Part shown: positions 1 to 64,000 of the stretch, piece by piece
How the letters are laid out: the number at the start of each line of letters is the position of its first letter
How positions within the stretch are numbered: position 1 is the first letter of the stretch
DNA from: a virus
DNA: 64,000 nucleotides
IMG/VR virus record: IMGVR_UViG_3300025655_000032
Location: 3,244-67,243 of that record
Reading direction: 5' to 3' (one strand)
Notes under the pieces: generated by a model
What the model saw: only the letters and a program-made list of their open reading frames with translations
The model's database searches: none
Told to the model about the DNA's origin: nothing
Position numbers and translations under genes: made by a program

Positions 1-2
1 AC

Positions 3-401
3 AAGCACGAGCTCCACGCTGGCCTCATCGATTTTGACGGCCACACTTTCAAAATTGCGCTGATGGCGACGGGTTTCACTTTCGACAAGGATGCACACGC
101 GGTTTGGGCTAACGTATCCGCCTCCGAGCTGTCTAACGGTAACGGTTACACCACCGGTGGTGCTACGCTCGCGAACGTCGCTATCTCCGAAGACGATACC
201 AACGATCGTTCTGATGTGACTTGGGACAACGCCCAGTGGACCGCCAGCGGCGGTAGCATCGGCCCCAGTCCGGGTGCGATTATCTATGATGATACGCACG
301 CCAGCGATTGTATTATCGGGTTCATCGACTTCACCAGTGACCAGACGGCTACCGACGGCGGCACGTTTACCATTTCCAGCCCCACCGTTCGTTTGACGTG
401 A
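3..401 (+). CDS. Virion structural protein, 5' end cut by the window edge
   Basis: Frame is open from position 3 into the ORF-track protein (…HTFKIALMATGFTF…GNGYTTGGATL…); GYTxGG motif resembles small phage tail/structural proteins; upstream of portal. Confidence 0.6.
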   Translation, partial: KHELHAGLIDFDGHTFKIALMATGFTFDKDAHAVWANVSASELSNGNGYTTGGATLANVAISEDDTNDRSDVTWDNAQWTASGGSIGPSPGAIIYDDTHASDCIIGFIDFTSDQTATDGGTFTISSPTVRLT

Positions 402-411
402 GGTTAGACCC

Positions 412-768
412 GTGACGCGTGTTGTAGAGACTGTTTACGACGGTCGCGACAACATCAATCAACTCGTTATCTTTGAAGGTGACGAGTTGGTATCTGATCT
501 GTCCCACGTAACCCGTATTGTATTCACCGTCGGAGGCGTAACGGTGGACAGCGATGTTGTGGATAGCGATACGATCTGGTGGGATGATCAAGACACCTAT
601 AATGGAACCACGACCGATGTTGTCAAACTACGTTTAGGGCACCAGAGCATTCCTCTCGGTACCTATACGGACGGTTGTTTGGTGCTCTTCGATGTCGTTA
701 ATGACGACGGTCTTGTCTTCATCGATAACATGAAGGTCAAGGTAAAAGCCGGGTGTAGCGGAAGCTGA
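412..768 (+). CDS. Hypothetical protein (possible virion protein)
   Basis: GAGG RBS before GTG; stop overlaps portal ATG (TGATG). Confidence 0.6.
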   Translation: MTRVVETVYDGRDNINQLVIFEGDELVSDLSHVTRIVFTVGGVTVDSDVVDSDTIWWDDQDTYNGTTTDVVKLRLGHQSIPLGTYTDGCLVLFDVVNDDGLVFIDNMKVKVKAGCSGS

Positions 769-2978
769 TGAGTACACAACGAGAGACGGCGCTTGAGAAC
801 TTAGATCGTTTTGCCTATGCCCGTGACAACGGGCATTTGGATTTTGTCGCTAAAGCTACGAAGTGCGACGACTACTTTGTGGGTAACCAGTGGGACCCCA
901 AAGCAGCAGCTCGGCTCAACCGCCTCGGCAAGCCCGTTCTAACCATCAACAAAATTCTCTCTACGTGCGCTGCCGTTTTCGGTGAACAGCTTGCCTCGCG
1001 TGCGGATGTCAGCTTTCGACCTGCGCGTGACGGTATTCCCGAGACTGCTGCAGCGTTGGACAAGCTATGGATGCACATCGCAGAGACCAACAACCTGGAT
1101 TGGTTGGAGTCTGAAGTATCGGCCGACGGTTTCATTCGCGGTCGCGGTTTCTATGATGTGAGGATCGATTTTGACGATCAGTTCATGGGTGAAGTGCGTA
1201 TCGCGCAGCTGAATTCGAAGAACGTCGTTATTGACCCTGACGCAGAAGAATACGATCCTGACAAATGGAAAGAGGTTTTCCTCACCAAGTGGCTGACGCT
1301 CGACGATCTGGATCGTTTATACGGTCGTTCTGCGGCGCGCGAAGTCAAAGGTCGTCCGCAAAGTGCGTTTACAAACTCCTACGACACGGTGGATTGGGAG
1401 CCTGATAATTTCGGATCGGCGGATCGCACCTGGAGCGTAGACGAAGACGAAAAGCGGCGACGGGTGTATCGAATCGTAGAGCGTCAGTACCGTGAGCTGC
1501 GTTATGTAGAGTGTTTGGTCAACCCAGAGACCGGAGACCTACGTGAAATTCCTGAGACATGGGACCATAACCGTATAGCCCACGTGTCGCAGACGTACGG
1601 ACTGATGCCTTACCGTAAACGGCTGGAGAAGATCCGTTGGACGGTCTCTCTTGACGATATGCTGCTGCACCATGAGTGGTCGCCTTACCGTCATTTCACA
1701 CCGGTTCCCTACTTCCCCTTCTTTCGCCACGGGACGACGATTGGGTTCGTTGAAAATCTGATTTCACCCCAAGACCTGCTGAATAAATCCGTCAGCCAAG
1801 AGCTGCATATCACTAACACCACCGCCAACTCGGGGTGGATAGTGAAGAACGGCGCGCTGGCAAATATGACACAGGAGGAGCTGGAGGAGCGCGGCGGCGA
1901 GGACGGTCTGGTGGTGATGGTCAACGGCACCACCAAGGACTTGGAGAAGATTTCACCTAACCAGGTACCTTCTGGTATCGACCGGCTGAGCTTCAAGGCC
2001 GACGAAGCGCTGAAGGAGGTCTCCATGATCTCCGATTCTATGCGTGGGTTTGACCGTTCGGATGTTGCGGCCAAGGCCATACAAGCCAAGCAGGCTCGTG
2101 GGTCCGTATCTCTGTCCAAGCCGTTCGACAACCTTGCCTATACCCGCAAGCTGCTTGCGCGCAACGTGCTTGATCTAGTGCAGTCTTTTTACACAGAAAC
2201 CCGCATCATCAACGTCACTGGACGTAACCTGACGGATGATTCCGAGTCGATGGTGGTCAATGAGGTTACGCCAGAAGGCGATATCGTCAACGACCTGACG
2301 CTTGGCGAGTACGCTGTGGTGATTAACACCGTCCCGGCCCGTGAGTCCTTTGAGCAGACTCAGTTCCAAGAGGCGCTGGAGCTTCGTCAGTTGGGTATCG
2401 CCATCCCTGATGATGTCCTGGTCGAGCACAGCCACCTTAACCGTAAGACCGAGATCGCACAGCGTATCAAGGAGCTCAACGGCGGCGGTGAACCGAGCCA
2501 GGCTGAGCAGCAGATGCAGCAGCTGGAGATGCAGCTCAAAGAGCTTGAGGCTGGTGAGAAAGAGGCCGATATTGCCGTTAAGCAGGCTAACGCCCAGCTC
2601 AACGCTGCTCGTGCTCAGAAAGAGATGCAACCTGAGAACGACGGGCAGGAAGCCGAGCTGGTCAAGCTGGCGATGGAGCGTGAGAAGATGTTGGCGCAAA
2701 TTCAGCTGGAGCAGGAGAAGGTCCGCCAGCAGCTTGAACTTGAGCGCCAGAAGGCAGGCCTGCAAGCGCAGCTTGAGCGCGAAAAGATGGATCAACAGTT
2801 ATTGCTGGCTCGGGAGAAGGCCAGCAACGATATGCAGATTGCCTCTGCGAAAGCAGAGTCTACTATGGAGCTTGCCTCTATGCAGGCCGAAACCACGCGT
2901 AGCGTAGCCACTGAAAAGGCGAAGACCGATCAGGCTATTGCTAAGTCAAAAGCCCAACAGAAGAAGGAGCCTAAGTGA
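768..2978 (+). CDS. Portal protein (P22/N4-like podovirus type)
   Basis: 736 aa; GNQW…LTINKI, F+PVPYFP, Q+LNK motifs; long C-terminal coiled-coil barrel; precedes scaffold and capsid. Confidence 0.9.
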   Translation: MSTQRETALENLDRFAYARDNGHLDFVAKATKCDDYFVGNQWDPKAAARLNRLGKPVLTINKILSTCAAVFGEQLASRADVSFRPARDGIPETAAALDKLWMHIAETNNLDWLESEVSADGFIRGRGFYDVRIDFDDQFMGEVRIAQLNSKNVVIDPDAEEYDPDKWKEVFLTKWLTLDDLDRLYGRSAAREVKGRPQSAFTNSYDTVDWEPDNFGSADRTWSVDEDEKRRRVYRIVERQYRELRYVECLVNPETGDLREIPETWDHNRIAHVSQTYGLMPYRKRLEKIRWTVSLDDMLLHHEWSPYRHFTPVPYFPFFRHGTTIGFVENLISPQDLLNKSVSQELHITNTTANSGWIVKNGALANMTQEELEERGGEDGLVVMVNGTTKDLEKISPNQVPSGIDRLSFKADEALKEVSMISDSMRGFDRSDVAAKAIQAKQARGSVSLSKPFDNLAYTRKLLARNVLDLVQSFYTETRIINVTGRNLTDDSESMVVNEVTPEGDIVNDLTLGEYAVVINTVPARESFEQTQFQEALELRQLGIAIPDDVLVEHSHLNRKTEIAQRIKELNGGGEPSQAEQQMQQLEMQLKELEAGEKEADIAVKQANAQLNAARAQKEMQPENDGQEAELVKLAMEREKMLAQIQLEQEKVRQQLELERQKAGLQAQLEREKMDQQLLLAREKASNDMQIASAKAESTMELASMQAETTRSVATEKAKTDQAIAKSKAQQKKEPK

Positions 2979-3946
2979 TGGCCATGGATGATGCCGCCGT
3001 AGCAGCAATGAACACCGACACCCCCACGCAGGAGGAGTTGGATAACTTCGACGATTCCACTTTGGATAACACCGAGGATACGACCGCACAAGCGAGTTCG
3101 GATGAAGCGGTTGACTCGGCGCCTGCCGCCGAGAATACCGCGGAGGACGAACCCCAAACCCCGGCTGACCCCGAACCTGAAGCGGCACCCCAGGATAAGC
3201 CGGTGCCGGGGTTTATTCCACGCTCTCGCTATAACTATGCCGCCGCAAAGCGCCGGGAAGAGCGAGAGGCACGCCTGCAGGCCGAGTCTGAGGTAGAGCG
3301 CCTTCGCGCGGAGCTGGCGTCGTCAAAGACGCAGGCGCCGGATTACGATAGAGCAATCGGCGATCTGGACTCGCAGATCAGCGACCTTGATACAAAGATC
3401 GACGAGGCGCGTGCCGACGGTGACAACACCCTAGCCAAGCAGCTGCGTGCGCAGCAGCGACAGCTGGAGCGGCATATTGTCGCGTTGGAGATGCAGGCTA
3501 ACGCTCCGCAGCAGGAAGACCCCAATATAGCGACGCAGCACGCGGTTGAACAGATCCGTATCGAGTCGCTGGTGCCGCAGCTTGAGAGCCTGTTCCCCTC
3601 TCTGCAGGAGGGTAACGAGGCCTTCAACGAACCCCTGAGCGATGAGGTGATGGATACGTTCGACCACTTCGCTAAAACACTCCCCCGCGATGAGGCTCTG
3701 CGCCGTGCAGTGTTCTATGTCACAGCCGCTCACGGTATCCAGCCTTTATCGGCGCAAACCTCTGGTCCGCGCAAGACCGACACGAGCAAGAACATCAAGG
3801 CCGCGGCAGCGCAGCCTCCGAGGCTCAACGAGGCCGGCCTCGACTCGGATAAGGGAGGGGCCTCGCAACGCCTCGATGTTATGAAGATGTCACAGGACGA
3901 CTTTGAGCGTCTCGGCGAGCGCGATATCGACGCGATGCTTGTTTAA
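2978..3946 (+). CDS. Capsid scaffolding protein
   Basis: Acidic low-complexity N-terminus, IPRSR motif then coiled coil; lies between portal and capsid; AAGGAG RBS. Confidence 0.75.
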   Translation: MAMDDAAVAAMNTDTPTQEELDNFDDSTLDNTEDTTAQASSDEAVDSAPAAENTAEDEPQTPADPEPEAAPQDKPVPGFIPRSRYNYAAAKRREEREARLQAESEVERLRAELASSKTQAPDYDRAIGDLDSQISDLDTKIDEARADGDNTLAKQLRAQQRQLERHIVALEMQANAPQQEDPNIATQHAVEQIRIESLVPQLESLFPSLQEGNEAFNEPLSDEVMDTFDHFAKTLPRDEALRRAVFYVTAAHGIQPLSAQTSGPRKTDTSKNIKAAAAQPPRLNEAGLDSDKGGASQRLDVMKMSQDDFERLGERDIDAMLV

Positions 3947-3969
3947 TAACGAAAAGTTCTGTTTTGTGG

Positions 3970-3978
3970 TGTTATAAT
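3970..3978 (+). promoter_or_regulatory. Extended -10 sigma70-type promoter (TGTTATAAT)
   Basis: TGnTATAAT just after the scaffold stop and upstream of the GGA hairpin array and capsid gene. Confidence 0.6.
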
Positions 3979-3983
3979 ACGCC

Positions 3984-4122
3984 TGCAAGTAGAACTTATT
4001 ACTACTTACACATGGACGTGAAGCACCGCATGGAAGCGGGGGCTACATGGAAGTGGCTGGTCACATGGAGGTGACCGTTCTCGTGAGGTGAGGGTTACAA
4101 CCCCTCCCTCACGACCTTATTT
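3984..4122 (+). ncRNA. Candidate CsrB/RsmY/RsmZ-like RNA (or capsid 5' leader) with four AUGGA hairpins
   Basis: CAC-ATGGAC-GTG (4009-4020), CCGC-ATGGAA-GCGG (4026-4039), GCTAC-ATGGAA-GTGGC (4042-4057), GGTCAC-ATGGAG-GTGACC (4059-4076), then a long stem TCGTGAGG…CCTCACGA (4081-4114). Confidence 0.7.
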
Positions 4123-4243
4123 CGAATACTCCGCGCGATACAGGAGAGGCGGACGGCACCGCCACAACAACGGCACTTCGCCTAAGCTACGGCGCACAAG
4201 TAGCCATTTTGAGTCCGCACGAAGCGGACACTGTGTTTACTCG

Positions 4244-4259
4244 GCTTCATGGAGGAAGC
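4244..4259 (+). promoter_or_regulatory. Canonical CsrA/RsmA-type hairpin over the capsid RBS
   Basis: GCTTC-ATGGAG-GAAGC, 3 nt before ATG 4263. Confidence 0.7.
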
Positions 4260-4262
4260 AAA

Positions 4263-5369
4263 ATGGCACTCACTAATTTTGCCCGTCTTACCGACCACGA
4301 AAAGAAAGCGTGGTCCATGTCGTTCCAGAAGAACGCCCGCAACAAGTCTTTCTTGACCCGCCTTCTGGGCTCTGGTCAGGACTCCACTGTTCAGCGTATC
4401 ACCGAGCTGAAAAAGTCCAGCAAGGGTACGCAGGCCGTCATCACCCTGGTTCCCGATACCGTCGGCGACGGCGTAGCTGGGGATCGTACGCTGAAGGGTA
4501 ACGAGGAGGCTCTCAGCTCGTCTGAGCAGGTCATCCGCGTTGATCAGCTGCGCCACGCGCACGCCAACGAGGGTCGCATCGCTGACCAGAAGACTATCGT
4601 CAACTTCCGTAAGGAAGCTCGCGACAAGCTGGCCTACTGGATGGCTGACCGTATCGACCAGATGGCCTTCCTTGCCATGTCTGGTGTTGACTTCACCAAG
4701 AAGAACAACGGCGCCGATCGCGTCGGTTCTGAGCTGCAGTACTTGGAGTTCAACAGCGATATCGCCGCTCCGACTTCCAATCGGCATTTCAACTGGAACG
4801 GGGACGCCAACGGCCTGGTTGCCGGCAGCACCACCGCCGACACCATCGCGGTGCCTACCTACGAGATGCTCCTGCACATGAAGGCCAAGGCGCAGGACGA
4901 GTACATCAAGCCGGTTCGCGGCGAGATGGGCACCGAGCTGTACCACGTCTTTATGACCCCGCAGGGTGTCAAGCAGCTGAAGCTGGACGACAAGTTCCAC
5001 AACGCTGTGCGTGACGCCATGCCCCGCACCCCCAACAGCCCGCTGTTCAAGGGGTTCGATACCATCTATATCGACGGCATGGCTATCCACACCCACCGCT
5101 ATGTGTACAACACCTCTGGTGCTGACGCTGGTAGTAAGTGGGGCAGCGCGGGTAACACCGACGGTCAGGCGGTTATCTTCGCCGGCGCACAGGCTCTGGC
5201 CTACGCCGACCTGGGTACCCCCTACTGGGATGAGGAATACGACGACTACCGTAACCGTATGGGTATTGCGGTCGGTAAAATCTTCGGTTTCCTCAAGCCG
5301 CAGTTCCCCTCCGTTGTGCACGGCACCACCGAGGACTTCGGTCTGTTGCGGGTCAACACCGCGATCTAA
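4263..5369 (+). CDS. Major capsid protein (N4-gp56/DUF4043-like, HK97 fold)
   Basis: MALTNFARL…VQRITELKK…GDGVAGDRTLKGNEEAL…IRVDQLRHA pattern; strongly biased codon use; GGAGG RBS gives start 4263. Confidence 0.9.
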   Translation: MALTNFARLTDHEKKAWSMSFQKNARNKSFLTRLLGSGQDSTVQRITELKKSSKGTQAVITLVPDTVGDGVAGDRTLKGNEEALSSSEQVIRVDQLRHAHANEGRIADQKTIVNFRKEARDKLAYWMADRIDQMAFLAMSGVDFTKKNNGADRVGSELQYLEFNSDIAAPTSNRHFNWNGDANGLVAGSTTADTIAVPTYEMLLHMKAKAQDEYIKPVRGEMGTELYHVFMTPQGVKQLKLDDKFHNAVRDAMPRTPNSPLFKGFDTIYIDGMAIHTHRYVYNTSGADAGSKWGSAGNTDGQAVIFAGAQALAYADLGTPYWDEEYDDYRNRMGIAVGKIFGFLKPQFPSVVHGTTEDFGLLRVNTAI

Positions 5370-5374
5370 TCACG

Positions 5375-5392
5375 AGCCCCCTTCGGGGGGCT
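5375..5392 (+). terminator. UUCG hairpin after capsid gene (pause, partial terminator or stabiliser)
   Basis: AGCCCCC-TTCG-GGGGGCT; no clear U-tract. Confidence 0.5.
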
Positions 5393-5417
5393 GCGGAATC
5401 TTCTAAGGAGATATTTT

Positions 5418-5834
5418 ATGGCAATCCTTGACAAGAACCGCAACCACGGCCGTCAGTTCCCTCTGGTTGCAGTACAAGACTTTGACTACACCGAGCTGAC
5501 CTCCGGGTCCGCTACCGCTGCGGTCAAGCTCCCGGCTAACGCACGTGTGGTGGGTGGCGGTGTTGTTATCGAAACCGCCTTTAACGACACCGGCACTGAT
5601 CTGGCCGATGTTGGCGATGGTGGCGATCCTAATCGCTACTCCGCTTTGCAGATCGACTTCGCCGCAACGGGATACACCGCGTTGGACATCACCGGCTACA
5701 AGTACACCACGACCGACTATGTCGACATCACCTACACCGGTGCTAACGGCAACGCTTCTGCCGGTGCTGGCGTGCTGATCGTTGAGTATGTTGTCGACGA
5801 ACGCGCCAACGAAGTTATGCCTGACTACGACTAA
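5418..5834 (+). CDS. Putative capsid decoration / minor structural protein
   Basis: 138 aa beta-rich protein right after capsid; AAGGAG RBS. Confidence 0.6.
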   Translation: MAILDKNRNHGRQFPLVAVQDFDYTELTSGSATAAVKLPANARVVGGGVVIETAFNDTGTDLADVGDGGDPNRYSALQIDFAATGYTALDITGYKYTTTDYVDITYTGANGNASAGAGVLIVEYVVDERANEVMPDYD

Positions 5835-5854
5835 CCTGCCTTAGGCGGCATCTT

Positions 5855-5878
5855 GGGGGTCTCCCGACCCCCCTTTTT
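5855..5878 (+). terminator. Intrinsic terminator
   Basis: GGGGGTC-TCCC-GACCCCC followed by CTTTTT. Confidence 0.7.
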
Positions 5879-5912
5879 GCCGCCTTCATTATAAAAAGGA
5901 GTCGCAAACGCC

Positions 5913-6314
5913 ATGCCTAAGCTAGTTATGCCCCGCAATTGGACCGTCACTACCACTCGCGGCCATTGTATTCGCTTCGAAAAGGATGTCCCCACCTTTG
6001 TGCCCGACGATATGAAGGTGATTGAGGAGTGCAAGAAGTACGGCGCTTCTTACGTCAATGCCGATGAACAACCCGAGTTGCCCGACCAGCATCCTATAGT
6101 CACCGGGCTGCCTAAAAGCGCGGAAGAGAAAGAGGCCCGCATCCGCGCGTTGTTTGAAGAGATGAAGGCACATCAGAGCGAGCACCGTCACCACTTTACC
6201 GGTCAAGGACGCCCACAGGTAAAGTATGTGAACGAGACCATGGGTTTCGATGTCAACGCGGCTGAAATCGAGAGGCTCTGGAACAAAGTGGTATTTCCGG
6301 AGACGGACACCTAA
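5913..6314 (+). CDS. Hypothetical protein
   Basis: AAGGAG RBS; stop overlaps next ATG. Confidence 0.65.
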   Translation: MPKLVMPRNWTVTTTRGHCIRFEKDVPTFVPDDMKVIEECKKYGASYVNADEQPELPDQHPIVTGLPKSAEEKEARIRALFEEMKAHQSEHRHHFTGQGRPQVKYVNETMGFDVNAAEIERLWNKVVFPETDT

Positions 6315-7573
6315 TGCCACGATCGATCCCCGACACAAAATCCGTTGGCCCTTGGCGGCAGGGGATCGATAACGTAGCGCCTCAAACCGCTCTAGGCAAG
6401 GAATCTCTGCGCGAAGCCGTTAACGTCGAGCTGCTTGATTCTGGCTGGGTTCGTCGCCGCCCGGGGTACGTGAAACGGTATACAGGCACCGACGTGCACT
6501 CATTGCACAGCACGGGTGCAACTACTGTATTTGCTGACGGCAGTTCTCTGTTACGCCTACGGCCTGATTACACCACGGACACCATCCGCAGTGATCTGAC
6601 CGCTGGTGAAGAGCTGTCGTACGCCGTTACTCATCGCGGTACGTATTACAGTAACAGCTCCCAGACAGGGTGGTTCAACAGCACTGACGCCTCGCCTTAT
6701 TGGACGTGTCCTACACCGGCAGCACCTACGATCAGTACGGTGCCCGGTGCCCTTCCTGCGGGGAGCTACGCCCTTAGCCTTACGGCCTACGACTCAGTGC
6801 TAGGTGAGTCGGCTGCGGTACCACTGCAATCCTTTAGCAGCGACGGTGAACAGGGTGTCTCTGTGTCCGTTACGAGTAGTTCGCTGCCTCAGTATGTCTA
6901 TATGACGCGTGCGAACGGCACGGCACTGTATCAAGTCGCTACTGTGCCCGCAGGGGATACCTCTGTGGTTGTAGCGAACGCTGCGGGTGGGTATGGCGTC
7001 GAGCTGTCTACTCTGGATCTCGAACCGCTTCCAGCGGGCAATATTGTTAGATCCTACCGCGGCCAGCTGTGGGTGGCTACTGGTTCTACGCTTGCCGTGT
7101 CCCGACCTATGCGCCCGGGCCTCTACGATCCTGCTGAGGACGTGTTCTTTTTTCCTGAACCGATTACTGTGCTTGAGCCTGTAGATGACGGGCTCTACGT
7201 CGTTGCGGATAGAACGTACTTCTTGTCGGGACCGACGTCCTCAGACATGAAGCTCACGGGACTCGATGGTGATCGAGGAGTCCCGGGTACTGGCTCAGTA
7301 CAACCATCGAAGTATTTCAAGCTACGCGAGGCGCAGGCCTTCGTCGCCCATTGGTTCTCTGAGCGCGGCCCTGTTATTGGGCTAAATGGTGGGCAGTTGA
7401 TTAACTACGCCGAAGGCCGTTTGGCAATGGAACCGTACCAAGCAGGTTCTTCGGCGTTTATCGAAAGGAACGGCGTACAACAGCTCGTTACGGCGGTGCG
7501 CTCTCCGGGTAAGGACGCCGCTCTTCGGGCGACGGACTCAGTTGTTGTCGAAGTGCGTCGTCATGACGCCTGA
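6314..7573 (+). CDS. Virion structural protein (tail tube/nozzle-like)
   Basis: GIDN…LREAVNVEL…G.VRRRPG N-terminal pattern typical of podovirus tail/stabilisation proteins; beta-rich. Confidence 0.6.
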   Translation: MPRSIPDTKSVGPWRQGIDNVAPQTALGKESLREAVNVELLDSGWVRRRPGYVKRYTGTDVHSLHSTGATTVFADGSSLLRLRPDYTTDTIRSDLTAGEELSYAVTHRGTYYSNSSQTGWFNSTDASPYWTCPTPAAPTISTVPGALPAGSYALSLTAYDSVLGESAAVPLQSFSSDGEQGVSVSVTSSSLPQYVYMTRANGTALYQVATVPAGDTSVVVANAAGGYGVELSTLDLEPLPAGNIVRSYRGQLWVATGSTLAVSRPMRPGLYDPAEDVFFFPEPITVLEPVDDGLYVVADRTYFLSGPTSSDMKLTGLDGDRGVPGTGSVQPSKYFKLREAQAFVAHWFSERGPVIGLNGGQLINYAEGRLAMEPYQAGSSAFIERNGVQQLVTAVRSPGKDAALRATDSVVVEVRRHDA

Positions 7574-7596
7574 ACTTTTCTACAGGGAGTTTGATT

Positions 7597-8100
7597 ATGG
7601 ACCACAAGGAACGTGGGCATCTGCACGGGCGCTATGAATGTCAGATCGTGCGCGACGGTAAGGTCATCGACGAATGGGCGGATGACAACATCGTAGTTGA
7701 CGAAGGGCTGGACTATCTGCTCGACGCGGCTATCGCTGGTAATACTGCGTCGACGACTTGGTACGTCGGCCTGCTGAGCAACTATACCCCGGTCGCTGGC
7801 AGCACTATGACTAACTTCGGGGGCAACGAAATTACCGCTTACACCGGCGGTGTTCGTCCGACGTATGTCATCGACGGGGGCGCAGCTTCTTCACAGGCCG
7901 TAAGCAATAGCTCGTCCAAGGCGTCGTTTACTATGACCGGTGCTGCGACGGTCTACGGTGTGTTTCTGAGTGATTCTTCTACCCAAGACACTTCCGGTAC
8001 GGCTTTCTCCGGGGTGTTGTTCGGTAGCTCCAAATCATTGACTACCGACGACGAGCTGCTTGTCACCTACACGCTGACGGCGGCTGACGACGGCGCGTAA
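7597..8100 (+). CDS. Virion/tail structural protein
   Basis: N+VVDEGLDYLL…WYVGL…ASFT pattern seen in phage tail-associated proteins. Confidence 0.6.
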   Translation: MDHKERGHLHGRYECQIVRDGKVIDEWADDNIVVDEGLDYLLDAAIAGNTASTTWYVGLLSNYTPVAGSTMTNFGGNEITAYTGGVRPTYVIDGGAASSQAVSNSSSKASFTMTGAATVYGVFLSDSSTQDTSGTAFSGVLFGSSKSLTTDDELLVTYTLTAADDGA

Positions 8101-10514
8101 TGCGCTCCACTGGGCCGGTAGCTAAGCGCCTGTTGGGTGACCAACAGGCGGCGGCTCAGTACATCCCCTTAGCGCGTAAGCTGCTTGGCAGGATGAAGCA
8201 GCGCATGCAGCTGGGCGATATCGCTCAGCTGTATGATTCTATGCCTCTCCCCGACGGCGGTACTATCCGGGCTGCTATTCTCCACGGTAAGGAGTACGTT
8301 TGGATACAGCCTACGAGTAACGACGTGGGCGAAGTTGATGTTTTTGCTGATTTTTTTACGATCCCCGATCCGCTGGACGCACCTAGCTGGCAGTATCCTT
8401 ATCTAAACGGCTTAGCCCGTGGATTACATTTGTATAATACGGCGTGGTCGTCTTTACACCGTACGCCTATTTTTGACGCGGGTTATTCTCTCCATGATGG
8501 GTGCCAGGTTATTTGGCGGAGCAATAATGGGAAGTGGCACCTTTCTTGGCGTCATTCACTTGTTGCGCCAGCGCTTCCCATCTACAAGTTTCATGATCGT
8601 GAGTATGGCGACGAAGTATCTGCCAACAGCTATTATTCTAACGGGTTAGAACCTTTCGCGTCCTTGTCTGGGAGTGCTTACTTTGATTTGGGGAATGAGC
8701 GGCGGTATTACTACGAAGTGCCTGAAGCTGATCCTCCGTTTAGTACAGGCTCGACTATACAATCTTATGTGGTAGGTGTGCAATCTTCGTGGGCGGGTGC
8801 GTTTGAAGATCGGTTTACTTTTTCTAAGGTAACTAACATATTTATAAATGGGGTATTGATCGACTTAACGCCTTACATGCCCTCATACGATCCTGGGATC
8901 GTTGCTACCGCCGCAGCTCCTTCTGAGGACCTTTGGGAGACGTGTTCGTTCCTTTCGTTCAACAAAATACAAGGAGCGTCTATACGCGAAGATGTTAATG
9001 GCCGTGCCTATTTGCAGCTTATTATATCCGGTGGTTTGTTTGGGGCGTACGGATCAGGTGACGCTGAGGCTTTTTGGTGCGCGCCGCTAGACGATTTAAG
9101 CGCTTACACCTGGGATTTTATAGATCGTCGCTATGGTTGGGGGCCGGATTATTACATTTTCGATCATGACGCGTCATCCAGATATTGTGAGGCCGCTGGT
9201 ACGTGGGTGAAACCCCTCGCGGGGGTGTTCTACGAGACGTCGTATGATTACGGGCGTATAAACAACCCAGCGCGGGCGCAAAACGCTACGTGGTTTACTT
9301 TTAACGCTTCGGGTACAGAAGCTTGTGCGCTGCGGTCTGTGTATGACCCGACAACGGAGTACTATGACCATCGCGCTTTCACGAAGCGGTATACGCTTAC
9401 GCTTAGCCCAGACCCTGCCACCGGCGCATTTTCAGTAAGCACTAAGAAAACACCTGAGATTTCATACAGCCGATCGATCTTTGGAGATCCTCGTAATTGC
9501 ACGTATTACCCTCCGCTTGGAACACAGTATAATTACAGCGGTACTACAGAAGCTTTTGTTGCGTATAGAGGAGATTCACTAATTGTTGGGCAGTTGTTAG
9601 TGTCTATTTCTCAGACTACTTCACAGCAGCGGGACGACTACCCTCATGTTGATGAGGGGGTTTTAGATCATGCATATAATACCAGCATTAAGCTGTCCTA
9701 CGATGGACAGATTCGTTCGCTAATTGAACTTCAGCATACGTACCATTACGACGCGGAATTTTTTAGTGGCGCGACAAATTATTGGACGGTGAATATAGAC
9801 CTTAATACGGCGTATGAATCTACCGCGCCCCGCGTGCTGGATTTAGACGCGGGTATTGAAGTTTGGGAAACCCGTGAGCGTACTACGACGAGTTCTTTGT
9901 CTTCTACGTATCAACCAGCAGATACTATTCTGACCCAAATTTTCTACGGGTCACATAACTATCAGACAGATGTCGTCCACCCGGGGGGGAAAGATACGCC
10001 TCCACCCTTCCAGGGTTCCGTCGGTACGTATGAGCAAACAGGGGTTGTATCAACCTTCGCGCCTACTTTTCTCGGGCCTCCAGAAGCCATTGTATGCGCT
10101 AGCCCCGATGAATCAGGCAGTATGAGCTTAGGTCCTGCTGACTTACTAAATAAGTCTGGGCTGGAGTACCCGCACAGAATAATAGGTGCGGCTTATGCGG
10201 TAGGCCATCGTACGGGTGATATACCGCCTTATATTATATCTGCCCCCTATCAAGCTGCTGACTATTCAGGAGATCCTATAAGTGGAGATCCTCACGGGCC
10301 CAAGACGTTCCGCGTATATAACTATATGTATCCCGCGGGCAATTTGCGTAATTTAGTACCGTCTTATCGTTATATCGTAGAAGAGTTTCCTACAATAAAA
10401 TGTCTCGTTGAATCTGATTCACCTCCGTGCGTCGAAAGTTATCAGGACGATATGCTTGATGAATCTATTTACTATTACCCAATCAACACCTTGGGAAAGA
10501 AACCCAACCTCTAA
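8100..10514 (+). CDS. Large tail-associated protein, possible receptor-binding protein
   Basis: 804 aa, Tyr/Ser/Thr-rich; body visibly more AT-rich than its neighbours. Confidence 0.5.
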   Translation: MRSTGPVAKRLLGDQQAAAQYIPLARKLLGRMKQRMQLGDIAQLYDSMPLPDGGTIRAAILHGKEYVWIQPTSNDVGEVDVFADFFTIPDPLDAPSWQYPYLNGLARGLHLYNTAWSSLHRTPIFDAGYSLHDGCQVIWRSNNGKWHLSWRHSLVAPALPIYKFHDREYGDEVSANSYYSNGLEPFASLSGSAYFDLGNERRYYYEVPEADPPFSTGSTIQSYVVGVQSSWAGAFEDRFTFSKVTNIFINGVLIDLTPYMPSYDPGIVATAAAPSEDLWETCSFLSFNKIQGASIREDVNGRAYLQLIISGGLFGAYGSGDAEAFWCAPLDDLSAYTWDFIDRRYGWGPDYYIFDHDASSRYCEAAGTWVKPLAGVFYETSYDYGRINNPARAQNATWFTFNASGTEACALRSVYDPTTEYYDHRAFTKRYTLTLSPDPATGAFSVSTKKTPEISYSRSIFGDPRNCTYYPPLGTQYNYSGTTEAFVAYRGDSLIVGQLLVSISQTTSQQRDDYPHVDEGVLDHAYNTSIKLSYDGQIRSLIELQHTYHYDAEFFSGATNYWTVNIDLNTAYESTAPRVLDLDAGIEVWETRERTTTSSLSSTYQPADTILTQIFYGSHNYQTDVVHPGGKDTPPPFQGSVGTYEQTGVVSTFAPTFLGPPEAIVCASPDESGSMSLGPADLLNKSGLEYPHRIIGAAYAVGHRTGDIPPYIISAPYQAADYSGDPISGDPHGPKTFRVYNYMYPAGNLRNLVPSYRYIVEEFPTIKCLVESDSPPCVESYQDDMLDESIYYYPINTLGKKPNL

Positions 10515-10588
10515 CCCTTACGCCTCTTCTCGCCAACGCCTTGAGGTATAATAGCGTAGTGCAGCAAATTTGACTTTAGGAGCCTTCC

Positions 10589-11338
10589 ATGGGTTTTCAA
10601 CTGGTATATGCCGACCGCGTGAAAGACGCGCTTTATGGTAGTGCCCCCGACGATGCAACGGCCTACGGCATCGAAAATACGTCAACCCCTACCGTTTCTG
10701 GTTATAAGACCTTTATCGGTGAGGGTAATCTCGAAGCCAGTTCTGACAACACTCCGTGTTTTTATTACCTGGCGGAAGATGACACTTCAACTTGGGAAGT
10801 CGGAATTGGCTATATAAGTGGCTTTGCGAGTTCGCGTCAGATTAACCGGCAGCTGATTTTGCGCAGCACTAACTCCGACGCCGCTGTAGATTGGACAGGG
10901 CTGACCGGGATTACTATTTCGCTGATTGCGGCAGCCGACGCGCATTCACATCTTAACGGTATTGCGCTTTATGCGGCTACAACTGACGCTACTCCTACGG
11001 ACATGGAGGCGCTAGAGGATGGTTCCGGCATCGTTCTGTCGCGCTATGGTCTGTACAGCACGGATGCGCTCGCCCACCTTATTACGGTCATGTGTCGCCA
11101 GACTGCAGGGACCGCTGGTTCAGTTGGTGATTCGTATGCCGGCCATTTTCTTGTTGTAACTGAACCGACTTCTGGGCTTGTCGGGTCCTCTACATTAGGC
11201 AGCGTCACTTCCGCAGGCATGTCGGTGTCCGTCGGATTTACCAGTTCCGCTAGTACAGAATTCGACATAACTGTTACAGGAGAGGCCAACCGTACTTTAG
11301 GGTGGAAGGCGGTAGTTCAGCAGATAGTCTTTCCTTGA
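10589..11338 (+). CDS. Tail fibre-associated protein
   Basis: ADRVK…WEVGIG…R…STNSDAAVDW N-terminal pattern found in phage fibre proteins; AGGAG RBS. Confidence 0.55.
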   Translation: MGFQLVYADRVKDALYGSAPDDATAYGIENTSTPTVSGYKTFIGEGNLEASSDNTPCFYYLAEDDTSTWEVGIGYISGFASSRQINRQLILRSTNSDAAVDWTGLTGITISLIAAADAHSHLNGIALYAATTDATPTDMEALEDGSGIVLSRYGLYSTDALAHLITVMCRQTAGTAGSVGDSYAGHFLVVTEPTSGLVGSSTLGSVTSAGMSVSVGFTSSASTEFDITVTGEANRTLGWKAVVQQIVFP

Positions 11339-11353
11339 ATTTGACATCTTACT

Positions 11354-12643
11354 ATGAGTATTAGCTCGAGCAGTATCAGTTCTGCCCCAATTAGTGGTTC
11401 GTCAGAAGCGGCGGACCCTAACGACGTGCTTGTTAACGACGCCTTCAACCTGGTTGAAGTTTGGGTTTCGCTACGCACCGGCGCTATTACTGAGACACCA
11501 CCTGCTTGTACAGATATTGTAGATGTGGGTGCCGGCAGTGTGCCTGGGTATCCCGGTATTATCCTCGAAGGTATTTCTACAGCGGACACCCCGATTGCGC
11601 ACCCGGCGCCAATCGCGCGTGACACGATCAATCTAACCGAAACACTTGCTTCCCAAGTTGCGTACATATTGTTGGATAGCTTCTTCGCATCCGAAATATT
11701 AGCGAAGAACGTCCACTTTTCTGTTACGACTAGCGACTCCGTCGCTCTGTTTGAAGCGCTCCTTCGGGGGGTCTACGGTGCAGCGTCCGACGTGCTACGT
11801 GCGGGGGACTTGGACGAGGCCTACGCACACTGGTACGTCGCTTCTTCAGAGGTGTTCAACTTCACTGAGGCATATGCTGCTTCAGCAGCGTACACGCGCA
11901 CACTGAGCGATGGTGCGTTGTGGGGAGATGTCGCCCGCCGGGCGTTCGAGGACACGCTCAACGACGTACTCAGCACGTCGGACGTTGTTGAAATACTCGC
12001 CGGTGTTGTGCTGTCTGATGTCGCGCGCTTCTCTGAGGCCGCCGAGACGCTCATGCAGTACACCGCCGTGCTGGCGGATATTGTGGAGCTGGGCGATTCC
12101 GCCGCTGCGCTACAAAGTCTCAGTATTGCTATTAACGAAGGGTTCAACTTCGTTGGCGGTCTACGTTTTGGCGACGATGACTATGTAGCGTATGTTACGA
12201 ATACACATACGCTGGGCATGACGACGTACTCTAATTTCAACTTCAACTCGTTCGCCCCTCCTTATGCCGCTAAGACTGATGGCATCTACGAACTAACGGG
12301 TGACGACGATGATGGCACGAACATTACGGCCTACATCACCACAGGGCTGGATGACTACGGTCAGGCACTCCTCAAGCGCATACCCGAGGTGTATATCGGC
12401 GGTACGCTGGATGGCAAAGTGTTGCTGAAAGTCATTACGTCACAGGACGGTACACGCACTTCTGACTGGTACTCCCTCACGGAAGACTACTCGACTGAGG
12501 ACACCGCCCGCTTTCAAGTGGGTAGAGGGCTGCGCTCCAGGTACTGGCAGTGGCGCCTTGAAAACGTACAAGGAAGCGACTTTGATTTAGACTCTCTCGA
12601 ACTACGCCCGCTGGTGCTATCGAGACGATTGCGCAAAAGGTAA
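11354..12643 (+). CDS. Virion structural protein
   Basis: Acidic periodic middle; C-terminal YSNFNFNSF…GIYEL…GRGLRSRYWQ domain. Confidence 0.6.
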   Translation: MSISSSSISSAPISGSSEAADPNDVLVNDAFNLVEVWVSLRTGAITETPPACTDIVDVGAGSVPGYPGIILEGISTADTPIAHPAPIARDTINLTETLASQVAYILLDSFFASEILAKNVHFSVTTSDSVALFEALLRGVYGAASDVLRAGDLDEAYAHWYVASSEVFNFTEAYAASAAYTRTLSDGALWGDVARRAFEDTLNDVLSTSDVVEILAGVVLSDVARFSEAAETLMQYTAVLADIVELGDSAAALQSLSIAINEGFNFVGGLRFGDDDYVAYVTNTHTLGMTTYSNFNFNSFAPPYAAKTDGIYELTGDDDDGTNITAYITTGLDDYGQALLKRIPEVYIGGTLDGKVLLKVITSQDGTRTSDWYSLTEDYSTEDTARFQVGRGLRSRYWQWRLENVQGSDFDLDSLELRPLVLSRRLRKR

Positions 12644-12658
12644 TAGAGGTATAGACAC

Positions 12659-14524
12659 ATGAGCGAATGTCCCACAATCGTCGGAGAGAGCAAAGCGACG
12701 CAGATCGTCGATTCTGGGTGGCGTAAATGGGGGGACTTTGCAACCAGCATGGCGCAAGAGGCCACCTCGTATCTAACTTCTCTTGCGGAATTGGAGATTA
12801 CCGCGGTCCAGACAGAGCTTGAGACCAATTACCCTACGAGTAATGCGCGCCCCTTCGCCCCTCCTACGGCACCGACCACATCGTCTATAACGTTGGACAC
12901 AAGCGGCAAACCGTCCGCTCCCACATATACTCAGGTGGATCTGACAGGTTACCTTCCGGTGCCGACGTTCAACGAGTCGATGCCTTCGATTAGTTACCAA
13001 GGAGCGCCGATAAAACCCGGTCAGTCGTTAAGCGACGCACCTACGGTCTCTACACCTATCTTCCCAGATGCTCCGGACGACACACTCCCTTCTGTGCCGA
13101 CGCTGCGTGATCTCGATCTACCGGATGTGCCGACGTTGGACATCCCTGTGTTTGACGCAACGGCTCCTTCTTCGAGCGGTATAAAGGCTCCTAACACGAC
13201 GTTCACGTTTACGAACGAGAACTTCAGTCACGCGCTGCTCGATCAACTGGTAGCGGATGTGTCGTCCAATCTACTGGGAGGCACAGGTCTCCCCGATGAG
13301 ATTTGGACGCAGATTTGGGACAGCGCACGCGAGAAAATTCGCCAACGTGCAAGGGCGGAGATCGAAGCGGCTTCGCGTGAGTGGGGTGCTCGCGGGTTTA
13401 GCATCCCAGGCAGTACGCTGTTGGCGAAAGAGCGTGCGGCCCGTAATCAAGCGGCTTTGGAAGAGAATCGCCTGTCTAGCGACATCGCCGTGCAGGCTGC
13501 GAAGATGGAGGTCGACAACTTGCGCTTTTACACGCAGCAGGGTACGGCCATCGTTTCGTTCCTAGGCCAGCTGCATAACGAGTCAATGCAGCGGCAGTTC
13601 GCAGCAGCGCAATACACCTTCCAGGCCACTATCGATATTTTCAACGCTAAAGTCGGGTTGTATCAGGCCCAGCTGCAGGGTTATCAGACTGAAGCGCAAG
13701 TTTTTAAGACCCGTATGGAGGCGGCCCTCGTTTACCTGGAGGCGTACAAAGCAGAGCTCGAGGGGCAGAAGCTTATCGGCGAACTGAATATGCAGGACGT
13801 CGAGGTGTATAAAGCGCAGCTACAAGGTGTACTCGCTGCCACAGACATTTACAAGACGCAGCTCGAAGCTGTACGCACCTTGGTTGAGGTGGATAAGACG
13901 CGGCTTCAAGCTTATGGCGTTGAGGTGCAGGCCTTCGGCGAGCGCATTCGCGCCTACGCAAGTGAAGTGGATGCGTACACCGCAGGTATACAGGCTGAGG
14001 GGCTGAAGATCGCAAACTACGAGACGGCAGCCAAAGCGTTCTCTGCGGAAGTGGCAGCTTACAAATCGTCGACGGACGCCGTGTCCGCGCAGAAGCAGCT
14101 TGTTATTGAGTACAACAAGAGCCTGGGGGACCGGTACTCCGTCGCTATTGAGGGGTGGAAGGCAAATCTCGGGGCGGAGGCCGCACGAGTTAAAGCCTTA
14201 ACCGACGTATACCAAACGAAGGCCGACATCTATAAATCTGAAGCTGATGTAGAGGATTCCCGCGTTCGTTCTGAACTGGGGTATTACGATTCTGAGGTGC
14301 GCAAGGCAACTTCTGAGGCGGAGCTGCGCCTTAAAGAGGCCGAGTTGAATATAAACCAGGTACAGCGCATCAGCACCCTGGAAGTAGAACGGGGTAAAAC
14401 GCTGGGTACGGCTTATGGTCAACTGAGCGCGGCGGCCCTCGCGGCCGTGAACTTGTCCGCGACGGTCGGCACGCAGGTCAGCGAGTCCTACGGCTGCAGC
14501 TCGAGCCATAATTACCAATATTAG
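12659..14524 (+). CDS. Virion structural protein (Pro-rich N-terminus, long coiled coil)
   Basis: 621 aa; repeated YKA(Q/E)L-like helical segments. Confidence 0.6.
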   Translation: MSECPTIVGESKATQIVDSGWRKWGDFATSMAQEATSYLTSLAELEITAVQTELETNYPTSNARPFAPPTAPTTSSITLDTSGKPSAPTYTQVDLTGYLPVPTFNESMPSISYQGAPIKPGQSLSDAPTVSTPIFPDAPDDTLPSVPTLRDLDLPDVPTLDIPVFDATAPSSSGIKAPNTTFTFTNENFSHALLDQLVADVSSNLLGGTGLPDEIWTQIWDSAREKIRQRARAEIEAASREWGARGFSIPGSTLLAKERAARNQAALEENRLSSDIAVQAAKMEVDNLRFYTQQGTAIVSFLGQLHNESMQRQFAAAQYTFQATIDIFNAKVGLYQAQLQGYQTEAQVFKTRMEAALVYLEAYKAELEGQKLIGELNMQDVEVYKAQLQGVLAATDIYKTQLEAVRTLVEVDKTRLQAYGVEVQAFGERIRAYASEVDAYTAGIQAEGLKIANYETAAKAFSAEVAAYKSSTDAVSAQKQLVIEYNKSLGDRYSVAIEGWKANLGAEAARVKALTDVYQTKADIYKSEADVEDSRVRSELGYYDSEVRKATSEAELRLKEAELNINQVQRISTLEVERGKTLGTAYGQLSAAALAAVNLSATVGTQVSESYGCSSSHNYQY

Positions 14525-14526
14525 CG

Positions 14527-14535
14527 TGGTATAAT
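14527..14535 (+). promoter_or_regulatory. Extended -10 promoter (TGGTATAAT)
   Basis: TGnTATAAT in the short gap before 14561. Confidence 0.5.
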
Positions 14536-14560
14536 TGTAGCGCGCTACGGAGAGATACAG

Positions 14561-15769
14561 ATGGGACAGAACGGAGTCTATGTCACTACAGAGAAGGACC
14601 CTAATGGAAGGCCTATCCCCTCCTATAGTAATCGTTCCTCTCCGTATTCGGCTAACTTGACAAGTCGTTATAGCAGCACGTCAACGCAACAGCCACAAAC
14701 GCAGCAGAGACCGACGGCACTACGCAGCTTAACGTTTAACAACGCTCGGGCAGGTAGTACCGCACCGGCGCCGCGCGAAGCGCAATACGCTGCGCGCGAA
14801 CGTCAGCTTTTGGAGGGTCTACCGCAGCGTACCAGTCAGTGGGAGCGTGAGCGGCAGATCCACAACGCCGGAGTAGGAGCCCCTCGTAACGACGGTAGCC
14901 ATTGGGACAGCAAACTGACTCGCGCGCAGCGACAAGCTGCTATGGACGCTACGGTTGGTGTTCAAAATAAGCTCCGCGACCAGTTCGCCGCTGAGGATGC
15001 CGCGTACACTAACGCGTACGGCAACCTTACCGGGCGACAAGACGCTGCGGTTATGAACGATCGCAATAACCAGAATGCTCGAAGCCTACAAGGTCTTCGC
15101 AACCAGGCCTTGTTAGAACAGCAGGGGCTGCAAAATCAGGGCTACTTCGACACCGCCGTCGAGAACAACCGCGGTTCCTATGAGCGGCAGGACTTGGCGG
15201 GTAGGGACAGGCATAACCTGGCCAAACTGGATGACGACTACCGTAATCGTTCATTGACTGCGGAGTACGGTACCGACGGTACCGGCGGGTATAGAGGGGC
15301 GGAGCTGGACATACGCCGGGAGGCAGCAACTCGTGAAAACCAGAGGGCCGACGCCGAACTGAGTGACGCGACCAAAAAAAGGTCTATGCAAGAGCTCATC
15401 TCCCTGTTTAATGGTAATGAAGGTGCGGCGTCACAAATTTACAGAGGTCTAACGCCTGAACAACGGCTATTGAGCGGCCCCGATCTTCTCGAAGCCGTTG
15501 CCCCCCTTGCTCCTACAGCGGTCGGCGGTTCTTATGAGTCCGGTCCTCGGCAGTGGATTCCTGGAGTCGATGACTACGCACAGCCTGGTAGCGTAGGGCC
15601 GAACGCGTCTATTGAACCGGCTCCTTGGTACTCTGCACTCGATATGTTCCACGATAGTAATGTGGGGGACCTCATCGCAAGAGGGCGCAATGGTGAGGCG
15701 GTCGGGCTTAGGCGTGAATCCTTCTCCCCCGAGCTTTACAACCGACTCAGATACCCCAATCGCCGATAA
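14561..15769 (+). CDS. Putative internal virion (ejection) protein
   Basis: Q/N/R/A-rich helical protein upstream of the giant internal protein. Confidence 0.5.
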   Translation: MGQNGVYVTTEKDPNGRPIPSYSNRSSPYSANLTSRYSSTSTQQPQTQQRPTALRSLTFNNARAGSTAPAPREAQYAARERQLLEGLPQRTSQWERERQIHNAGVGAPRNDGSHWDSKLTRAQRQAAMDATVGVQNKLRDQFAAEDAAYTNAYGNLTGRQDAAVMNDRNNQNARSLQGLRNQALLEQQGLQNQGYFDTAVENNRGSYERQDLAGRDRHNLAKLDDDYRNRSLTAEYGTDGTGGYRGAELDIRREAATRENQRADAELSDATKKRSMQELISLFNGNEGAASQIYRGLTPEQRLLSGPDLLEAVAPLAPTAVGGSYESGPRQWIPGVDDYAQPGSVGPNASIEPAPWYSALDMFHDSNVGDLIARGRNGEAVGLRRESFSPELYNRLRYPNRR

Positions 15770-15783
15770 CTGAGGGCTTATAG

Positions 15784-18700
15784 ATGGCACGTGCGCTCTC
15801 TGATGCAGCGAGAACCGCCCTCTACTGGCAGGAAGAAGACCAGCATAAAGATGAGTCGAGGCCGCTTCGCTCCTTTAGGGCGGGTATTGAAGGCCTAAAG
15901 GGTAGCTTCAACAACGCAGCGGGTGCCGTCAGTCGACTGGTAGGGGCTAACGACACCGCGCAGTCGTTTGAGAACGACGCTCGTATAAACGCTGCCCGCG
16001 CTGCGGGTATACGTGGGCGAGTGCCGACTTGGCAGGAGGCTGATAGTCTAGGCGACTACGCCAGCTACGCCACTGACATGGTAGCGAGCAACCTACCGCT
16101 CGCTGCCAGCATGCTGGGGCCGGGTCTAGTTGCGGGTGGTATACGTGGCACGCTAGCTGGCGCCAACGCCCTTCGTGCGGGGCTCTCAGGCGCAGCTGTT
16201 CAGCAGGCGCGTGAGAAAGCTGCGGTCGGCGCTGCCAACAAGGTGGGGTTTGGTGTCTACGGTGGCACCTCCGCCGGTGAGAACTACGGGCGCGTGCTCA
16301 ACGACCCGGACGCCGAAGGCACCCCGTGGCAGAAGGCGGCCACTTCACTGGCAGCAGGAGGTGCAAGCGCCTGGCTCGGCATGAAGCCGTTGCAGGGCGT
16401 GCAGGACGCGCTGACGAAGAACGCCGGCTTTGGGCGCACCGTTGGCGCTACCGCCGCGCTCGAGGGTATCACCGAGGCGGGTGAGTCCGTCATCTCACGC
16501 CTCAACAACCGCCTCTACAACAGCAACGTCAACCTGCTCGACGCCGACGCGCGTCGTGAGTACATCGACAGTATGCTGGGCGGCGCTATCGTCGGCGGTG
16601 CCTATGCCGGCGCTGGGTACGGTGCAAACAAGCTGCTGCAGCCCCGCGCACAACCCGAGCCTGAGGTCGACCTTAACCCTAATGGGGCTTACAACATCGA
16701 CGACATGTACGTCGAATCGCCTCAGGACGACGGCGAGCGCATCGCGCACATCGAGGAGATCCGTAAGCTGCTGCTATCTCCCGGCACTTGGCCGAACACC
16801 GCCACGCGAAACGCGTTGCGCGACGAGCTAAACCAAGTTGCCAAGCAGATGCGCACCGCGGAGGGCAGGGCGTATGTCGCCGAGCTGTACGGTGGCACCG
16901 GAGACTACGACCCCAACGTAGCCTTCGACACGATATCCCCACGGCATGACGTTGTGCGTCTGGGTCAAGAGGACAACTTGGACGAGGCCCTGGACCCACA
17001 GGAAGAACTCGACCAGGTCATGTACGACCCCTACGGGGGTGTGGGCGACGAGCAGGACACTCGTGGTGTAGAGTTTCTCGGTAAGGGCCCAGCGAATCGT
17101 CCCTACATCTTCGACCCTGCCAACAGCGACTACTCTCGCGGCGTTCCTGAGAAGACGATCGAAGCGTATGCACAGGTCGACCCCAGTAGCGACTACGACT
17201 CTGTGGACGCACGCGCTCTGGCGCAAGCGGAGGGTAAGACCTTCCTGGAGAAGACGCAGGAGATCGTCGGTGCTGACGTCTACCGTAACGTAGATGCCTG
17301 GCGTGGCCTACAACCGGCCGACGCGAGAGTCGGCGGTGCAGACGCGTTGCCCTTCGATGCCGCAAAAGGAGTTGATCCACAGGCACGCTCACGTGACCGG
17401 TACCGCAGTACCTTTGCGGATATCGCCGGCGACCTGTTTACAAGGCGCGCAGCCCTACAGGCTGAGCTTGAAGTTGCTCAACGTCAGTCTGACGGTACCA
17501 ATAGTGGCCCGGCGGTGCGTGGCCTCGAAGCGGACATCGCGAAGCTCGACGCGCGTATTGAGACGGCGGCTGGCGAGTTCCTTCAGCGTCTGCACTTCGT
17601 GCGTCGCACCCCGCGCTATGTAGACACAGTATCCGAAGAGCGCGCGTTCGACCTGACGATGTACGAGCTGACCGCAGGTAGCAACGAACGCGGCCGTATC
17701 TTACGCCGCGCCAAGCAGAACCCTGGCATCGTTAAGACGAAAGACGGCAAGCTAAAGATCACCCCGGGTAGTAACCGTTACGTCGAAGGTAGCTTAAACG
17801 GCGAGCGTATATGGATCGACTTGCGTAACCTCACCAGTGCGATGCTGAACAAGCTCACTGATGCTGGTGCGCTACCGCAGCAGACCGAGCGCATGCCGTC
17901 CAACGCTGACGGCAAGACCCGTGACTGGATCGCCCGCCAGCGGCTCATTCAGCGGCTGGCAGCCGCCCTCAACGCCGGGCTGGTGTCGATGCTCAACACA
18001 GGGGTGAAGTTCGACCTGCGCAATATCCCCTCCGACACGGTGTTCTGGTACGACAAGCAGCGTAATCCGATCACTCTGGCGGAGATCCGCGAGGCTTACC
18101 TTCCCGGTACGAAGAAGGGCGCTGAGTACCTGAACGCGAAGGCCGAACGCGACCGCACAATCGCGCTGATGGAAGCGGCCGGATACGACCCGAGGCGCAT
18201 CGCTGAAGTCTACTCGCAGCTGACACCGAACTTCGACCCGAACCCCGCACCGCTGCCGAACATGAACGTGTCCTCGCAGGAAGTGGACGAGGCCGGTACA
18301 AAAGAACTGGGTCGCCCCTACCAGACGTCGCTGATTGAGCAGCGCACGGGGCGTGTGGACGCAGGCAAGCTCAGTCCGCGTGAGCGCTCACAGCTTCGCG
18401 CGGAAGGTGCAAAGCAGCTTGAGCGTATACGCTCCGAGATGGCAGCGGCGGGCTACTCGCCGGCGCACATCAACTACGCGCACAACTTCCTGGCCGACCG
18501 CTACGACTTGAAGAGTGAGAAGCGCCGCGCGGTAGAAGGGCTCAGCGAGGGTGAGAAGAAGATCCTTGAGCGCAACCTGCTCGCGGACAAGGGCATCGAC
18601 TACCTGACGCAGCTGCAGCACACCTGGCAGCAGCGGAAAGTGCACAAGACCGCGCCACCCGCCGAGATGGCGCCGCGTGAAGTGCCTAACGAACAGCTCT

Positions 18701-21700
18701 ACAACAAGAACGACGATGTTCAGCGCGACGAGATCTTTGGTGAGGACGCGGACGGTACAGTAGAGACACGTGCCGGACGTGGCGTAGATCCTGAGCACGC
18801 CTACGCGCGGAAGGCGCAGGCGGAGGCAGACGCTCGACGTCGTGAGGAGGAGCTGGCACAGCAGCGGGCGGAAGAGAAACGCCAAGAGCACAAGGACTGG
18901 GTGGCGAACATGTCCGCGCTGCTGCGGGAGATTGCCTCGCTGATCGGACTGAAGGATGTACGCCTCGTCGGCGTGGAAGAGGCGATCACGATCGTCAACG
19001 AGCGCGCCGACCAAGCTCGACAGCTGGACGCGCTGCGTGTGCTGCGGGCCTCAAAGAGCGCTATGCAGGCTCGTGTCAAGGCGCTGCTGGACGTCGGCCG
19101 CGTGGACGACGCCGTCGCTGCGCTTGACGAGTACGTTGTTGCGCGCAAGCAACACTTCGACGTGAGCGCGGAGCGTCAGGCCCTGGAGCTGCTGTCGAAG
19201 CGTGGTGACCCAACACGCGTGCGTAACATAATCAGCGGGCGCCAGCGCGGGTTCTACGACCGTGCTAGCGGTGCTGTCTACGTGAACCCGTCGCTGCGCG
19301 GAGCCTATGCCACCGCCACCCTCATGCACGAGGTGGGACACGCGGTCATGTACCAGAAGTTCAACGCGCTTAGCGCGAAGGACCAGGCCGCAGTCCTTGA
19401 CGAGTACGAACGCTGGCGCGACCTCTATGGCCGTACCACAGTCACCACGGCGAAGATGTCCAAGCAGGCCATCGCGCACGCTATTGAGGCGGCGGCCTCC
19501 GGTAACCTGGCACGCCTTGACGGTCTGACCGCAGACGAACGTCAAGCGGTGCTGAGCTTTAACGAGTGGTTCGCCGACAACGTAGCGAAGTGGGCCGACA
19601 CCTCTGCGAAGCCCAAGAGCGTCGTCGAGCGCTTCTTCGCCGACGTCGCCGCCGCTATAAAGGCCTTGCTGCGCAGCTTCAAGCTACGCACCGGACAGAA
19701 CTACGAGGCCACTGGCGCAGTCGCTGACTTTATGGATGCGCTAGTCAACCAGGCTGCAGCGCAGCACGCTGCCTACGAGCAGGAGCGTGTAGCCGACGGA
19801 GGCTTTGTAGGCCCGCCACCACCCCCCGGCGGTCGTGGTGGTAGTACACCGCCGCCCCCACCCCCCGGTGGTCGTGGCCTTGCCGGCCGGCTGTCGAACT
19901 GGTACAGCCACTTCCGGCGCGGGCAGCAGTCAGTGCTTAGTACCCGTATGGTAGACGAGGTTCGCGCCTTTATTGAAGAGCATGCCACAGCGGCAGAGAA
20001 GCGTGCGCTGTACCGCGCCGCGCGCAGCGAGGTCATGCAGCGCGCGATGACCAAGGCGCTGGGCAGCAGTGCGCGAGCTGTCCTGCAGATACGTACCGAC
20101 CCAAATATGGCCGCCGCGTACCTGTACGCACTCACCCGTCTTGGCGTTATACAGACCGGACCACAGACTACAAATGTAGTCAACGGGATGGAAGGACGCC
20201 TCAACGACATGTACACACAAGTGTTCGGTGAGCTGTCTGCCGAAGCGCAGTCACAAGCGGTGCTTGATGCTATCGCTGCGGACACCCTACAGCACAACAA
20301 TGACAGCCTGGCGCTACCCGCGGACTTTGTGAACAACCAGCACCGTCGTATGGCACGCGCTATACGCGACAAGGTGATGGGCGCGTACCGTAAGCTGTAC
20401 ACCCCGGTGTTCGGGCTGCCTGCCGAGCGGCTGAACGACATGGACATACCGGTGATGAGCCAGCTGTCCAACCTACTGTTCAACCCAAGCACGGCGCGCG
20501 GTGTACCCCAAGGCTTTCTGCGTGCGAAGTCGCAGAGACGAGCGGAGTTCGACAAGCGCTACCTTGCCTTGGTGAAGGACTTGGATACGGCACAGCGTGA
20601 AGCGATCGCAGCGGTGTTCAACAACCCGGACCTGCTGCGTACGGCGTCGGAAGACGTCCGCACCAAGCACAAAGCGCTTCGCGCGTTGTTCGACGACCTC
20701 TACAAGTACCTCGAGGAGGCCGGCGTCACGTTTGAAAAGCGGCAGAACTACACCCCGTGGATGTTCAACGAGGAGTACGTCACCGCCCACATGGACGAGT
20801 TCGTCGCGCTAGCTTCGAAAGAGCAGTACCAGGGGTACTGGCGGCAGATGAAGGACAAGTGGATCACCGCGCGGCGTGTACCAGCGGACATCACGCTGGA
20901 AGACTTCATTAGGGAGCGCCTGCTTGACCTCACGCGTCCTGAGGGTGTGCAGACAGCCGACACGGAGAGTGGGCACCACAACCCCGGTTTCCGCTTTATG
21001 AACCCTCGTGAGTTGAACTTCCTACAGTCACAGGGTACGGCTGAGGACCGCGTGGAGCTGGCCAAGTTCTTCGAGCCTAGCCTGGACCGTATGCTTGGTA
21101 GCTACATCTCCAGCGCAGTGAAGCGCGCGGAGTTTGCCCGCCGCTTTGGTCTTAACGGTGAGCAGCTCACCAAGATGCTCGACGAGGCCAGAACGGTCTG
21201 GGGCGCCAGCCCGCAAGAACTGGCCTACGCGCAGGCTACCGTGGACTCCGCGCTGGGTATGTACGGTGCGCACACCCGCAAGTGGCTGGAGGATAACTTT
21301 AAGGATACTGAGCTACCCAAGTACCTCAAGAGTATGTTGGTAGGCGAGGGGGCCGGCACCATCAACCCCAAGCTGCAGAACCACATGGGTTGGATCATCA
21401 CCTACCAGAACTATCGGCTGCTGGCACTCTCCGCCTTCATGAGCTTCACCGACCCCTTCACACTGCTGGCGCGTAACGGTAGCTTCCGTGACACGTTCGC
21501 CTCTGTGCGTGAAGCCGCTAAGACGATGTGGGACGCGAGCAGCGGCGATGCGCAGCAGCTCAACGCGCTGCTGGATACAGTCAACACTATCGACTACCAC
21601 AGCATGCACGAAGAAATCATGCGTGAGTTTGGTCAGCACTTCTCGCCCACGCAGCAGAAGCTCAACGACGTGTTGTTTAAATACAACGGTGTGGAGTATC

Positions 21701-22419
21701 TGACACAGTTTGCTCGTCGTGTCGGCACTATCGGTGCGGAGAAGGCGATCGTCAAGTGGTACGAAGGGCAGTCCGAGAACGACATCCGCAAGCTCGAGGA
21801 GCTGGGTATCGAGGTCGGCGACGTACGTGTAGAGAATGGGCACCTGGTGTTCTTATCACCTGCTGAGTACAAGCAGGCGTCGAAGGCAGAGAAGGCGCGT
21901 AACGACCGGCTTATCGGTGCGGTGCGGCAGTTCGTCGACACGACTACGCTGCGCCCCGACGCCACCAACAGACCCACGTGGATGAACGACCCACACGCGG
22001 CGCTGGTGACACACCTCAAGACGTTCCCCTTCGTGTTCCACGACAACATTATCAAGCGGCTGGGTAAAGAGGCGCAGCACGGTGACTTCGCCCCGCTGCT
22101 AGCGACAGCTGTCACCTTCATGGCGATCACGCTTTTCGCAGATTGGCTCCGCGACATGGTAAAATATGGCCCAGAAGGAGCTTCGTGGAAGGCCAACTGG
22201 GGACCGGAAGAATACGTTGCCTATGCTTTCGAGCGTTCGGGGCTGATGGGTCGTGACGAGTTACTGCAAGACGTTCTGGCCCCTGTGCTGCAAGGTGACG
22301 TGGTAAAAGGCGCAGCGGAGGCGTTAGGACCGACAGCCTCGCAGCTGTTGACTATCAGCAGATACGGCCCGTCAGAGCGCGAGCTGCCGCTGCAAGTACT
22401 CTATAGGAACTGGGACTAA
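15784..22419 (+). CDS. Giant internal virion/ejection protein with zincin-like metallopeptidase motif
   Basis: 2211 aa; Gly/Ala-rich N-terminus; RGFYD…VYVN…TLMHEVGHAV…EWFAD (HExxH plus downstream E); Pro/Gly linker. Confidence 0.7.
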   Translation: MARALSDAARTALYWQEEDQHKDESRPLRSFRAGIEGLKGSFNNAAGAVSRLVGANDTAQSFENDARINAARAAGIRGRVPTWQEADSLGDYASYATDMVASNLPLAASMLGPGLVAGGIRGTLAGANALRAGLSGAAVQQAREKAAVGAANKVGFGVYGGTSAGENYGRVLNDPDAEGTPWQKAATSLAAGGASAWLGMKPLQGVQDALTKNAGFGRTVGATAALEGITEAGESVISRLNNRLYNSNVNLLDADARREYIDSMLGGAIVGGAYAGAGYGANKLLQPRAQPEPEVDLNPNGAYNIDDMYVESPQDDGERIAHIEEIRKLLLSPGTWPNTATRNALRDELNQVAKQMRTAEGRAYVAELYGGTGDYDPNVAFDTISPRHDVVRLGQEDNLDEALDPQEELDQVMYDPYGGVGDEQDTRGVEFLGKGPANRPYIFDPANSDYSRGVPEKTIEAYAQVDPSSDYDSVDARALAQAEGKTFLEKTQEIVGADVYRNVDAWRGLQPADARVGGADALPFDAAKGVDPQARSRDRYRSTFADIAGDLFTRRAALQAELEVAQRQSDGTNSGPAVRGLEADIAKLDARIETAAGEFLQRLHFVRRTPRYVDTVSEERAFDLTMYELTAGSNERGRILRRAKQNPGIVKTKDGKLKITPGSNRYVEGSLNGERIWIDLRNLTSAMLNKLTDAGALPQQTERMPSNADGKTRDWIARQRLIQRLAAALNAGLVSMLNTGVKFDLRNIPSDTVFWYDKQRNPITLAEIREAYLPGTKKGAEYLNAKAERDRTIALMEAAGYDPRRIAEVYSQLTPNFDPNPAPLPNMNVSSQEVDEAGTKELGRPYQTSLIEQRTGRVDAGKLSPRERSQLRAEGAKQLERIRSEMAAAGYSPAHINYAHNFLADRYDLKSEKRRAVEGLSEGEKKILERNLLADKGIDYLTQLQHTWQQRKVHKTAPPAEMAPREVPNEQLYNKNDDVQRDEIFGEDADGTVETRAGRGVDPEHAYARKAQAEADARRREEELAQQRAEEKRQEHKDWVANMSALLREIASLIGLKDVRLVGVEEAITIVNERADQARQLDALRVLRASKSAMQARVKALLDVGRVDDAVAALDEYVVARKQHFDVSAERQALELLSKRGDPTRVRNIISGRQRGFYDRASGAVYVNPSLRGAYATATLMHEVGHAVMYQKFNALSAKDQAAVLDEYERWRDLYGRTTVTTAKMSKQAIAHAIEAAASGNLARLDGLTADERQAVLSFNEWFADNVAKWADTSAKPKSVVERFFADVAAAIKALLRSFKLRTGQNYEATGAVADFMDALVNQAAAQHAAYEQERVADGGFVGPPPPPGGRGGSTPPPPPPGGRGLAGRLSNWYSHFRRGQQSVLSTRMVDEVRAFIEEHATAAEKRALYRAARSEVMQRAMTKALGSSARAVLQIRTDPNMAAAYLYALTRLGVIQTGPQTTNVVNGMEGRLNDMYTQVFGELSAEAQSQAVLDAIAADTLQHNNDSLALPADFVNNQHRRMARAIRDKVMGAYRKLYTPVFGLPAERLNDMDIPVMSQLSNLLFNPSTARGVPQGFLRAKSQRRAEFDKRYLALVKDLDTAQREAIAAVFNNPDLLRTASEDVRTKHKALRALFDDLYKYLEEAGVTFEKRQNYTPWMFNEEYVTAHMDEFVALASKEQYQGYWRQMKDKWITARRVPADITLEDFIRERLLDLTRPEGVQTADTESGHHNPGFRFMNPRELNFLQSQGTAEDRVELAKFFEPSLDRMLGSYISSAVKRAEFARRFGLNGEQLTKMLDEARTVWGASPQELAYAQATVDSALGMYGAHTRKWLEDNFKDTELPKYLKSMLVGEGAGTINPKLQNHMGWIITYQNYRLLALSAFMSFTDPFTLLARNGSFRDTFASVREAAKTMWDASSGDAQQLNALLDTVNTIDYHSMHEEIMREFGQHFSPTQQKLNDVLFKYNGVEYLTQFARRVGTIGAEKAIVKWYEGQSENDIRKLEELGIEVGDVRVENGHLVFLSPAEYKQASKAEKARNDRLIGAVRQFVDTTTLRPDATNRPTWMNDPHAALVTHLKTFPFVFHDNIIKRLGKEAQHGDFAPLLATAVTFMAITLFADWLRDMVKYGPEGASWKANWGPEEYVAYAFERSGLMGRDELLQDVLAPVLQGDVVKGAAEALGPTASQLLTISRYGPSERELPLQVLYRNWD

Positions 22420-22423
22420 GGCA

Positions 22424-23155
22424 ATGGGAATGTCGAAAATTATGAGTGATGCGCTTGCTGCTACCAAGCGTGGTGCACAGTATGCCGGAAGCAAGACTAA
22501 GGCCGGCGCAAACTACGCTTGGGACAAGACGAAAGCCGGCGCCCAGGGTTTGGGAAACTCAGTTGCTGCAGGTACAGCTGACGCTCGCCATAACTGGGGG
22601 CAGCTAGGTGGTGGTGCAAGCGGTCTGGCCAAAGAGCAGATGGCTGTTGGCGGCGGCGGTCTAGTAGATGGTGCTATGGATCTGGCCAGTCGTCACCCTG
22701 TACTGACCGGCGCTGCAGGTGCAGGGCTGGCAGCTAGCGGTATGGGCCTGGGTGACGGTGGTGAAGAAGGTCTGGAAGTGGGCGAGCTGGACAACGGCCG
22801 CCGCTTTGTCACGACTCCACAAGGTACTGTGTACGAAGGGCAGATCAGCGAAGAGGAATTCGAGGCCCTGTACAGCGCCGTTGAGTCGCAGACCAGCCCA
22901 TCGGCAGGTGATGTACTGGCTGGTGTTGCGGGTGTTGGGCTGATGGCAGCGAATCCGCTGGCTCGCAAAGCCGGTCGCTATCTAAGCGACGCCACACAAC
23001 GCGGATACGGAAGGGCTAAGAGCGCGATGGCCGGGGGTGGACCTACCCCATCAGCTCACCCGTTTGGCACACCGGCGGGGAGCGCTACCGCTGGTACCTA
23101 CCGTAATCCTCGGTCGAAAGCAGATGTTGACCCCGCAACAGGGATGTACAGGTAG
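22424..23155 (+). CDS. Hypothetical Gly/Ala-rich protein
   Basis: 243 aa in-operon ORF. Confidence 0.55.
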   Translation: MGMSKIMSDALAATKRGAQYAGSKTKAGANYAWDKTKAGAQGLGNSVAAGTADARHNWGQLGGGASGLAKEQMAVGGGGLVDGAMDLASRHPVLTGAAGAGLAASGMGLGDGGEEGLEVGELDNGRRFVTTPQGTVYEGQISEEEFEALYSAVESQTSPSAGDVLAGVAGVGLMAANPLARKAGRYLSDATQRGYGRAKSAMAGGGPTPSAHPFGTPAGSATAGTYRNPRSKADVDPATGMYR

Positions 23156-23164
23156 TTTGTAATA

Positions 23165-23180
23165 GCGACATGGAGGTCGC
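23165..23180 (+). promoter_or_regulatory. Canonical CsrA/RsmA-type hairpin over the endolysin RBS
   Basis: GCGAC-ATGGAG-GTCGC, 1 nt before ATG 23182. Confidence 0.7.
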
Positions 23181-23181
23181 A

Positions 23182-23547
23182 ATGAGGTACTTCGACATTT
23201 CCGAGTTCGACTCCCCCGACGCACCGGGGTCGGGGGTCAACATGAACACGCAGTTCCTCCGTATCCTCGACGCCGCGCGCGAAAGTGCCGGCCTCCCCTT
23301 CGCGATAACCAGCGGCTACCGCACCCCAGAGCACAACGAGCGTGTCGGCGGTGTGCGTAACAGCGCACATACGCGTGGGTACGCTGCCGACATTGTTGCT
23401 CGCACTCCGGCCATCGCCATGCGGATTATCACGGCGCTGTACGAGCAGGGGGTGCAGCGTTTCGGGTACTACCATAAACAGGGCTTCGTGCATGCGGACG
23501 TAGATCCCGACAAAGCCGCTCCTGCCTTCTGGGACGATGGAGACTAG
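23182..23547 (+). CDS. Endolysin, peptidase M15A family
   Basis: ITSGYRTPEHNERVGG…SAHTRGYAADI…FVHAD motifs. Confidence 0.85.
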   Translation: MRYFDISEFDSPDAPGSGVNMNTQFLRILDAARESAGLPFAITSGYRTPEHNERVGGVRNSAHTRGYAADIVARTPAIAMRIITALYEQGVQRFGYYHKQGFVHADVDPDKAAPAFWDDGD

Positions 23548-23550
23548 GTC

Positions 23551-23970
23551 ATGGGGTACTTTATTGCCGATGAGATTAACATTCACCAGCGTATGGGCGC
23601 AGGCGACGACTGGGTGCTCGACGAGCCTGTCGGCTATGTATCTACCGAGCACTCGCTGTTGATAAGAGCACCCAAAGGCTTTGTAACGGATTTCGCCTCT
23701 GTACCCTGGTTCGCGCGTCGCCTTATACCGCGGACTGGAAAATACAACGGGGCGGCGATTATCCACGACTTCCTGTATCGCTGTACAACCATGCCTCGTG
23801 CGATCTGCGACGATATTTTCCTAGAAGCAATGAAGGATCTGCGTGTTGCCACATGGCGTCGCAACCTCATGTACGCCGGCGTGCGTATTGGCGGCGGTGC
23901 GGCGCGTAACCAAGTTAACCCCAACCTAACCTGCCCGAAGGGCGGGTTTGTAGTGCCGACCTACCCATAA
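23551..23970 (+). CDS. DUF1353-family protein
   Basis: PKGFVTDFASVP…AAIIHDFLY…D.IFLEAM…MYAGVRIGG. Confidence 0.85.
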   Translation: MGYFIADEINIHQRMGAGDDWVLDEPVGYVSTEHSLLIRAPKGFVTDFASVPWFARRLIPRTGKYNGAAIIHDFLYRCTTMPRAICDDIFLEAMKDLRVATWRRNLMYAGVRIGGGAARNQVNPNLTCPKGGFVVPTYP

Positions 23971-23983
23971 AGGAGTACGCTTT

Positions 23984-24196
23984 ATGAATAAGCTGTATAA
24001 CCCGACGACACTGCTGCTCGCAGCTGTCACCGCACTCGCGCTCAGCGGATGTATGGTGACGGACAGGGTAGTGACGGTCGTTGACTACTACTGCGGCAAA
24101 CCACAGGTAGAGCGCGAAGCCCTACGTGCGGTGGTCGACGCTCAACTGCTGGCCAAAGGGCACAGCGTAAAAATAACCTGCCGAGGCGACGGTTAA
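23984..24196 (+). CDS. Small lipoprotein (lysis accessory or spanin-like)
   Basis: Signal peptide with lipobox LSGC; in lysis cluster. Confidence 0.65.
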   Translation: MNKLYNPTTLLLAAVTALALSGCMVTDRVVTVVDYYCGKPQVEREALRAVVDAQLLAKGHSVKITCRGDG

Positions 24197-24276
24197 AAGG
24201 GGGTGATCCATATCTAGTACACCGGGGTACCCTCCGGTGTGCTCAGATAAAACACCTGACCACAGAGGAAAAAAAT

Positions 24277-24459
24277 ATGCCTAGTCTATGGGATGCCCTA
24301 ACCAAAAGTGCTGGCGAACGAGTCGCCGCAAAGATGAATCAGCCGAAGAAGAAAAAAGCGGTTACCAATACACCCGGCGGTGGGATCATGGGGGCAACGC
24401 GTGCTTTGAGTGGACGCAAAGCGCGCTTGGATGAAGCAATCAGACGATCGGGAGGCTGA
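24277..24459 (+). CDS. Small basic hypothetical protein
   Basis: GAGG RBS, 60 aa. Confidence 0.5.
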   Translation: MPSLWDALTKSAGERVAAKMNQPKKKKAVTNTPGGGIMGATRALSGRKARLDEAIRRSGG

Positions 24460-24792
24460 TATGTCTAAGGGCAAGAGAGGGGGCGGTAAGAAGTGCTGAT
24501 TAACCAGCGCTGCTACAGACACCGCTCGTTAGGGAGACAAGATCGTCTCCCCAACGATAAGCATCACCGGAAGGCCCCTGCTTCTTCGACTCCTTCTTCC
24601 GATCCACCTGAACCTGAGACCGATACCTCGGTCGTTGAACTGCGCTCTTCGCTGTTCGACTACTTTTCCGTGCGCGCATAACGCCTCCTGGTAGTGTCTA
24701 AGCCTCTTGCCTAAGTATATGTATTTGTGTAAGCTTGTGCTTCGGTTTTATTAGACAGTTTGCGACCTAAGTAGCTGTTTTTAGGGCTTTCT

Positions 24793-24845
24793 GCACAGGA
24801 TTGTGGCTCCTGTGGTCGTGGGTTCGATTCCCATCAGCCACCCCA
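24793..24845 (+). mobile_element. attP core: 3' part of a tRNA-His(GTG) gene
   Basis: CAGGA-TTGTGGC-TCCTG anticodon arm, GTGGGTTCGATTCCCAT T-arm and …AGCCACCCCA end; no D-arm or 5' acceptor strand upstream; about 400 bp from the integrase stop. Confidence 0.85.
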
Positions 24846-24942
24846 CTTTCAGAGCATCTCCCGTCTAATAAGATAGAGAGTGCCTAATAAAAGAGCGTAA
24901 GAGCCGGCCTAAATCGCTGCGCTACGATGCTATTGGAATAAA

Positions 24943-25019
24943 TGGTAGGCCGGGTGAGATTCGAACTCACAAACAGTGAGACTTAAGCCCACTGGCGTTG
25001 CCAATTAGCCTACCAGCCC
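24943..25019 (-). tRNA. tRNA-Leu(TAA) with short variable loop
   Basis: GGGCTGG-TA-GGCTAATTGGCAACGCC-A-GTGGG-CTTAAGT-CTCAC-TGTTT-GTGAG-TTCGAAT-CTCAC-CCGGCCT-A-CCA. Confidence 0.85.
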
Positions 25020-25199
25020 ATCTTTCTGTTGTGCCGGTTATGCCTCCGGCGACGGCATCACGGTCCGCCCATTCAAGAGTACGACACGCCGACAGAGAGA
25101 CTTACGACGCTCTTGGTCTTCCCGCTCTGTAAAGAACTCCCTCGCGGTTTGGGCATAACGGGTTACGTTAGAGGCCTGGAGGGAGCCGTGTTGAGGGGT

Positions 25200-25235
25200 A
25201 TTATACCATTGTCAATTTTCAAAAAATTGACAATG
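25200..25235 (-). promoter_or_regulatory. Extended -10 promoter overlapped by a 13-bp perfect inverted repeat
   Basis: TGGTATAAT (25208-25200) and CATTGTCAATTTT-caa-AAAATTGACAATG (25207-25235). Confidence 0.65.
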
Positions 25236-25236
25236 C

Positions 25237-26214
25237 TCAGCGGACTATTTCAACCGGCTCAACCACCTCCGGCTTACGCCGATAGTGCCGATTAAGCGTG
25301 CGCTGGTCGGCGTGCCCCAGTAACCTCCCATCACGGGAGTCCGAACCTGCCTTCGCACGAAGGTCGTGGAAGGTAAAACGCTCTTCGCGCTTCGCGAACA
25401 ACGAACGCATTAGTCGCTGCCAGCTACTCTGAAAGCCGCTGCGTGTTAGTGGTTGACCACGCACGCCGCGGACAAGGCGGCCACCCGCACCTGCGCCATG
25501 ATCGTCTGCTCGTACACCCAGGATCGCGCGGAGCTCAGGCGTCCATCGGAACAGGAGTCGTCGGCCAGTGGATCGAGTGGTCTTATGAGGGCGCACAAGA
25601 AGGCCGTCACGCGTAATATTGCTCCCGTCAAGCGCCAGTATGTCAGAGAGGCGTAAGCCTGTAGCCACAGCAATCTGCATCGCCATCTGGATCGGGGCTG
25701 ATGCACGGTCGTGAACACGCCAGAATTCGTCGTCAGTGACGTATCGGTCACGCGGTTTCTCCTTGTTAGACTCAACGAGACGGCAGGGGTTGTCAGCGGC
25801 GTAACCCCAACGGATGGCGTACTTGTACACGTGGGAGAGCAGCGCCTTCTCACGATTGGCGCGCACCGGCGCCCGACGCGCGTCCATGTAACCGTAGATG
25901 TGCTGCGGTGTGATCTCCCCCGGCGCCATATGGCCAAACACTGCGCGAAGTCGTGCCAGCTCAGCGGTATTGTCACGTTGTGTTTGCACCGCTTTGGTAG
26001 GTACGACGTCGCGCAGGTAACGGTCTATGATCGTGTCGAGTGTGCGCCCCTCTAGCACCGGTGCGAGGTTCAACTCCGCGTAGCGCTGGAGCGCCTCGAA
26101 GTAATCGCGGCTGAGTCGGTGCCACTTGTTGGCACGATCAACGAAGTAGTACGTGTTCCTCTTTAGGTACACGCGCTGTGGGAGATGTTGGTTAATACGG
26201 CGTCTTCGGGGCAT
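25237..26214 (-). CDS. int: Tyrosine integrase
   Basis: TGLR, FHDLRAK, LLGH, HY catalytic motifs; N-terminal arm-binding-like region; adjacent attP. Confidence 0.92.
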   Translation of the reverse strand: MPRRRRINQHLPQRVYLKRNTYYFVDRANKWHRLSRDYFEALQRYAELNLAPVLEGRTLDTIIDRYLRDVVPTKAVQTQRDNTAELARLRAVFGHMAPGEITPQHIYGYMDARRAPVRANREKALLSHVYKYAIRWGYAADNPCRLVESNKEKPRDRYVTDDEFWRVHDRASAPIQMAMQIAVATGLRLSDILALDGSNITRDGLLVRPHKTTRSTGRRLLFRWTPELRAILGVRADDHGAGAGGRLVRGVRGQPLTRSGFQSSWQRLMRSLFAKREERFTFHDLRAKAGSDSRDGRLLGHADQRTLNRHYRRKPEVVEPVEIVR

Positions 26215-26446
26215 AGTGTACCCCCTTGTTTAGTGCGTCGAACTTCGGAGTGCGGGGTGCCCCCACACTACGAAGTGGTCGATCAATGGCTGTGCGAGGA
26301 ACACGAGGGTGCCCGTCCTTGGACACATAGTGGTGTATGTGGTTTTGTCGCAGCCAGCCGATCTGCTTACTGGGGTAGCGATAGCCGGTGAGAAAAATGA
26401 CCTCATCTAAAGACAACAAGGTTTCAAAAAGACCCTTTATGGTCAT
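26192..26446 (-). CDS. Putative excisionase (DUF4224-like)
   Basis: LS.DEV..LTGY..PSKQ..WL…G.P.V pattern; overlaps integrase start. Confidence 0.75.
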   Translation of the reverse strand: MTIKGLFETLLSLDEVIFLTGYRYPSKQIGWLRQNHIHHYVSKDGHPRVPRTAIDRPLRSVGAPRTPKFDALNKGVHYAPKTPY

Positions 26447-26457
26447 TAGAATGTCCT

Positions 26458-26709
26458 TTATGGTGGTTTTTTGTCAAGCGTTATGCCGTACTGTTCGCCT
26501 CGGGCAATGTTCCACTTGCGTTTTTCTTTCTGCTCGTTTCGATCAGGGGCGGAAATTCCGATACGAAGTTGCCCACGGCTAACCTCTAGCACTGACACAT
26601 AAAAGCATTCTCCAGGTTGAACAATCAACGGTTCGTTGTTTTTAGGCTCAATAACGATGACCTCTCCCGGGCGTCGTGATAAAACAAGACCAGGACGTAT
26701 TTTCTTCAT
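26458..26709 (-). CDS. csrA: Divergent CsrA/RsmA-family RNA-binding translational regulator
   Basis: LVLSRRPGEVIVI…VSVLEVSRGQLRIGISAP…IARGE aligns by eye with CsrA MLILTRRVGETLMI…VTVLGVKGNQVRIGVNAP…VHREE, with two insertions. Confidence 0.85.
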   Translation of the reverse strand: MKKIRPGLVLSRRPGEVIVIEPKNNEPLIVQPGECFYVSVLEVSRGQLRIGISAPDRNEQKEKRKWNIARGEQYGITLDKKPP

Positions 26710-26796
26710 AGCAATACTCCGGAAAGGAAACCCTCCCCTTACACAATAAACGTTTGGGGAGGGAATACTACCCCCTATCGAAGTATTAAATCCCTA

Positions 26797-29199
26797 TTAC
26801 GCAGCGCCTTTCTCAAAGTCGATAGGGCAGGCCCCGGAGGCGCAATCCACGTGCTCGCGGTCAACGTCTTCAGCTAGCCCCTGCTGGATACTGGCGGCCA
26901 CAGACTCGTAGCGTGCTTTCGTTACCGGCTCCTCAGGTTGGTACTCATAGGCTGTACCGTCCTCCTGCGGCATGACGGAACAACAGCGGATCTCTGACTG
27001 GTGTTTCTTCAGCATGTCCGCGAAGTGCTTATGATCAACGATACTCGCATTGTACTTCAGCGTATAGCTGATCTGGTTGCCCACATCTTGGCCCGTAAGA
27101 CCTTTGATGAAGTATTTCTCACCTAGCTTGAGCCACTGGTACTGCTCCTCGGGTGTCGCTTCTGCGGCAGTTACCAGCGCATCGCCGAGACCAAGCGTTG
27201 TTAGCGTTGGCTCTGTAGGGAAACCGACAATAGATGTACCCTCGTAAGTACGCAACTTGCGTACAGGGTACCCGTTGGACTCGTACTGTTCGACCAGCGG
27301 ATCGTCGTTACGGAATTGCACCCAACGTAGATAACGCGCCATCGCGGGCAGATGCCATCCTTCGGTCAGCCCGAAGAGTTTGCTAGTCGTACCGGCGGGT
27401 TTGATGGTGAGCATCGTATGCGGAACTTGCACCCCGAGTTTAAGAGCGTATCGAGTTGCCTCGTCGATAACGGCGGCGTTGAAACGGGCAAGGGTGTTCC
27501 AAAACTCTTGGGAGATATCCTCATCGATCAGATCCTTGAAGCCAAGCTTGAAGAACTTCCAGGCAAACTCGTGCACGCCGGTCATACCGATGCCGATGCG
27601 GTTCGTGCGTCGCACTTCGGCGTTGTACACGCTGTCCATAGTGTTGACCCTCATCAACGCGCGGGTGGCGGCACGAAAGGCCTCCTCCGCATCGTCAAGA
27701 GACTGCGCGTGGAAGGGCACAACGTCGGCGATGACACAGAACCCGCCGAGTACATGCAACGCTATTTCACCGCAGGGGTTGGTGATGTAAGGGTACTTCT
27801 TGCGAGAGGCGCGCTTGGCGAGCCGACGCATGTACACCTGCGTGTCGTCTTCAATCTGATACTTCTTGGACCCGAAGTAATCTCCCTTCAGTACATCGTC
27901 CAGACCCTCGTTGTTCTGCACCAGCTTGTCGATATTGATAAGCCCGGGCTCGCCCGTACCGTCACCGTAGGAGTACTCCGAGAGTAACTTGAACACCTTG
28001 CGTGCGTGGCGCGCCAGGTCACTGTCGTAGCCGTGGGCGCCGCGCTTTATGTTGAGGAGCCGCCAGAACTCGGCATCGACGGTCACAGAGTTGTTGGAAG
28101 ACCACAAAAAGGATTGTGGAGGGAAGGTGTGCTCTGCACGAAAGGCGATGACCTCGTCCATCTTAGAGCCTTCGTACTCTATCGGACGCTTCACGCCGAT
28201 GAAGTCCAGCACGGACTTGTCGCGCCAGGTCTTCGTCGCCATGCGCGCCGCACGACGGGCGCCGCCGACGAGCACACACTCTGCGAGGTAGTGGTCGGCG
28301 TACATGGCCTGTAGCCAGACAGGCAGCCCTGCGCCCTTCAAGCTAGCAACTTTCAACAGCGCGTTCATCAGCGGCACGGGACCCGAGCTAGGGCGGTTTT
28401 GCATACCTTTGATCGGGGAGCCACGACCGCGTACGTCGGAGAAATCAAGAATTAGCATATTGCCAGCGTGGATCTTCTCGAAAGCAGCGTTCTCAAAGAT
28501 TTCGACGACCTTTGCCCAGCCTTCACGGGTGTCAGGAACTTTGTACCAGAGTACGTTTCGTCCGTTACCGTATTTATGGCGGGCATCACGTACACTTTCG
28601 TGGGCGCTGTAGTCGAAGTCAGGATGGCTTGAATCCAGGACGCACCTAAGCGTAGGAGCGTTATCCCAATCCACAAGGACCATATCATCGTCATAACTAC
28701 GGCCAACCCCAGAACCGTTGAGCAAAAGATAGAACAGCGCGAAGCTGGCGGCGGCGGTAGCACAGTTTGTGAAAACTTCTTGGTTGCGCTCGGGTTGTGT
28801 GGTGTCGCCATGCTGTAAATGCCTCCCACTCATCAGCAGTGCTGCGTTTGCGATATGCTTGAACAGTACGTTCTGTTCGTATTTTCGTTCTTCCAAATCA
28901 GAGCAGAGCGCGGCGTTGCCAGCCGCAACGCGTCGTGCGACGTCCTCCCAGCGTTCAAAGACGATCTTAGGTGCGCGGTTGCGAATGGGTGCTTCGTCGG
29001 TGATCTCGACGTGCAGGCGGGAGTTGAGCGCGGCGGTGTTCCACTTTTGGTAGAACTCCTTTGGCTCGTGAGGAGAAATACGAAGGGTGTTGGCCTGTAC
29101 GAGCGAAAATTCATCCTGGTGAAGAAAATAGCGCAACACGGTGCGCTCCCCAACGGCTTGACCCATACCTGGGTGTAATGCACGAACTACATTTGCCAT
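26797..29199 (-). CDS. nrdJ: Class II (adenosylcobalamin-dependent) ribonucleotide reductase
   Basis: VFTNC, GSGVG, VLVGGARR, TNPCGEI, TIKPAGTTS, C-terminal CASGACP; no beta-subunit gene seen. Confidence 0.88.
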   Translation of the reverse strand: MANVVRALHPGMGQAVGERTVLRYFLHQDEFSLVQANTLRISPHEPKEFYQKWNTAALNSRLHVEITDEAPIRNRAPKIVFERWEDVARRVAAGNAALCSDLEERKYEQNVLFKHIANAALLMSGRHLQHGDTTQPERNQEVFTNCATAAASFALFYLLLNGSGVGRSYDDDMVLVDWDNAPTLRCVLDSSHPDFDYSAHESVRDARHKYGNGRNVLWYKVPDTREGWAKVVEIFENAAFEKIHAGNMLILDFSDVRGRGSPIKGMQNRPSSGPVPLMNALLKVASLKGAGLPVWLQAMYADHYLAECVLVGGARRAARMATKTWRDKSVLDFIGVKRPIEYEGSKMDEVIAFRAEHTFPPQSFLWSSNNSVTVDAEFWRLLNIKRGAHGYDSDLARHARKVFKLLSEYSYGDGTGEPGLINIDKLVQNNEGLDDVLKGDYFGSKKYQIEDDTQVYMRRLAKRASRKKYPYITNPCGEIALHVLGGFCVIADVVPFHAQSLDDAEEAFRAATRALMRVNTMDSVYNAEVRRTNRIGIGMTGVHEFAWKFFKLGFKDLIDEDISQEFWNTLARFNAAVIDEATRYALKLGVQVPHTMLTIKPAGTTSKLFGLTEGWHLPAMARYLRWVQFRNDDPLVEQYESNGYPVRKLRTYEGTSIVGFPTEPTLTTLGLGDALVTAAEATPEEQYQWLKLGEKYFIKGLTGQDVGNQISYTLKYNASIVDHKHFADMLKKHQSEIRCCSVMPQEDGTAYEYQPEEPVTKARYESVAASIQQGLAEDVDREHVDCASGACPIDFEKGAA

Positions 29200-29216
29200 A
29201 ATCGCTCCTTTGTGAG

Positions 29217-29417
29217 CTAGAGGACGCGCTTGGCGTCTTGATAGAACGAGCGACCCGTCGTAGGGTTAACGCTTATGATCTCACGACGTACACGAGGCAT
29301 GTCACCTGCCACGGAGGCGGGTTTCATAACCTCTCTCGAGATATAAGAGCGCTCGTTGGGATCGATCTCGTGCGCGCGCAAGGCGCGGCGTAAGGCTTTG
29401 GCCTTTTTGCCTCTCAT
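29217..29417 (-). CDS. Small basic hypothetical protein
   Basis: MRGKKAKALRR…; RBS inside a variant hairpin. Confidence 0.65.
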   Translation of the reverse strand: MRGKKAKALRRALRAHEIDPNERSYISREVMKPASVAGDMPRVRREIISVNPTTGRSFYQDAKRVL

Positions 29418-29507
29418 AACGATCTAGTTCCTTTATGAACAGTCGATGGTCAGGCCCGATAATCCACAGATTGATCGGGGGGAACGAAATCTCGGGCCAG
29501 GATATGC

Positions 29508-30368
29508 TCATTGTACCACCGTTTGACGGTACTGTATCCACCCTTTGAAATTCCCTGACCACAACATGCGTTGTCGGTCCATGTGCGTGACACCGCTCTC
29601 CCACTCCTCTGCACCACTCTGATAGAACAGCATCGGTGTGCCCTGGTGCTCGAAGGGGCTGAGATGCTGGGATTCGAGAAGACGTGTGTACAGTTGACAA
29701 TCTTTGTGAATAGCGCGTTCGGACCCGTCATGGGTGTTGTAACTTACACGGGCGCAACCTGCGACCGACGTGCGTAGTGCGGCGTCCCCAGCCGTCGCGG
29801 GGTGCGCATAGGGAGTGTGCCACTCTCCCGGACGTAGCAGTACCGGGTCGCTGTTGTACTGCGCCCGTCGAATCTGCTGCGCCAGTTCACGGATCTCGGG
29901 CTGCGCATCAGGGTGGACGCGTAGCGCAAAGAAGTTGTCCCACTCGGTGGCGGTGACGACAACGTGTATATGTGCCCACGGCTCCATAATACGATTAGCG
30001 AGTTGCTTGTGAAGGTTGCAACCCAGCAGGTATTTCGTATAGTCGCGAGCAGACGACAGTGCGGCGTGCCAGTAGACGATAGCCGAATCTTTGTCCCCAC
30101 CTACTAGCTCTGCACCCGCTTGCATCCCCGGCTTGTTCGAACCCCAAAATACAGGCAGTGCCGGATTATCGTAGATCTCATCAATCAGCCGGTGCACGGG
30201 TATGGCGCGACTACTACTGGCGTTGCGGCTGAACAATCGGTGTGTCATGAACTCCGAGTGGATAAAGCGCGGGTAAGTTAACTCCATCGTGTAAAGGTCA
30301 TGCGCATCGTCAGCAGCCCAGTACGGGCGACTGTGGGCGATGACTTTAGCGCTAATAGTCATTGTCAT
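29508..30368 (-). CDS. thyX: Flavin-dependent thymidylate synthase
   Basis: EFMTHRLFSRNASSSRAIP, HKQLANR, CARVSY, HLSPFEHQ. Confidence 0.9.
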   Translation of the reverse strand: MTMTISAKVIAHSRPYWAADDAHDLYTMELTYPRFIHSEFMTHRLFSRNASSSRAIPVHRLIDEIYDNPALPVFWGSNKPGMQAGAELVGGDKDSAIVYWHAALSSARDYTKYLLGCNLHKQLANRIMEPWAHIHVVVTATEWDNFFALRVHPDAQPEIRELAQQIRRAQYNSDPVLLRPGEWHTPYAHPATAGDAALRTSVAGCARVSYNTHDGSERAIHKDCQLYTRLLESQHLSPFEHQGTPMLFYQSGAEEWESGVTHMDRQRMLWSGNFKGWIQYRQTVVQ

Positions 30369-30534
30369 CCTCTCGAGCTAGGTAGGATACGTCCTCACAC
30401 GGTGACGGGATTTCCCACTCGTAGTTAGCCACATCGCTGGACCAAGTTTTCGAATCGGGGTATGTGGTAACGTCATAAGCCGTGTAAGTCCCTGCTGCCA
30501 GTGCGGCCGCGGCAAGTAGCGCAAGAGGTCCCAT
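30352..30534 (-). CDS. Small secreted or membrane hypothetical protein
   Basis: Hydrophobic N-terminus; tightly packed in operon. Confidence 0.5.
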   Translation of the reverse strand: MGPLALLAAAALAAGTYTAYDVTTYPDSKTWSSDVANYEWEIPSPCEDVSYLAREDDNDY

Positions 30535-31281
30535 TTACGCCGCCTCCAAGTAAGAGCATGCAGCATCCATCACCTTATGCAGTTGTTGTGTGCGACCGGG
30601 CAGTACAGCCAGCCGACCTTTCAGGACCTCAGTGACCGCATTGAACAGCCGCCACACGGTGTACCCCCCATCGGTGAACTCGACGTGCGACGGGCTCTTC
30701 CACTCGTCCCACACCGCGCGGATCTTAGAGGGCGCAATAATGCCCTTGCGGAACAGCTCCATGATGAGGTGGTCGGCGTACTCGCCGTCGTCGATGGTAG
30801 TGCTCTTGTAGGTATCAATCTGCGCCTCTTGATGCTCGCGCATCAGGGGGATGCGGTGCACTGCACGATGTACTACGTCCGGCAGATCACGCTCGATGTA
30901 GCGTGTATGTTTGCGCCCGATCTTGATCTCGCCGCTAAAGGCCAAGTTGTCGCAGACGAACACACCGCTGCCAACGACCATCTGCGCGCTGAAGGCCTTG
31001 TCGTGTGCGTTACGCAGCCCGACGATCGTGCTGAAGTCGGAGTCCTCGTCACTCGCCAGCTGCATGACGCCGAAGTAGTGGTCACCGTCACGCGCAAGGG
31101 CGTGCACTTCGTTGACCACGTTGAGGTCGTTGGCGGCCAACGACTCGTGCACGCGGTCGAGTAGCAGGTCGTGAGGGATGGGGAACCACCGATCTACGGG
31201 CTCCGGTGTGTGGACTGCAGCCAGCGCGTTGCGTGGCACTTGCTTACCGCCGCAGTGCAGTGTGAGATTTAGATTACTCAT
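30535..31281 (-). CDS. DUF932-family protein
   Basis: PIPH…GLRNAHDK…G.GVFVCDNLAFSG…RKHT…WRLFNAVTE. Confidence 0.8.
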   Translation of the reverse strand: MSNLNLTLHCGGKQVPRNALAAVHTPEPVDRWFPIPHDLLLDRVHESLAANDLNVVNEVHALARDGDHYFGVMQLASDEDSDFSTIVGLRNAHDKAFSAQMVVGSGVFVCDNLAFSGEIKIGRKHTRYIERDLPDVVHRAVHRIPLMREHQEAQIDTYKSTTIDDGEYADHLIMELFRKGIIAPSKIRAVWDEWKSPSHVEFTDGGYTVWRLFNAVTEVLKGRLAVLPGRTQQLHKVMDAACSYLEAA

Positions 31282-31654
31282 GCTGTAGACCTCCTTCAAG
31301 GGCCTTCATGTAATGAACGCGGTTCTTCCAAGCGGTCGTAGTGACCTTAATGTGCTCCGCGAGATAGACATCGTGAGGCGAATGCTCTTTCTTCCACACG
31401 TTCTTCGCCTGCACCTCAACGATCACCTTCGGTGCGGTGTTCTTAAAACGGCGCAGGTAGTTGATAGCGGCGTCGAACGACGGTAGAAGGTGAAAACCAG
31501 AGACGTACTCGGTGACGCCTGAGCCGTCGGTGACAAGCTTGAGGTCGGCGTTTACCCACTTGTCAAAAGGCACCTGTTTGGTACCGTTGACCCCGTGGAA
31601 GAGCGTGTGCGGCGCGTTATAGCGCTCGTCGAAGATTTTGAAAAGTAAGGTCAT
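31274..31654 (-). CDS. Hypothetical protein
   Basis: TLFHGVNG…YVSGFH; overlaps both neighbours. Confidence 0.6.
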   Translation of the reverse strand: MTLLFKIFDERYNAPHTLFHGVNGTKQVPFDKWVNADLKLVTDGSGVTEYVSGFHLLPSFDAAINYLRRFKNTAPKVIVEVQAKNVWKKEHSPHDVYLAEHIKVTTTAWKNRVHYMKALEGGLQHE

Positions 31655-32223
31655 ATGAAAGGCTCCACACGATTGGACATGCAGGCCCAAATCAGTAGGT
31701 CGGCATCGGCGAGTGATACACCAGGGAACTCACGTTTTATGTTACGTATTGCAATGCTCTCGATTCTCTCGTAAGGGGCGCCGCGCGGAGGGGTACTACG
31801 CGGTACATCTTCCAAACAAACTTGGGCGAGCCACCGGAGGAGGTGGACATCCAATACGGCGTGCTCCACATCAGGACGTGAATTCAAAATAAAAAAACGT
31901 GCGGTTTTAGGGCCAACACCGTAAATACCCTCTAACTCGTCAACGGACGCGGTACGTAAATTGACGGACGCGGACTGTAGTACCGCTTCACTTATGCGGT
32001 GATATTGACCGGTACGGTTGGCTACCAGCGTATTGCGTAGAGCGGGTCCTTGGGCTGCGAGCCACTGAATAGGGGCGCCCCCTTCCGGCATGCGGGCGAG
32101 CAGTCGTTTCGTTGCTGCGCTTGCCCACTCAGCGTTACGCCCCGCGACGATAATGCAGTACAACCAGAAGTATTCCAGTTCTGTTTGTGTACGGTTGTAT
32201 TTACGAACTTCAAGCGGGGTCAT
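31651..32223 (-). CDS. HhH-GPD DNA glycosylase-like protein (OGG-like)
   Basis: LEGIYGVGPKTARFF…AVLDVHLLRWL…ADLLIW: HhH hairpin with Lys and catalytic-type Asp. Confidence 0.75.
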   Translation of the reverse strand: MTPLEVRKYNRTQTELEYFWLYCIIVAGRNAEWASAATKRLLARMPEGGAPIQWLAAQGPALRNTLVANRTGQYHRISEAVLQSASVNLRTASVDELEGIYGVGPKTARFFILNSRPDVEHAVLDVHLLRWLAQVCLEDVPRSTPPRGAPYERIESIAIRNIKREFPGVSLADADLLIWACMSNRVEPFI

Positions 32224-32870
32224 TACGCGGCCTCCAGGCAGGAGGACCAGTAGCGGGTATCGTTCTGCCCTTGCAGCTGGTCCCAGTAGATATGGCGTGC
32301 CATCGCGGGAGGCACGTCGACCTTGCGCGCCGCACGTACCCATCGGGCTTCGAGCTTCGCGTACTGCTCGGGGCTCATATTCCCGTTCAGTGATAGGTCG
32401 CCCACCATAAACCGCAGAATATGACGATCAAGGCAGCACAGAGGAGCCTCGGGATAGGACAGCTCGAGTGCGAAGGTGGTCTTTGCGAGCCCGAGCCCAA
32501 GCGTGTCGCGCGCGAGACGATCGCGGAGACGCCGCCAGCTTTCGTTTTTGCGCTTGCGGTACCGGTCAGGGGAGGACCAGAAAACTTTACTGAACTGCCA
32601 GATGTAACGGGTTCGGTTGTTGTGAAATCCGACCCCGGAGCGGTGGAGTCGATCTGCGAGTAGCGCTTTGTTGTCGCGCCACGCAAGGTCGTGTAGTGCG
32701 GTGTAGCCATTGACGTTGTTTGTCCAAGTTGTGTGCACGGACAGGAAGGCGAAGAGCCACAGCCGGAAGAGGCTCACATCATCTTCCGGCTGCAGTCCCC
32801 GCCAGTATTCTGTGTACCGTGCCGCCACGGAGGGGTGGATGCTACGCATCCACGTCAGAGGTTGTGCCAT
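32223..32870 (-). CDS. Second HhH-GPD DNA glycosylase-like protein
   Basis: GVGFHNNR…LGLGLAKTTFAL…CCLDRHILR…Y.KLE…HIYW. Confidence 0.75.
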   Translation of the reverse strand: MAQPLTWMRSIHPSVAARYTEYWRGLQPEDDVSLFRLWLFAFLSVHTTWTNNVNGYTALHDLAWRDNKALLADRLHRSGVGFHNNRTRYIWQFSKVFWSSPDRYRKRKNESWRRLRDRLARDTLGLGLAKTTFALELSYPEAPLCCLDRHILRFMVGDLSLNGNMSPEQYAKLEARWVRAARKVDVPPAMARHIYWDQLQGQNDTRYWSSCLEAA

Positions 32871-32896
32871 GAAACGCTCCTTTATGAGCGGTAGCT

Positions 32897-33829
32897 CTAC
32901 AGTGCTAAGGCTTCTGCGGCCAGCAGTTTGTGCTCGTCGATGAAGGCCTGTGCTTCACCAAAGCTGGCGAACACCCTCGCTTCGTCGACATTGTCGGTCC
33001 ATGTGTGAGCGTCAGTTATCCATAACTCGGCATAGCGGTGTTCGACGACATGAGCGACGTCGTCCTCTCCGTCGTAGGCCACTGCGGTGTTCCAATGATC
33101 GGTCTCGGACTGTACGAGGTCGAGGGGGAGCTCTTCGATGACGGTGTACTGCTCCACCCGCATCTTGGAGTTGTGGTAGTCCGTCGGTACGGCCACGACG
33201 TGTGCGGGATTGACCTTCACCGCGACGACTCGCTCGCCCCAGAAGTGCTTTAGGTATTCCAAAGAACACACATGGAAGCCTGCAGAACAGGTGCGAGTGG
33301 GGTCGTCATCCACATCGGTGCGGGGCATCTGCAACGTGCTACCAACCGCGTTATCAAATTTACCCGTGGCGCAGTCGGTCCAATCGTCTCGTATCCGCTT
33401 GTAGGCCATAAAGCAGCCGTCGGGGGTAATTGGCAGCTTGTTAGCCTCGAGAAACCCGTACAGCTGCTCACGAGAGCGGTAGCTCGGGTTGCCCTGCAGG
33501 TTCTCGAGAAAGGCTACCATGGGCTGCACGTTAAAGCCTTGCGAGCGCATGCCCAGAATACGGTCCACCAGGGCGCCGTGCAGTGTGTCGCCGTTATAGA
33601 AGATCGCGCCGTCGCGAACCTCAACACCCTGCTCGGCTGCTGGGGCCAGGTAGGTCTTGACAACTTGCTCCTGGTCGACCAGCTCGGCGGCGCGTGCCCA
33701 ATCTTCCTGGCGTACCGCCTCACGAAGATCGTCCCACGATGCGATATCGCTGGTACAGGTGACGAGCTTGCCCGTGTAGTACATGGAAAAACTGTCGTCG
33801 GTCAAAATATAGAAGGGGGTGTCGCTCAT
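32897..33829 (-). CDS. rIIB-like protein
   Basis: FLENL..NPS…LYGFL…LPITPDGCFMAYK…MPR..VDDDP.RTCSAGFH…VKVNP..VV.VP.DY. Confidence 0.85.
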   Translation of the reverse strand: MSDTPFYILTDDSFSMYYTGKLVTCTSDIASWDDLREAVRQEDWARAAELVDQEQVVKTYLAPAAEQGVEVRDGAIFYNGDTLHGALVDRILGMRSQGFNVQPMVAFLENLQGNPSYRSREQLYGFLEANKLPITPDGCFMAYKRIRDDWTDCATGKFDNAVGSTLQMPRTDVDDDPTRTCSAGFHVCSLEYLKHFWGERVVAVKVNPAHVVAVPTDYHNSKMRVEQYTVIEELPLDLVQSETDHWNTAVAYDGEDDVAHVVEHRYAELWITDAHTWTDNVDEARVFASFGEAQAFIDEHKLLAAEALAL

Positions 33830-35907
33830 TTTTGAGACTCCACAAGCTTTAGGTAATGGAAAAAGGTGTCTGCGTCACAGGAGAAGCTATGTCTCTCTGC
33901 CTCCAACATGTGTGCAAACATGGGGTACTTCTGCTTCGCTAGAGTAAGTAGCGCGAAGAAGGGGTAGTCGTTAGTGTCAGCACGATGCAGCACTTTGAAC
34001 GTCTGTGGGTACTGTCCGAACAAGGTGCGGTACTTCTCGTAGGACCCGCCCGGAAGCGGTAATTCCTTAAACGCCTCATGTACAGCGATGAGCAGCGAAT
34101 CGGGGAAGTGAACCGCAAGTCTCTCGAAAAAGAGGCGGTTCCTTCGAAACGGCGTCTCATAATGCGCAGGGAGAATTTCCGACTGCAGGTGTGCGATTTT
34201 CATTCTCGCGACGAACTTCGGATCGCGATAGGCGTTGTAAATGCGCTTGTACAAAGCAAGCGACAGATGATCGAGTCGCCGCGCGACCGGCTCATCCATG
34301 TGCTTTTCAGCACGGGGTATGCCAATGATTTCCAAATCATCGAGCAAACCTAGTTGGTAGGCCGCGGTATAGGCTTCACACTTAATAGAATCGGAGATGC
34401 CGTAGTTCTCAACATGCACATACGCCGCCTTCGCGGGATTGAGTTCGTTGACATCCGCGACGGTGCGATCACGCCAGTAGTAACGAGAGCGTGCAGTAAC
34501 GCCGAAGACTGAATGCTTCGTAAGCGTTAGTAGCGCCCCGCCAATTTTTCGCCGCGGCTGTGCGCCTTTTTTGCGCTGCGGTTTTGTTGCTATGTAAACA
34601 TCGCTGAAGTTGACCCAGTTGTGGGGACCGCAAATGCGCTCGAGCTTTTGCCGTAATTTGGGGTTACCAACGACGCGGATAGACTTACCTTTCAGCCATT
34701 CTTTGTTATCACGTAGAAACTTACGTATAGGCGGAGAACGTCCTGCAGCCTCGTCCAAGTAAATAAAAAGAGGTGTGCCGGAGATCGCCTCAGCAGAGAA
34801 AACGTTAGGGTAGTGGTAGTTGGGGTTACGCGTCTGCCAGTCTATAGGTACCCCATAGGTTTCGTCGGAGCGGATTTCGCAGGTTGCGTCGTTAATATAA
34901 CGCTCAAAGTCGTTAGTCTTCCAATCGCGGCGCAGTTTGGCGGCCTTTTGTGCGCGACGAAGCAGTGTGGGTTCTGCGCGAATGGCCTGCTCCATCTCTT
35001 GCAGGTAGCTGCCGTGTAGCTCCTTCAACTTGCGAACAAGCACTTCGATGGAGCGTCTGTCGTAGGACAGCGCCTCGCGTGACGCTTGAATGTCGATCTC
35101 GCCGATGTCCACAAAAAGATCAAAGTGGCGAGCCGATGTGCGAAGTACGCCGAGCGTCGAGACCACCTCAGCGGGCAACGCACTCCAGGCTATGGGATAG
35201 GCCAGTGCGCCCATAACGACTTGCGGCCCCCAGTTATCGTCACGCCGGACGCCGAACTTCTCGGTGCGCATGTCGTACTGCGGATGTCGAATAGGGGTGT
35301 CGCACCCGCGCAAAACAAAAGTGTGGCTCTCAAAATACCGCAATGCGTGGGCCGCAGCCTCATTGAACGCCGAGTAATCGCTCCCTTTCACGGGTACAAT
35401 AACTTCCAGGCCGTTAGGATCGTCGGAGTGTACCTCCTCAACGAGCGTAATCTTCGGCATGCCATCCGTATCTTTGAAGATGGTGTACGTACCTCGTGTG
35501 CCGTTGTACCGAGTAATAACGGTGAACGCATCGACGTAGCTGAGTGGCGTCTTACTACCAAGCCCGAGGCCGCCAATCAAATCGTTGGAGTTGTTCTTGT
35601 CCGAGCCGAAAAAGGTGACATACAGCACCAGCATCTGCTCGTGCGAGAGACCGGTACCATAGTCTTTAATACGTAGCTCCGGACGCAATCGGGTTGGCAT
35701 AAAAACGTCGAAAGGAGCGCTATTGCCGGCGGCAATATGCGCATCCAGCGCGTTGGCACACAGCTCACGTATGATGGCGAGCGGTTTATTGGTGTACAGG
35801 TTGCTACTCAAGACCTGGAACGCCTTCGCGTTGGCCTTGATCATGGCGTTGTTGACCTGTCCTGGAATATGTGCGTCCAGGCGGCGGTCCATACTGGCGA
35901 TTCGCAT
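33826..35907 (-). CDS. rIIA-like protein (GHKL ATPase N-terminus)
   Basis: LSSNLYTNK..AIIREL..NA.DAH, DYGTGL, S.K..SND.IGGLGLGSK; paired with rIIB. Confidence 0.88.
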   Translation of the reverse strand: MRIASMDRRLDAHIPGQVNNAMIKANAKAFQVLSSNLYTNKPLAIIRELCANALDAHIAAGNSAPFDVFMPTRLRPELRIKDYGTGLSHEQMLVLYVTFFGSDKNNSNDLIGGLGLGSKTPLSYVDAFTVITRYNGTRGTYTIFKDTDGMPKITLVEEVHSDDPNGLEVIVPVKGSDYSAFNEAAAHALRYFESHTFVLRGCDTPIRHPQYDMRTEKFGVRRDDNWGPQVVMGALAYPIAWSALPAEVVSTLGVLRTSARHFDLFVDIGEIDIQASREALSYDRRSIEVLVRKLKELHGSYLQEMEQAIRAEPTLLRRAQKAAKLRRDWKTNDFERYINDATCEIRSDETYGVPIDWQTRNPNYHYPNVFSAEAISGTPLFIYLDEAAGRSPPIRKFLRDNKEWLKGKSIRVVGNPKLRQKLERICGPHNWVNFSDVYIATKPQRKKGAQPRRKIGGALLTLTKHSVFGVTARSRYYWRDRTVADVNELNPAKAAYVHVENYGISDSIKCEAYTAAYQLGLLDDLEIIGIPRAEKHMDEPVARRLDHLSLALYKRIYNAYRDPKFVARMKIAHLQSEILPAHYETPFRRNRLFFERLAVHFPDSLLIAVHEAFKELPLPGGSYEKYRTLFGQYPQTFKVLHRADTNDYPFFALLTLAKQKYPMFAHMLEAERHSFSCDADTFFHYLKLVESQK

Positions 35908-35980
35908 AGTGCGCTCCTTTGTGAGCTAGGAGGGGCGATACAACTCCTTGCTATACAAGTGTATCGCCCGAGGAATCGTA

Positions 35981-36232
35981 TCAGTGAAAATCAGGGACGC
36001 TGATCATCTCTCGTAAAGTGCTTAGAAATGCCTGCGTGTTGTACTCGCGGACACCGTCATCAATCTGTGTACCAAGTACCCACTGGCACATGATAAGTAG
36101 CACAGAAGCGGCGTCGGGGACGTGAGGATATGTCTCAACAAGTTGTTCTAGTAGAGAACTCGCTACTTGGTAGTGTTGGTCGCCGACGGTAACTTTTACG
36201 AGTTCATTTTCATCGTTTGACGTGTCAGCCAT
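35981..36232 (-). CDS. Hypothetical protein
   Basis: GGAGG RBS before MADTSND…. Confidence 0.55.
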   Translation of the reverse strand: MADTSNDENELVKVTVGDQHYQVASSLLEQLVETYPHVPDAASVLLIMCQWVLGTQIDDGVREYNTQAFLSTLREMISVPDFH

Positions 36233-36609
36233 TGCGCGACCTCCTTGGGCGGCAGTAAATTGCCCGAGACTACCGGCTGTGGCACCGACCAGCTGAGACC
36301 GGGAAGTATGATACCCCCGTCGGGAGTACCCACTACGACAGCAACGCGCCTGCCGTTGGCGTGTGAACGCCTCAGCCACTGCTGTTGGAGATAACTCAGG
36401 CACGGTTTGCTCTTGGTATCGCACAAGTTAATCGTGTCAGGTGTCTTGGGATACCACTTGTACTCAACCCACAGCGCGGCGCGGTCACCTTCGTAATACA
36501 TATCCGGTGTGCCGCCCCGGTAAGGGTTGTTAGTCTTCTCCGCGTACACGCCCGCGTGAAGCACGCGCTTCACACGAGCGATGTAGGCGTTTTCAGGCTT
36601 TACCGCCAT
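36196..36609 (-). CDS. VRR-NUC / Holliday-junction resolvase-like PD-(D/E)XK nuclease
   Basis: GTPD…WVEYK…LS.LQQQWL. Confidence 0.75.
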   Translation of the reverse strand: MAVKPENAYIARVKRVLHAGVYAEKTNNPYRGGTPDMYYEGDRAALWVEYKWYPKTPDTINLCDTKSKPCLSYLQQQWLRRSHANGRRVAVVVGTPDGGIILPGLSWSVPQPVVSGNLLPPKEVAQWLTRQTMKMNS

Positions 36610-36738
36610 CGAGATCTTTCTTTACACGGTCCAGCTCACGCTTTACAACATGCTGCTCACGAAGCAGCGCCTCCCACTCCTTACGAAGTTCGCGCGCCTC
36701 ACGACGAAGGTTACGATTGCGACCTGTCGAGGAAGACA

Positions 36739-37476
36739 TTACTTCTTCCCACGCGCCGCGGCGCTGTCCACTGCCGTAGTGGTACCGGCGGGTGCATCTG
36801 ACTTGCGTGGTACCGCTTCAAGCATGCGCGCGGCGGTAGCGAGATTGTTCCAGTGCTCGACATAAGCCGGATTGGCACCGCCATAGGCAGCCTGCAGCTT
36901 CTGATAATTGCCCACCTCGATGGTGAAACGCGTAACGGCCTTAATGGGATGACCCACTGTAGTGACCATCTTCAAGATGTGGCCGGCCACCTGTTTGACA
37001 GCGGTCGCGGAAGCCTTCAGGAGGAAGATCTCCTCAGACTCGCCGAGGTCAGGGAACATAACGGCGAGCAGCAGCTGATCGCTGCAGGCCTTGCCGCGTC
37101 CGCCATCCAATGCGGAACCGAACTGGTTGTGCGGACAGGTGTTGCAAGACGGGTGCTGCAACTGCGGGGAGGCGTCATTCGGAACCAGATCGACGTCGGT
37201 CGTGCCGATAGCGAAGCACTTCGCCTCACTAAACTCGCCCTGACGATAAGGTTTGTCGTAGAACTGCTTGCGGTAGCGATAATCAACGATCACCATGTCC
37301 AGCTCGGCGCGCTGCTCACCCGAGGGGAGCAGAAACTGACCATTCTTCTGGACGCCGATGTAATTGCCGGAGACAGAGATGTTCTTTTTGATCGCGTCGG
37401 CCATAGCGGACAGCTGCGCGTCAATGTTGGCGACAGCAGTGTTCTTAGCCTCCGCAATAGCGGTGGATTCAGACAT
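36739..37476 (-). CDS. Putative ssDNA-binding / annealing protein with Cys motif
   Basis: C..CPHNQFGS…GKAC pattern common in phage replication modules. Confidence 0.55.
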   Translation of the reverse strand: MSESTAIAEAKNTAVANIDAQLSAMADAIKKNISVSGNYIGVQKNGQFLLPSGEQRAELDMVIVDYRYRKQFYDKPYRQGEFSEAKCFAIGTTDVDLVPNDASPQLQHPSCNTCPHNQFGSALDGGRGKACSDQLLLAVMFPDLGESEEIFLLKASATAVKQVAGHILKMVTTVGHPIKAVTRFTIEVGNYQKLQAAYGGANPAYVEHWNNLATAARMLEAVPRKSDAPAGTTTAVDSAAARGKK

Positions 37477-37495
37477 GATATAACTCCTGTATGAG

Positions 37496-37882
37496 TTAAG
37501 AAGTAGCGCGAAGACTGATCGTCTTCTTTTCGTAGGGCTCAACGCCCGGGACCGACTGACCGGCACGTGCGTCGAGCATGTCACGGTAAGCCGTGGCCGA
37601 AGGGCGCCGCTCTAACATGTAGAGTGCGTCTTCCTGCCTAATAAATTTGTAGAACTCGTCCCAATCGGTGACGGTGGGTACCACGCGAGTAGCCAGGCTA
37701 GCCGTGTAGGCGCCGTTGTTCAGGCGCTGTATACCCATCTTGGAGAGCAGCTCGATGAGCTCCAGTTCGACCTCGTCGCGAGAGGCTTTGAGCTCATCAG
37801 CTTCGGCGTTCTTCTTCTTGATGCGGTCTCGCAAGACCGCCAGGCGTTTTATCAATACGGCGGGGTTCTTAGTACGTGGCAT
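37496..37882 (-). CDS. Conserved phage replication-module protein
   Basis: Coiled coil plus V.DWDEFYKFI…LERR…VPGV. Confidence 0.6.
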   Translation of the reverse strand: MPRTKNPAVLIKRLAVLRDRIKKKNAEADELKASRDEVELELIELLSKMGIQRLNNGAYTASLATRVVPTVTDWDEFYKFIRQEDALYMLERRPSATAYRDMLDARAGQSVPGVEPYEKKTISLRATS

Positions 37883-37910
37883 TTTGGATCACCTTTATGT
37901 GATGAGGGTC

Positions 37911-37919
37911 ATTATAGCA
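37911..37919 (-). promoter_or_regulatory. Extended -10 promoter (TGCTATAAT)
   Basis: Reverse complement of ATTATAGCA, 8 nt upstream of the RBS hairpin of 37882. Confidence 0.55.
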
Positions 37920-37927
37920 AGATCTGA

Positions 37928-38149
37928 TCACACCACCAACTGCGAAGAGCGCAATTGCAATGCGCGGCAGAGCTGTGGGATATGTACCGCATCGGGTACA
38001 CGACGACCGGAGGCCCAGTTGTAGACCGTCGTGCGGTTTACTCCCACGCGCTTTGCCAACATAGGTTCGGTAATGTGCTTCTCGCGCATACGCTCGCGGA
38101 TACGCCGTGCGAGCGCCATGCGAGGTGTTTCGTTCTTTTTGAAAAACAT
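37928..38149 (-). CDS. XRE-family HTH transcriptional regulator
   Basis: LAKRVGVNRTTVYNWASGRRVP. Confidence 0.85.
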   Translation of the reverse strand: MFFKKNETPRMALARRIRERMREKHITEPMLAKRVGVNRTTVYNWASGRRVPDAVHIPQLCRALQLRSSQLVV

Positions 38150-38153
38150 AGTT

Positions 38154-38909
38154 TCAACGCTCCAGATAAGCGACGGTTTTAACGGTAGGGTCCCAGCAGG
38201 CGCGACAATCTCCGCACTCGTACCTGTCGTGCACGGGCGCGGGGCAAAAGTAGCGGGTCTTCGTACTTCGGGCGACGCGTAGGGCCCATATCGCCTTATA
38301 GATCCTGGGAAGGATCACAGAGGCGTTGTCGTACACATGCGGCCGGTAGCCGTTAATATGGGTAGCGGAGACACGCACTACCAGGTTATCTGGTAGTGCG
38401 CCAAACATGCGCACGATGCGCCGCTCTTGGGTAGGCAACCAGAAGTTGACATGAGGCAGCAGCTCGCACACATCGACGATGTCCTGCAGCATACGGCGGC
38501 TTTGCAGGTCACCGCTGTCAAACCAACGAAAATAGGGATCGTCGGCTTTAACAGCCTGGGCAATCTTGATCGCCATCTGCTCAACCCAATCAGGGTTGTG
38601 GCGCCAACGGTCAAGACGATGTTGGTAAGACTTGGCAACGTTAGGTATTAAATACCGCCCTTTGCATGCGTAGCACTTGCTGCAGGCGGTCCCGTCAATG
38701 CTCCGCAGCTTGCTGCCGGTAATACAGTCCTTCGCAGGTATACCCCAGGCGGGGCCGGGCATCTTCGAAGGCTTTGAAAGCGTACCGACATCACTATTTG
38801 CTGTAATTGCGGGCAAAACCCCCTTCAGCGTCAACCGGGAGATCGGGACAAAAACTGGGGGGTTCGCGCAGGCAGTCGATTCCAAATTGCAGAGCGTCAT
38901 CGGCGTCAT
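38154..38909 (-). CDS. GP88-family Cys-rich protein (start codon uncertain)
   Basis: LSKPSKMPG…C…C..CYA..GRY…FRWFDSGD…WLPT…C..CRACW. Confidence 0.75.
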   Translation of the reverse strand: MTPMTLCNLESTACANPPVFVPISRLTLKGVLPAITANSDVGTLSKPSKMPGPAWGIPAKDCITGSKLRSIDGTACSKCYACKGRYLIPNVAKSYQHRLDRWRHNPDWVEQMAIKIAQAVKADDPYFRWFDSGDLQSRRMLQDIVDVCELLPHVNFWLPTQERRIVRMFGALPDNLVVRVSATHINGYRPHVYDNASVILPRIYKAIWALRVARSTKTRYFCPAPVHDRYECGDCRACWDPTVKTVAYLER

Positions 38910-40653
38910 CCTCGTCGGCTAGGTACACGACCTCGTCGTGAACCAGTAAGACAACGTCTGGATAACGTTTGGCCAGCTCTAACGCTTGCATGGCCACGAC
39001 GGTACGTGCGGTAGATTGAATCAAATTTTCACAAAATTTCCCGCCGTAGATGTTGGTGACACCGTTGCGGGCTTTGTAACTGAAGTGTCTGCGCCCTTCG
39101 TCGTCTTGTTCGCTGTACAAGCCGTCAAAACGCATAAACAACTTGTTGGGGAGTAGTACATTTGATCCGTAAAATTCCCAAGGACCAAATTCAAAATGCT
39201 CCCCGTCTTCCATACGTGAAAGGGCACCTTCAAGATCATCCCAAAGGGCAGGGATGCCTTTGCGTTTGGTGCGATAGGTATTGACGGCCTTAATGGCTAA
39301 GGCGTCGGTAATGTCAATGGGAGGGCCCATCATGCCGGCGCGAACGGTGTAGGCAAACTTACGCCAACCCGCACCGTAACCCAGCATCAGCTCGGCTACT
39401 TTACCCAGTTGGCGCTCAGTTTTATGCTCGCGTTTGTTTACGGGGTAGCCGTAGATTTCTGAGGCCGTCTCAGCGTAGGGATCACCCCCTTCGCGGAAGG
39501 TACGCAACAACGACTCTTCACCAGCAGCCCAAGCGTTCGTACGAGCTTCAATCTGCGAGCTATCAACTACGACGATAACCTTGCCAGGAGGCGCGATAAT
39601 AGCTCGTCGTAGACGATCGCTCTGCCCGTTGCGACCGGATGGTAGATTCTGCATATTGATTTTGTCCCAAGCCGACCAGCGGTGCGTGTGGGCACCACAG
39701 TATTGGAGAGGGACTGGGAGAGTAGGTCTCCCGTGCGACAAAAAGCGATGCGCTCGTGTTTCATTGATCGTAGATTTCACGCGCTTGCGGGCCAAAATTA
39801 GATCGGCTACACGGGGGTCTTGCTCCAACTTCTGAAAGTCCAAGTCAGCCTTGGAGAAAGCGTATGTTCGTGCGCCTGTTGTCGGGCTGGTCTTAGTGGG
39901 AGGTGTTACGCCACGCGCCTCCAGCAGCTGTGCGAACTGCGGATTGGATAACAGCTGTGCGGCGGTAGCACCCGCGTGTGCGGCCAGCTTTGACTTAATC
40001 GCAGCCTCTTCAGAGGCCTCTTCGAGGCATAAGGCAGCGTCGATATGCAGCTTGGGGTCACAAAACGCACGTAGCGTCATATCGATAATGTGAAGCTCCT
40101 CGCGGGGATACTTCAGATCAATCAACGCACGGAAGATGTCGTCCATCAACTCGACGTCGCGGTTTGCGTACGGTATGAGCGCCTTCTCTAAGGCCCACGG
40201 GAGATTATAGATCCAGGCCGTCTTCTCCAGAGCGCCCTCAATCTTACGGCCCAGCTTCAACCGCTCACCAATCTGGCTCAAATTGTGCGGCTTGCCTACA
40301 CCCCACTCGCCGCGGCTCATCGACAGCGTATCGAGGTAGTACCCAGGCACGCGGTTGTACTTCTGGCTCAGGATGAAACCGTCAAACGCGGTGTTCTGGC
40401 ACAGCAGCGCTGTGTTGGGCCAGTCGATCTCGCTCAGCACGTCGTTGAGGTCGCAGCCGCTGACCCAAAAGATGTTGTCATCCCCCGGCATACGAACCGA
40501 CGCACCATGCACTTTGAACTTCGGGCTTCGCACGTACTCCGTCGTGCTCATCTTGCTGAGCGTGATCTTTGCGCCACGCCCCATCTCGTAGTACGTCTCC
40601 GCATCAAAGGAAAAAACGGGTAGCGTACGTCCGTGCAGATCGACGATCTCCAT
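38794..40653 (-). CDS. Family A DNA polymerase with 3'-5' exonuclease domain
   Basis: DAET (ExoI), NTAFD, Y…D; DSSQIEAR (motif A), R..GK…L..GYG (B), VHDE (C). Confidence 0.88.
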   Translation of the reverse strand: MEIVDLHGRTLPVFSFDAETYYEMGRGAKITLSKMSTTEYVRSPKFKVHGASVRMPGDDNIFWVSGCDLNDVLSEIDWPNTALLCQNTAFDGFILSQKYNRVPGYYLDTLSMSRGEWGVGKPHNLSQIGERLKLGRKIEGALEKTAWIYNLPWALEKALIPYANRDVELMDDIFRALIDLKYPREELHIIDMTLRAFCDPKLHIDAALCLEEASEEAAIKSKLAAHAGATAAQLLSNPQFAQLLEARGVTPPTKTSPTTGARTYAFSKADLDFQKLEQDPRVADLILARKRVKSTINETRAHRFLSHGRPTLPVPLQYCGAHTHRWSAWDKINMQNLPSGRNGQSDRLRRAIIAPPGKVIVVVDSSQIEARTNAWAAGEESLLRTFREGGDPYAETASEIYGYPVNKREHKTERQLGKVAELMLGYGAGWRKFAYTVRAGMMGPPIDITDALAIKAVNTYRTKRKGIPALWDDLEGALSRMEDGEHFEFGPWEFYGSNVLLPNKLFMRFDGLYSEQDDEGRRHFSYKARNGVTNIYGGKFCENLIQSTARTVVAMQALELAKRYPDVVLLVHDEVVYLADEDDADDALQFGIDCLREPPSFCPDLPVDAEGGFARNYSK

Positions 40654-40811
40654 ACCGTCACCCCGCAACGACAGTGTGCTCGTCCTGACGGCCGAATACT
40701 TCGGCCCTATACTCTGCGGAGAACAGCAGGCGAATGGCGTTAATCAGTGCGATGACACCTCTGTGTAGCACTTCAAGAATCAACGCAGCGGTGGAGAGAT
40801 GTTGTAGAATT

Positions 40812-42257
40812 TTAAGTACGGACATTGCGGCGCTCCTTGAGTAGATCGAGCATCGACACCATGCGCGTGTACTTCGCGCTAAGCGCCTCGTACACCAGCT
40901 CGTCGACGGTGCCCTCTGCGGCAATCATTATGTTCTCAGTCTTGTGTGTCTGGCCCCCGCGATACACACGATGTACACCCTGCTTCATAAAGTCAGGCTC
41001 GTACCGCGGAGAGGCCCAGATCGTAGTGCGCCCACGCGTCAGCGTCAGACCGTGGGCTCCGGTTTGTGGGTGGAGGAGAACAGCGCGGAGATCTCCCGCT
41101 TGAAACGCATCAACGATTCGCGCTCTTTCTTTGTTAGGAACAGACCCATCAATAATTTCATGGCTCAAACCTCGTTTGGTAAGTGCTTTGTGGAGCTCAT
41201 CGCGTTGATGTGCCCAGTTGAAGAACACCACGGAAGCGTCACGCTCTTCCACCAGGTCCGCGACAAGTTCGTAGCGACCAGTGTCAAGGACATGTACTTT
41301 CCCGCCCTCGCCGTAGACAGCGCCAGACGCCACCTGAAGCAACTTATTGCGTAGGACCGCAGCATTGACTGCGGATACGTCACCTTTCGAAAATTCAAGA
41401 AAGGCGTTTTCTTCAAGTTCTTCATAGACAGCCAGCGTCTTCGCAGACGGGGTGAAGGATAGAGTTCGGGAGTAGTTTTCAGGTACATCCATCACCTCAT
41501 CAAATTGGTGGCGTATCGTAATATCACGCAGCATAAAGGAAACAACTTCCTCTATACCCTCTTTATCGCGCCACTGCGTGAAACGACCCCGCCGCACGTC
41601 GACTTGTGTGCTATTGCGAAAGGCGGTGAAGCTCGTACCCAGTCGCGCGCCTCTATCCAGCAGCATGACTTGATGCCAAATGTTGGTGATCGACGATGTA
41701 ATAGGCGTTCCAGTCAACGCTGTGCGGTACTTAAAATATTTGCTCACACTTTTGGCGGCGCGAGAACGCTGTGATGTGTGGTGTTTGAAGGCCGTACTCT
41801 CGTCGATGACGAGCGAAGCGTTAGCAGGAAAATGCCGTTTCCACCAACCGGGGGTCTGCTTGTTTAGCCATTTCACACCGTCGGTGTTGATCAGATAGAT
41901 CGGCACGTCCTCTTCGAAGGCGTCAGCGCGGTTTTCAGCAAACGCCGGTGAAACAGGTAGGGTAGGTGTGAACTTACGAACGTCAGCCACCCAAGCGGGC
42001 AGCATCAACGATTTAGGGCAAACAACAAGCAGCTTCTCGCTAATACCGGCTGACAAACGCTCCGCAAAGACGTCCAAGTGGCCACGGGTTTTACCAGTGC
42101 CGGGGTCCGACGTATCGAATACCACCGCGTTATCACGAGAGAACTCAAGCGTTTGTTGCTGGTGCGCCCAGCGCTTCGGTATCCCCTGGGATAGCTCGAT
42201 AGTGAGTCGCTCTTTGGCGGTATCCAAAGAGTTTTGAGCAGCCACCAGCGTTGACAC
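40812..42257 (-). CDS. SNF2-like superfamily 2 helicase
   Basis: GTGKT, IDEST, LTGTP, HGLTLT, RVYRGGQ; AGGAGG RBS before GTG 42257. Confidence 0.88.
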   Translation of the reverse strand: MSTLVAAQNSLDTAKERLTIELSQGIPKRWAHQQQTLEFSRDNAVVFDTSDPGTGKTRGHLDVFAERLSAGISEKLLVVCPKSLMLPAWVADVRKFTPTLPVSPAFAENRADAFEEDVPIYLINTDGVKWLNKQTPGWWKRHFPANASLVIDESTAFKHHTSQRSRAAKSVSKYFKYRTALTGTPITSSITNIWHQVMLLDRGARLGTSFTAFRNSTQVDVRRGRFTQWRDKEGIEEVVSFMLRDITIRHQFDEVMDVPENYSRTLSFTPSAKTLAVYEELEENAFLEFSKGDVSAVNAAVLRNKLLQVASGAVYGEGGKVHVLDTGRYELVADLVEERDASVVFFNWAHQRDELHKALTKRGLSHEIIDGSVPNKERARIVDAFQAGDLRAVLLHPQTGAHGLTLTRGRTTIWASPRYEPDFMKQGVHRVYRGGQTHKTENIMIAAEGTVDELVYEALSAKYTRMVSMLDLLKERRNVRT

Positions 42258-42499
42258 GGAGCTCCTCCTTGTGGCGATAGCCGCAAACAATGAAATGGGA
42301 TGGGTAAATAGCTAAAACCTTAGCTAACCAGGGACGTTCGCGCCGATCATCCGTGGGCTGATAGCACCAGACGTATTGAACGGGCATAACACCCCCCTAC
42401 GGCAGCAACCAGTGTAGCGCCGCGATGATTAAAACAAGGAGAACGCCGAGTAGCAGCGGTGCAAACAGCAGCAGCAGAACGGACCGCATGATGTGTCAC

Positions 42500-42784
42500 T
42501 CAATCATGAAACTCGCCGGGCTCTGCCATACTCACGCGACGTTGAAGCATATTGAGTGCGTCCTCTTTGGCCTCCAAACGTTGCAATTCGCGATTGGCGA
42601 ACCAGATGATCTTATTCAAATCACGCGTGGCGTCGGAGTGACTGCATGTACCCATGCGATAAGCGGCTTTGAATATATTACCGAGCGCGAAATTCATCTC
42701 CCGGTGTTCAATCAGATCCTGCAATTCGGTGCAGTGAGGTGGAAGGGCGTATTGGTGAGGTGTTGAGCCACCGGGGGTATTCAT
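42500..42784 (-). CDS. DUF3310-like protein
   Basis: F.LGNIFKA.YR…RDLNKIIWF. Confidence 0.6.
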   Translation of the reverse strand: MNTPGGSTPHQYALPPHCTELQDLIEHREMNFALGNIFKAAYRMGTCSHSDATRDLNKIIWFANRELQRLEAKEDALNMLQRRVSMAEPGEFHD

Positions 42785-43068
42785 TCGTATAAAATCCTAT
42801 CAATGTCGGCCTCTTCGGCCTCGTCTATAAGGCGGGGTACGTGATAGTGACGTCGCACTTCATAACCTCGACGTTCAGCCCAGGCGTAAATCTGCTCAGC
42901 ACTGACTTTCTGCCCGCCGGGCGAACGCCAGTGGTGTCGGTCTACGCGCGTCGCGCCAAGGGCGCAGGGGGCGACAACCGTCTCCCACGGCAAAAAATAG
43001 TAAGGTCCTACGAGTAAACACTCGTAGGGTTCTGAACCAGTACGACTGTTTACTCGCGGTCGTGGCAT
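42781..43068 (-). CDS. Hypothetical protein
   Basis: In-operon ORF overlapping the next start. Confidence 0.5.
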   Translation of the reverse strand: MPRPRVNSRTGSEPYECLLVGPYYFLPWETVVAPCALGATRVDRHHWRSPGGQKVSAEQIYAWAERRGYEVRRHYHVPRLIDEAEEADIDRILYE

Positions 43069-43071
43069 GTA

Positions 43072-43488
43072 TCACACTCCAGTGGAGCCGAAGCCCTTAT
43101 CACCCCGGGCTGTATCGCCGAGTGTCTCGACAACACGGACGGTGTGGTACTCAATAGGGACGATCAACAGCTGTGCGATGCGGGCACCGGCGCTCAACAC
43201 ATGGGCTTCTTGTGTGTTGTTGTTTACAACCAGTTTGATAGGCCCACGGTAGTCCTCATCAATAACGCCGGCGCTAACAGTAATACCGATCTTTGCGAAC
43301 GAAGAGCGCTCTTTGATCAACCCTACGGTATTAGCAGGTAGCCGAATTGCGACGTCGGTGGAAAGTACAACGGGGGAGCCTGGGTAGATCCAACCGCCTT
43401 CAGAGATAACCAGGTCTAGTCCGGCGGACAGTAGAGTGCCGCGTTTAGGAACGATGGCGTTATCAGATAACAATTTGACGTCTAGCAT
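43072..43488 (-). CDS. dut: dUTPase (trimeric)
   Basis: AGLDL, RSS, GVIDEDYRG, RIAQL, RGDKGFGSTG. Confidence 0.95.
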   Translation of the reverse strand: MLDVKLLSDNAIVPKRGTLLSAGLDLVISEGGWIYPGSPVVLSTDVAIRLPANTVGLIKERSSFAKIGITVSAGVIDEDYRGPIKLVVNNNTQEAHVLSAGARIAQLLIVPIEYHTVRVVETLGDTARGDKGFGSTGV

Positions 43489-43497
43489 TAGAGCCGC

Positions 43498-44277
43498 TCA
43501 ATTAGGGTTAAGGTCGCAGTGGGCGGTGCCGTCGACACCCTTTACGATCTGACCTGTTTTATAGGGGCAGAAACGACAGTGGGAGAGTGAGGGCTTCGGG
43601 GGAAACTCTTGTGCGCCGGTTACAGCCAGTAAACGGTTGTTGAGACGTGGAAAGAAGCGCATCGCGTGTTGGCGGTCTATTTCCAGCTCAGAGGTCTCGT
43701 TGGCGTCAATGTAAATCATGCGAGAGACGACGCTCTCGACGTCCGGATAACGGAAGAACGTGGCAATAGCGTAGGTCAGCAGCTGGTCGGCGTGTTTAAC
43801 TTCGTTACCATTCTTCTTTCCAGATTTCCAATCGACGAAAACCGCCTCGTCTTCGCTCTTGTGGTAGAGTGCGTCGAGCTTGACGATGAACCAGATCTTG
43901 TCCCATTCGCGATCACCGCACGTCTGCCAGTCATCGGTGAAATTCCAACGCTCTTCAATCTCAACCTGCGCCGGCGTATCGACGTGCCATTTACGGAAAT
44001 CTTCAATGAACGTATCGCGATGATGCTTGACCTCAGGATCAAGTTCGTCGGTCACACCTTGGATGTAATCCTCGATGCTTTTATGCAAGCGAGAACCACG
44101 ATCTAGTGGCGATTCGCCAGGGCGGTCAGGCTCGGGGACCTTATAGATCGCACTTAGGGCTGCGCGCCTCGGGCATTGCTCGAACAGCTGCAAACGACTG
44201 AGGCTGACAGTCTTGATCGACGGTACAGAACCGTCTTCGAGGGTAGGCGGCGTGAACCACCGTATGGGTTTATCCAT
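43498..44277 (-). CDS. PD-(D/E)XK (Cas4/RecB-like) exonuclease
   Basis: S.SRL..FEQCP, G..LH, KLD…VDWKSGK, QL..YA, C.FCPY. Confidence 0.85.
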   Translation of the reverse strand: MDKPIRWFTPPTLEDGSVPSIKTVSLSRLQLFEQCPRRAALSAIYKVPEPDRPGESPLDRGSRLHKSIEDYIQGVTDELDPEVKHHRDTFIEDFRKWHVDTPAQVEIEERWNFTDDWQTCGDREWDKIWFIVKLDALYHKSEDEAVFVDWKSGKKNGNEVKHADQLLTYAIATFFRYPDVESVVSRMIYIDANETSELEIDRQHAMRFFPRLNNRLLAVTGAQEFPPKPSLSHCRFCPYKTGQIVKGVDGTAHCDLNPN

Positions 44278-44389
44278 GACTCGTACCTTTATGTACGCGG
44301 CTTACGAAGTATTCTATTAAAAAACAGTCATTTGATCAACAAAAAATGAACGTTTTTCTGACGTTTTTGACTAGACTTATGCATAGAAT

Positions 44390-44466
44390 TGGCCACGGGC
44401 AGCGGGATTCGAACCCGCGTCATCGGAGGATCAGTCCGAGGGCTGCCAGACTTGCCTATACCCGTG
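44390..44466 (-). tRNA. Non-canonical tRNA-like gene, anticodon GAT (nominally Ile), 8-bp acceptor stem
   Basis: CACGGGTA-TA-GGC-AAGTCTGGCA-GCC-C-TCGGA-CTGATCC-TCCGA-TGAC-GCGGG-TTCGAAT-CCCGC-TGCCCGTG-G-CCA. Confidence 0.75.
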
Positions 44467-44493
44467 ATTTTCTTTCATTCGAATTTCTAATCT

Positions 44494-44604
44494 CTAGTGA
44501 AGTACGGGTCGTCTTTCAACATCTGTGAAATGCGTTTGGCGCACTCTCAACGTCCACCAGCTAGATCCATGCTTACCGCAATTCGTACAAGAGCGGGTGC
44601 TCAT
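44494..44604 (-). CDS. 36-aa peptide with CxxC (below ORF-track cutoff)
   Basis: GGAGGTGACC-ATG; MSTRSCTNCGKHGSSWWTLRVRQTHFTDVERRPVLH. Confidence 0.4.
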   Translation of the reverse strand: MSTRSCTNCGKHGSSWWTLRVRQTHFTDVERRPVLH

Positions 44605-44858
44605 GGTCACCTCCAAAATAAGGCGCGTGTCGAGGCGGGATCATAACGATAAGCTCCCCCGTGACTCAACTAACGGACCGCGCAATCCGGCCTCTTAGCG
44701 TAGGCGTTGCAGCTTTGTTGCAAGGGACCAATCTTGCTATTTTCACCGGGCGCCACCCGGCTATCGTTGGTCAGACGAAATTCTGTCAATACTTACTAGT
44801 CAAGCTAATCAACGATACTGCCAATCGGTATAAGAAGAATACGGATCGGCTCCGCACC

Positions 44859-46310
44859 CTATTGCGTAAAAAACAGTTCGTGGCCGTTAAATTCCTGGGT
44901 ATTGTCCAGGATATCAGTGATTAGTTTCCCCGCTTTGTCGGGCTTTGTCGCTCGCAGCTTCAGGCTGAAAGCAATAGCATAGAGCTTTTCCGCTTCGGTG
45001 GCGGATAATACGTAGAAATAGGCGTGGGAATTTCCCAAAGGGTTCATCATAGTACTTACTCCACAAATGTTTAGACTTGCTTTCCAACGAACCATTTACT
45101 TTTCCCGCCAGCTCAAACAACCGGTATACTTCTCATTTGTGCAATTTCCTCAACCGCCGATTCCATTCCAGTACATCTTTCGCTTTTGGATCGTAGTGGC
45201 CAGCGAAAAACGGCTGTTCCCTTATGATCTCAATGGCCCAGTCCTTCCGCGTTGTCACACGGTATTGATCCGGTACGATATACATCACGGTATTGTGTTC
45301 CGGCGTGTAGGTACCGCAATCCAGGCAATTAGCCGTGTTACTCATCGTCTGCCATCCCATGTTTGATGATCGCCGCGCCATAAGCCGCGCACTCACACAT
45401 CGAGTACAGCAACAAGGCCAAATTCGAGGTCGGGATGCTGTCTGCGGATTGCGTTCAGGTATCCATCGGCCTCGTCATATTTGTCACCTGCGAATTCAAG
45501 TGTATATTCCTTCTTCTCTATGCACAGCACTAAGTAGCCAAGAACGGTTAGGTTTATCTTAGTCACGGAAATACGGTCTCATCTTGGAACACCATCCTTG
45601 TCGAACCAGTTTTCAGCGCCAGGATTCTCCCGCTCGAATTCTTGCCACTGACGTAATGACATGCTCTCGCGAAGCACCTGGAGCCGTGCTTTGGTTCGGC
45701 ACAATGCGTAGCCCAGTTCCTCCACACTTCTAACAGCATCAGCGCCCATGCGACAGGCAGGTTTTAGCTGCGGCCACTCAACAACCTGCCCGGAAATACC
45801 GCCGCTCCCGGCTTGCTCAAGGAAGGCGAGCAGGTTGTTATTCATGTCGGCTCGCCCAACTCATCGAACCATTGCCCGGCTTCCGGATGCTCTCGTACAA
45901 ACTCATGCCAAACCTTAATGGGCAACCAGTCAGCGAGCATTTTCAACCTGTCAACTTGGCGAATATTGGCGCGGCGCAACTCGTCCAATTCCGCCTCGGC
46001 AACAACGTGGCCGTCTACGCAGTCATCGAGATCAAGGTAGGAACTCATGTCTCCCCCTCTAGGGCGATAAGGTCATATTTTGAGCAGTCGGGGCACCTAA
46101 TAGTAACATCGATACCTAAACGTTTATGACGGCAAGGAGGTCGAAGTCCAGCTCGGGGTACTGACGGCGCATGGCGTCTAAATAACTATTCGCTGCGTCG
46201 TAATACTCTTTACCAAAGTATTGGAGGGTTATCGGACCTTGGCTGCAGACCACTCTGTAGCTGAGAACGGGCAGTTCTTCCAGGAGGGATATAGAGGCCT
46301 TTTTCATCAC
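44859..46310 (-). CDS. Cluster of small hypothetical genes (44859-45050, 45133-45396, 45579-45845, 45842-46048, 46116-46310)
   Basis: Short, co-oriented, several with overlapping stop/start codons. Confidence 0.45.
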
Positions 46311-46714
46311 GCATATACCGCGTAGGGTTCCACAACGGACTCGAAGCCGTCATACTCCTTAATGATGAAATCGGTCCCGTCGGGGATCTCCACCACTTGC
46401 AGATCCGCGCAGCTGCCGCTGGCTTTCGTACCAAGCGTCTCCACCGCCTGTATCAGCGCGGGGTCAGAACGGCAATCGACGGTGAATTCGTCGAGGTAGT
46501 AAACGAACCCGTCTTTATAGACGCACCCACCCCAACGATCCGCCTGTAAAAACCCATCGCGAAGCGCTTTGAAATTTTCGGAGTTATAAGGTTTGTGAAA
46601 ATACTCCGCAGCGGGTTTCTTTTGTACAAAAGGGCTGTTTTGTTCAATAAGAAGAAGGGTCGCCTCGTCCGATATGCCAAACCCGCCGTAGCATTTATTG
46701 ATAACCAGTTTCAT
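46307..46714 (-). CDS. Conserved phage hypothetical protein
   Basis: MK.VINKCYGGFG.S…R.DP.LIQAVE.LG..ASG…L.VVEIPD…I.EYDG.E pattern. Confidence 0.75.
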   Translation of the reverse strand: MKLVINKCYGGFGISDEATLLLIEQNSPFVQKKPAAEYFHKPYNSENFKALRDGFLQADRWGGCVYKDGFVYYLDEFTVDCRSDPALIQAVETLGTKASGSCADLQVVEIPDGTDFIIKEYDGFESVVEPYAVYA

Positions 46715-46776
46715 TAAACAGCTCCTCTTTTATGAGTAGTCGGGGTTTGGGTCAGGTACCCCGTAACCTGTTGGAG

Positions 46777-46971
46777 CTAATCGTCTTCAGAATAGGCCTC
46801 GAGGGGTTCCCAGAGGCAGTTCGGATGGTCGACTAGCCACCAGTCCGTGCATTGTTCGACGAGGTTGACCTCATCCCAACCGTAGGTCATACAGACAACC
46901 TCTTCAGCGCTACCTGACTGAAAACCGATGAGAAACCAAATGATAATGAACGACCAGAGCGCTGCGCGCAT
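46777..46971 (-). CDS. Small secreted hypothetical protein
   Basis: Signal-peptide-like MRAALWSFIIIWFLIG; RBS in variant hairpin. Confidence 0.55.
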   Translation of the reverse strand: MRAALWSFIIIWFLIGFQSGSAEEVVCMTYGWDEVNLVEQCTDWWLVDHPNCLWEPLEAYSEDD

Positions 46972-47066
46972 GATGGGGTACTCCTTTGTGAGTAAAGTAA
47001 ACCCCATACTCCTTTGGTGTATGGGGACATACCCCATTATCGCATATTAGCGATTACTTATAAACC

Positions 47067-47636
47067 TTATCGCCACCCTTCTGAGGAGCCCATGATGGCA
47101 AGAATCTTCTGCGCATGTTCAGCCTGATGAAGCGCGTCGTACAACGCATTATGGCGCTTAGTATGCGAGCCCTCCACCTCGTCAGCCGGGACACGTGGGA
47201 ACAGCGCAGCCAATGTACGATAGCAACGGTCGGAGCGGTAGGACCAAGGGCGTCGCAGTCCCACGCGCTCGTAAGCACGGGTGAGCAGCACGTTGTCGAA
47301 CGTCGCGCCGTTACCCCAGATATGAATCGTACGACCACCGGACTGCGAGCGCAGCCAGTCGGTGAAACGTTCTAGGGCCTCGTACAGCGATACGGCACCT
47401 TCGAACAACGCGCTTCGGGCCTCGTTAGACTGCTTGAACCACCACTCAATCGTGCTGGCATCCACCGTAGCACCGGACTCCAACGCGCTTTCGAGCGATA
47501 CGTTCTGGTAGAAGCCCTGTGTCAGCGAGCCGTCGTCAGGGTTCACAGTGTCGAAGCGCACCGCTCCAATAGAGAGGATAGCAGCGTCGGGCCCCGTGCC
47601 CAGCGTCTCAAGGTCCACCATAAAGTTACTGTTCAC
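47067..47636 (-). CDS. DEDDh 3'-5' exo(ribo)nuclease (Rv2179c / exonuclease VIII-like)
   Basis: MVDLETLG, WGNGATFD, HNALYDA. Confidence 0.85.
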   Translation of the reverse strand: MNSNFMVDLETLGTGPDAAILSIGAVRFDTVNPDDGSLTQGFYQNVSLESALESGATVDASTIEWWFKQSNEARSALFEGAVSLYEALERFTDWLRSQSGGRTIHIWGNGATFDNVLLTRAYERVGLRRPWSYRSDRCYRTLAALFPRVPADEVEGSHTKRHNALYDALHQAEHAQKILAIMGSSEGWR

Positions 47637-48417
47637 TGGGTGGCTCCATAAAGATAAAGTGGCGTTTCAGTTCATCAGGGAACTGTTCGTGATCCTTTGG
47701 ATGCACACCAAAGCCGGACATAAAGAAGAGCATCATGACAATAGCAGAGAGCTCTTCGAGCGTAATGTCCTCGGCCGGCGCGTAGGCGTACATACCCTGC
47801 GAAGGCGGTTCGTACGGCTGGTTAGTGTGTGGGTTTATGATGCTCACTGGCTTCCTCTTGCGTGCGCTTGTGGTCAATAATAATCGCAAGTATCTCCATC
47901 GCCTTCTCGTCCCGCAGGCACGCGGCGTCGAAAGACGCAAAGAAGTACTCAATGGTGCGTGTCAGCTGCTGCACGCTGTCGTGCGTCTCGTAGCTCAAAG
48001 TTCTCGCGCTCCAGGCGTTTAATGATGTGTAAGAGCACCAATAGATGCTTTTTAATGTCACTCGGGCTGTCGACTACGGTCTGCGCCTCGCGCTTTGCCC
48101 ATGCGACAGCCTCTTCTTCGGTCGGAAGACGCATTGGCAGTACCTCACGGCGATGTAGAGCAACGTGACACCCGAGACCGCCATAGCGGCCAGTAGTGGA
48201 TGCACCAGCTCTGGCGGACCATTGAACATCACGCCACACGGTACTCGTGGTGCAGCCAGTCCCAACGCGGTATAGGGCAGGGCACCCACTCGCTACCGAC
48301 GGGGGACTTCGTACGTCGCTCGATGCGTGCGCCGTCGACGTACTGCTCCATGACCCGAATATGGTCTTCGGTGAACATCTCCGATTTCGTACGGGTTACA
48401 TCTGCCCAGGTCTTCAT
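47626..48417 (-). CDS. Small hypothetical genes (about 47626-47847, 47822-47952 region, 47949-48134, 48229-48417)
   Basis: Co-oriented short ORFs between primase and exonuclease; boundaries uncertain. Confidence 0.35.
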
Positions 48418-50843
48418 TACGCCGTCTCCTGCACTTCGCGCCTCGCGCGTATCTCTGCTACACCGGGCATCGCCTTAGGCTGCAGCGATGCACGGTAGCG
48501 TTCCAAATCGTCCTCACTGAACGTCCAATCGATCTCAAGACCACGCGCCGTCGTCCCGTTAATACGCATAGGCGTAAAGCGAAGCCCAAACTTACCCGCC
48601 GTGCGCGTAAACTTGGTCGGTCGCATGGACCAGTCGACCGCGAAAGTGAACAGCGCAGCCACATCGTCACGTGGCAGTCGGACCACAGAGACACCCTGCT
48701 GCAAGTACTCGTAGATGTACTGCAGCACCGCTTTGTAGTTCGACATAGCTGTGATGAACTGCGAGGTCACGTTCGTCTCGGACACGCCGCTGGGCAACAG
48801 GTCCAAGAAGTACGTAAAGTTACCTTTCTCAATAGCCCGCACAACTTCCTCGGGCGAGGATGTCGTCGTCTCCTGGATAAAGCGCTTGGCCTCGTTGTCC
48901 AGCGGCGTGGTAGCGTTGTTTATGTCCACGTCGTAGGCCTGCAGGTAGTTAGCAAACGCTTGAAGCTCGTGGGGCAGGCGCTTGAACTCATCCGCGCCCA
49001 TCACCTCAATGAGCTTACGCTCCTGACGAGGAGCGACGTTCATACGTCGATCTTCGAACTCGATCAGCACAGGATTGCGCTTGTTGGAGAAGAACAGGAA
49101 CGCTGTGTAGTTCCGCTCGTTGTACGGGTTCTTGTTCATCTCACGGATCAGCAGCCGATCCTCGGTGATCCAGTTCTTGAGCTTCATGGTCACCGCCGCA
49201 ATGTTCGGCATACCGTCGGTGTCGGACTCATCGACAGCAAGTACCTGTGCACAGCGCAGGTACTGATTGAAACGCTCCCCGAGCGTCTCCACCGTAATCT
49301 CACGCGCTTGCTCAACCCCGAAGATAGGCGTGAGCACCTGCTCCATGAGGGTGCCCTTGCCAGTGCCAGGGACTCCGTGGAGCACCCACGCCGTCTTAGG
49401 CTTGAGTCCGTACTGCCATATATAGGCGAGCCAGTTGAGAAAGTACTCATAGGCCTCAGCATTGTCGCCCGTAACATGGCGAAGAACTTTTTGAATTGTT
49501 GGGGGGACATCACCAGGAGCACCCCCGGCCGTACAAGAAATACGGTAGGGCGACGGCTGATAAAGGTTGATACGCCGGCGCGCAGGATCGTAGAATACAG
49601 CTTCCGTTGGATCGAAGACCGTCTCCATAATCGGAATGAAAGCGGGGTCCTCCAGGCCGTGCTGCGCGCAAAAGTCAGTGATTTGCTCACGGCTCTTGGC
49701 CGGATCGAGTACACGCGTCTCAGTCGCCGGGTCCCACGTCCCTTTGAGATAAGCACCGGACTGCTTCTCTGTGAAGTAGAAGTACTTCGTCCCCTCCTGG
49801 TTGGAGAGGTCGGAGTGGTTGGCTGCCTCCTGACGGCGCGACGAAACGCACTCTGTGTAGTAATCAGGGAGCAGGTCTTTCGTGAGGTACGCAGGCTCGC
49901 CTTTGAAATTCTGAATAATCTCAAAGTTGTTCTCCGGGTGGTAGTAGCCCCAGCTGTCGCCACCGTTCAAGTTAAGGTACACAAAGCCACGCTCGTGCTT
50001 GACACCGGTGACCGTCGCCGTGTCGGGATTACGCAGCACAAAGACGTTGTACTTGGCGACGTGCTTTGTGCTCTCACGCTTACGACGCAGCCCGGCCTTC
50101 GCGCGTAGCTCGTCGCGCGTCGTGTCCTTCAAGGTGCTAACTTGTGGGAGGTCGGCCTGCGCCAGCGCCGCGGTGATGTTGAACGTGGGCTGTGTGCGCT
50201 CGACCAGCTGGATACGCTCCTCGGTGTACGGATCGTCCATACCCACGAACTTCGGAGGAGCGATGTAGATAATACGGTGGTTCTCGGCCAGGCTGATGTC
50301 CAGCGGCCACTTGATACTGTTACCGGTCTTGGTGAGCTCCAGCGACGCCCGTAGCGTGGGGTTCGTCAAGTTGAGCCACATGAGCCACTGCTTGAGCTGC
50401 GCCTCACCGATGGCAGCGTTAAGCAGCAGAAAGACATGTGCGCGCAGACCCGGCTTGACACCGTGGCTAGCAGAGTACTGCACCACATGGCTGACGTCGT
50501 TCATGCCGAGCGCCGCCAGCAGCGCGTCGATAGTCGGTATCGTCGCACCGTCAACGTCAAGGCACAGCCACTGCGTCGGCGCATCCTTGACGATGCGCCC
50601 CGCGCGTGACTCGTCGATCAGCGGTGTGGAGTAGTTACCCTTGACAATGGCGTGCCCACGCGAGGCGTGGGCTACCATCAGGGTGTAAAGGTGTGCTATG
50701 TCGGTGACGTTCTCTTCAAAAGAGGAGAACAAGTTATAGTGCTGGTAGTAGTTGGACGAATCAATCGCCCCGGTCGTGGAATTGTGACAGAACTCCTTGG
50801 ACAGCAGCCGTCCGGCTGCCTCCCGCACAAACGTCACCTTCAT
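48417..50843 (-). CDS. Primase-helicase (AEP-like N-terminus, SF3/DUF5906 helicase)
   Basis: LDVD…HVF N-terminal motifs; GVPGTGKG Walker A, VDE Walker B, FSN, DRR. Confidence 0.85.
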   Translation of the reverse strand: MKVTFVREAAGRLLSKEFCHNSTTGAIDSSNYYQHYNLFSSFEENVTDIAHLYTLMVAHASRGHAIVKGNYSTPLIDESRAGRIVKDAPTQWLCLDVDGATIPTIDALLAALGMNDVSHVVQYSASHGVKPGLRAHVFLLLNAAIGEAQLKQWLMWLNLTNPTLRASLELTKTGNSIKWPLDISLAENHRIIYIAPPKFVGMDDPYTEERIQLVERTQPTFNITAALAQADLPQVSTLKDTTRDELRAKAGLRRKRESTKHVAKYNVFVLRNPDTATVTGVKHERGFVYLNLNGGDSWGYYHPENNFEIIQNFKGEPAYLTKDLLPDYYTECVSSRRQEAANHSDLSNQEGTKYFYFTEKQSGAYLKGTWDPATETRVLDPAKSREQITDFCAQHGLEDPAFIPIMETVFDPTEAVFYDPARRRINLYQPSPYRISCTAGGAPGDVPPTIQKVLRHVTGDNAEAYEYFLNWLAYIWQYGLKPKTAWVLHGVPGTGKGTLMEQVLTPIFGVEQAREITVETLGERFNQYLRCAQVLAVDESDTDGMPNIAAVTMKLKNWITEDRLLIREMNKNPYNERNYTAFLFFSNKRNPVLIEFEDRRMNVAPRQERKLIEVMGADEFKRLPHELQAFANYLQAYDVDINNATTPLDNEAKRFIQETTTSSPEEVVRAIEKGNFTYFLDLLPSGVSETNVTSQFITAMSNYKAVLQYIYEYLQQGVSVVRLPRDDVAALFTFAVDWSMRPTKFTRTAGKFGLRFTPMRINGTTARGLEIDWTFSEDDLERYRASLQPKAMPGVAEIRARREVQETA

Positions 50844-50997
50844 AAGAACACCTTTATGTGCATGAGCCCGCTTTTATGCGGGGAAGATCGTATTATACAC
50901 GCCCCAGCCTTTATGCCAGCGCAGACTCTAGCACGCGCACAGGCTCAACAAGTGAGTCTGCCTGTCAGATAAATCTGATAAAAAAGTAAGAAAACCC

Positions 50998-51375
50998 CTA
51001 ATACCAAGCCGAGTACGACACCGCATTTCCGGCCTCCACCTCATCCAGCGCCAGATTGACGGCCTCCAAGTCATTGTTCATGCACTCGGCGGGATCGTAC
51101 TCGGTCGTACCGAAGAAAAAACCGCTGACGGGCACCAGGTTGTGCTCCAGGATGTCGGCCTTCAACCTCAGGAGGTCCAAACGCGTGAGGTCAAGAGCGG
51201 TGCAGTTGAACTCCGGGTCGTAATCGGCGTCCTGAGCGTGCCTGCTGTCGTACAGCTTCGCCATCCAGTTATGCAGGGCGTTGTGCTTACGCCAGTAGAA
51301 CAGCTCCTCGTAGACCTTATCGCCCGTGTCGTTGATGGCACCCCTGTGGGTGTGCATGTACATGTCAAGGCCCAT
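50998..51375 (-). CDS. Conserved phage hypothetical protein
   Basis: MGLDMY…YWRKHNALH.W…FNC…GFFFG pattern. Confidence 0.75.
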   Translation of the reverse strand: MGLDMYMHTHRGAINDTGDKVYEELFYWRKHNALHNWMAKLYDSRHAQDADYDPEFNCTALDLTRLDLLRLKADILEHNLVPVSGFFFGTTEYDPAECMNNDLEAVNLALDEVEAGNAVSYSAWY

Positions 51376-51589
51376 GGTAGTACTCCTATATGAGTGTGTA
51401 AGGCTCTCTCAGCCGCTTGTGCGTCCAGGCACAGCAGGAGGGCTGTTGAGCCTGCAAACAGCTGAGAGAGGTTCTGGTGGCGTTAGCACGCCTAATCATG
51501 ACCTTAGTCCGACGCCCGACGCCCGTAGTGCAAGGTGTGTGGGGGTTTGGGCATTACACTTCGGACGTCGGACGTCGGGGGTTGAGGAA

Positions 51590-51960
51590 GAAAGGTAGTA
51601 AAAAAGGAAGAAAACGATTAAATAGGAGAATAAGAGTCCTAAATAGTAGGAACTTATAGTCTTATAAGGAAGCTAAGTAGTATTTGTTACACTTTGAGGG
51701 CTAAAAGTGTAACGGAGGAGGAGGAATAAAAAGTATAAAAGGCTTCTAACTTATTGTATTATATATAATATATATTTATGTTACACTATTACAGTTACAC
51801 TTATATATACTATATCTATATTTTTTATTTTTTATAAATTATGAAAAAGTACAGCCGGACTTTTGAAAAGTGTAATTCTGTAACCCTCGCCTAACCTTCT
51901 GTTTCTGCAAGCAAATCGGCGTTACACAATCGGCTGTACTACTTTCATTCTCCCTTTTTT
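51590..51960. repeat. AT-rich region with GTTACAC repeats (candidate replication origin)
   Basis: GTTACAC at 51686, 51780, 51794, 51921; inverted GTGTAAC at 51707 and GTGTAAT at 51870; near-pure A/T tracts; upstream of primase-helicase. Confidence 0.65.
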
Positions 51961-51968
51961 GACCCTGT

Positions 51969-52181
51969 TTAGGCGTTTTCTTCGCCTATTTCCTCTACTG
52001 TGGCCTGGTCAGGCGCCTCAAAACAGGAAGGAGCTTCTGAAAATTGCGCTATTGGGGCGTTCGGACCCCCCCACCAGTGCTCCGCGCTTCGCTGTCGCTC
52101 TTCGGTCAGTGCCCTGGGACACCTTTCGAAGTCTTGACATTCGCCAAATGGGCAGAATGCCGTGTCTAAGTATGATATCAC
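51969..52181 (-). CDS. Small Cys-containing hypothetical protein
   Basis: GGAGG RBS in variant hairpin before GTG. Confidence 0.6.
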   Translation of the reverse strand: MISYLDTAFCPFGECQDFERCPRALTEERQRSAEHWWGGPNAPIAQFSEAPSCFEAPDQATVEEIGEENA

Positions 52182-52240
52182 AAATAACCCTCCTTTGTGA
52201 GGTTGTGTACTCCGTTGACCACAGGCTCCCCTCCCTTGTT

Positions 52241-52270
52241 AAAAAAGAGAGCCGGGAGGGGACCCGGCTC
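52241..52270 (-). terminator. Intrinsic terminator downstream of RNA polymerase gene
   Basis: - strand GAGCCGGG-TCCCCT-CCCGGCTC followed by TCTTTTTT. Confidence 0.75.
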
Positions 52271-52348
52271 GCAAAGCCCCCGGGAGGGGGCAGGAGGAGA
52301 CTACCAATGAATTCGCACGGGCCCCGGGAGGGGCCCATCTAACACCTG

Positions 52349-54721
52349 CTACCAGCGCAGCAACACGCGGCTGTGCCGTGCACCGTCGCCAATGACGCTG
52401 AGCTGCACCTGCTCCACGGCGGCAAGCGCCGCGGTGAGCTCTTCCGCCGCCGAGGGCACCGGGTCCAGATCAGACACCTGATAGGTGCCATCTACCCAGT
52501 GGGTTCCGAACAGCGCCGTCTCCAGGTGGTTGCTGCGCATTCCCAGCTCTTCGAAGAAGGCGCCACTCACCAGCTCTGCCGCCACCCGGTTGGGGCCGTA
52601 GGCGACGATAGCCGCCTCGGAGAGCTCTCCTTGGCGCACAGCCAGACGCACCATCAGCCGCACCTCACGGATGCGCTCCTGGGCCTGGTAGCGGGCGTCT
52701 TCGTCGCTCTCATCCAGCTCCACATAGGCACGCACCGCCTCGCGGTACAGCCGGCTGTAGTGACGCACCAACGCCACCGCTGCGGCCGGATCTTCCTCAC
52801 CCAGCAGCACGGCCTGCTTGGCCGCCGTACGCAGCCGATCGGGCAGCTCCGCCCGATCACCACGCAGCCACTGCCACTTCCTGAAGAGCTCATCCAGGAT
52901 TTGGATGCGCTCGAGCATTGCCGCTTCGATGTCAGTCTCCGGGGTACGCCCCGCAGCATGGACCGTGAGCCCGCGCCACGCGGCCAGCTTGGCCTCACCA
53001 CCAACAGCCTGCTGCACCTTGTGCATCTCATCCAGCAGGAAGCCCTGCGCCGGCATCACCGCCTTGGCCGCATCACGCAGCTCCTTCTCCTTGCTGCGCG
53101 CCGCATTGGCGTCCACCGCATGCTTCTGCGCCTCCACGCAGGTCTGACTGACCTGCTGGCCCAGCGCCGCCAGCTCTTCGGTGAGCTGCTCCACCTCGGC
53201 CAGGCGCATGTTGTTCATCATGCTCGGCCCGAGGCGCGAGGCGACACCGTTGGCCATCTCTATCATGATGGCTTCAACAGCGGCGTTCTGCTGGAATTCC
53301 ACCATCGGGACGCCACGCCCGAGGCGCAACGACTCGGGCTGCTCCACGCGCGGCTTGAGCGCAAACCGGGGCTCGAAGACTACCGCCGCATCACCATCGA
53401 AATCACCGCCGGCCGCCTTCCAGCGCGGGTCACCGGGGTTGATCACGATACCGGTACCGTCATCGCGCCCCTGCCACTTGATCTCACCCTCCAGCGTGTA
53501 CAACGCCATGCTGCTGGCGTCCGGCATGGCCGGGTCACGGTGCAGCATCAGCAACCCAGGAGCAGGGTGCTTCTTACTATGGAAGCGCTTGTAGGTGTCG
53601 GGCAGCAGCATCACGCTGCCCATCGGCACCAGCGCGCTTCCATAGACGGTCTCACGCGCCTTGCGCTTGGACGGCTCGAACTGCTTGAGCCACTTCCAGG
53701 GCGCATACTGGCGCATGAACAGCGCCGCCGGCACGCCTGCGCGGATCTTGCGGCTCTCTTCAACGGAGAACACATCGTCCACCGACAGCCGCTTCAGTCG
53801 GCCGTTGTCCGCCCTGATGACCTCCGCCGGGTTCTCAGCCCCGAACAGCACCGCCTGATAGTTCAGGCTGGGGCGTTCGCTTGGCATCGTACGCACCGCG
53901 GCGAACTCCCCCACCTGCGCACCCGTCGGCATGGTGCCACCAAACTGGGCCTCGTTCACCAACCCCTCTTGCTCGGTACAGCCGTTCACCACGAACGGGG
54001 GACGTACCATGCCTTTGGCGTAGTAGTAGATATCGTCCTCGTGGATACGCAACGTGCCGGGGCGAGGACCGTCCATCTTGCGGCTGATCATAACGGTCCC
54101 GTCGTTCTCCTTCTCGAAGAACCGCTCAACGGGTGTGCTGAGCTGCTGCATGAGTCCGCCGGGGCGCTTCATGAGCACTCCCATGCGCACCAACACATGG
54201 GTGTTGGACCCAATCATCTCTTCGACATTGAAGTGCGCGAACACGCGGTCGCGCAGCTCCTTCGCCGCGAAGAAGTACTTCCTGCCCACGCAAGCGACAG
54301 GATAGCGGTCTTGCTGCCGCATGTAGCCGAACAGGGCGTAGAGGGCCTCGTCTCTCGGCTCCATCTCGAAGCGCGCCATGACACCCGCCATCCAGGGGCG
54401 CACGCGGATATTTTCCGCTCGCTTGATGACTCGGAACATGCCCCCGGCTGCGTCATAGCCGGTGTATAACACCTGATCCGCCCCCACAGGCTCCTTGTGC
54501 GTCACCACAAGGACGATACGCTTGTTGAACCGATAGACAGCAGCGTCCACCGCCATCTGTGCCAGCTCATCTTCGTCCGACACGCCATCGATCATGGCCT
54601 CGCGAATCCCCATGCTGGGGACCACGCTGCCGTCTACTCTGACCTCACCGTTCAGCAGGTCGGCGATGGTGCTTGACAGCAGCCGTACGTCTACCACGTT
54701 GTTGTCGACGATCTTCTTCAT
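52349..54721 (-). CDS. Single-subunit two-barrel RNA polymerase (YonO / cellular RdRP-like)
   Basis: Motifs in the expected order: NDGTVMIS, LR…AKGM, LNYQ, HRDP, GGDFDGD (metal-binding), VEAQKH. Confidence 0.8.
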   Translation of the reverse strand: MKKIVDNNVVDVRLLSSTIADLLNGEVRVDGSVVPSMGIREAMIDGVSDEDELAQMAVDAAVYRFNKRIVLVVTHKEPVGADQVLYTGYDAAGGMFRVIKRAENIRVRPWMAGVMARFEMEPRDEALYALFGYMRQQDRYPVACVGRKYFFAAKELRDRVFAHFNVEEMIGSNTHVLVRMGVLMKRPGGLMQQLSTPVERFFEKENDGTVMISRKMDGPRPGTLRIHEDDIYYYAKGMVRPPFVVNGCTEQEGLVNEAQFGGTMPTGAQVGEFAAVRTMPSERPSLNYQAVLFGAENPAEVIRADNGRLKRLSVDDVFSVEESRKIRAGVPAALFMRQYAPWKWLKQFEPSKRKARETVYGSALVPMGSVMLLPDTYKRFHSKKHPAPGLLMLHRDPAMPDASSMALYTLEGEIKWQGRDDGTGIVINPGDPRWKAAGGDFDGDAAVVFEPRFALKPRVEQPESLRLGRGVPMVEFQQNAAVEAIMIEMANGVASRLGPSMMNNMRLAEVEQLTEELAALGQQVSQTCVEAQKHAVDANAARSKEKELRDAAKAVMPAQGFLLDEMHKVQQAVGGEAKLAAWRGLTVHAAGRTPETDIEAAMLERIQILDELFRKWQWLRGDRAELPDRLRTAAKQAVLLGEEDPAAAVALVRHYSRLYREAVRAYVELDESDEDARYQAQERIREVRLMVRLAVRQGELSEAAIVAYGPNRVAAELVSGAFFEELGMRSNHLETALFGTHWVDGTYQVSDLDPVPSAAEELTAALAAVEQVQLSVIGDGARHSRVLLRW

Positions 54722-54912
54722 GATCATGCCTCTTGTATGAGTTGCTGTCCGCAATGCGCTTGCAGACAGATAGACCGACTCGGCAGGCGTTGCCTCGTCG
54801 GATAATGTGGCCAGCCCATAGGGCTAGCCGTATAGGCCCCGGGAGGGGCCGTTAAGGCTCAACAGGATGGGGATAGCACCTCCTCTATGAGGTAGAAGAC
54901 TGGCCTACAGAC

Positions 54913-55014
54913 TTACTGCAAGAACGCAGCAAGGAAGACCAGCTCGAGGATTAGCAGGGCCAGGGACAACCCGCCCAGGAGTAACTGCCAGACAGACTCA
55001 GGCCGTTGCGGCAT
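54913..55014 (-). CDS. 33-aa single-pass membrane peptide (below ORF-track cutoff)
   Basis: AAGGAGAGGCAT-ATG; MPQRPESVWQLLLGGLSLALLILELVFLAAFLQ. Confidence 0.55.
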   Translation of the reverse strand: MPQRPESVWQLLLGGLSLALLILELVFLAAFLQ

Positions 55015-55065
55015 ATGCCTCTCCTTTATGAGAGTACCGACGTCCCTGTCAGCGGTGGTTTCGGA

Positions 55066-55521
55066 TCAGGCTGTGGCGTACGCTACTACTTTACGCATCC
55101 AGCCTGCTATAGGCGCTTCGTGGTAGACCCACTCCACGTTTAGCGGAGCGGGCGCCTCCACCCGACCTTTACGGAACAAGGCCAGGGCAAAGGCACGCAC
55201 CCAGTGTGCGCTCTGAGTCAACAGCTCAGAGGCCAACAGGCGCGCTGACTCCACGCCATTAACCGCCAGCTTCTCGTAGCCGATCAGCCAGCGGATGCCA
55301 CGCAGCGTGAGACTGAAGCCTAACGCTGCGAGTACGGCTATGGTGAGCCCACTGACCGCACCAGTAGCGGCATAGGTGCTCACCATATAGGAGGACATCA
55401 CGATGTCTACCAGAGTCTGGTAGCCCATCGCCCTCCTCAGCCATTTTGTATCCGGCACTAACAGCAGCACCGCTGCTATTATTGCCAGGATTAGAAGAAA
55501 CATAGTGAGCCATTCAGGCAT
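55066..55521 (-). CDS. Early membrane protein
   Basis: Two or three hydrophobic segments; GAGGAG RBS. Confidence 0.6.
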   Translation of the reverse strand: MPEWLTMFLLILAIIAAVLLLVPDTKWLRRAMGYQTLVDIVMSSYMVSTYAATGAVSGLTIAVLAALGFSLTLRGIRWLIGYEKLAVNGVESARLLASELLTQSAHWVRAFALALFRKGRVEAPAPLNVEWVYHEAPIAGWMRKVVAYATA

Positions 55522-55592
55522 CGCTATTACTCCTCTGTTAGAGTTAACACCATCCTTGGTGACTTTCAATCCTTATTTCGGATGGCTGCTTA

Positions 55593-56126
55593 CTAGGCGT
55601 TAGCAGCCTGGAGGCTGTCCAGCGCCTCCATAAGCTTGCCGTTCAAACGGGTCGATACTTCTTCCTGCACTCGATCCCACTGTAAGGGCAGCAGCAATAC
55701 GGAGGTTACGGTGTAGCCTGTAAGGAATGACACCAGGTGGATACCCAGCATTGCTACACCAAAGATCAGCGATCCGAAGAAGCCGCCTCCCGCAGCTAAC
55801 ATCAGGATAAACTGGAACAGGGACGAGAGGCCGCACAGCCACCACATCACCGCATTGGGTCTAATACCCAGCGGGCGGTCGTCGTTCCAGCCGCTAAAAA
55901 TAACGCTAAACGCGGATACCAGATAAACCCACGCCAGGAAGAAGAACGCCTTACAGGCCTCATAGGCCACCTGCAGGGACGCAGGGACCATCCCCCAAAA
56001 CCCGCTTAAGAAGGTCCAGCCACGGTTGACCAACGTCTTCACCTTGCTCCACAAGGAGCTGAGGGACAACTTAACAGTATTGACGATGGAGGAGTTGGAG
56101 GAATTGGAAGCGGTAGTCTTTTTCAT
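55593..56126 (-). CDS. Early multi-pass membrane protein
   Basis: Several hydrophobic segments; AGGAG RBS. Confidence 0.65.
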   Translation of the reverse strand: MKKTTASNSSNSSIVNTVKLSLSSLWSKVKTLVNRGWTFLSGFWGMVPASLQVAYEACKAFFFLAWVYLVSAFSVIFSGWNDDRPLGIRPNAVMWWLCGLSSLFQFILMLAAGGGFFGSLIFGVAMLGIHLVSFLTGYTVTSVLLLPLQWDRVQEEVSTRLNGKLMEALDSLQAANA

Positions 56127-56216
56127 GATAGTCTCCTAAAGGAAAGTAAATGTACCGAACTGGTACATAAGTAAACCACCCTCCGCCACGCGTAAGCGTG
56201 GCGAAGGGCGCGGCTG

Positions 56217-56558
56217 CTACAGGGCGTTCAACACGTCCTGCGGCACAGGACGCCACCCGCGCTTGGGGCTCATGACGTAGAAACGACCGTCATCCACATG
56301 CGTTCTCCTTCCGTTCTCCCACTGCCAACGCCCATACTGGGCACACTGATGGAACTTGCGGGCCAACTCGGCACAGATCGACTGCTGCTTCTTCTTTCCG
56401 AGCGCCTGCGCCATGAACTTGGTCTTCTCGTCCATAGTACGGACCGTGTTGATAGCGGCCTTGCCGCTCAGGCGTTCGTTCTCCGCCTTCAGGGCGTCCA
56501 GCTCCGCGGATTGTTGATCGATAACGGCTTGCAGGGATTTCAGGGTGGTGCGCGACAT
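56217..56558 (-). CDS. First gene of the leftward (early) arm, hypothetical
   Basis: N-terminal coiled coil; AGGAG RBS in variant hairpin. Confidence 0.7.
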   Translation of the reverse strand: MSRTTLKSLQAVIDQQSAELDALKAENERLSGKAAINTVRTMDEKTKFMAQALGKKKQQSICAELARKFHQCAQYGRWQWENGRRTHVDDGRFYVMSPKRGWRPVPQDVLNAL

Positions 56559-57118
56559 GGGGAATACTCCTATATGAGTAAGGGAAAGTACCTAGTCGGT
56601 ACAGTAAAAACCCACCCCTCGCGCCACGTAAGTGGCGCGAAAACAACACATACAGGCAGGTATACTCGAGGGCAGAGGTAAGAAGAAAACAAAAGGAGAA
56701 CAAAGCGTACGCAAATACGTACGGTTGTTCGGTGGCGCAAATGTTAGTGGATATCACCCGTCGCCCGAAGCCCGTCGCCCTACGCGCGAGGCACGATGCA
56801 CCGAGCGCATAGCGCGAGGTGCGAGGTGCCGAGTGCTTAGGGCGACGTGCTACGGGCGACGGGCATCGCGCTTCGCGCGATGCTCACGAGGAGCGGAGCG
56901 CCCGTCGTGCGGAGCGCCTAGCGCGACGCACGATGGGACTCCGCTCCTCGTTTGCCGAAACCGAAACCGAAGTGGGGGTGGCCTGGAGGGTACGGGGTGG
57001 GGAGGGGGGGATGACTCGATCGAATCCGGGGATGCCCCCTACCCCCTTAAAGAAACAGTTTCCCAAAAAAAAATTATAAAAAATTTTCCTACTTTATCCG
57101 AATCATATTCGTTACTCG

Positions 57119-57157
57119 TGATATAATATTCTCTTGGATATTATTGACACGGAAGTC
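57119..57157 (+). promoter_or_regulatory. Extended -10 promoter of the rightward arm followed by a CsrA-type hairpin
   Basis: TGATATAAT (57119-57127); GAC-ACGGAA-GTC (57146-57157). Confidence 0.55.
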
Positions 57158-57208
57158 TCATACATGAGCCCTTCGCCCGAAGTCCGAAGCCCAAAGACCG
57201 TCGTACTC

Positions 57209-57275
57209 AGCACTTCGGACTACGCACTTCGGACTACGCACTTCGGGGTACGCATTCAGCACTCCGCACTTCGGG
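57209..57275 (+). repeat. Tandem GCACTTCGG(ACTAC) repeats
   Basis: Two exact 14-bp units plus degenerate copies. Confidence 0.7.
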
Positions 57276-57284
57276 CGCTGCCAC

Positions 57285-57884
57285 GTGCCTAGAGTCACGA
57301 AGCTGCAGCAGTTGCAGCGCCAAGCGCTTCGGGCTAAGGGCTACAAGACCTGCTCCGCCTGCGGGCAGACCCATCCCCACGACCAGTTCACGAAGGACGC
57401 CCACGCTTGGGACGGTCTGTTGAGGTTGTGTCGCGGGTGTTTGAAAGAGAAGAACGAACGTTCACGCACGCCTAAGGCCTTTTATTCGGCCAGCACCCAC
57501 AGCCGGGTGAATTACCTGTTGAGCAAGGCCCGCGAGCGGGCTAAGAGCAAAGGTATAGTTTTCGATTTGAGCTTTGAATGGGCCCTCCAACAGCTGGACA
57601 GCCAGGACTACTGCTGCGCGCGCTCCCACATGCCTTTTGTGTTCACCAACTCGCGTATTCTGGGGGGTGCTACCTCACCCTGGGCGCTGTCTTTTGATCG
57701 GATCGATTCTGCGAAGGGGTATACGGAGGACAACGTACAGCTTGTTTGCCTGATGTACAACTTCGCTAAGAACGCGTTTGATGACGCTGACGTCCTACTG
57801 TTTGCCAGCGCCCTCGCCGCCGCCCACATGGAGCCTATCCTAGAGCTGCATGCTGAGCTGCAAGCACCAACGAGTAGCCCGTGA
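57285..57884 (+). CDS. HNH-like endonuclease with N-terminal Zn-finger
   Basis: C..C…C..C; S.DRIDSAKGYTEDNVQLVC…N.AK. Confidence 0.75.
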   Translation: MPRVTKLQQLQRQALRAKGYKTCSACGQTHPHDQFTKDAHAWDGLLRLCRGCLKEKNERSRTPKAFYSASTHSRVNYLLSKARERAKSKGIVFDLSFEWALQQLDSQDYCCARSHMPFVFTNSRILGGATSPWALSFDRIDSAKGYTEDNVQLVCLMYNFAKNAFDDADVLLFASALAAAHMEPILELHAELQAPTSSP

Positions 57885-58435
57885 ATATCGTCGATAACAT
57901 TGAGGTGGACTTTCGTGACATCGTCGTCCACGACGGTCTGACGGACAAGCAGAACGCCTATGTGTACTGGCGTGAGTTAGGGTTTACCCCTAGACAGGCG
58001 GCGAAGCGTGCGGGCTACGGTTGTGTGAAGACGGGAGCCCGTGACAACGAGAACAACCCGCAGATACGTGAACTGCTGGACAAGTACGTTAAGGATAATC
58101 GTCCCCGCCTGGACGTGGACCGTAACCAGGTGGTTGAGGGCATCATGGAGGCGTTGGCTGTCGCGCGTGAGCAGAGCGACCCTAAGGTGATGATTCAGGC
58201 CTGGACGGAGATCGCGCGGATCACCGGTGTGCAGGCACCGGTGGTGACTAAGGTGGAGCACGAGCACGGCGGCACTATCTCTGTGAACCACATGAAGGAG
58301 GTCAGTGACCAGCGGCTGCTGCAGATGTTGGGGAAGAAGCGGGAGCTGGACTATATCGAGGATGCTGAGTACGAGGTGGTTGAGCATGCAGAAGATGCTG
58401 AGAGCGAAGTCGGGCAATTGGAACGGGACGATTGA
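57881..58435 (+). CDS. terS: Terminase small subunit
   Basis: LTDKQ.AYV…QAAKRAGY HTH pattern; upstream of large terminase. Confidence 0.75.
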   Translation: MNIVDNIEVDFRDIVVHDGLTDKQNAYVYWRELGFTPRQAAKRAGYGCVKTGARDNENNPQIRELLDKYVKDNRPRLDVDRNQVVEGIMEALAVAREQSDPKVMIQAWTEIARITGVQAPVVTKVEHEHGGTISVNHMKEVSDQRLLQMLGKKRELDYIEDAEYEVVEHAEDAESEVGQLERDD

Positions 58436-58733
58436 GCTTGCGTGTATTGTCAGTGGGAAGGGCACCTATGCCGTGGCGCAGCCCCTCGCTTTTACAAACC
58501 AGGATGAAGGGGAGGAGGTCAGGCCGTTCTTCGCTCTTGACCATGACGAGGCGCAAGTACTGATGGACGACCTGTGGCGGTGCGGTATACGCCCGACTGA
58601 GGGGGCGGGTAGCGCCGGCGCGCTGGCCGCCACACAGGCGCACCTTAAGGACCTGCAGCAGCTGATGGTGTGGGCCTACGACCCTAAGAACGGTCCGTGG
58701 GTCATGCAGCAGGGGGAGAGCGAGGATGGCTGA
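58395..58733 (+). CDS. Hypothetical protein
   Basis: AQ.LMDDLW.CGIRPTEG.GSAG…HL.DL pattern. Confidence 0.6.
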   Translation: MLRAKSGNWNGTIELACIVSGKGTYAVAQPLAFTNQDEGEEVRPFFALDHDEAQVLMDDLWRCGIRPTEGAGSAGALAATQAHLKDLQQLMVWAYDPKNGPWVMQQGESEDG

Positions 58734-61700
58734 GGATACACCCGAGCAGCCACCCGAGCAGCCACCGCCACCCGAGGAGAAGGACAGCGCCCTTAGTCCT
58801 CAGTACACCGACAGCGGGCGGCGTATATACGACCGTTGGCCGCTGGGGCAGTACGTGTGCAACATGTGCGAGCGTGAGCTCGGCGTCAGCGACTTCAGGA
58901 GTAACAAGACGACGTGCATACTGTGTCAGGCGCAGGAGTCGTCTGACAAGCTGGCGCGCGCGGTGGCGAAGCGTAAGGCCACACGGCGCTACGCGAACAA
59001 GGTGGAGCGCGGTAAGGACCTTAACCGCCGGTCTAAGGCGGCGGCCAAGAAGAAGCGTGCGGAGGTGGCTAAGGAGCGTGCGGCGAAGGTGCGTGAGGCC
59101 GAGGCCACCGTCGCCAAGCAGGTCAAGATTATAGAGCAGATCCACGACGTTAAGCTGCGGGAGGAGGCGAACGCCAAGCAGAAAGAGCGGCTCGCCGAGG
59201 CCGAGGCGCGTAAGGAGCTGGCCAGCCGTGAGCTGGCCCGGCGTCGTCTGCTGCACTACGTTGAGCGGAACGTGCCGGGGTACGAGGCTGGGTGGGTGCA
59301 CGAGGACATCTGTCGGCGCCTGGAGCGCTTTATGCACGACGTCGAGGATCGTAAGAGTCCGCGCCTTATGATATGGGTGCCGCCGAGGCACGGTAAACAG
59401 CTGCCCCATAGCACGCCAGTGCTGACACCCTCTGGGTGGCGCACTCACGGCGAGCTAGAGGTGGGTGATGAGGTGTTTGGGCCAGATGGCAGTATCCGGA
59501 CTGTGGTCTCCGTATCGGCTCCTTCGGTGGCCGAGTACGAGCTTGAGTTTACCAACGGGACGCGGATCAAGGCCCACGCTAATCACGAGTGGACTGTGTA
59601 CCAACGCGGGAACGGCCGGGTTCGTGGTTGGAAGACCGTCGAGACGCGTTACCTTGCAGGGCGTAGAGTTTGGAGCGGTGGTCGGGCTGTTTTCCAACTC
59701 CCCCCTGTCGACGCGCTGCAATTTCCTTCTCGCGTATATGAAATGCCTCCCTACGTCCTCGGCGCATGGCTTGGTGACGGGTCCTCAATAGCCCCACTGA
59801 TAACACATGGTGCGGTAGATACGGCCGTCATTAGCGCGGTTTGCCAGTACGGCTATACGATGACGAGCCAAAACGTCCACGCAACCACCGGCGTGCGGGG
59901 ATCGCGGTTCGGTAAGGTTGTGGGCAATCCGTCTCGTATGGCCACCGAGCTTCGGTCGCTGGGGGTGTGGGGGGACAAGCACATACCCGACGCCTACAAG
60001 AGGGGAGATATAACACAGCGGTTGCAGCTACTCGCCGGTTTGATCGATACCGACGGGCACGTAGAACCGGCCACCGGTCGCGTTCGTGTAATAACGGGGT
60101 CTCGGCGCCTGGCTGAGGACATTCATGAGGTGGCCACTACACTGGGTTTTGCGCCGTATATAACATCCCAGCCCCCAAAACTTAGTTCTAGCGGTATCCA
60201 GGGTACACAGACCGTATACACCATAGGTTTTCAGCCGACCCAATACATCCCTACTCGAATGCCTCAGAAGCAGGTACTGCGTTTTGCCCCTCGACGCCGC
60301 GTTGGTATTCGTGCGGTTCGTCGTTGTGAGCCGGAGGTCGGTCGGTGTATACAGATTGACGCTGCCGACGGGCTCTACCTTGTCGGCAAGACCTTGATCC
60401 CCACCCACAACAGCGAGATCGCCAGTACGCAGTTCCCAAGCTGGGTGCTGGGGCATCACCCTGACTGGGAGTTTATAGCGACCAGCTACGCTCTCGACCT
60501 GCCATTAGGCTTCAGTCGTAAGATCCGCGCCCGTGTACAGTCGCCTGAGTACAGTGTGCTGTTCCCTAAGACCGAGCTGTCCAAGGACTCGCAGAGCGCA
60601 GAGAGCTGGCGCACTACGGCAGGCGGAGGGTTCCGCGCGGCAGGTGTGGGTGGTGGTATCACCGGTATGGGCGCACACATACTGGTCATTGATGACCCGG
60701 TCAAGGACCAGGAGGAGGCCGACTCTGAGACCGTGCGTGAGAAGGTGTGGTCGTGGTTCGGCTCAACGGCCTACACCCGACTGGCACCGGGTGGTGGTGT
60801 ACTTATTATTCAGTGTATGACGGGTGACACGCCCGTGCTTATGGCTGACGGTACTGAGCGACCGCTTTCAGCTGTGCGCGTCGGTGATTATGTGGCGACG
60901 TACGACGAGGGACGACTGCGGCACGCCAGAGTGTGTCAGTGGGGCTCTAATGGTGATGATTCTATCCTAAAAATCACGACGAACTCGGGTAAAATAGTAC
61001 GGGCTAACGGGAGACACCCGTTCCTGGTTTCTCATAAAGGAGAGCTCGAGTGGATACAGGCGAAGGATTTACAACCGACCCAGCAAATCGTCGCCGTAAA
61101 GGACAGCGTGGTAAGTGGTCAGGGGTTGTTTGCCAAATGGAAGGTTGCGACGAGCCCGTCTCCGCTCGCGGCTATTGTAAATCGCACTATAACAAAGTTA
61201 AGTGGGCTTCGGGCAATCGCCCCCCTTCAGCTAATCCGACGTCTCGGCGCGAGGCGCACCTTAAGCACCGCTACGGTATCAACCTTGCGGAGTACAACTC
61301 CCTGCTGGACAAGCAAGGTGGTCGCTGCGCTATTTGCGGCGAACTTCCCACTTCCAGCAATACCCGTGCGCACTGGGGGAACAAGCTTTGCGTCGACCAC
61401 TGCCACGGTTCTGGAGAGGTTCGCGGATTACTCTGCAACGACTGTAACCTCGCTGTTGGGTACGCTAAAACAGAAGCTACAGCGCGCGCGGTTGCAGATT
61501 ACCTCCGACTTCACTCTGGACCCTATCGTAAGGATTGAGGCTGACGGAGTGGCCGAGGTCTTTGACGTCCAGATAGAGGGGACGGAGAATTTTATAGCTA
61601 ACGGGCTAGTCAGCCATAATACTCGCTGGCATGACGATGACCTCAGCGGGCGTATTGAGCGCACGATGATGGAGGGCTTTAAGGAGTTCGAAGTGCTGTG

Positions 61701-62715
61701 CGTGGACGCCGAGCAGGCGAAGGCCGAAGCCCGTAGTGAGGAGGACGTCGCTGCTGCCGCACGTATGCACTACGAGGCCTACAAGTTTCGAGAGACTATC
61801 GACAGGTGGCATATCGTCAAGTACCCAGCCATCGCAGTGCATGATGAGTACCTTAACAAGACCAGCGGTATTATTCAGGTCAACGACGGCACAGCTCCGC
61901 ACGACTTTACTTCTTCATCCTACCGACTGCTGCGTAAAAAGGGCAGGGCGCTTCACCCCGCTCGTTTCCCGCTGACGTTGCTGCAGAAGTACAAGCGCAC
62001 GCTGCAGCCCCGTCACTGGTCGGCACTGTACCAACAGAACCCTGTGCCCGACGAGGGCGCGTTCTTCACTAGCGACATGTTCCGCTTCCGCCCTACACTC
62101 CCCGACTGGCGTGAGATGACCGTCATGTGTGCGTGGGACTTGGCGGTTGGTGTACGTACAACGAACGACTGGACCGTCGGTGTAGTGGGTGCGCTGGACT
62201 GGGAAGATAACCTGTGGATACTCGACATGGTCCGTGGGCGTTGGCAGACTCACGACATAGCGCGTTATATCCACGATACACATCTGCGTTACGACGCGTC
62301 GGTGACGGGTATTGAGAAAGGGCAGTTGGAGCTGGCCATTATGCCGCAGCTGCAACGTATCATGAAGGAGAAGAACCAGTACATTGCGCTGGCCGAGGGG
62401 CAGGCCGCGCTCAAGCCTATCACTGACAAAGTGATGCGTGCACGCCCACTGCAGGGGCGTATGCAGCAGGGTAAGGTGCTATTTCCGTCCGACCAGCCTT
62501 GGGTAGACTCGCTGCGTAATGAATTCTTACGTTTCCCCACCGGCACCCACGACGATATTGTTGATGCCTGCTCCTGGGTGGCGCGTATGTTTATGAATAC
62601 GCAACCTCCTACTCGCCCTCGCGCTCAAAGCGAAGGGTTACCACAAGGTGTTACCAGTTGGAAAGACCGCCTGCGTGGTATAATGCAAGAGCCAAAGAAC
62701 TTCATGTCACGGTGA
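58726..62715 (+). CDS. terL: Terminase large subunit containing two inteins
   Basis: PPRHGK|S Walker A, IDDPVK Walker B, Q|TRWH.DD, LYQQNP, WDLA, HDDIVDA. Confidence 0.92.
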   Translation: MAEDTPEQPPEQPPPPEEKDSALSPQYTDSGRRIYDRWPLGQYVCNMCERELGVSDFRSNKTTCILCQAQESSDKLARAVAKRKATRRYANKVERGKDLNRRSKAAAKKKRAEVAKERAAKVREAEATVAKQVKIIEQIHDVKLREEANAKQKERLAEAEARKELASRELARRRLLHYVERNVPGYEAGWVHEDICRRLERFMHDVEDRKSPRLMIWVPPRHGKQLPHSTPVLTPSGWRTHGELEVGDEVFGPDGSIRTVVSVSAPSVAEYELEFTNGTRIKAHANHEWTVYQRGNGRVRGWKTVETRYLAGRRVWSGGRAVFQLPPVDALQFPSRVYEMPPYVLGAWLGDGSSIAPLITHGAVDTAVISAVCQYGYTMTSQNVHATTGVRGSRFGKVVGNPSRMATELRSLGVWGDKHIPDAYKRGDITQRLQLLAGLIDTDGHVEPATGRVRVITGSRRLAEDIHEVATTLGFAPYITSQPPKLSSSGIQGTQTVYTIGFQPTQYIPTRMPQKQVLRFAPRRRVGIRAVRRCEPEVGRCIQIDAADGLYLVGKTLIPTHNSEIASTQFPSWVLGHHPDWEFIATSYALDLPLGFSRKIRARVQSPEYSVLFPKTELSKDSQSAESWRTTAGGGFRAAGVGGGITGMGAHILVIDDPVKDQEEADSETVREKVWSWFGSTAYTRLAPGGGVLIIQCMTGDTPVLMADGTERPLSAVRVGDYVATYDEGRLRHARVCQWGSNGDDSILKITTNSGKIVRANGRHPFLVSHKGELEWIQAKDLQPTQQIVAVKDSVVSGQGLFAKWKVATSPSPLAAIVNRTITKLSGLRAIAPLQLIRRLGARRTLSTATVSTLRSTTPCWTSKVVAALFAANFPLPAIPVRTGGTSFASTTATVLERFADYSATTVTSLLGTLKQKLQRARLQITSDFTLDPIVRIEADGVAEVFDVQIEGTENFIANGLVSHNTRWHDDDLSGRIERTMMEGFKEFEVLCVDAEQAKAEARSEEDVAAAARMHYEAYKFRETIDRWHIVKYPAIAVHDEYLNKTSGIIQVNDGTAPHDFTSSSYRLLRKKGRALHPARFPLTLLQKYKRTLQPRHWSALYQQNPVPDEGAFFTSDMFRFRPTLPDWREMTVMCAWDLAVGVRTTNDWTVGVVGALDWEDNLWILDMVRGRWQTHDIARYIHDTHLRYDASVTGIEKGQLELAIMPQLQRIMKEKNQYIALAEGQAALKPITDKVMRARPLQGRMQQGKVLFPSDQPWVDSLRNEFLRFPTGTHDDIVDACSWVARMFMNTQPPTRPRAQSEGLPQGVTSWKDRLRGIMQEPKNFMSR
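59398..60411 (+). mobile_element. Intein 1 (class 3, Gln at position 1) with LAGLIDADG endonuclease, 338 aa
   Basis: QLPHSTPVLT…HEW…LGAWLGDG…LAGLIDTDG…RCIQI…PTHN|S; inserted in Walker A. Confidence 0.88.
60814..61620 (+). mobile_element. Intein 2 (Cys1…HN|T), 269 aa, no in-frame endonuclease
   Basis: CMTGDTPVLMADG…NGRHPF…VFDVQIEGTENFIANGLVSHN|T. Confidence 0.9.
61050..61538 (+). CDS. Endonuclease VII-family homing endonuclease nested out of frame in intein 2
   Basis: RYGI…Y..LL..QGGRCAIC…LCVDHCH..G.VRGLLC..CN..VG; own AAGGAG RBS before GTG. Confidence 0.85.
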   Translation: MDTGEGFTTDPANRRRKGQRGKWSGVVCQMEGCDEPVSARGYCKSHYNKVKWASGNRPPSANPTSRREAHLKHRYGINLAEYNSLLDKQGGRCAICGELPTSSNTRAHWGNKLCVDHCHGSGEVRGLLCNDCNLAVGYAKTEATARAVADYLRLHSGPYRKD

Positions 62716-63071
62716 ATTGCGCATGGAAGTGCCTGTCTGTATCAACATAGACCTGCAAGTGGATGATGTTGCCCTAGCACCGTCAGTACTGGCGGAAGCG
62801 CTCCACGCCATGTCCGTCGAACTCAGCGATACGCAGAGTGTCCCCGAGGCGTTCACTTCCGTTGACGCATGGGTAGATTGGCCGTACGACAGCATGGACC
62901 CTTTATTTCGATGATCGCGTCTATTAAACAGCTATTGCACGCTTTGTACGGTTCATGGCGTTCGCTGCTGCTGTCGTTACAACAGGTGCAGCATAGAAAT
63001 ACGGCGATAAAGCGCGTCCAGACGTTATTCAAGCGGCGTTGACGCTGCAGACCATACCATAAAGGGTATCG

Positions 63072-63761
63072 ATGGCTGATTACTACACCGCTGAGAAGAT
63101 CGTCACTATTATCCGCTCCAAATTAGCGGATACGGTCGAACCGTATCTGCTTTCGGACGACGATCTAGTTCATTATATCGACGAGGCGCAGCGTGAATAC
63201 GCGGAACGCACGCTCTGTATGCGTGACGCGACAACCTACACCGTGTCCGTTACCGCTGATGACCCGTGGATCACCGTAGACCCTCGCATTTTGCATATCC
63301 GCGAGGGTTATTTGCAGACGTCTCGCCGCACTCTCAAACCCATTACGCTGTCCCGTATGTCCGGCGAGTTGTTTTCGCCTGATTACGGACAACTACGCGT
63401 CGGTTGGCGCACTACGACCGGCACACCCGAGTATATGATCACTGATATACAAGAGGGAGCTATACGTCTTGCGCCTATCCCAGTCGCGTCGGAAACCCTC
63501 GAGTTTGTCGCTTCGCTGTATCCTGCCGATTTTACCGATGTTGATGATGCGTTGACCCTCCCCGACCGCGACCGCCGTGATTTACCGTACGGCGTACTTA
63601 TGCGTGTATATGGTATGCAGGATTCTGAGTTATTCGATCCTCAAGCTGAGGCGAAGAACCGCAGTCTTTGGGAGCTCGCTATTTCGCGCGGTGTAGAGAG
63701 GCACCAGAAATTTTCACGAGGGGCGGGGAATGTCCGATTCAACAACACTGGAGTCTGGTGA
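63072..63761 (+). CDS. Putative head-tail adaptor / tail tubular protein A-like
   Basis: IR..L.D…L.SD.DL..YIDEAQ…GTP.Y…IRLAPIP. Confidence 0.65.
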   Translation: MADYYTAEKIVTIIRSKLADTVEPYLLSDDDLVHYIDEAQREYAERTLCMRDATTYTVSVTADDPWITVDPRILHIREGYLQTSRRTLKPITLSRMSGELFSPDYGQLRVGWRTTTGTPEYMITDIQEGAIRLAPIPVASETLEFVASLYPADFTDVDDALTLPDRDRRDLPYGVLMRVYGMQDSELFDPQAEAKNRSLWELAISRGVERHQKFSRGAGNVRFNNTGVW

Positions 63762-63762
63762 T

Positions 63763-64000
63763 GTGGAATGGTGGCGCTCGGTATTCGAGGCGATCGTCGG
63801 ACCGCTGGTGGTTGCCACGCTCATTAGCACAATGGGCCTGGGGTTTTCTGCTTGGAGCAGCATTACTCAGCTTGAGTTTGAGCTTGCTAGGCACACCGAC
63901 AAATACGCCGTCTTACTCGATCGACATGAGAGACTTCGCGCCGATTATTACGAATTCAAAGGGCGAGGTGGGCGTTATTCGGCAACTGACGGCGAAAGGG
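63763..64000 (+). CDS. Membrane-anchored protein, 3' end cut by the window edge
   Basis: GTG GAA TGG TGG…; hydrophobic helix then charged helix; open to the end. Confidence 0.45.
   Translation, partial: MEWWRSVFEAIVGPLVVATLISTMGLGFSAWSSITQLEFELARHTDKYAVLLDRHERLRADYYEFKGRGGRYSATDGER

Follow-up and report, generated by a model that had tools for sequence, protein, structure and literature searches.

The SELEX consensus of the RNA ligands of E. coli CsrA is RUACARGGAUGU, in which ACA and GGA are invariant and GU is nearly invariant (Dubey et al. 2005, as cited in PMC7652899). Six-nucleotide loops in which AC is paired with GU were present in 44 of the 55 ligands. These ligands typically have at most 4 contiguous base pairs, and very stable stems may disfavour binding (PMC7652899). 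Bridging of two sites by CsrA works over distances from 10 to 63 nt, the optimal intersite distance being given as '>18 nt' (PMC7652899). Leaders with 4 to 6 CsrA sites, combining a high-affinity upstream hairpin with a low-affinity site at the Shine-Dalgarno (SD) sequence, are established for iraD, pgaA and glgC, and the flhDC mRNA is protected by CsrA through two 5'-proximal sites (PMC7652899).

Genes for CsrA are also encountered in phages, namely in 30 of the 2517 phage genomes of one survey (Sobrero and Valverde 2020, PMC7366521). In 2025, knock-down of the csrA homologue of phage PTXU04 was reported to result in smaller plaques, and the authors of that work state that the role of phage csrA in the life cycle had previously been untested (PMC11879866). 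For phage CsrA proteins, a literature search, in which the csrA survey was represented by its main text, yielded no RNA target, partner or antagonist; nor was a Csr/Rsm decoy of phage origin encountered.

Here, the region in front of the major capsid gene of an uncultured temperate phage, which is present at freshwater and estuary sites, is analysed. It is located in a stretch of 64,000 nt of the IMG/VR record IMGVR_UViG_3300025655_000032, referred to below as the window. Judged from its sequence, the region 3970-4262 is best read as a promoter of the host sigma70 type, followed by the 5' leader of the late capsid transcript with a multi-site CsrA-family module. It seems fairly probable that this leader binds a protein of the CsrA family.

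Organization of the capsid leader

The original prediction for this region consisted of an extended -10 promoter, a 5' stem, four consecutive hairpins with AUGGAN hexaloops on different stems, a long stem with a weak U-rich tail, further stems, and a fifth AUGGAG hairpin over the capsid ribosome-binding site (RBS). All of these elements are present where they had been placed (Table 1). Hairpins 3 and 4 have base 4058 in common, and the motifs of the array follow each other at a spacing of 17-18 nt. The capsid SD sequence GGAGG, 9 nt before the ATG, covers the loop (AUGGAG) and the 3' arm of the last hairpin, so that a GGA site lies over the SD as in CsrA-repressed leaders. The capsid protein itself has 48.8% identity with those of phages KPP25 and phiR18, and 27-29% with the capsid proteins of Bcep22, PEp14 and Parlo.

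Table 1. Features of the capsid leader and of related elements elsewhere in the window (positions are those of the window)
Feature	Position	Strand	Remarks
Extended -10 promoter TGTTATAAT	3970-3978	+	Predicted transcription start at about 3985
5'-terminal stem-loop (AAGUAG...CUACUU) of the predicted transcript	3987-4007	+	In MFE and centroid structures of the 141-nt and 286-nt folds
Hairpin 1 cacAUGGACgug, motif ACAUGGACGU	4009-4020	+	-2.4 kcal/mol
Hairpin 2 ccgcAUGGAAgcgg	4026-4039	+	-7.7 kcal/mol
Hairpin 3 ggcuacAUGGAAguggcu, motif ACAUGGAAGU	4041-4058	+	-7.2 kcal/mol
Hairpin 4 uggucacAUGGAGgugaccg, i.e. (u)ggucacAUGGAGgugacc(g), motif ACAUGGAGGU	4058-4077	+	-9.9 kcal/mol
13-bp G+C-rich stem-loop (4081-4114) with tail CCUUAUUUCG	4081-4125	+	-22.7 kcal/mol, z -5.2
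Structured leader spacer with further stems (e.g. 4213-4229)	4126-4243	+	From folding
Operator-type hairpin gcuucAUGGAGgaagc	4244-4259	+	-6.2 kcal/mol; 3' end 3 nt from the capsid ATG (4263)
Major capsid protein gene	4263-5369	+	phrog_334 major head protein, E 3.3e-72
agaACGGAGucu hairpin	14568-14579	+	Loop starts 35 nt past the -10 of promoter TGGTATAAT (14527)
Endolysin leader: ACAGGGAUGU (23138-23147) and hairpin gcgacAUGGAGgucgc (23165-23180) over the start region	23138-23180	+	
Phage csrA-like gene, 83 aa	26458-26709	-	Pfam CsrA PF02599, 33.5 bits (cut-off 27)
gacACGGAAguc hairpin	57146-57157	+	Loop starts 21 nt past the -10 of promoter TGATATAAT (57119)
gcgcAUGGAAgugc hairpin, just past terL	62719-62732	+	Loop starts 38 nt past the -10 of promoter TGGTATAAT (62676)

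For the whole leader of 286 nt, a folding energy of -110.4 kcal/mol (z -4.89) is predicted. In the equilibrium fold of a 141-nt RNA, hairpins 2 and 4 are formed almost completely (pair probabilities 0.97-0.98 and 0.99-1.0), and hairpins 1 and 3 are found at 0.04 and 0.08-0.10, respectively. The latter two are thus minor conformers, outcompeted by an alternative nested fold that is more stable by 2.6 kcal/mol (-54.1 versus -51.5). The GGA triplets are mostly unpaired in both 141-nt folds, that of hairpin 1 with a probability of 0.94-0.96. Across the sites the unpaired probability is 0.74-1.0, with the exception of the first G of hairpin 3 (0.11).

The element at 4081-4125 is a candidate weak terminator, attenuator or structural insulator; its stem was not called in a terminator scan. 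The same scan detected a clear terminator with a clean T run 3' of the capsid gene (5855-5872). Contigs from 4 sequencing runs are identical to the window over 3900-4103 and hence show no variation there, the part 4115-4155 being uncovered in those runs, and one diverged contig has a leader that is unlike that of the window upstream of 4251. Two reading frames in the region were considered as coding and dropped: a frame of 20 codons (4012-4074), which lacks an SD and is not preserved in the closest relative, and an ORF at 4088-4276, rejected on reading by eye only.

Non-randomness of the hairpin array

The sequence CATGGANG occurs 15 times in the window, where 6.72 +/- 2.35 occurrences are expected, and none of 100 shuffles reaches this number; 5 of the 15 sites fall in the capsid-leader region. 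All five ANGGAN hexamers between 3985 and 4262 are loops closed by at least 3 pairs, as compared to 28 of 370 in the rest of the window. In first-order Markov simulations of 278 nt, 0.067 ANGGAN-loop hairpins arise on average, at least 3 were obtained once in 20,000 simulations, and 5 never. Since five are observed, a chance origin of the cluster is excluded. The sequence ACANGGANGT is likewise overrepresented (8 sites versus 1.66 +/- 1.36 expected, reached by 0 of 100 shuffles); three of its sites are in the array, two upstream of the endolysin gene and one after the promoter at 57119.

An alignment of 9 fixed-loop hairpins of this genome displays a constant loop on varying stems. In this alignment, in which the 5 hairpins from the capsid leader were not chosen for their stems and the 4 from elsewhere were, 83.3% of the cells pair, versus 58.4% in shuffles. 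The covariation score amounts to 0.731 versus 0.274; none of 500 shuffles attains the former, and slid controls stay at or below 0.15. It could be imagined that the array is a DNA-level repeat, for example a set of sites for a DNA-binding protein, and indeed the CATGGA core forms a direct repeat with regular spacing. A constant centre with unrelated inverted-repeat flanks is, however, suited to a reader of RNA loops, the period of 17-18 bp is off the helical repeat, and in the closest relative the element is preserved through compensatory changes. Taken together with the simulations, this makes a chance cluster or a DNA repeat extremely unlikely, and the array is considered below as an RNA element.

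Match to CsrA ligands and to the Csr/Rsm families

Hairpins 1, 3 and 4 read ACA-U-GGA-N-GU in the SELEX geometry, with all invariant letters present. The same holds for the hairpin in the endolysin leader, where ACA, GGA and GU are also found in a hexaloop closed by AC:GU. Hairpin 2 (GCA..GC) and the hairpin over the capsid RBS (UCA..GA) agree with the SELEX ligands only in part. Two differences from these ligands are apparent: the fourth position of the consensus loop is U here instead of R, and the stems of hairpins 3 and 4, with 6-7 bp, are longer than most.

The designation 'CsrB/RsmY-like' was not borne out by covariance models. Rfam searches of the whole window at the gathering threshold gave 3 tRNA matches and no Csr/Rsm family, and at E <= 10 the region 3900-4300 gave 4 unrelated weak matches, none of them to Csr/Rsm families (CsrB, CsrC, RsmX, RsmY, PrrB_RsmZ and others). 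Hence, of the Csr/Rsm reading, the part that concerns the ligands stands, with three of the four loops (ACA-N-GGA-N-GU) belonging to the highest-affinity class of CsrA/Rsm sites, and the part that would imply homology to these RNA families does not.

GGA-loop hairpins at other promoters of the genome

The promoter in front of the leader is one of several. There are 6 exact TGNTATAAT promoter sites in the window, where 0.66 +/- 0.81 are expected and none of 100 shuffles has as many; each of the 6 is positioned between genes or at an operon boundary. Each of the four on the plus strand is followed by a hairpin with an A[CU]GGAN loop that starts 21-38 nt past the -10, an arrangement found at a random position with a probability of 0.0077 and at neither of the two minus-strand promoters. 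Near the promoter at 14527, a second ACGGAG forms an SD at 14547. The endolysin gene (phrog_894, E 8.4e-28) has two GGA sites 30 nt apart in its leader, the classical two-site layout.

These positions allow for an activating role as in flhDC, in which GGA hairpins at the 5' end would be occupied by CsrA or its phage homologue, and the rightward, structural transcripts would thereby be shielded from 5'-end-dependent RNase E, with four copies on the capsid mRNA as the largest output. Such a role would account for the presence, at all four plus-strand promoters, of a GGA-loop hairpin in about the first 30 nt of the RNA, and for the first motif of the closest relative, which begins at the predicted 5' end. 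On the other hand, the capsid transcript already has its own 5' stem (3987-4007), so that four extra hairpins would be unneeded, and the operator-type hairpins over the SDs of capsid and endolysin are left unexplained. We regard 5'-end protection as quite unlikely, and continue with a leader that is read by a CsrA-type protein to control translation.

The genome contains a second, larger class of RBS hairpins with a fixed loop, either AUAAAG (10 hairpins) or ACAAAG (6), counted as hexaloops on stems of at least 4 pairs. They are mostly located on minus-strand early genes and have the SD in the 3' arm.

Candidate readers in phage and host

The phage encodes a CsrA-like protein of its own, a candidate reader of the hairpins or a competitor of the host reader, the gene of which adjoins xis and int. 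This protein keeps positions that are key to RNA contact, with the beta1 LxLxRR segment and the equivalent of Arg44, and L4, L6, R8 and R46 (alignment numbering, canonical reference) are invariant in an alignment of 5 sequences. Compared to canonical CsrA it has two insertions, one of them beside the GGA-reading segment. Because of these insertions, its specificity may differ from the canonical one. Modelled as a homodimer, it scores 0.68 versus 0.00 for the best control, with a contact agreement of at least 87% and a pLDDT of at least 67; of 30 proteins solved as one-chain pairs, 20 attained that mark, as did 1 of 23 with a single-chain structure. The model supports the formation of a homodimer, with the proviso that the pass may reflect likeness only, since CsrA dimers have already been solved. 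The sequence is very divergent: among 1.84 billion representatives only 4 proteins, itself included, are found at E <= 0.001. A search of viral contigs gave no match and a word-based search only the protein itself. With tblastn, the phage collection yielded nothing for this protein and one unannotated record for the CsrA of G003, a relative of the phage.

As to the host, the attP core of 53 nt (24793-24845) has an identical counterpart in the 3' part of the tRNA-His of 3 gammaproteobacterial MAGs, 2 of which encode a canonical CsrA (94.4 bits); none was seen in the third. Over the fold, the candidate host CsrA hardly differs from that of E. coli. The host lineage is therefore likely to be gammaproteobacterial and CsrA-bearing, this 53-nt tRNA identity being the sole ground for the assignment. 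The covariance model of CsrB had no match in the three candidate host MAGs, and that of PrrB_RsmZ had sub-threshold matches only, which look like plain terminators and were discarded. A GGA-rich stretch, retrieved by a pattern search in G006 and considered as a host sponge, was set aside as well, being unlike the phage array.

Since the genome also has A-rich fixed-loop hairpins at its RBSs, a phage factor with a general preference for hairpin loops must be reckoned with. More broadly, the array might have a non-canonical reader: another RNA-binding protein of the phage, the phage CsrA alone with altered specificity, or no reader in the case of structural hairpins for stabilization or processing. 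GGA would then be a by-product of the SD-containing, fixed-loop hairpins of the whole genome. The AUAAAG/ACAAAG class fits this idea, as do the insertions of the phage CsrA near its RNA surface and the situation in the relatives G002 and G003, which encode CsrA-like proteins but lack fixed-loop hairpins and GGA arrays. Against it, none of the array hairpins is situated at a ribosome-binding site or has a 3' arm that resembles an SD, and three of them match all invariant positions of the CsrA SELEX ligands, which goes beyond a bare GGA. We assign a rather low probability to a non-canonical reader, and a protein of the CsrA family is retained as the reader in what follows.

Conservation in related phages

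The prediction that the hairpins are conserved in related phages proved right for the nearest relative, which shares promoter, motif and RBS hairpin, and wrong for more distant ones, from which the array is absent. In the closest relative, L285, the N-terminal 193 residues of the capsid are 81% identical. L285 retains TGTTATAAT, with aTGTTATAAT standing after its scaffold gene, followed by two ACAUGGAAGU motifs 19 nt apart. One of these motifs is in a hairpin, gucacAUGGAAgugac, that is nearly identical to hairpin 4, and the RBS hairpin ggacAUGGAGgucc has the same loop with 3 stem pairs altered on both sides in such a way that pairing is kept. Between the motifs and the capsid RBS of L285, a gene of 459 nt for an endonuclease of the VII/HNH type (phrog_1035) is present. 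Because of this intervening gene, the upstream hairpins of L285 are at the 5' end and away from the operator, a layout that, as far as can be judged from sequence, is more easily reconciled with a function as decoy or at the 5' end than with bridging to the SD. Downstream of the L285 motifs no terminator-like element or U-tailed counterpart was seen, and the sequence reads on into the endonuclease gene.

In none of 39 IMG/VR relatives is the capsid gene preceded by more than one CANGGANG motif, and 28 of 29 metagenome relatives have no comparable element; the capsid proteins of these relatives without array (39 and 28, respectively) are 44-68% identical. A search of genome contigs with the capsid protein gave no match. 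In pattern scans of IMG/VR, three copies of CATGGANG were found at 119 loci at least, nearly all of which are in-frame acidic coding repeats without stems; L078 is, among the matches listed, the only perfect tandem repeat of one hairpin. When one gap was forced off multiples of three, 66 loci were obtained, mostly representing one conserved coding stretch. Only L231 among them has four GCANGGANGC motifs at 16-17 nt from each other; they are flanked by terL and by a portal gene that belongs to the PHROG of the portal of this phage. The GGA string of L231 was nevertheless rejected as support, since it is not predicted to fold better than shuffles (z 0.10). Around it, Rfam gave no Csr/Rsm match.

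In the distant relatives Bcep22, PEp14 and Parlo, a gene annotated as 'CsrA-like regulator' lies directly upstream of the major head gene, which, by analogy, suggests a link between CsrA and capsid expression in the wider group. The slot of csrA in these phages is the one held by the array here. A conserved ANGAN-loop hairpin in their csrA-capsid spacers was dropped as a candidate, as folding prefers larger leader structures.

A possible mechanism for the timing of late proteins

The hairpin array probably provides this uncultured temperate phage with control over the timing of its capsid and lysis proteins. Binding, the identity of the binder, the direction of the effect and titration are what we infer in the following scheme. 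The four array hairpins, with their AUGGAN loops closed by C-G, would act as high-affinity decoys, and the capsid SD hairpin, with the same loop and weaker flanks, as an operator. A similar operator would be present on the endolysin start. As long as late transcription is low, a CsrA dimer would keep the operators shut; this dimer could be the canonical CsrA of the host, the divergent homologue of the phage, or both. Firing of the late promoter on many genome copies would give rise to an abundant RNA, the 5' decoys of which titrate CsrA, and translation of capsid and endolysin would then be freed in a switch-like manner. The decoys could operate within the leader, or as a piece of about 135 nt that ends at the 4081-4114 stem. 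A discrete sRNA of about 135 nt, one of the two forms originally predicted, is unproven; because the U tail of the stem is poor and the stem is missing in L285, a discrete sponge RNA does not seem to be a conserved feature. In the form given here, the CsrA-binding decoy mechanism is plausible, if somewhat short of probable.

It is tempting to extend this scheme to a self-contained circuit of the Csr type, although we consider the extension unlikely. The phage would have its own CsrA beside xis and int, operators on the RBSs of capsid and endolysin and at the 5' end of all transcripts that run rightward, and a four-site decoy on the most abundant late RNA. Virion and lysis proteins would be silenced by this lock in the lysogen or early in infection, and the lock would open abruptly when late transcription gets ahead of the protein. 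In Bcep22, PEp14 and Parlo, where csrA directly precedes the capsid gene, the same ancestral circuit for capsid control would then be arranged in another way.

The locus offers short, synthesisable candidate RNA sites on identifiable genes (capsid and endolysin), together with a candidate decoy, a candidate phage reader and a candidate host reader. With sites, decoy and readers at hand, the role of phage CsrA therefore becomes testable. If the decoy model is true, it represents a new viral way of timing late protein synthesis.

Comparison with known Csr/Rsm systems

With the decoy sRNAs CsrB, CsrC, RsmX, RsmY and RsmZ, the array shares several GGA loops in small hairpins on one short RNA and a strong 3' stem. 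As in these decoys, the sites are better than those on the presumed targets, and their copy number varies among relatives (4 here and 2 in L285). Unlike them, the array is encoded by a phage and forms part of the capsid leader, its putative terminator is weak and not conserved, and there are only four sites. The promoter is different too. The GacA/UvrY box upstream of Csr/Rsm sRNA promoters is a palindrome resembling TGTAAGN6CTTACA. Here, an extended -10 promoter is present instead, and no site of this kind with up to 3 mismatches was found upstream of 3970, the nearest matches being inside the array.

A second comparison can be made with mRNA leaders that are controlled by CsrA (glgC, pgaA and iraD) or, in the case of hcnA, by RsmE. 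The likeness consists of a GGA site over the SD with extra hairpin sites upstream (PMC7652899), and the endolysin leader repeats the layout with two sites. It could thus be imagined that the capsid leader is a multi-site repressor leader acting in cis, in which CsrA dimers are brought to the capsid mRNA by its own upstream hairpins and either raise the occupancy of the weak SD site or promote termination at 4081-4114, with the result that capsid synthesis is repressed or attenuated until CsrA activity falls. The array is in the 5' UTR of a gene the SD of which bears the same loop, precedents are known from iraD, pgaA and glgC (PMC7652899), the weak terminator favours read-through into the capsid gene, and the 30-nt spacing in the endolysin leader is of the classical type. 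However, 184 nt separate the motif of hairpin 4 (4064) from that at the SD (4248), which is beyond the bridging range of 10-63 nt; no second site lies within this range of the capsid SD, and it is the 17-18 nt spacing inside the array that fits it. Furthermore, the array sites are tandem, regularly spaced and near the consensus, nearer than the operator, which is the usual relation between decoy and target. Finally, L285 keeps both motifs and the RBS hairpin in spite of the inserted gene that separates these sites from its capsid gene. Repression in cis is for these reasons judged unlikely, and titration by the array is the reading that we prefer.

A third comparison concerns the csrA genes of phages and plasmids. 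The phage described here resembles those in the main text of the survey (PMC7366521), as well as Bcep22, PEp14 and Parlo, in that it carries a gene of the CsrA family. In contrast to the latter three, its csrA is next to xis and int, and the place in front of the capsid gene is taken by hairpins that look like the binding sites of such a protein.

The capsid leader

Every feature that the original prediction had described in the leader of the major capsid gene (4263..5369, plus strand) is found in place. The four hairpins of the array all have a C-G closing pair under an AUGGAN hexaloop, on stems of 3, 4, 6 and 7 pairs with unrelated sequences, and a fifth hairpin, the putative operator, covers the capsid Shine-Dalgarno (SD) sequence. 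The motif CATGGANG occurs at 15 sites in the window versus 6.72 +/- 2.35 expected, five of them in this leader. In the capsid-leader region 5/5 ANGGAN hexamers form hairpin loops, versus 28/370 elsewhere; simulated sequences of the same composition have a mean of 0.067 such hairpins, and five were reached in none of 20,000 trials. In the equilibrium fold, hairpins 2 and 4 are near-certain; a nested fold, more stable by 2.6 kcal/mol, competes with hairpins 1 and 3. Under both folds the GGA triplets are mostly unpaired.

Coordinates of capsid leader features and of genes for CsrA-family proteins
Feature	Sequence	Position	Strand	Remarks
Extended -10 element TGTTATAAT	Window	3970-3978
5' stem	Window	3987-4007
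Array hexaloops AUGGAC, AUGGAA, AUGGAA, AUGGAG	Window	4011, 4029, 4046, 4064		Motif starts, in order
13-pair stem	Window	4081-4114		-22.7 kcal/mol; tail CCUUAUUUCG
Operator-type hairpin gcuucAUGGAGgaagc	Window	4244-4259		SD GGAGG 9 nt ahead of capsid ATG at 4263
CsrA-family gene, 83 aa	Window	26458-26709	minus	Pfam 33.5 bits, cut-off 27
CsrA-like regulator gene	L237 (Bcep22)	19669-19863		Directly upstream of major head gene
CsrA-like regulator gene	L239 (PEp14)	3658-3849		Directly upstream of major head gene
CsrA-like regulator gene	L240 (Parlo)	3684-3866		Directly upstream of major head gene
Short CsrA-like protein, 58-61 aa	L161 (relative G003)	1468-1653
Short CsrA-like protein, 58-61 aa	L162 (relative G002)	1492-1668

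The SELEX consensus of E. coli CsrA is given as RUACARGGAUGU, with six-nucleotide loops in 44 of 55 ligands and AC pairing with GU (PMC7652899). Hairpins 1, 3 and 4 read ACA-U-GGA-N-GU, in the exact geometry of these ligands. Judged by sequence, the array sites are more specific than a GGA in a loop. The motif ACANGGANGT has 8 sites in the window versus 1.66 expected, a number reached in 0/100 shuffles. Two of them, 30 nt apart, precede the endolysin gene, one being the hairpin gcgacAUGGAGgucgc over the endolysin start, and another directly follows the promoter TGATATAAT at 57119. When nine such hairpins of this genome are aligned, the loop is constant and the stems covary; 83.3% of cells pair, a count in which the share of the four hairpins from outside the capsid region is biased, as these were picked for having stems. 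The covariation score is 0.731 versus 0.274 in shuffles (reached by 0/500), and slid controls give at most 0.15.

Promoters and a second class of loops

Exact TGNTATAAT is present at six sites versus 0.66 expected, all at gene boundaries. Each of the four plus-strand promoters of this type is followed by an A[CU]GGAN-loop hairpin with its loop start 21-38 nt past the -10 (chance for a random position, 0.0077), as is neither of the two on the minus strand. Since all four rightward promoters have a GGA-loop hairpin, the array is best read as the amplified version of a 5'-end mark that all rightward transcripts of this phage carry. The leader past the promoter at 57119 also has four to five GCACUUCGG(ac/g)uacg-like repeat units (57190-57280).

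Minus-strand early genes have RBS hairpins with another fixed loop, AUAAAG or ACAAAG. This second class (AUAAAG, ACAAAG, AUAUAG) extends over 26431-56575, mostly on the minus strand; its hairpins lie 13-19 nt ahead of many early-gene starts and carry the SD in the 3' arm (cgcucAUAAAGgagcg is one example). When hexaloops with stems of at least 4 pairs are counted, ATAAAG leads with 10 and ACAAAG has 6. The presence of a second loop class in the same genome would favor a reader of fixed-loop hairpins other than canonical CsrA, which we consider unlikely.

Conservation among relatives

In a set of 39 IMG/VR relatives (capsid identity 44-68%), not one has more than a single CANGGANG motif upstream of the capsid gene. 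L003, the closest relative in that set, carries different hairpins in a spacer of 160 nt. Thirty metagenome relatives were compared, 29 with the capsid start included, and nothing comparable is present in 28 of these 29. The exception is L285, a contig of 2636 bases and the closest relative found (over its first 193 residues the capsid is 81% identical). Here, aTGTTATAAT after the scaffold gene is followed by a pair of ACAUGGAAGU motifs at a spacing of 19 nt, the latter of them forming the hairpin gucacAUGGAAgugac, nearly identical to hairpin 4. More stems follow, none with a U tail, and then comes an insertion between the GGA motifs and the hairpin at the capsid RBS: a gene of endonuclease VII/HNH type (phrog_1035; 1578-2036) that has an AUAUAG-loop RBS hairpin of its own. 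The window encodes phrog_1035 too, at 57285-57884. Directly ahead of the capsid ATG stands ggacAUGGAGgucc, which has the same loop as gcuucAUGGAGgaagc and three stem pairs changed on both sides with pairing kept. Because L285 has kept the motifs and compensated the operator stem, the element is, by this comparison, real, and selection acts on it within a narrow lineage. The number of copies varies, the upstream motifs staying with the promoter and the operator with the capsid gene. Over the array, contigs of 2025 estuary runs do not differ from the window and so add no variation. In the unrelated IMG/VR contig L231 (9225-9300, minus strand), four GCANGGANGC motifs 16-17 nt apart lie between terL and a portal gene (phrog_156, as in the window); this string is predicted to fold no better than shuffles.

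The phage, its candidate host and their CsrA proteins

The source record is rated complete by CheckV (67,243 bases, of which the window takes 3244-67243). The plus-strand left arm codes for portal, scaffold-like, major head, head-closure and further virion proteins, and the minus-strand arm contains replication genes, ribonucleotide reductase, the CsrA-family gene, a DUF4224 (excisionase-like) gene and the integrase. Further products of the plus-strand arm are a 2211-aa virion-type protein and an endolysin. The large terminase gene (58726-62715; 1329 aa) has intein splicing, Hint and LAGLIDADG homing-endonuclease domains, a sign of one intein at least and probably of two. There are genes for tRNA-Leu(UAA) at 24943-25019, downstream of an exact TGGTATAAT promoter (25200-25208, minus strand), and for tRNA-Ile(GAU) at 44390-44466. 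Pseudomonas phages KPP25 and phiR18 have capsid proteins 48.8% identical to that of the window phage; for Burkholderia phage Bcep22, Erwinia phage PEp14 and Serratia phage Parlo the identity is 27-29%.

The phage CsrA is very divergent: only four proteins, itself included, reach E <= 0.001 among 1.84 billion representatives, and tblastn against 50,697 phage records gives no match. It retains the beta1 Leu/Arg residues and the Arg44-equivalent of canonical CsrA and has two insertions. A homodimer model scores 0.68 (best control 0.00), a mark reached by 20/30 proteins solved as one-chain pairs and by 1/23 of those solved as single chains. Agreement between runs covers at least 87% of contacts, and pLDDT is 67 or higher. 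The model thus supports a homodimer, as likeness rather than proof, because CsrA dimers have already been solved.

Positions 24793-24845 (53 bases), beside the integrase gene, match the 3' part of tRNA-His base for base in three gammaproteobacterial MAGs, of which two carry the label Chromatiales. Beyond either end of the stretch the sequences diverge, as they do around an attP core, and ARAGORN calls the stretch a low-scoring tRNA-His. It is likely to be the attP core and a clue to the host. A canonical CsrA (94.4 bits), of standard type in its first fifty residues, is present in two of these three MAGs. In the candidate host MAG G006, contig C221 (L251 1300-1600, minus strand) has a G+C-rich, non-coding-looking stretch of repeated CAGGGAAGG or CAAGGAAGG units, possibly a native Csr/Rsm decoy RNA, which the CsrB and PrrB_RsmZ models did not detect.

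According to Sobrero and Valverde (PMC7366521), csrA is found in 30 of 2517 phage genomes, including Bcep22, BcepIL02, DC1, PEp14 and Parlo, and the Burkholderia hosts have no chromosomal csrA. In Bcep22, PEp14 and Parlo, three genera distant from the window phage by capsid, an annotated 'CsrA-like regulator' gene lies between the scaffold-like and major head genes, the very slot that is filled by the array in the window. In the relatives G002 and G003 (capsid about 48% identical), which have neither fixed-loop hairpins nor arrays, a CsrA-like gene directly follows the DNA polymerase gene, a third genomic position of csrA in this phage group. G001, KPP25 and AP1 have no CsrA-like gene. Knocking down the csrA homologue of phage PTXU04 by CRISPRi-ART is described as giving smaller plaques (PMC11879866).

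A possible regulatory mechanism

Four CsrA-type sites close to the consensus lie in the late-gene leader, and weaker ones cover the capsid and endolysin start regions. Our tentative preference, somewhat short of an even chance, is a decoy-and-operator model, for which we infer binding, expression and direction of effect from the DNA. A CsrA-family dimer would close the operators; the abundant late leader, whole or as a fragment that stops at the 13-pair stem, would titrate the dimer, and translation would then be released. Cis repression of the pgaA or glgC type (PMC7652899), though less probable, is a serious rival. Dual-site bridging by CsrA is reported to span 10-63 nt, the best spacing between sites being written '>18 nt' (PMC7652899); the array has a period of 17-18 nt and is separated from the SD by 184 nt, outside that range. 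A decoy is favored over bridging in cis because of this gap, because the inserted L285 gene separates the motifs from the operator, and because the operator is a poorer site than those upstream. A 5' protection like that of flhDC (PMC7652899) is a serious rival too, at a lower probability still. The discrete sRNA of about 135 nt in the original prediction, titrating CsrA/RsmA, retains the strong 13-pair stem in its favor, but the U tail is poor, the terminator scan called no terminator there and L285 has no counterpart.

In literature searches, neither a CsrA decoy encoded by a phage nor an RNA targeted by a phage CsrA came up. The label CsrB/RsmY-like did not survive covariance-model comparison, which places the element in no Rfam Csr/Rsm family, and a search with the GacA-box motif gave no such site upstream of the array promoter. 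The element may work in a way that is akin to Csr/Rsm decoys or to multi-site CsrA leaders.

Follow-up and report, generated by a model that had tools for sequence, protein, structure and literature searches.

The question raised by this locus is what recurring small stem-loops do in a 64-kb stretch of DNA (the window) from an uncultured freshwater phage, and what might read them. The original prediction described about 20 stem-loops sharing a C-G closing pair and the hexaloop A-Y-A-N-A-R, and these are real: 21 such hairpins are present (Table 1). They are a lineage-specific family in the initiation regions of early and middle genes, and they probably constitute a shared translation switch for about eighteen early genes.

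Counts were made on both strands of the window and compared with 300 dinucleotide-preserving shuffles. The octamer CAYANARG occurs 50 times (24.6 ± 5.0 expected; 25.0 ± 5.7, maximum 36, in a separate set of 100 shuffles). Pattern matches with a stem of at least 3 bp, including the closing pair, number 23 (1.65 ± 1.25 expected, maximum 6), falling to 17 for at least 4 bp (0.41 expected) and 10 for at least 5 bp (0.09 expected). Among all hexaloop hairpins of at least 4 bp in the window, ATAAAG (8) and ACAAAG (4-5) are the commonest loops. A covariance model built on 20 copies and run with filters off returned the same 20 copies and one bulged copy, all 21 scoring at least 16.5 bits; the best score outside the family was 11.6 bits, and the family was therefore set at 21. 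No off-pattern copies were found by the model. Every coordinate previously listed was recovered, including a plus-strand hairpin reported at 61029-61044, although Watson-Crick pairs alone delimit it to 61030-61043 and the fifth pair requires G.U. The pattern match at 44076-44087, within the exonuclease gene, and those at 21498-21509 and 2873-2884, antisense to late genes, were judged to be chance copies and dropped.

Table 1. Hairpin copies, related octamers and two protein-coding genes in the window (hairpins written as 5' arm-loop-3' arm; distances counted from the closing G).
Feature	Position	Strand	Remarks
TACTC-ATATAG-GAGTA	56565-56580	-	23.0 bits; ATG of 113-aa ORF 10 nt past closing G
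CTCTC-ATAAAG-GAGAG	55019-55034	-	23.6 bits; ATG of 33-aa hydrophobic ORF (54913-55014) 8 nt downstream
ACCTC-ATAGAG-GAGGT (orphan)	54878-54893	-	No start codon behind; upstream of polymerase gene
CTC-ATACAA-GAG	54730-54741	-	Before 790-aa YonO-like polymerase gene; weakest copy, 16.5 bits
790-aa GGDFDGD-motif protein	52349-54721	-	YonO-like two-barrel polymerase candidate
CCTC-ACAAAG-GAGG	52189-52202	-	GTG of 70-aa ORF 10 nt downstream; ~50 nt past terminator-like hairpin 52249-52270
ACTC-ATATAG-GAGT	51382-51395	-	Before 125-aa ORF
Third CATAAAGG octamer upstream of primase gene	50904-50919	-	Weak candidate, 8.9 bits; stem needs two G.U pairs; overlaps -35 of sigma-70-like promoter
CCCGC-ATAAAA-GCGGG	50867-50882	-	Upstream tandem member; -9.2 kcal/mol; few nt past sigma-70-like promoter 50919-50892
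CAC-ATAAAG-GTG	50849-50860	-	Fourth pair G.U; ATG of 808-aa primase 7 nt downstream
TACTC-ACAAAG-GAGTA	46979-46994	-	Before 64-aa ORF
CTC-ATAAAA-GAG	46725-46736	-	Before 135-aa ORF
CGTAC-ATAAAG-GTACG	44282-44297	-	Before 259-aa exonuclease gene; just downstream of sigma-70-like promoter 44339-44311
ATCAC-ATAAAG-GTGAT	37888-37903	-	Before 128-aa DUF7307 gene; TATAAT hexamer ends ~9 nt upstream of stem
TAACTC-ATACAG-GAGTTA	37481-37498	-	Before 245-aa ORF
GCTC-ACAAAG-GAGC	35913-35926	-	Before rIIA; TAG abuts 5' arm
CGCTC-ATAAAG-GAGCG	32875-32890	-	Before Ogg-type glycosylase gene; top model score, 26.4 bits
GTTC-ATAAAG-GAAC	29427-29440	-	Before 66-aa ORF
GCTC-ACAAAG-GAGC	29204-29217	-	Before B12-dependent ribonucleotide reductase gene; TAG abuts 5' arm
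83-aa CsrA-like gene	26458-26709	-	PF02599, 33.5 bits; directly upstream of xis
Stemless CATAAAGG octamer	26455-26462	-	SD of xis-like gene; 21 nt upstream of copy 26431-26444
GACC-ATAAAG-GGTC	26431-26444	-	Begins just past ATG of DUF4224 (xis-like) gene
Bulged C-ATAAAG-G, then GAGTA	23960-23979	+	17.7 bits; before 70-aa ORF, end of late arm
TCTC-ATAAAG-GAGA	61030-61043	+	Inside terminase intein; GTG of Endonuclease VII ORF (61050-61538, other frame) 9 nt downstream
ATACC-ATAAAG-GGTAT	63054-63069	+	Before 229-aa ORF

The stems, 3-6 bp long, differ in sequence but stay paired, as originally proposed. Paired cells make up 90% of the total against 64% in shuffles, a level reached by 0 of 500 shuffles; 29 cells are changed on both sides (9.8 in shuffles), and sliding the pairing partner by 1-3 columns lowers the paired share to 33-50%. 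The fourth pair, which played no part in selection, is formed in 18 of 20 copies by five pair types. The last loop bases and the 3' arm together make up the Shine-Dalgarno (SD) sequence, mostly AAGGAG. A shuffle preserving the SD had been proposed as a check, and the stem enrichment survives it: when shuffling (5000 rounds) was limited to the six bases of the 5' flank, leaving loop, SD and start unchanged, 17 of 26 start-linked octamers have at least two extra pairs (2.6 ± 1.5 expected, maximum 10) and 14 of 26 have at least three (0.92 expected). The 5' arm is selected to pair with the 3' arm that carries the SD. Among the first mismatches of the stems G.U occurs four times and A.C once, a difference that is not significant, so that RNA and DNA hairpins are not separable by sequence alone.

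The loop composition over the 21 copies is A 21 at L1; T 17 and C 4 at L2; A 21 at L3; A 16, T 2, C 2 and G 1 at L4; A 21 at L5; and G 18 and A 3 at L6, the invariance of L1, L3 and L5 being set by the search pattern itself and part of the loop (L4-L6) being accounted for by the SD. At 36 sites AGGAG has a start behind it; AYAN stands in front of 12 of them, and since 11 of these are family members the loop is not a generic ribosome-site context.

All 21 copies lie on the sense strand of the neighbouring gene, as had been claimed, and 18 are confined to one arm of the genome, the minus-strand early arm at 26-57 kb. The claim that most hairpins stand just before a start and over the SD also held: in 18 of 21 copies an ATG or GTG (16 ATG), counted only if it opens an ORF of at least 30 aa, follows 4-13 nt past the closing G (background rate 19%, binomial P = 8e-11). 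Three copies are exceptions: 54878-54893 lacks a start, 50867-50882 is the upstream member of a tandem pair, and 26431-26444 falls just within xis. The distance to the start codon ranges from 4 to 12 nt, variable as it is for an SD, and the 3' arm is the sole SD for most of these genes. Two tandem pairs, one in the leader of the primase gene and one around the start of xis, are spaced at 20-21 nt, an arrangement that would suit a dimeric RNA binder. The orphan copy at 54878-54893 is followed by a GC-rich hairpin at 54835-54850.

The coding-strand location and the position over the SD fit an RNA element acting on translation initiation. Our preferred reading, which we hold to be slightly more probable than not, is that the hairpin serves as an RNA operator where translation begins and is recognised by a factor specific for its sequence (a phage CsrA, discussed below, being one candidate). 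Repression by locking initiation-region RNA is the mode of T4 RegA, CsrA/RsmA and the coat proteins of RNA phages. The hairpin would act in the mRNA, where RNA rather than DNA would be the active form. The hairpins have low stability (-2.3 to -9.2 kcal/mol, median about -4.6), as protein-operated hairpins do, so that the SD would be only half-masked by a hairpin alone. Against the reading, pairing probability exceeds 50% in a 71-nt context for only 12 of 21 hairpins. The fixed A-rich loop would be displayed to a trans-acting reader, which we infer to exist, and its binding would lock the hairpin and exclude the 30S subunit. The effect on expression would presumably be repression, and about 18 genes could be switched or timed together.

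Another idea is that the element works in cis without any factor, as an SD mask tying translation to ribosomes from the upstream gene or as protection of the message 5' end, the A-rich loop being merely an extended SD or an S1-type enhancer. L4-L6 with the 3' arm do spell AAGGAG, and at 29204, 35913 and 37481 the preceding ORF has its stop codon inside the 5' arm or directly against it. On rough gene calls, a hairpin precedes 12 of 23 genes with a gap of at least 19 nt and 0 of 19 that overlap their predecessor or nearly touch it. For three copies, a sigma-70-like -10 element (50892, 44311 and a TATAAT near 37920) stands no more than about 10 nt upstream. This would place them in transcripts of the host polymerase, a setting that also fits the operator reading, and at the extreme 5' end of these. 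We nevertheless regard factor-independent action as unlikely. The closing C and L1-L3 (A-Y-A) lie outside the SD and are invariant in 21 of 21 copies, L1 and L3 by the pattern used, and they are missing from AGGAG starts that do not belong to the family. Among the hexaloop hairpins of the window, no loop outside the family except AUGGAR recurs at starts or in SD-masking hairpins. The orphan and upstream tandem copies have no SD role, and stems of this strength would mask poorly without a partner.

A different kind of explanation is offered by the 790-aa polymerase candidate, for which no Pfam, PHROG or PDB sequence match was found: the element could be its promoter or start-site signal. N4 virion polymerase promoters act as DNA hairpins, and the element might work in that manner. 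Alternatively, following the design of T4 gene e and I-TevI, transcripts starting internally, without the 5' arm, would be translated while read-through transcripts would be masked; that design is documented in the T4 account cited here (PMC3014915). The promoter of YonO is described as still unknown in the published study (PMC5467207), which leaves room for this idea. Linear AYANAGGAG is enriched only in the two polymerase-carrying records, with 18 in the present genome (G000) and 7 in the 18.5 kb of a related record with the same polymerase (L015), against 1, 1, 0, 0 and 3 in the polymerase-less relatives KPP25, L004, L005, L006 and L009, although this two-versus-five contrast is confounded by relatedness. 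The 10-mer CATAGAGGAG of the orphan copy recurs upstream of the polymerase gene in L015. Downstream of the terminator-like hairpins 56643-56616 and 52270-52249, a hairpin gene comes within some 25-50 nt, and no sigma-70-like site was found in between; such terminators directly upstream, with little room for a sigma-70 promoter, favour a promoter role. Late genes have extended -10-like TATAAT sites, so that a division of labour, with the phage polymerase transcribing middle genes, is conceivable.

Taken with the placement of the copies, a promoter role is nonetheless rather improbable. The spacing to the start codon is SD-like rather than that of a fixed start site, most of the genes have no SD besides the 3' arm, and no conserved sequence was found upstream of the stem across copies. 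Three copies are just downstream of sigma-70-like promoters, one lies within the xis reading frame, one pair is in tandem at 20 nt, and the polymerase gene itself has a copy in front. In L015 early starts again carry the linear A-Y-A-N-AGGAG, but mostly with no stem around it, which argues against the promoter reading; it also weighs against the operator reading, since the stem may be secondary to a linear signal.

If the hairpins are operators read by a factor, the phage CsrA-like protein is one candidate, and the original prediction held that its specificity has shifted from ANGGAN to AYANAR and that it controls a translational regulon of its own, orthogonal to Csr control in the host. No other RNA-binding protein family was recognised in the phage genome: RegA, ProQ, Hfq and CSD were absent in six-frame searches of the genome, and no further RNA-binding families were found among about 40 proteins scanned with Pfam or PHROGs. 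The likeness to a Csr/Rsm site that had been drawn is descriptively right, in that the closing C and G, the hexaloop, A1 and A5 are kept and A-N replaces GG. Relative to its closest relative the protein has 5 aa inserted after beta2 and 8 aa, rich in Lys/Arg/Glu, just before a beta5-like segment; on this reading the insertions would have caused the shift. The two tandem site pairs would suit a two-faced dimer, and one of them flanks the xis start directly downstream of csrA.

Other observations weigh against this reading, and a re-specified phage CsrA appears somewhat disfavoured as the loop reader, an unlikely special case of the operator reading. The protein retains the beta1 segment (LVLSRR) and WNIARGE, aligning with the Arg44 region, which we take from CsrA mutagenesis to be the GGA-contacting parts. 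Obvious targets for it exist in the same genome, where canonical C-ANGGAN-G hairpins are enriched (10 against 2.15 ± 1.5 expected), among them a tandem set of four CAUGGAR hairpins (4011-4071) and those at the ribosome sites for capsid and at 23169. In the variant family GGA spans the junction of loop and 3' arm in 13 of 21 copies and lies within the loop in none. The Csr/Rsm SELEX consensus is given as CANGGAYG in a hexaloop (10.1101/2020.08.24.265819; 10.1101/2025.05.05.652322), and a GGA-to-GAA change is described as abolishing binding by the CsrAs assayed there (10.1101/2025.05.05.652322). The phage protein is also nearly an orphan: in a set of 1.84 billion representatives a single relative, of 76 aa, was found, and a word search gave none. 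No CsrA was found in the related phage records examined; L015 has the linear motif and CsrA was not detected in its 18.5 kb, a weak point as the record is a 27% fragment.

The operator reading can be set beside described systems. Among published systems the nearest are the start-associated sequences (SAS/ESAS) found in cluster K mycobacteriophages, which are described as containing AGGAG, lying 3-7 bp before starts in one orientation in the non-structural genome half only, and having no known function or reader (PMC3203893). Both are short, asymmetric, conserved AGGAG elements a few nt before starts, mostly ATG, in dozens of copies or fewer, with a single orientation, a location in the non-structural half and complementary outer parts (GGG...CCC in cluster K). 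However, the cluster K sequence is GGGATAGGAGCCC, its flanks are described as fixed rather than covarying, and host phylum and phage lineage differ (PMC3203893). With free stems and a fixed loop, the present family argues more directly than SAS for a folded element.

Csr/Rsm sites, as described in print, share the C-G-closed hexaloop, A as its first and fifth base, the SD overlap, variable stems, occasional pairing at about 20 nt and a CsrA-family gene in the same genome, but differ in that the loop GGA is missing from 21 of 21 phage copies and a separate canonical set coexists. T4 RegA is described as repressing some 30 early mRNAs through the initiation region, a comparable phage-wide post-transcriptional control of early genes, although its sites lack structure and are rich in A and U near the AUG (PMC3014915). 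A RegA homologue is absent from the present phage. The hairpins of T4 gene e and I-TevI likewise hide the SD, but in that account they are few and are resolved by late promoters, not through a shared loop (PMC3014915).

The window holds a family of 21 hairpins in which a hexaloop of the form A-Y-A-N-A-R (positions L1-L6) is closed by a C-G pair, and all hairpins listed in the original prediction were recovered. The octamer CAYANARG occurs 50 times, where about 25 copies are expected. When a stem of at least 3 bp is added to the motif, 23 matches are found against 1.65 ± 1.25 in 300 dinucleotide shuffles, and the same shuffles give 0.41 against 17 observed for at least 4 bp and 0.09 against 10 for at least 5 bp. 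The loops ATAAAG and ACAAAG are the commonest among the window's hexaloop hairpins with at least 4 bp. Pattern matches at 44076-44087, 21498-21509 and 2873-2884 were set aside as probable chance copies. A covariance model was built from 20 aligned copies and used to search the window with filters off; these copies scored 16.5-26.4 bits, and a bulged copy at 23960-23979 was recovered at 17.7 bits, ahead of a next match at 11.6 bits. The family has 21 members, essentially without a grey zone, and its consensus is nnCTCATAAAGGAGnn with variable flanks.

The stems covary. Paired cells make up 90% in the 20 aligned copies, compared with 64% when the 3' partners are re-dealt, a level that none of 500 shuffles reached, and with 33-50% when the partner is slid along the alignment. 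Stem pairs 1-3 were part of the selection criterion and pair 4 was not; this fourth pair is formed in 18 of 20 copies by five pair types. First-mismatch pairs were uninformative (G.U versus A.C, 4 versus 1). The shuffle preserving the Shine-Dalgarno (SD) sequence that had been proposed with the original prediction bore out the enrichment. With the loop, 3' arm and start held fixed and shuffling confined to the six bases immediately preceding the closing C, at least two extra pairs are present in 17 of 26 start-linked octamers versus 2.6 ± 1.5 (maximum of 10 in 5000 shuffles), and at least three in 14 of the 26 versus 0.92. This excess therefore points to a 5' arm selected to pair with whatever SD-bearing arm is present, and those 3' arms vary (GAG, GTG, GTAC, GGTAT, GAAC and GCGGG).

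All 21 copies lie on the sense strand of the adjacent gene, 18 of them in the early arm. A start codon (16 ATG, 2 GTG) follows 4-13 nt past the closing G and opens a reading frame of at least 30 aa in 18/21 copies, where the background rate of start linkage is 19% (P 8e-11). Three copies break this pattern. One, an orphan without a start, stands at 54878-54893, upstream of the polymerase gene and ahead of a GC-rich hairpin; another (50867-50882) is the upstream hairpin of the tandem pair in the primase leader; the third (26431-26444) starts just past the xis ATG. In 14 copies, AAGGAG is formed by the 3' arm together with the final bases of the loop, and the hairpin genes have no SD but the hairpin's own. 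By rough gene calls, which missed three hairpin genes, a hairpin precedes 12 of 23 minus-strand genes with a gap of at least 19 nt and none of the 19 that overlap or nearly abut their neighbour. Genome-wide, 36 AGGAG sites are followed by a start, and A-Y-A-N stands in front of 12 of these, 11 of them family members; the loop is not generic ribosome-site context.

We lean modestly towards reading the family as an RNA operator, because the start spacing is variable and SD-like, the 3' arm is itself the SD, three copies sit just downstream of sigma-70-like -10 elements (within ~10 nt), tandem pairs are spaced at 20-21 nt with one bracketing a start codon, one copy sits within a reading frame, and the stems are weak, of the kind locked by proteins. 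Predicted stabilities range from -2.3 to -9.2 kcal/mol, and in a 71-nt context the pairing probability exceeds 50% for 12/21 hairpins. By analogy, the family would work in a mode like that of the T4 RegA regulon; a search of the genome for a RegA homologue found none. A rather unlikely reading is a cis element acting free of any factor. It draws on three cases in which the stop codon of the upstream gene falls in or beside the 5' arm, and the invariance of C-A-Y-A speaks against it. A cis-acting coupling device and nothing else would amount to tidy, ordinary SD masking. The probability left over from the operator, the cis element and the promoter discussed below goes to something else.

To our knowledge, it is rare for start-site signals across a genome to combine a fixed loop with free stems, and we know of no case in which the reader has been named. 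The present family is unusually clean: its 21 copies stand clear of any background, and their stems covary over the SD. An Rfam search matched only tRNAs and gave no family for the hairpins. A non-exhaustive literature search found descriptions of such hairpins only in papers on start-associated sequences, and the nearest described system is the start-associated sequence of cluster K mycobacteriophages. This 13-bp element, GGGATAGGAGCCC, has an AGGAG core and lies 3-7 bp before starts, mostly ATG (PMC3203893). It is reported to occur in one orientation and in the non-structural half only, with complementary outer triplets and no known reader (PMC3203893). The present family is likewise an asymmetric element with an SD core near starts, in one orientation and mainly in the early arm (18/21); it differs in standing outside the cluster K lineage. 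What is new in the family relative to start-associated sequences is its different sequence and its freely covarying stems.

The source is a 67,243-bp IMG/VR virus record rated complete, of which bases 3244-67243 were analysed, and near-identical DNA is contained in freshwater and estuary metagenome runs, none of RNA, with 20-70% of the words present in estuary metagenomes. Among named phages, those of the Pseudomonas KPP25 group (Kochitakasuvirus) have the closest primase (36% identity), which places the phage with Kochitakasuvirus-like podoviruses. The early arm encodes a DUF5906 primase, a family A polymerase, a helicase, a RecB-type exonuclease, dUTPase, ThyX, B12 ribonucleotide reductase, rIIA/rIIB and two Ogg-type glycosylases, and its final genes encode a CsrA-like protein, a DUF4224 xis-like protein and the integrase. 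In the structural arm, the 2211-aa virion protein is without a PDB sequence match and has a weak DUF6782 match. The tRNA His-GTG and Leu-TAA genes by the integrase may mark the attachment region. Two of the long, GC-rich, terminator-like hairpins within the early arm are followed by a hairpin gene within 25-50 nt, and the one at 56616-56643 lies between a likely leftward early promoter (~57150-57123) and the first early gene. Directly behind the family hairpin at 55019-55034 is a strongly hydrophobic 33-aa reading frame, which is below the usual cut-offs. Positions are collected in the table.

Positions and strands of the genomic features and regulatory elements discussed in the text
Feature	Position	Strand	Remark
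Structural arm	~1-24 kb, again 57-64 kb	+	Portal, capsid, 2211-aa virion protein, terminase large subunit
Early arm	~56.7 down to 25.2 kb	-	Replication and nucleotide-metabolism genes
Terminase large subunit	58726-62715	+	Interrupted by Intein_splicing, LAGLIDADG_3 and Hom_end domains
Endonuclease VII ORF, complete	61050-61538	+	Other frame within terminase gene, behind family hairpin
CsrA-like protein	26458-26709		83 aa
YonO-like polymerase candidate	52349-54721	-	790 aa
Hydrophobic ORF	54913-55014	-	33 aa
tRNA His-GTG	24771-24845	+	Adjoins integrase
tRNA Leu-TAA	24943-25019	-	Adjoins integrase
tRNA Ile-GAT-like	44390-44466	-	
Terminator-like hairpins	56616-56643, 56177-56210, 52249-52270	-	Long, GC-rich, within early arm
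Sigma-70-like promoter	50919-50892		10/12 matches
Sigma-70-like promoter	44339-44311		9/12 matches
TATAAT	near 37920		Just upstream of family copy
Canonical C-AUGGAR-G tandem array	4011-4076	+	Four hairpins, 17-18 nt spacing, upstream of capsid gene
Canonical C-AUGGAR-G hairpin	4244-4259	+	Over capsid ribosome site
Canonical C-AUGGAR-G hairpin	23165-23180	+	Over ribosome site of 23182 gene
Canonical C-AUGGAR-G hairpin	62719-62732	+	Start of 62723 ORF
Motif sites in L015	4619-4638, 5098-5107, 9028-9039, 9230-9241, 9072-9081	-	ACAGAGGAGAG starts / orphan CATAGAGGAG

Two unusual proteins of the phage are candidates for the reader: a CsrA-like protein that is nearly an orphan, and a putative single-chain two-barrel RNA polymerase of the YonO-like kind. 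The 83-aa CsrA-like protein scores above the Pfam CsrA threshold (33.5 bits). A word-based search of 5.8 billion proteins returned only the protein itself, and an exhaustive search of 1.84 billion representatives added one relative of 76 aa and two long proteins that match locally. PDB chains of CsrA/RsmE align weakly to its beta3-beta4 core (E 0.1-1). In metagenomes, a CsrA alignment matched five short contigs of 1-5 kb at 37-40% identity, none of them with the hairpins; the alignment search of viral contigs gave no match. A CsrA was not found in related records G001, G002, G003 and G005, of which G001 is just 27% complete.

The original prediction held that this protein reads the loops with an altered specificity. 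The protein retains LVLSRR and WNIARGE, which we take, from CsrA mutagenesis, to be the GGA-contacting parts of CsrA, and its sequence therefore offers no positive ground for changed specificity. Relative to the 76-aa protein it has insertions of 5 aa after beta2 and of 8 charged aa before a beta5-like segment, and the insertion beside beta5 leaves room for such a change. The hairpins resemble Csr/Rsm sites in architecture, with a C-G closed hexaloop in 21/21 copies and a start 4-13 nt behind it in 18/21, and depart from them in the defining feature, GGA in the loop, which is present in 0/21; GGA occurs only across the junction of L6, closing G and 3' arm (13/21).

Canonical C-ANGGAN-G hairpins are also enriched, with 10 of at least 3 bp versus 2.15 ± 1.5 and 6 of at least 4 bp versus 0.57, and they provide orthodox targets in the same genome for any CsrA, host or phage. 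Canonical and early-arm loops differ only at L3-L4, GG versus AA, which makes the idea of a phage CsrA reader attractive, and equally unnecessary. Within the probability given to an RNA operator, the phage CsrA as its reader is a minority case that we regard with some doubt. A fuller scheme, quite improbable in our estimate, is a two-channel Csr-type code in a temperate phage, with a phage CsrA, diverged and carrying insertions, re-specified to C-AYAAAG-G, the host CsrA acting on C-AUGGAR-G, and the two timing the phage's switches. Under this scheme, ~18 early and middle genes (including those for polymerase, primase, rIIA, nrdJ and xis) would form the phage CsrA's private translational regulon, the host CsrA would read the canonical late-gene loops (the array in the capsid leader and the ribosome site at 23169), and the early-to-late switch and the lysogeny decision would be timed post-transcriptionally, orthogonal to the host. 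If the reader is an RNA-binding protein, the system would provide a compact orthogonal switch of translation and evidence that a loop-reading fold can be re-aimed.

The second candidate, the 790-aa protein, contains GGDFDGD and gave no match to Pfam, PHROG or PDB sequences. Only five homologues were found among 5.8 billion proteins (30-47% identity), with GGDFDGD invariant. On this sequence evidence, the protein is a candidate two-barrel polymerase of the YonO-like kind, in a phage that bears an integrase. No match was obtained among 50,697 phage records by tblastn of the protein or by megablast of the primase-to-polymerase segment (48417-54754), nor in viral, genome and metagenome contigs when these were scanned by pattern or tblastn with the polymerase or a 6-row alignment. 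The YonO study states that the promoter of that enzyme is undetermined (PMC5467207).

The family could accordingly be read as a promoter for the phage's polymerase, which we judge unlikely. Part of the case for it comes from the linear motif AYANAGGAG in relatives. A primase scan found six IMG/VR loci at 28-38% identity, in addition to the KPP25 group, and a portal scan gave remote matches only, which were left out of the comparison. The polymerase was found in just one related record, the 18.5-kb fragment L015 (record G001), whose gene order (polymerase, small genes, primase) matches the window. Early starts in L015 are marked by ACAGAGGAGAG, mostly stemless; the primase orthologue has a CTC/GAG stem, the gene before it a 3-bp stem with U.G, and the other starts none. 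The window and L015 share an orphan CATAGAGGAG that lies upstream of the polymerase gene. The phage record contains 18 copies of AYANAGGAG and the 18.5 kb of L015 contains 7, compared with 0-3 in five polymerase-less relatives; the motif goes with the polymerase in 2/2 genomes versus 0/5. The covariance model gave nothing below E 0.77 on 152 kb of related DNA, comprising the first 34 kb of KPP25, five IMG/VR records and the five CsrA-bearing metagenome contigs; its best match outside the window was the L015 primase ribosome site, CTC-ACAGAG-GAG (12.5 bits). Scanning the complete KPP25 sequence with a simple pattern gave one chance-level match.

The terminator-like hairpins at 56643-56616 and 52270-52249 also favour a promoter, as they leave little space for another one before the hairpin gene. 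There is a precedent in phage N4, which has hairpin promoters and in which middle transcription is carried out by a phage polymerase and late transcription by the host polymerase. The N4 virion-polymerase promoter has a 5-7 bp stem and a 3-nt loop and serves a giant T7-like virion polymerase; here, loops are 6 nt and stems 3-6 bp, and the element was rejected as a promoter of that type. The design of T4 gene e and I-TevI is a further point in favour, in that a promoter in the 5' strand of the masking hairpin yields translatable transcripts (PMC3014915). If the reader is the polymerase, YonO-like enzymes would thereby gain their first promoter class. A census of exact k-mers yielded no second candidate for a promoter motif.

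Several other established element types were rejected. T7-type promoters have ~23 conserved bp (-17 to +6) and a T7-like polymerase. This type was ruled out because the sequence upstream of the stem is unconserved; conservation is confined to a ~12-nt core, and the only large polymerase candidate falls outside the T7 family. It lacks a PF00940 match, and a six-frame PF00940 search gave no match, as did the control sequences. A DNA operator for a dimeric repressor was rejected on half-sites that vary and covary, and lambda/P22 boxB on the presence of 21 copies at start sites. Targeting by a c4-like phage antisense RNA was likewise rejected, as the window has no intergenic loop complement; on early-arm transcripts the complement CCTTTATG occurs once (41532-41539), within the helicase reading frame.

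Some further features of the genome were noted. The early arm is without convincing genes at 51400-51960 (~560 nt) and 44300-45100 (600-800 nt). An 11-mer, GCGGCGGTAGC, is present in 6 copies in the window and its 9-mer core in 10, at sites that include 247, 8904, 16447, 28751, 36830 and 39959, with copies on both strands and inside coding regions. The early-arm gene at 47067-47636 (minus strand) has a strong match to an Rv2179c-like 3'-5' exoribonuclease domain (PF16473, 9e-54), and its product may take part in the turnover of phage RNA.

What the first reader, a model, noticed from the sequence alone, without database searches (positions are those of the whole stretch)
60814..61620. Intein carrying a homing endonuclease in an alternative reading frame with its own RBS
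Seen: the in-frame middle of intein 2 is Ser/Thr/Ala/Arg-rich with no recognisable domain. A different frame (61050-61538) encodes a complete Endonuclease VII-type protein with N-terminal Cys/His motifs. Its GTG follows AAGGAG inside TTCTC-ATAAAG-GAGAG, the same variant hairpin found at phage genes. Inference: a dual-coding selfish element whose nuclease is translated separately and may be under the phage translational regulator.
Basis: partly seen in the sequence, partly recalled or inferred. Interest (0 to 1): 0.8.

Follow-up and report, generated by a model that had tools for sequence, protein, structure and literature searches.

The report
Intein with out-of-frame homing nuclease
A self-splicing protein insert in this phage's DNA-packaging gene carries its own DNA-cutting enzyme in a shifted reading frame, a layout first described in 2025 for phages of actinobacteria.

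Summary
The terminase large subunit gene (58726-62715) holds two inteins. Intein 2 (60814-61620) is open in frame. Its middle, residues 98-222, is Ser/Thr/Ala/Arg-rich and is predicted to be disordered. The +2 frame holds a 162-aa Endonuclease VII-type ORF (61050-61538; Pfam E 9.7e-19).

This is not an assembly error. Contigs from independent metagenome runs show no indels. All 99 complete family members that I examined keep the nuclease in the same +2 frame.

Substitution periodicity switches from the intein frame to the nuclease frame in the middle. The nuclease start codon (ATG or GTG) always overlaps an invariant intein Trp codon. It is preceded by a GG(A/G)G Shine-Dalgarno motif that is kept by synonymous choice of a Gly codon. 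This supports separate translation.

The layout is already in print for actinobacteriophage terminase inteins (bioRxiv 10.1101/2025.01.02.630785). This copy is therefore a new member of a known kind. It sits in an uncultured podophage related to phages of Proteobacteria.

Only this copy has its ribosome-binding site inside the phage's own covarying hairpin, N-CTC-AYAAAG-GAG-N'. That hairpin occurs 13 times in this phage against 0.36 expected.

The parts
58726..62715 (+). Terminase large subunit (TerL) precursor ORF, 1329 aa, with two inteins. The mature protein would be about 722 aa.
   Evidence: ORF list. Pfam Terminase_6N, Terminase_6C and Intein_splicing. Aligns with the intein-less 623-aa TerL of Pseudomonas phage CRPAP1904 across both insertion sites.
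59398..60411 (+). Intein 1, 338 aa, inserted in the P-loop (PPRHGK|SE). It carries an in-frame LAGLIDADG nuclease. It starts with Gln and ends THN|S, with class-3-like Trp/Cys/Thr positions.
   Evidence: Boundaries from the alignment with CRPAP1904 TerL. Pfam LAGLIDADG_3 E 1.3e-7 and Hom_end E 1.4e-6. The class 3 definition is from passages of PMC5050341. The block assignment was read by eye.
60814..61620 (+). Intein 2, 269 aa, class 1 type (Cys1 ... His-Asn|Thr), inserted at GGGVLIIQ|TRWHDDDL.
   Evidence: Pfam Intein_splicing E 8.2e-18. Invariant C1, H68, N269 in 62 relatives.
60814..61104 (+). N-terminal splicing (HINT) part of intein 2, residues 1-97.
   Evidence: AlphaFold2 pLDDT 92-98, all beta strands. 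Substitutions peak at intein codon position 3 for residues 1-75 (0.61, against 0.33 and 0.29).
61029..61044 (+). Hairpin TTCTC-ATAAAG-GAGAG that holds the nuclease's Shine-Dalgarno motif. It is an exact instance of the phage's own motif CTCAYAAAGGAG.
   Evidence: MFE -4.6 kcal/mol for the 24-mer. It shares a 15-nt identity with the site before the minus-strand gene start near 55014.
61035..61037 (+). TAA stop in the nuclease frame, 4 codons before its start. It closes that frame upstream.
   Evidence: Read. The open alternative frame starts at 61038.
61037..61042 (+). Shine-Dalgarno AAGGAG, 7 nt before the GTG. Its GGAG comes from the Gly-Glu codons of the intein.
   Evidence: Family-wide, G is at -11 and -10 in 96-97% of 68 unique sequences. 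The Gly codon is GGA or GGG in 60 of 66, against 200 of 575 elsewhere (Fisher p 2.4e-19).
61050..61538 (+). Homing endonuclease ORF in the +2 frame, 162 aa. The GTG start overlaps the invariant Trp codon 61051-61053 of the intein.
   Evidence: Pfam Endonuclease_7 E 9.7e-19. ATG or GTG at this position in 82 of 82 and 17 of 17 relatives.
61131..61187 (+). N-terminal zinc-finger-like motif of the nuclease, C28-x4-C33-x9-C43-x2-H46.
   Evidence: C28, C33 and C43 invariant in 62 sequences. pLDDT 86-90.
61254..61508 (+). Endonuclease VII (beta-beta-alpha-Me) catalytic domain, nuclease residues 69-153.
   Evidence: Pfam stretch 69-153. The family profile hits T4 endonuclease VII 1e7d at E 3.7e-8, aligning C..C, DH.H and RGLLCN.CN. 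Foldseek probability 0.99 for T4 EndoVII chains, but E only 0.02-0.06.
61105..61479 (+). In-frame linker of intein 2 (residues 98-222). It is the terL-frame reading of the nuclease gene and is predicted to be disordered.
   Evidence: pLDDT 32-44. Substitutions peak at intein codon position 2, which is nuclease position 3. 46% S+T+A+R.
61480..61620 (+). C-terminal splicing part of intein 2 (blocks F and G: VFDVQIEGTENFIANGLVSHN). It overlaps the last roughly 19 codons of the nuclease.
   Evidence: pLDDT 93-98 from residue about 231. Substitutions peak at intein position 3 (0.61, against 0.17 and 0.10).

Best explanation
Intein 2 of the terminase large subunit gene is a mobile intein. Its homing endonuclease is a separate gene nested in the +2 frame of the intein's own coding sequence.

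**Shown.** Ribosomes that read terL in frame pass through the nuclease gene. They produce a stop-free, roughly 125-residue disordered linker in the loop where canonical inteins carry their nuclease domain. The flanking HINT halves are intact. The nuclease frame is the one under purifying selection in that stretch.

**Inferred.**
- The HINT halves splice the intein out and leave a functional TerL.
- A second set of ribosomes starts at GTG 61050. That start is built on the invariant Trp codon of the intein and is served by a GGAG built on its Gly-Glu codons.
- They make a free 162-aa zinc-finger plus Endonuclease VII-type enzyme.
- This enzyme cuts intein-less terL alleles of co-infecting phages near the IIQ|TRWH site. 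Recombinational repair then copies the intein and the nuclease together.

**Context.** The layout is the constant state of a large intein family found in phages and prophages of several bacterial phyla. In this phage alone, the nuclease's ribosome-binding site has taken the form of the phage's own SD-sequestering hairpin. Its translation is therefore probably governed by whatever acts on that hairpin at about a dozen other genes of this phage.
For: 1. **Anatomy.**
2. **Not an artefact.** Contigs of runs X9 and X10 (estuary, 2025) and X8 (freshwater, 2017) match 60400-62000 with 0 other letters and 0 gaps wherever they cover it.
3. **Same +2 layout in named phages.** It occurs in Gordonia phages Angelicage, Keitabear and Vivi2, in Mycobacterium phages Phlyer and Vincenzo, and in Mycolicibacterium phage phi1_186018. 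39 of the 40 best tblastn hits of the nuclease lie under terL annotations.
4. **Same layout in unnamed records.**
   - Viral contigs and named phages: 82 of the 87 sequences scanned gave a complete intein, and all 82 carry the nuclease in +2, at GC 36-68%.
   - Bacterial genome contigs: 17 of 17 complete family members carry it in +2.
5. **Frame switch of selection.** Mean pairwise differences per codon position are:
   - N-splice part 0.33/0.29/0.61 and C-splice part 0.17/0.10/0.61, in the intein frame.
   - Zn finger 0.36/0.38/0.62 and EndoVII domain 0.33/0.29/0.61, in the nuclease frame.
6. **Start codon.** ATG (70) or GTG (12) lies on the Trp codon in 82 of 82. It is the first start of the open frame in 76 of 82. 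17 of 17 three- or four-fold degenerate codons before the Trp end in A or G (binomial p 8e-7).
7. **Shine-Dalgarno motif.** The Gly codon is GGA or GGG in 60 of 66, against 200 of 575 elsewhere (p 2.4e-19).
8. **Upstream stop.** A stop in the nuclease frame lies 6 codons or fewer before the start in 38 of 82. This argues against a frameshift fusion.
9. **Folds.** The nuclease model has pLDDT 84. The intein model is confident for residues 1-97 and about 231-269, and below 50 for 98-222. The family profile hits T4 EndoVII at E 3.7e-8.
10. **Hairpin.**
   - 13 sites against 0.36 expected.
   - A start codon lies 5-10 nt after 12 of the 13 sites; two of those 12 (52201, 54891 at 17 nt counted separately) open no real ORF in the scan.
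   - The pair flanking CTC/GAG is Watson-Crick in 12 of 13, with four pair types (read).
   - The motif is absent from the related Pseudomonas phage.
   - It is present in only 1 of 68 unique inteins, the window's.
Against: - There is no direct evidence of translation, splicing or cleavage. No RNA run was listed and the phage is uncultured.
- The relatives are phylogenetically related, so the k-of-n counts and p-values overstate independence.
- Foldseek gave no PDB match at E <= 0.001 for the nuclease model. The best were Hpy99I at 1.1e-2 and T4 EndoVII at 2.2e-2.
- The closest relatives of the window's intein are only about 63-69% identical. There is therefore no sign of recent homing in this lineage.
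- The intein tree largely follows extein type, which is also compatible with long vertical descent.
- The hairpin at the nuclease start has a G-U closing pair and a modest energy of -4.6 kcal/mol.
- The SD pairing probability is 0.63, which ranks only about 24th of 68 relatives. SD sequestration as such is therefore not special to this copy.
- All but two of the 13 motif sites lie on the minus strand, while terL is on the plus strand. The supposed co-regulation would therefore cross expression modules.
Confidence: 0.85

Rival explanations
1. This is a sequencing or assembly frameshift. The nuclease is really an in-frame domain of a canonical intein.
For: Two compensating indels could in principle produce the picture. 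The record is a metagenome assembly.
Against: - Independent contigs from other studies show no indel.
- The same +2 offset occurs in 99 of 99 complete relatives, including finished isolate phage genomes.
- The nuclease frame has its own stop before its start and its own stop at the end.
Confidence: 0.01
2. The nested ORF is a decaying relic. A free-standing nuclease gene once invaded a mini-intein and is now a silent passenger, kept open only because stops are rare.
For: - The 2025 preprint raises pseudogenisation as one possible fate.
- One relative (L096) has an interrupted nuclease frame.
- This lineage shows no sign of recent transfer.
Against: - The frame is open in full length in 98 of 99 relatives, down to 36% GC.
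- Wobble-type periodicity follows the nuclease frame.
- Zinc-binding and catalytic residues are invariant.
- Selection is seen on the start codon and the SD.
Confidence: 0.05
3. The nuclease is made as a fusion by programmed -1 (+2) ribosomal frameshifting from the terL frame. The product would be N-extein, intein N-half and nuclease.
For: Both frames are on the same strand and overlap by about 18 codons. Phages use frameshifting in structural genes (general knowledge).
Against: - A stop in the nuclease frame lies 4 codons before the start in the window.
- It lies 6 codons or fewer before the start in 38 of 82 relatives.
- I saw no X XXY YYZ heptamer between that stop and the start (read).
- A conserved ATG/GTG with an SD is what independent initiation needs and what a frameshift does not.
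Confidence: 0.03
4. The nested Endonuclease VII is not, or not only, a homing enzyme. It would be a domesticated packaging resolvase, co-expressed with terminase as T4 gp49 is used to clear branched DNA.
For: - The fold and catalytic core match T4 endonuclease VII.
- The gene sits inside the packaging gene.
- The intein tree tracks extein type and no recent transfer is seen.
- The role of T4 gp49 in packaging is recalled, not from a call.
Against: - All 39 closest relatives of the nuclease lie under terL annotations; the six I read are nested in inteins.
- The preprint reports closely related extein alleles without the intein, and near-identical inteins in different phages. That pattern is typical of a mobile element.
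- The phage has a separate free-standing EndoVII-like gene at 57285-57884.
Confidence: 0.06

Closest known systems
[quoted passage not shown]
   Same: - Same host gene and same insertion site (..IQ/VM|TRWH..).
- Same nuclease family and same frame (their 'frame 3' is +2 here).
- Direct homology: nuclease 54.6% and splicing parts 54% identical to Angelicage.
- I read the abstract, section 15 and 'find' passages.
   Different: - The host phage is a podophage related to phages of Proteobacteria (portal 39% identical to Pseudomonas phages KPP25 and phiR18), not an actinobacteriophage.
- The window's intein falls outside the actinophage clade.
- The terms 'ribosom', 'start codon', 'metagenom' and 'Pseudomonas' do not occur in the preprint's main text.
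- The conserved start and SD, the spread across phyla and the local RBS hairpin therefore appear to be additions.
- The preprint's supplements could not be read.
Canonical bifunctional inteins with an in-frame LAGLIDADG or HNH nuclease domain (intein 1 of this same gene is an example)
   Same: A HINT splicing domain is interrupted at the same structural loop by nuclease-coding DNA. The presumed homing life cycle is the same.
   Different: The nuclease here is a separate polypeptide from another frame. The in-frame reading is a disordered linker.
Split inteins with a free-standing nuclease gene between the halves ('fractured genes', Dassa et al. 2009, known to me only through the preprint's discussion)
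   Same: A free-standing-type nuclease gene lies between the N and C splicing halves and is translated on its own.
   Different: Here the intein stays one polypeptide, because the terL frame is kept stop-free through the nuclease gene. That outcome occurs in only 2.1% of random recodings.
[quoted passage not shown]
   Same: In both, an in-frame insertion element carries its nuclease in another frame.
   Different: The host genes, nuclease lineages and elements are different. No homology was tested here.
Phage T4 endonuclease VII (gp49; PDB 1e7d, 1en7, 2qnf)
   Same: The zinc-binding C..C / C..C and the DH.H / N catalytic core align (profile E 3.7e-8; Pfam PF02945).
   Different: - The window's protein has an extra N-terminal C-x4-C-x9-C-x2-H finger.
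- Identity is only about 30% over about 78 columns.
- T4 gp49 is a junction resolvase, not a homing enzyme (recalled).

Membership tests
Intein (HINT domain, class 1) | N-terminal Cys/Ser nucleophile at position 1 | tested here: met
   Cys1 is encoded by TGT 60814-60816. It is invariant in 62 relatives.
Intein (HINT domain, class 1) | Block B His, C-terminal His-Asn, and a Cys/Ser/Thr as first C-extein residue | tested here: met
   H68 is invariant, H268 is at least 90% conserved, N269 is invariant, and the +1 residue is Thr.
Intein (HINT domain, class 1) | Profile match to a splicing domain and a HINT-like fold | tested here: met
   Pfam Intein_splicing E 8.2e-18, 65.1 bits against a cut-off of 35.8. 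The model is all-beta with pLDDT above 90 for residues 1-97 and about 231-269. The fold was not compared with the PDB.
Intein (HINT domain, class 1) | Insertion interrupts a conserved host protein that is contiguous in relatives | tested here: met
   CRPAP1904 TerL reads GGGVLLIN-TRWHDDDLSGR without the insert.
Intein (HINT domain, class 1) | Protein splicing activity | not testable with these tools
   Inferred from intact motifs and from TerL being essential.
Endonuclease VII / beta-beta-alpha-Me (HNH-like) nucleases (Pfam PF02945) | Profile match above the curated threshold | tested here: met
   67.5 bits against a cut-off of 23.6, E 9.7e-19, covering profile positions 2-81 of 82.
Endonuclease VII / beta-beta-alpha-Me (HNH-like) nucleases (Pfam PF02945) | Four zinc-binding Cys and the Asp/His/Asn catalytic residues | tested here: met
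   C93, C96, C129, C132, D116 and H117 are invariant, and N133 is at least 90% conserved, in 62 sequences. They align with T4 EndoVII.
Endonuclease VII / beta-beta-alpha-Me (HNH-like) nucleases (Pfam PF02945) | Structural similarity to solved members | tested here: inconclusive
   The top Foldseek hits are Hpy99I and T4 EndoVII (probability 0.95-0.99), but E is 0.011-0.064 and TM about 0.3.
TerL inteins with an out-of-frame EndoVII-like nuclease (2025 preprint) | Nuclease ORF inside the intein, same strand, third frame relative to the intein | tested here: met
   (61050 - 60814) mod 3 = 2. The offset is the same in Angelicage, Keitabear, Vivi2, Phlyer, Vincenzo and phi1_186018.
TerL inteins with an out-of-frame EndoVII-like nuclease (2025 preprint) | Homology of both the intein and the nuclease to the described members, at the same TerL site | tested here: met
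   tblastn to Angelicage gives 54.6% identity at E 2e-47. The alignment is and the tree.
Homing endonuclease (functional class) | Site-specific cleavage of the element-free allele and copying of the element | not testable with these tools
   Only indirect evidence: nuclease and intein always occur together, and the preprint reports a patchy distribution.
Class 3 intein (for intein 1, noted in passing) | No nucleophile at position 1; Trp-Cys-Thr at B12, F4 and G5 | tested here: inconclusive
   Gln is at position 1. HEW, RCIQID and PTHN fit the WCT pattern by eye. The definition is from PMC5050341. No block alignment was made.

The most novel reading that the evidence does not exclude
The out-of-frame layout is not a short-lived intermediate on the way to an in-frame or a split intein, as the 2025 preprint suggests. 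It is the ancestral and stable design of a TerL intein family found across bacterial phyla: 99 of 99 complete members, GC 36-68%, and isolate genomes of Pseudomonadota, Bacillota and Actinomycetota. The nuclease's start codon and Shine-Dalgarno motif are written into the invariant Gly-x3-Trp codons of the HINT domain. In this phage the selfish nuclease has gone one step further. Its ribosome-binding site has been rebuilt into the phage's own covarying operator hairpin, so the phage's translational control circuit now times or limits the nuclease.
Probability: 0.3. Interest if true: 0.65.

Novelty: new member of a known kind. Interest (0 to 1): 0.45.

Why it matters
**Annotation.** The 162-aa nuclease gene is invisible to one-frame-per-locus gene callers. 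The intein would be misread as decaying or as a mini-intein.

**Intein biology.** The comparative results suggest that the recently reported architecture is widespread and old, and that it has its own conserved translation signals. Each is worth checking against the preprint's supplements.
- 99 of 99 complete members use the same frame.
- The start codon is fused to an invariant Trp codon.
- The SD is kept by synonymous choice.

This bears on how nucleases and splicing domains came together. It also offers a natural case of tightly partitioned dual coding: the structured part of each frame overlaps the disordered part of the other.

**Phage biology.** The covarying RBS hairpin at 13 sites, at or near gene starts, is a candidate translational operator with an unknown binding factor.

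Tried and rejected
- **Artefact hypothesis.** Rejected.
- **Recent copy of the neighbouring nuclease.** Rejected. The free-standing EndoVII-like gene at 57285-57884 gives BLASTP E 1.7 against the nested nuclease.
- **Near-identical phage genomes.** Megablast of 40000-64000 against the phage collection found nothing.
- **Rfam.** Only three tRNAs were found and no family for the hairpin.
- **Promoter and terminator scan of 58400-62900.** It gave only weak consensus matches (9 of 12), none clearly placed to serve the nuclease. I draw nothing from it.
- **Foldseek against the PDB.** No match at E <= 0.001 for the nuclease model. The sequence profile was used instead.
- **RNA evidence.** No RNA holder was listed, so nothing can be said on expression.
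- **SD sequestration as a family trait.** The mean SD pairing probability was 0.48, with 7 of 68 above 0.8. There was no shuffle control, so it is left open.
- **Kelley et al. 2016 (PMC5050341).** 'Phlyer', 'Pipefish', 'Vincenzo' and 'endonuclease VII' have 0 occurrences in the main text. I could not tell how that survey classed this intein.
- **Supplements.** Paper supplements are closed. The preprint's supplemental tables list its 63 non-canonical inteins and may bear on the claims of what is new here.
- **Rows dropped.**
  - 5 of 87 sequences without a complete intein by my regular expression: L008, L018, L030, L067 and L087. L003 is a copy of the window.
  - 14 of 82 duplicates at nucleotide level before the statistics.
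  - Only the best 80 of 508 viral-contig hits and the best 80 of 252 genome-contig hits were returned.
  - Of the 80 genome loci, 26 gave a complete intein-like segment. 17 of these are this TerL family. The other 9 are different inteins or exteins without this nuclease.
Full report
**What is there.** The window is part of a 67,243-base IMG/VR virus record that CheckV rates complete. ORF 58726-62715 (1329 aa) is the terminase large subunit (TerL): it has Pfam Terminase_6N, Terminase_6C, Intein_splicing and LAGLIDADG hits. An alignment with the intein-less 623-aa TerL of Pseudomonas phage CRPAP1904 shows two clean insertions.
- Intein 1 lies at 59398-60411, in the P-loop (PPRHGK|SE).
- Intein 2 lies at 60814-61620, at GGGVLIIQ|TRWHDDDLSG.
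- Intein 2 starts with Cys and ends with His-Asn, followed by Thr.

- The in-frame middle of intein 2 (residues 98-222) is 46% Ser+Thr+Ala+Arg, against 26% in the splicing parts.
- It has no Pfam domain.
- In an AlphaFold2 model built on 62 relatives it has pLDDT 32-44 and no secondary structure. Residues 1-97 and about 231-269 are beta-rich with pLDDT above 90.
- The +2 frame holds ORF 61050-61538 (GTG start, 162 aa). It hits Pfam Endonuclease_7 at E 9.7e-19.
- A profile of 62 relatives hits T4 endonuclease VII (1e7d) at E 3.7e-8 and aligns the zinc and catalytic motifs.
- The nuclease model has pLDDT 84. Foldseek ranks Hpy99I and T4 EndoVII on top, but only at E 0.01-0.06.
- AAGGAG lies 7 nt before the GTG, inside TTCTC-ATAAAG-GAGAG (61029-61044). 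A TAA in the nuclease frame lies 4 codons before the start.

**It is not an artefact.** Contigs from runs of other studies match 60400-62000 with no differing letter and no gap wherever they cover it. These were X9 and X10 (estuary, 2025) and X8 (freshwater, 2017). X9 and X8 do not cover the whole stretch, but between them both frame junctions are covered. More tellingly, the same layout recurs in finished phage genomes: Gordonia phages Angelicage, Keitabear and Vivi2, Mycobacterium phages Phlyer and Vincenzo, and Mycolicibacterium phage phi1_186018. 39 of the 40 best tblastn hits of the nuclease in the phage collection lie under terL annotations. The 40th is a free-standing gene of a Pectobacterium phage.

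**How general it is.**
- Of 87 sequences (window, six named phages, 80 loci), 82 gave a complete intein by my pattern.
- All 82 carry the nuclease in the +2 frame, at GC contents from 36% to 68%.
- A scan of bacterial genome contigs gave 17 more complete members, again all 17 in +2. One of them (L096) has an interrupted nuclease frame.
- Among these records are isolates named Bradyrhizobium tropiciagri, Kistimonas scapharcae, Oribacterium sp., Dysosmobacter sp. and Mycolicibacterium vanbaalenii.
- MAG labels for phage-like contigs are unreliable, so I do not lean on them.

**Which frame is under selection.** I built codon alignments of 68 unique sequences and measured mean pairwise differences per codon position.

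| Region | Frame used | Position 1 | Position 2 | Position 3 |
|---|---|---|---|---|
| N-terminal splicing part | intein | 0.33 | 0.29 | 0.61 |
| C-terminal splicing part | intein | 0.17 | 0.10 | 0.61 |
| Zinc finger | nuclease | 0.36 | 0.38 | 0.62 |
| EndoVII domain | nuclease | 0.33 | 0.29 | 0.61 |
| 5' overlap (about 20 codons) | nuclease | 0.43 | 0.45 | 0.53 |

- The wobble-like peak therefore jumps from intein position 3 to intein position 2, which is nuclease position 3.
- The middle of the intein evolves as a nuclease gene. In the terL frame it is constrained only to avoid stops.
- That constraint is real. With synonymous recoding of the nuclease using each locus's own extein codon usage, the terL frame stays open in 2.1% of 5000 trials for the window. 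The median is 2.1% over 68, and the figure is 0 of 5000 in several low-GC members.
- The structured part of each frame overlaps the low-confidence part of the other. Nuclease residues 1-20 (pLDDT 52-62) overlap intein strands 80-97. The nuclease tail 151-162 overlaps the start of the C-terminal splicing part.

**Separate translation.**
- In 82 of 82 inteins the last base of the codon before an invariant Trp, plus the TG of TGG, forms ATG (70) or GTG (12) in the +2 frame. This is the first start of the open frame in 76 of 82.
- Where that codon is three- or four-fold degenerate, it ends in A or G in 17 of 17 unique sequences. The background is 44% (p 8e-7).
- Positions -11 and -10 are G in 96-97% of sequences. 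They belong to a conserved Gly codon that is GGA or GGG in 60 of 66, against 200 of 575 Gly codons elsewhere in the splicing parts (Fisher p 2.4e-19).
- A stop in the nuclease frame lies 6 codons or fewer before the start in 38 of 82.
- Together these argue for internal initiation and against a frameshift fusion or a silent relic.
- The sequences are related, so these p-values overstate independence.

**The hairpin.**
- CTCAYAAAGGAG occurs 13 times at up to 1 mismatch (7 exact), against 0.36 expected, and 0 of 100 shuffles reach 13.
- 11 of the 13 sites are on the minus strand, which carries the replication and nucleotide-metabolism genes named. A start codon follows within 5-10 nt at 12 of the 13 sites. 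For two sites (52201 and 54891) the scan found no real ORF behind the nearest start.
- The base pair flanking the invariant CTC/GAG is Watson-Crick in 12 of 13 sites, with four different pair types (read). The stem is therefore real.
- The motif is absent from the related Pseudomonas phage CRPAP1904.
- It is present in only 1 of 68 unique inteins, the window's.
- The nuclease's site shares 15 identical bases with the site before the minus-strand gene start near 55014.
- From the family's column frequencies, a chance match of the 12-mer at that place has a probability of roughly 2e-4. This is my hand product, made post hoc, with the window included.
- I read this as the nuclease's ribosome-binding site having been remodelled to the phage's own signal.
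- What binds or opens the hairpin is unknown. Rfam has no family for it.

**Where the phage and the intein sit.**
- The portal is 39% identical to those of Pseudomonas phages phiR18, KPP25 and CRPAP1904. Weaker hits go to Acidovorax, Aeromonas and Ralstonia phages.
- The TerL exteins align well with CRPAP1904.
- The host is therefore probably a proteobacterium of fresh or estuarine water. This is an inference.
- In a quick maximum-likelihood tree of splicing parts plus nuclease, the six actinophage inteins form one supported clade (SH-aLRT 97).
- The window is sister (SH-aLRT 90) to 17 loci with GGGVLxIQ|T(W/R)WHDD-type exteins.
- Its nearest relatives are only about 63-69% identical. I see no trace of recent transfer.

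**Comparison with what is known.**
- The architecture is in print. Gosselin, Arsenault and Gogarten (bioRxiv 10.1101/2025.01.02.630785) report an endonuclease VII-like nuclease in 'frame 3' of TerL inteins of actinobacteriophages. They name Angelicage, Affeca, Keitabear and Sedona and call it previously unreported. They propose invasion of an intein by a free-standing nuclease gene. I read the abstract, section 15 and 'find' passages.
- Their main text has no occurrence of 'ribosom', 'start codon', 'metagenom' or 'Pseudomonas'. I could not read their supplements.
- Related cases are a cyanobacterial dnaX intein with an out-of-frame nuclease (bioRxiv 10.64898/2026.09.14.751524; abstract and outline) and the ShiLan insert (PMC11855218; listing only).
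- My two literature searches found no report of this intein type outside actinobacteriophages, and none of the conserved start and SD. That is only as good as those searches.

**Verdict.**
- It is a new member of a known, recently described kind, in a new phage lineage.
- The comparative additions are that the layout is the constant state of a large family spanning several phyla, and that the translation signals are embedded in HINT codons.
- The local peculiarity is the RBS captured in the phage's own hairpin, which would be worth a test.
- Interest is moderate.

Noticed in passing
window 59398-60411 (+): A first intein sits in the TerL P-loop (PPRHGK|SE) with an in-frame LAGLIDADG nuclease. 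It starts with Gln and shows Trp/Cys/Thr at positions that look like the class 3 'WCT' triplet (HEW, RCIQID, PTHN).
   Followed up: partly
window, 13 sites: 23964, 61031 (+); 29216, 32888, 35925, 37495, 46736, 46992, 51394, 52201, 54891, 55032, 56578 (-): A phage-specific hairpin N-CTC-AYAAAG-GAG-N' holds the Shine-Dalgarno motif, with a start codon 5-10 nt downstream at 12 of the 13 sites; two sites (52201, 54891) show no real ORF behind the nearest start. The genes served include ribonucleotide reductase and rIIA. The outer pair covaries (12 of 13 Watson-Crick, four pair types). The motif is absent from Pseudomonas phage CRPAP1904. It is a candidate translational operator or processing site with an unknown factor.
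   Followed up: partly
window 57285-57884 (+): A free-standing EndoVII/HNH-like gene (PHROG endonuclease VII, E 5.5e-28) lies two genes upstream of terL. It is not related to the nested nuclease (BLASTP E 1.7) and has no Pfam hit.
   Followed up: partly
window 58726-59390 (+): TerL has an N-terminal extension of about 220 aa, with a CxxC...CxxC zinc-ribbon-like motif and a long Lys/Arg/Glu/Ala-rich stretch before the ATPase. CRPAP1904 TerL also starts with a Cys-rich motif.
   Followed up: no
L096 (uncultured bacterium bin), intein at about 2501-3316: This is the only family member seen with an interrupted nuclease frame (open segment 115 aa, E 4.6e-36). The intein frame is still open, so it may be a decaying copy.
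   Followed up: no
L005 (Mycobacterium phage Vincenzo) 1357-1941: The nested nuclease has two N-terminal Cys/His finger motifs in tandem. The intein is correspondingly longer (300 aa).
   Followed up: no
window 61588-61640, run X9 record 9: A contig of another organism in the estuary run matches only the intein C-terminus and extein junction (5 differences in 53 bases) and then diverges. A second phage with a related intein is in the same sample.
   Followed up: no
window 61006-61022 (+): A second stem, AACGGG-AGACA-CCCGTT, lies over the invariant Asn-Gly-Arg-His-Pro-Phe codons, just upstream of the nuclease's ribosome-binding site. The terminator-like scan flagged it. I did not test whether it is conserved in the family.
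   Followed up: no
window 15784-22419 (+): A 2211-aa virion structural protein (PHROG 30152) has a weak, sub-threshold DUF6782 metallopeptidase-like hit. Two proteins of about 800 aa (8100-10514 on +, 52349-54754 on -) have no family hit at all.
   Followed up: no
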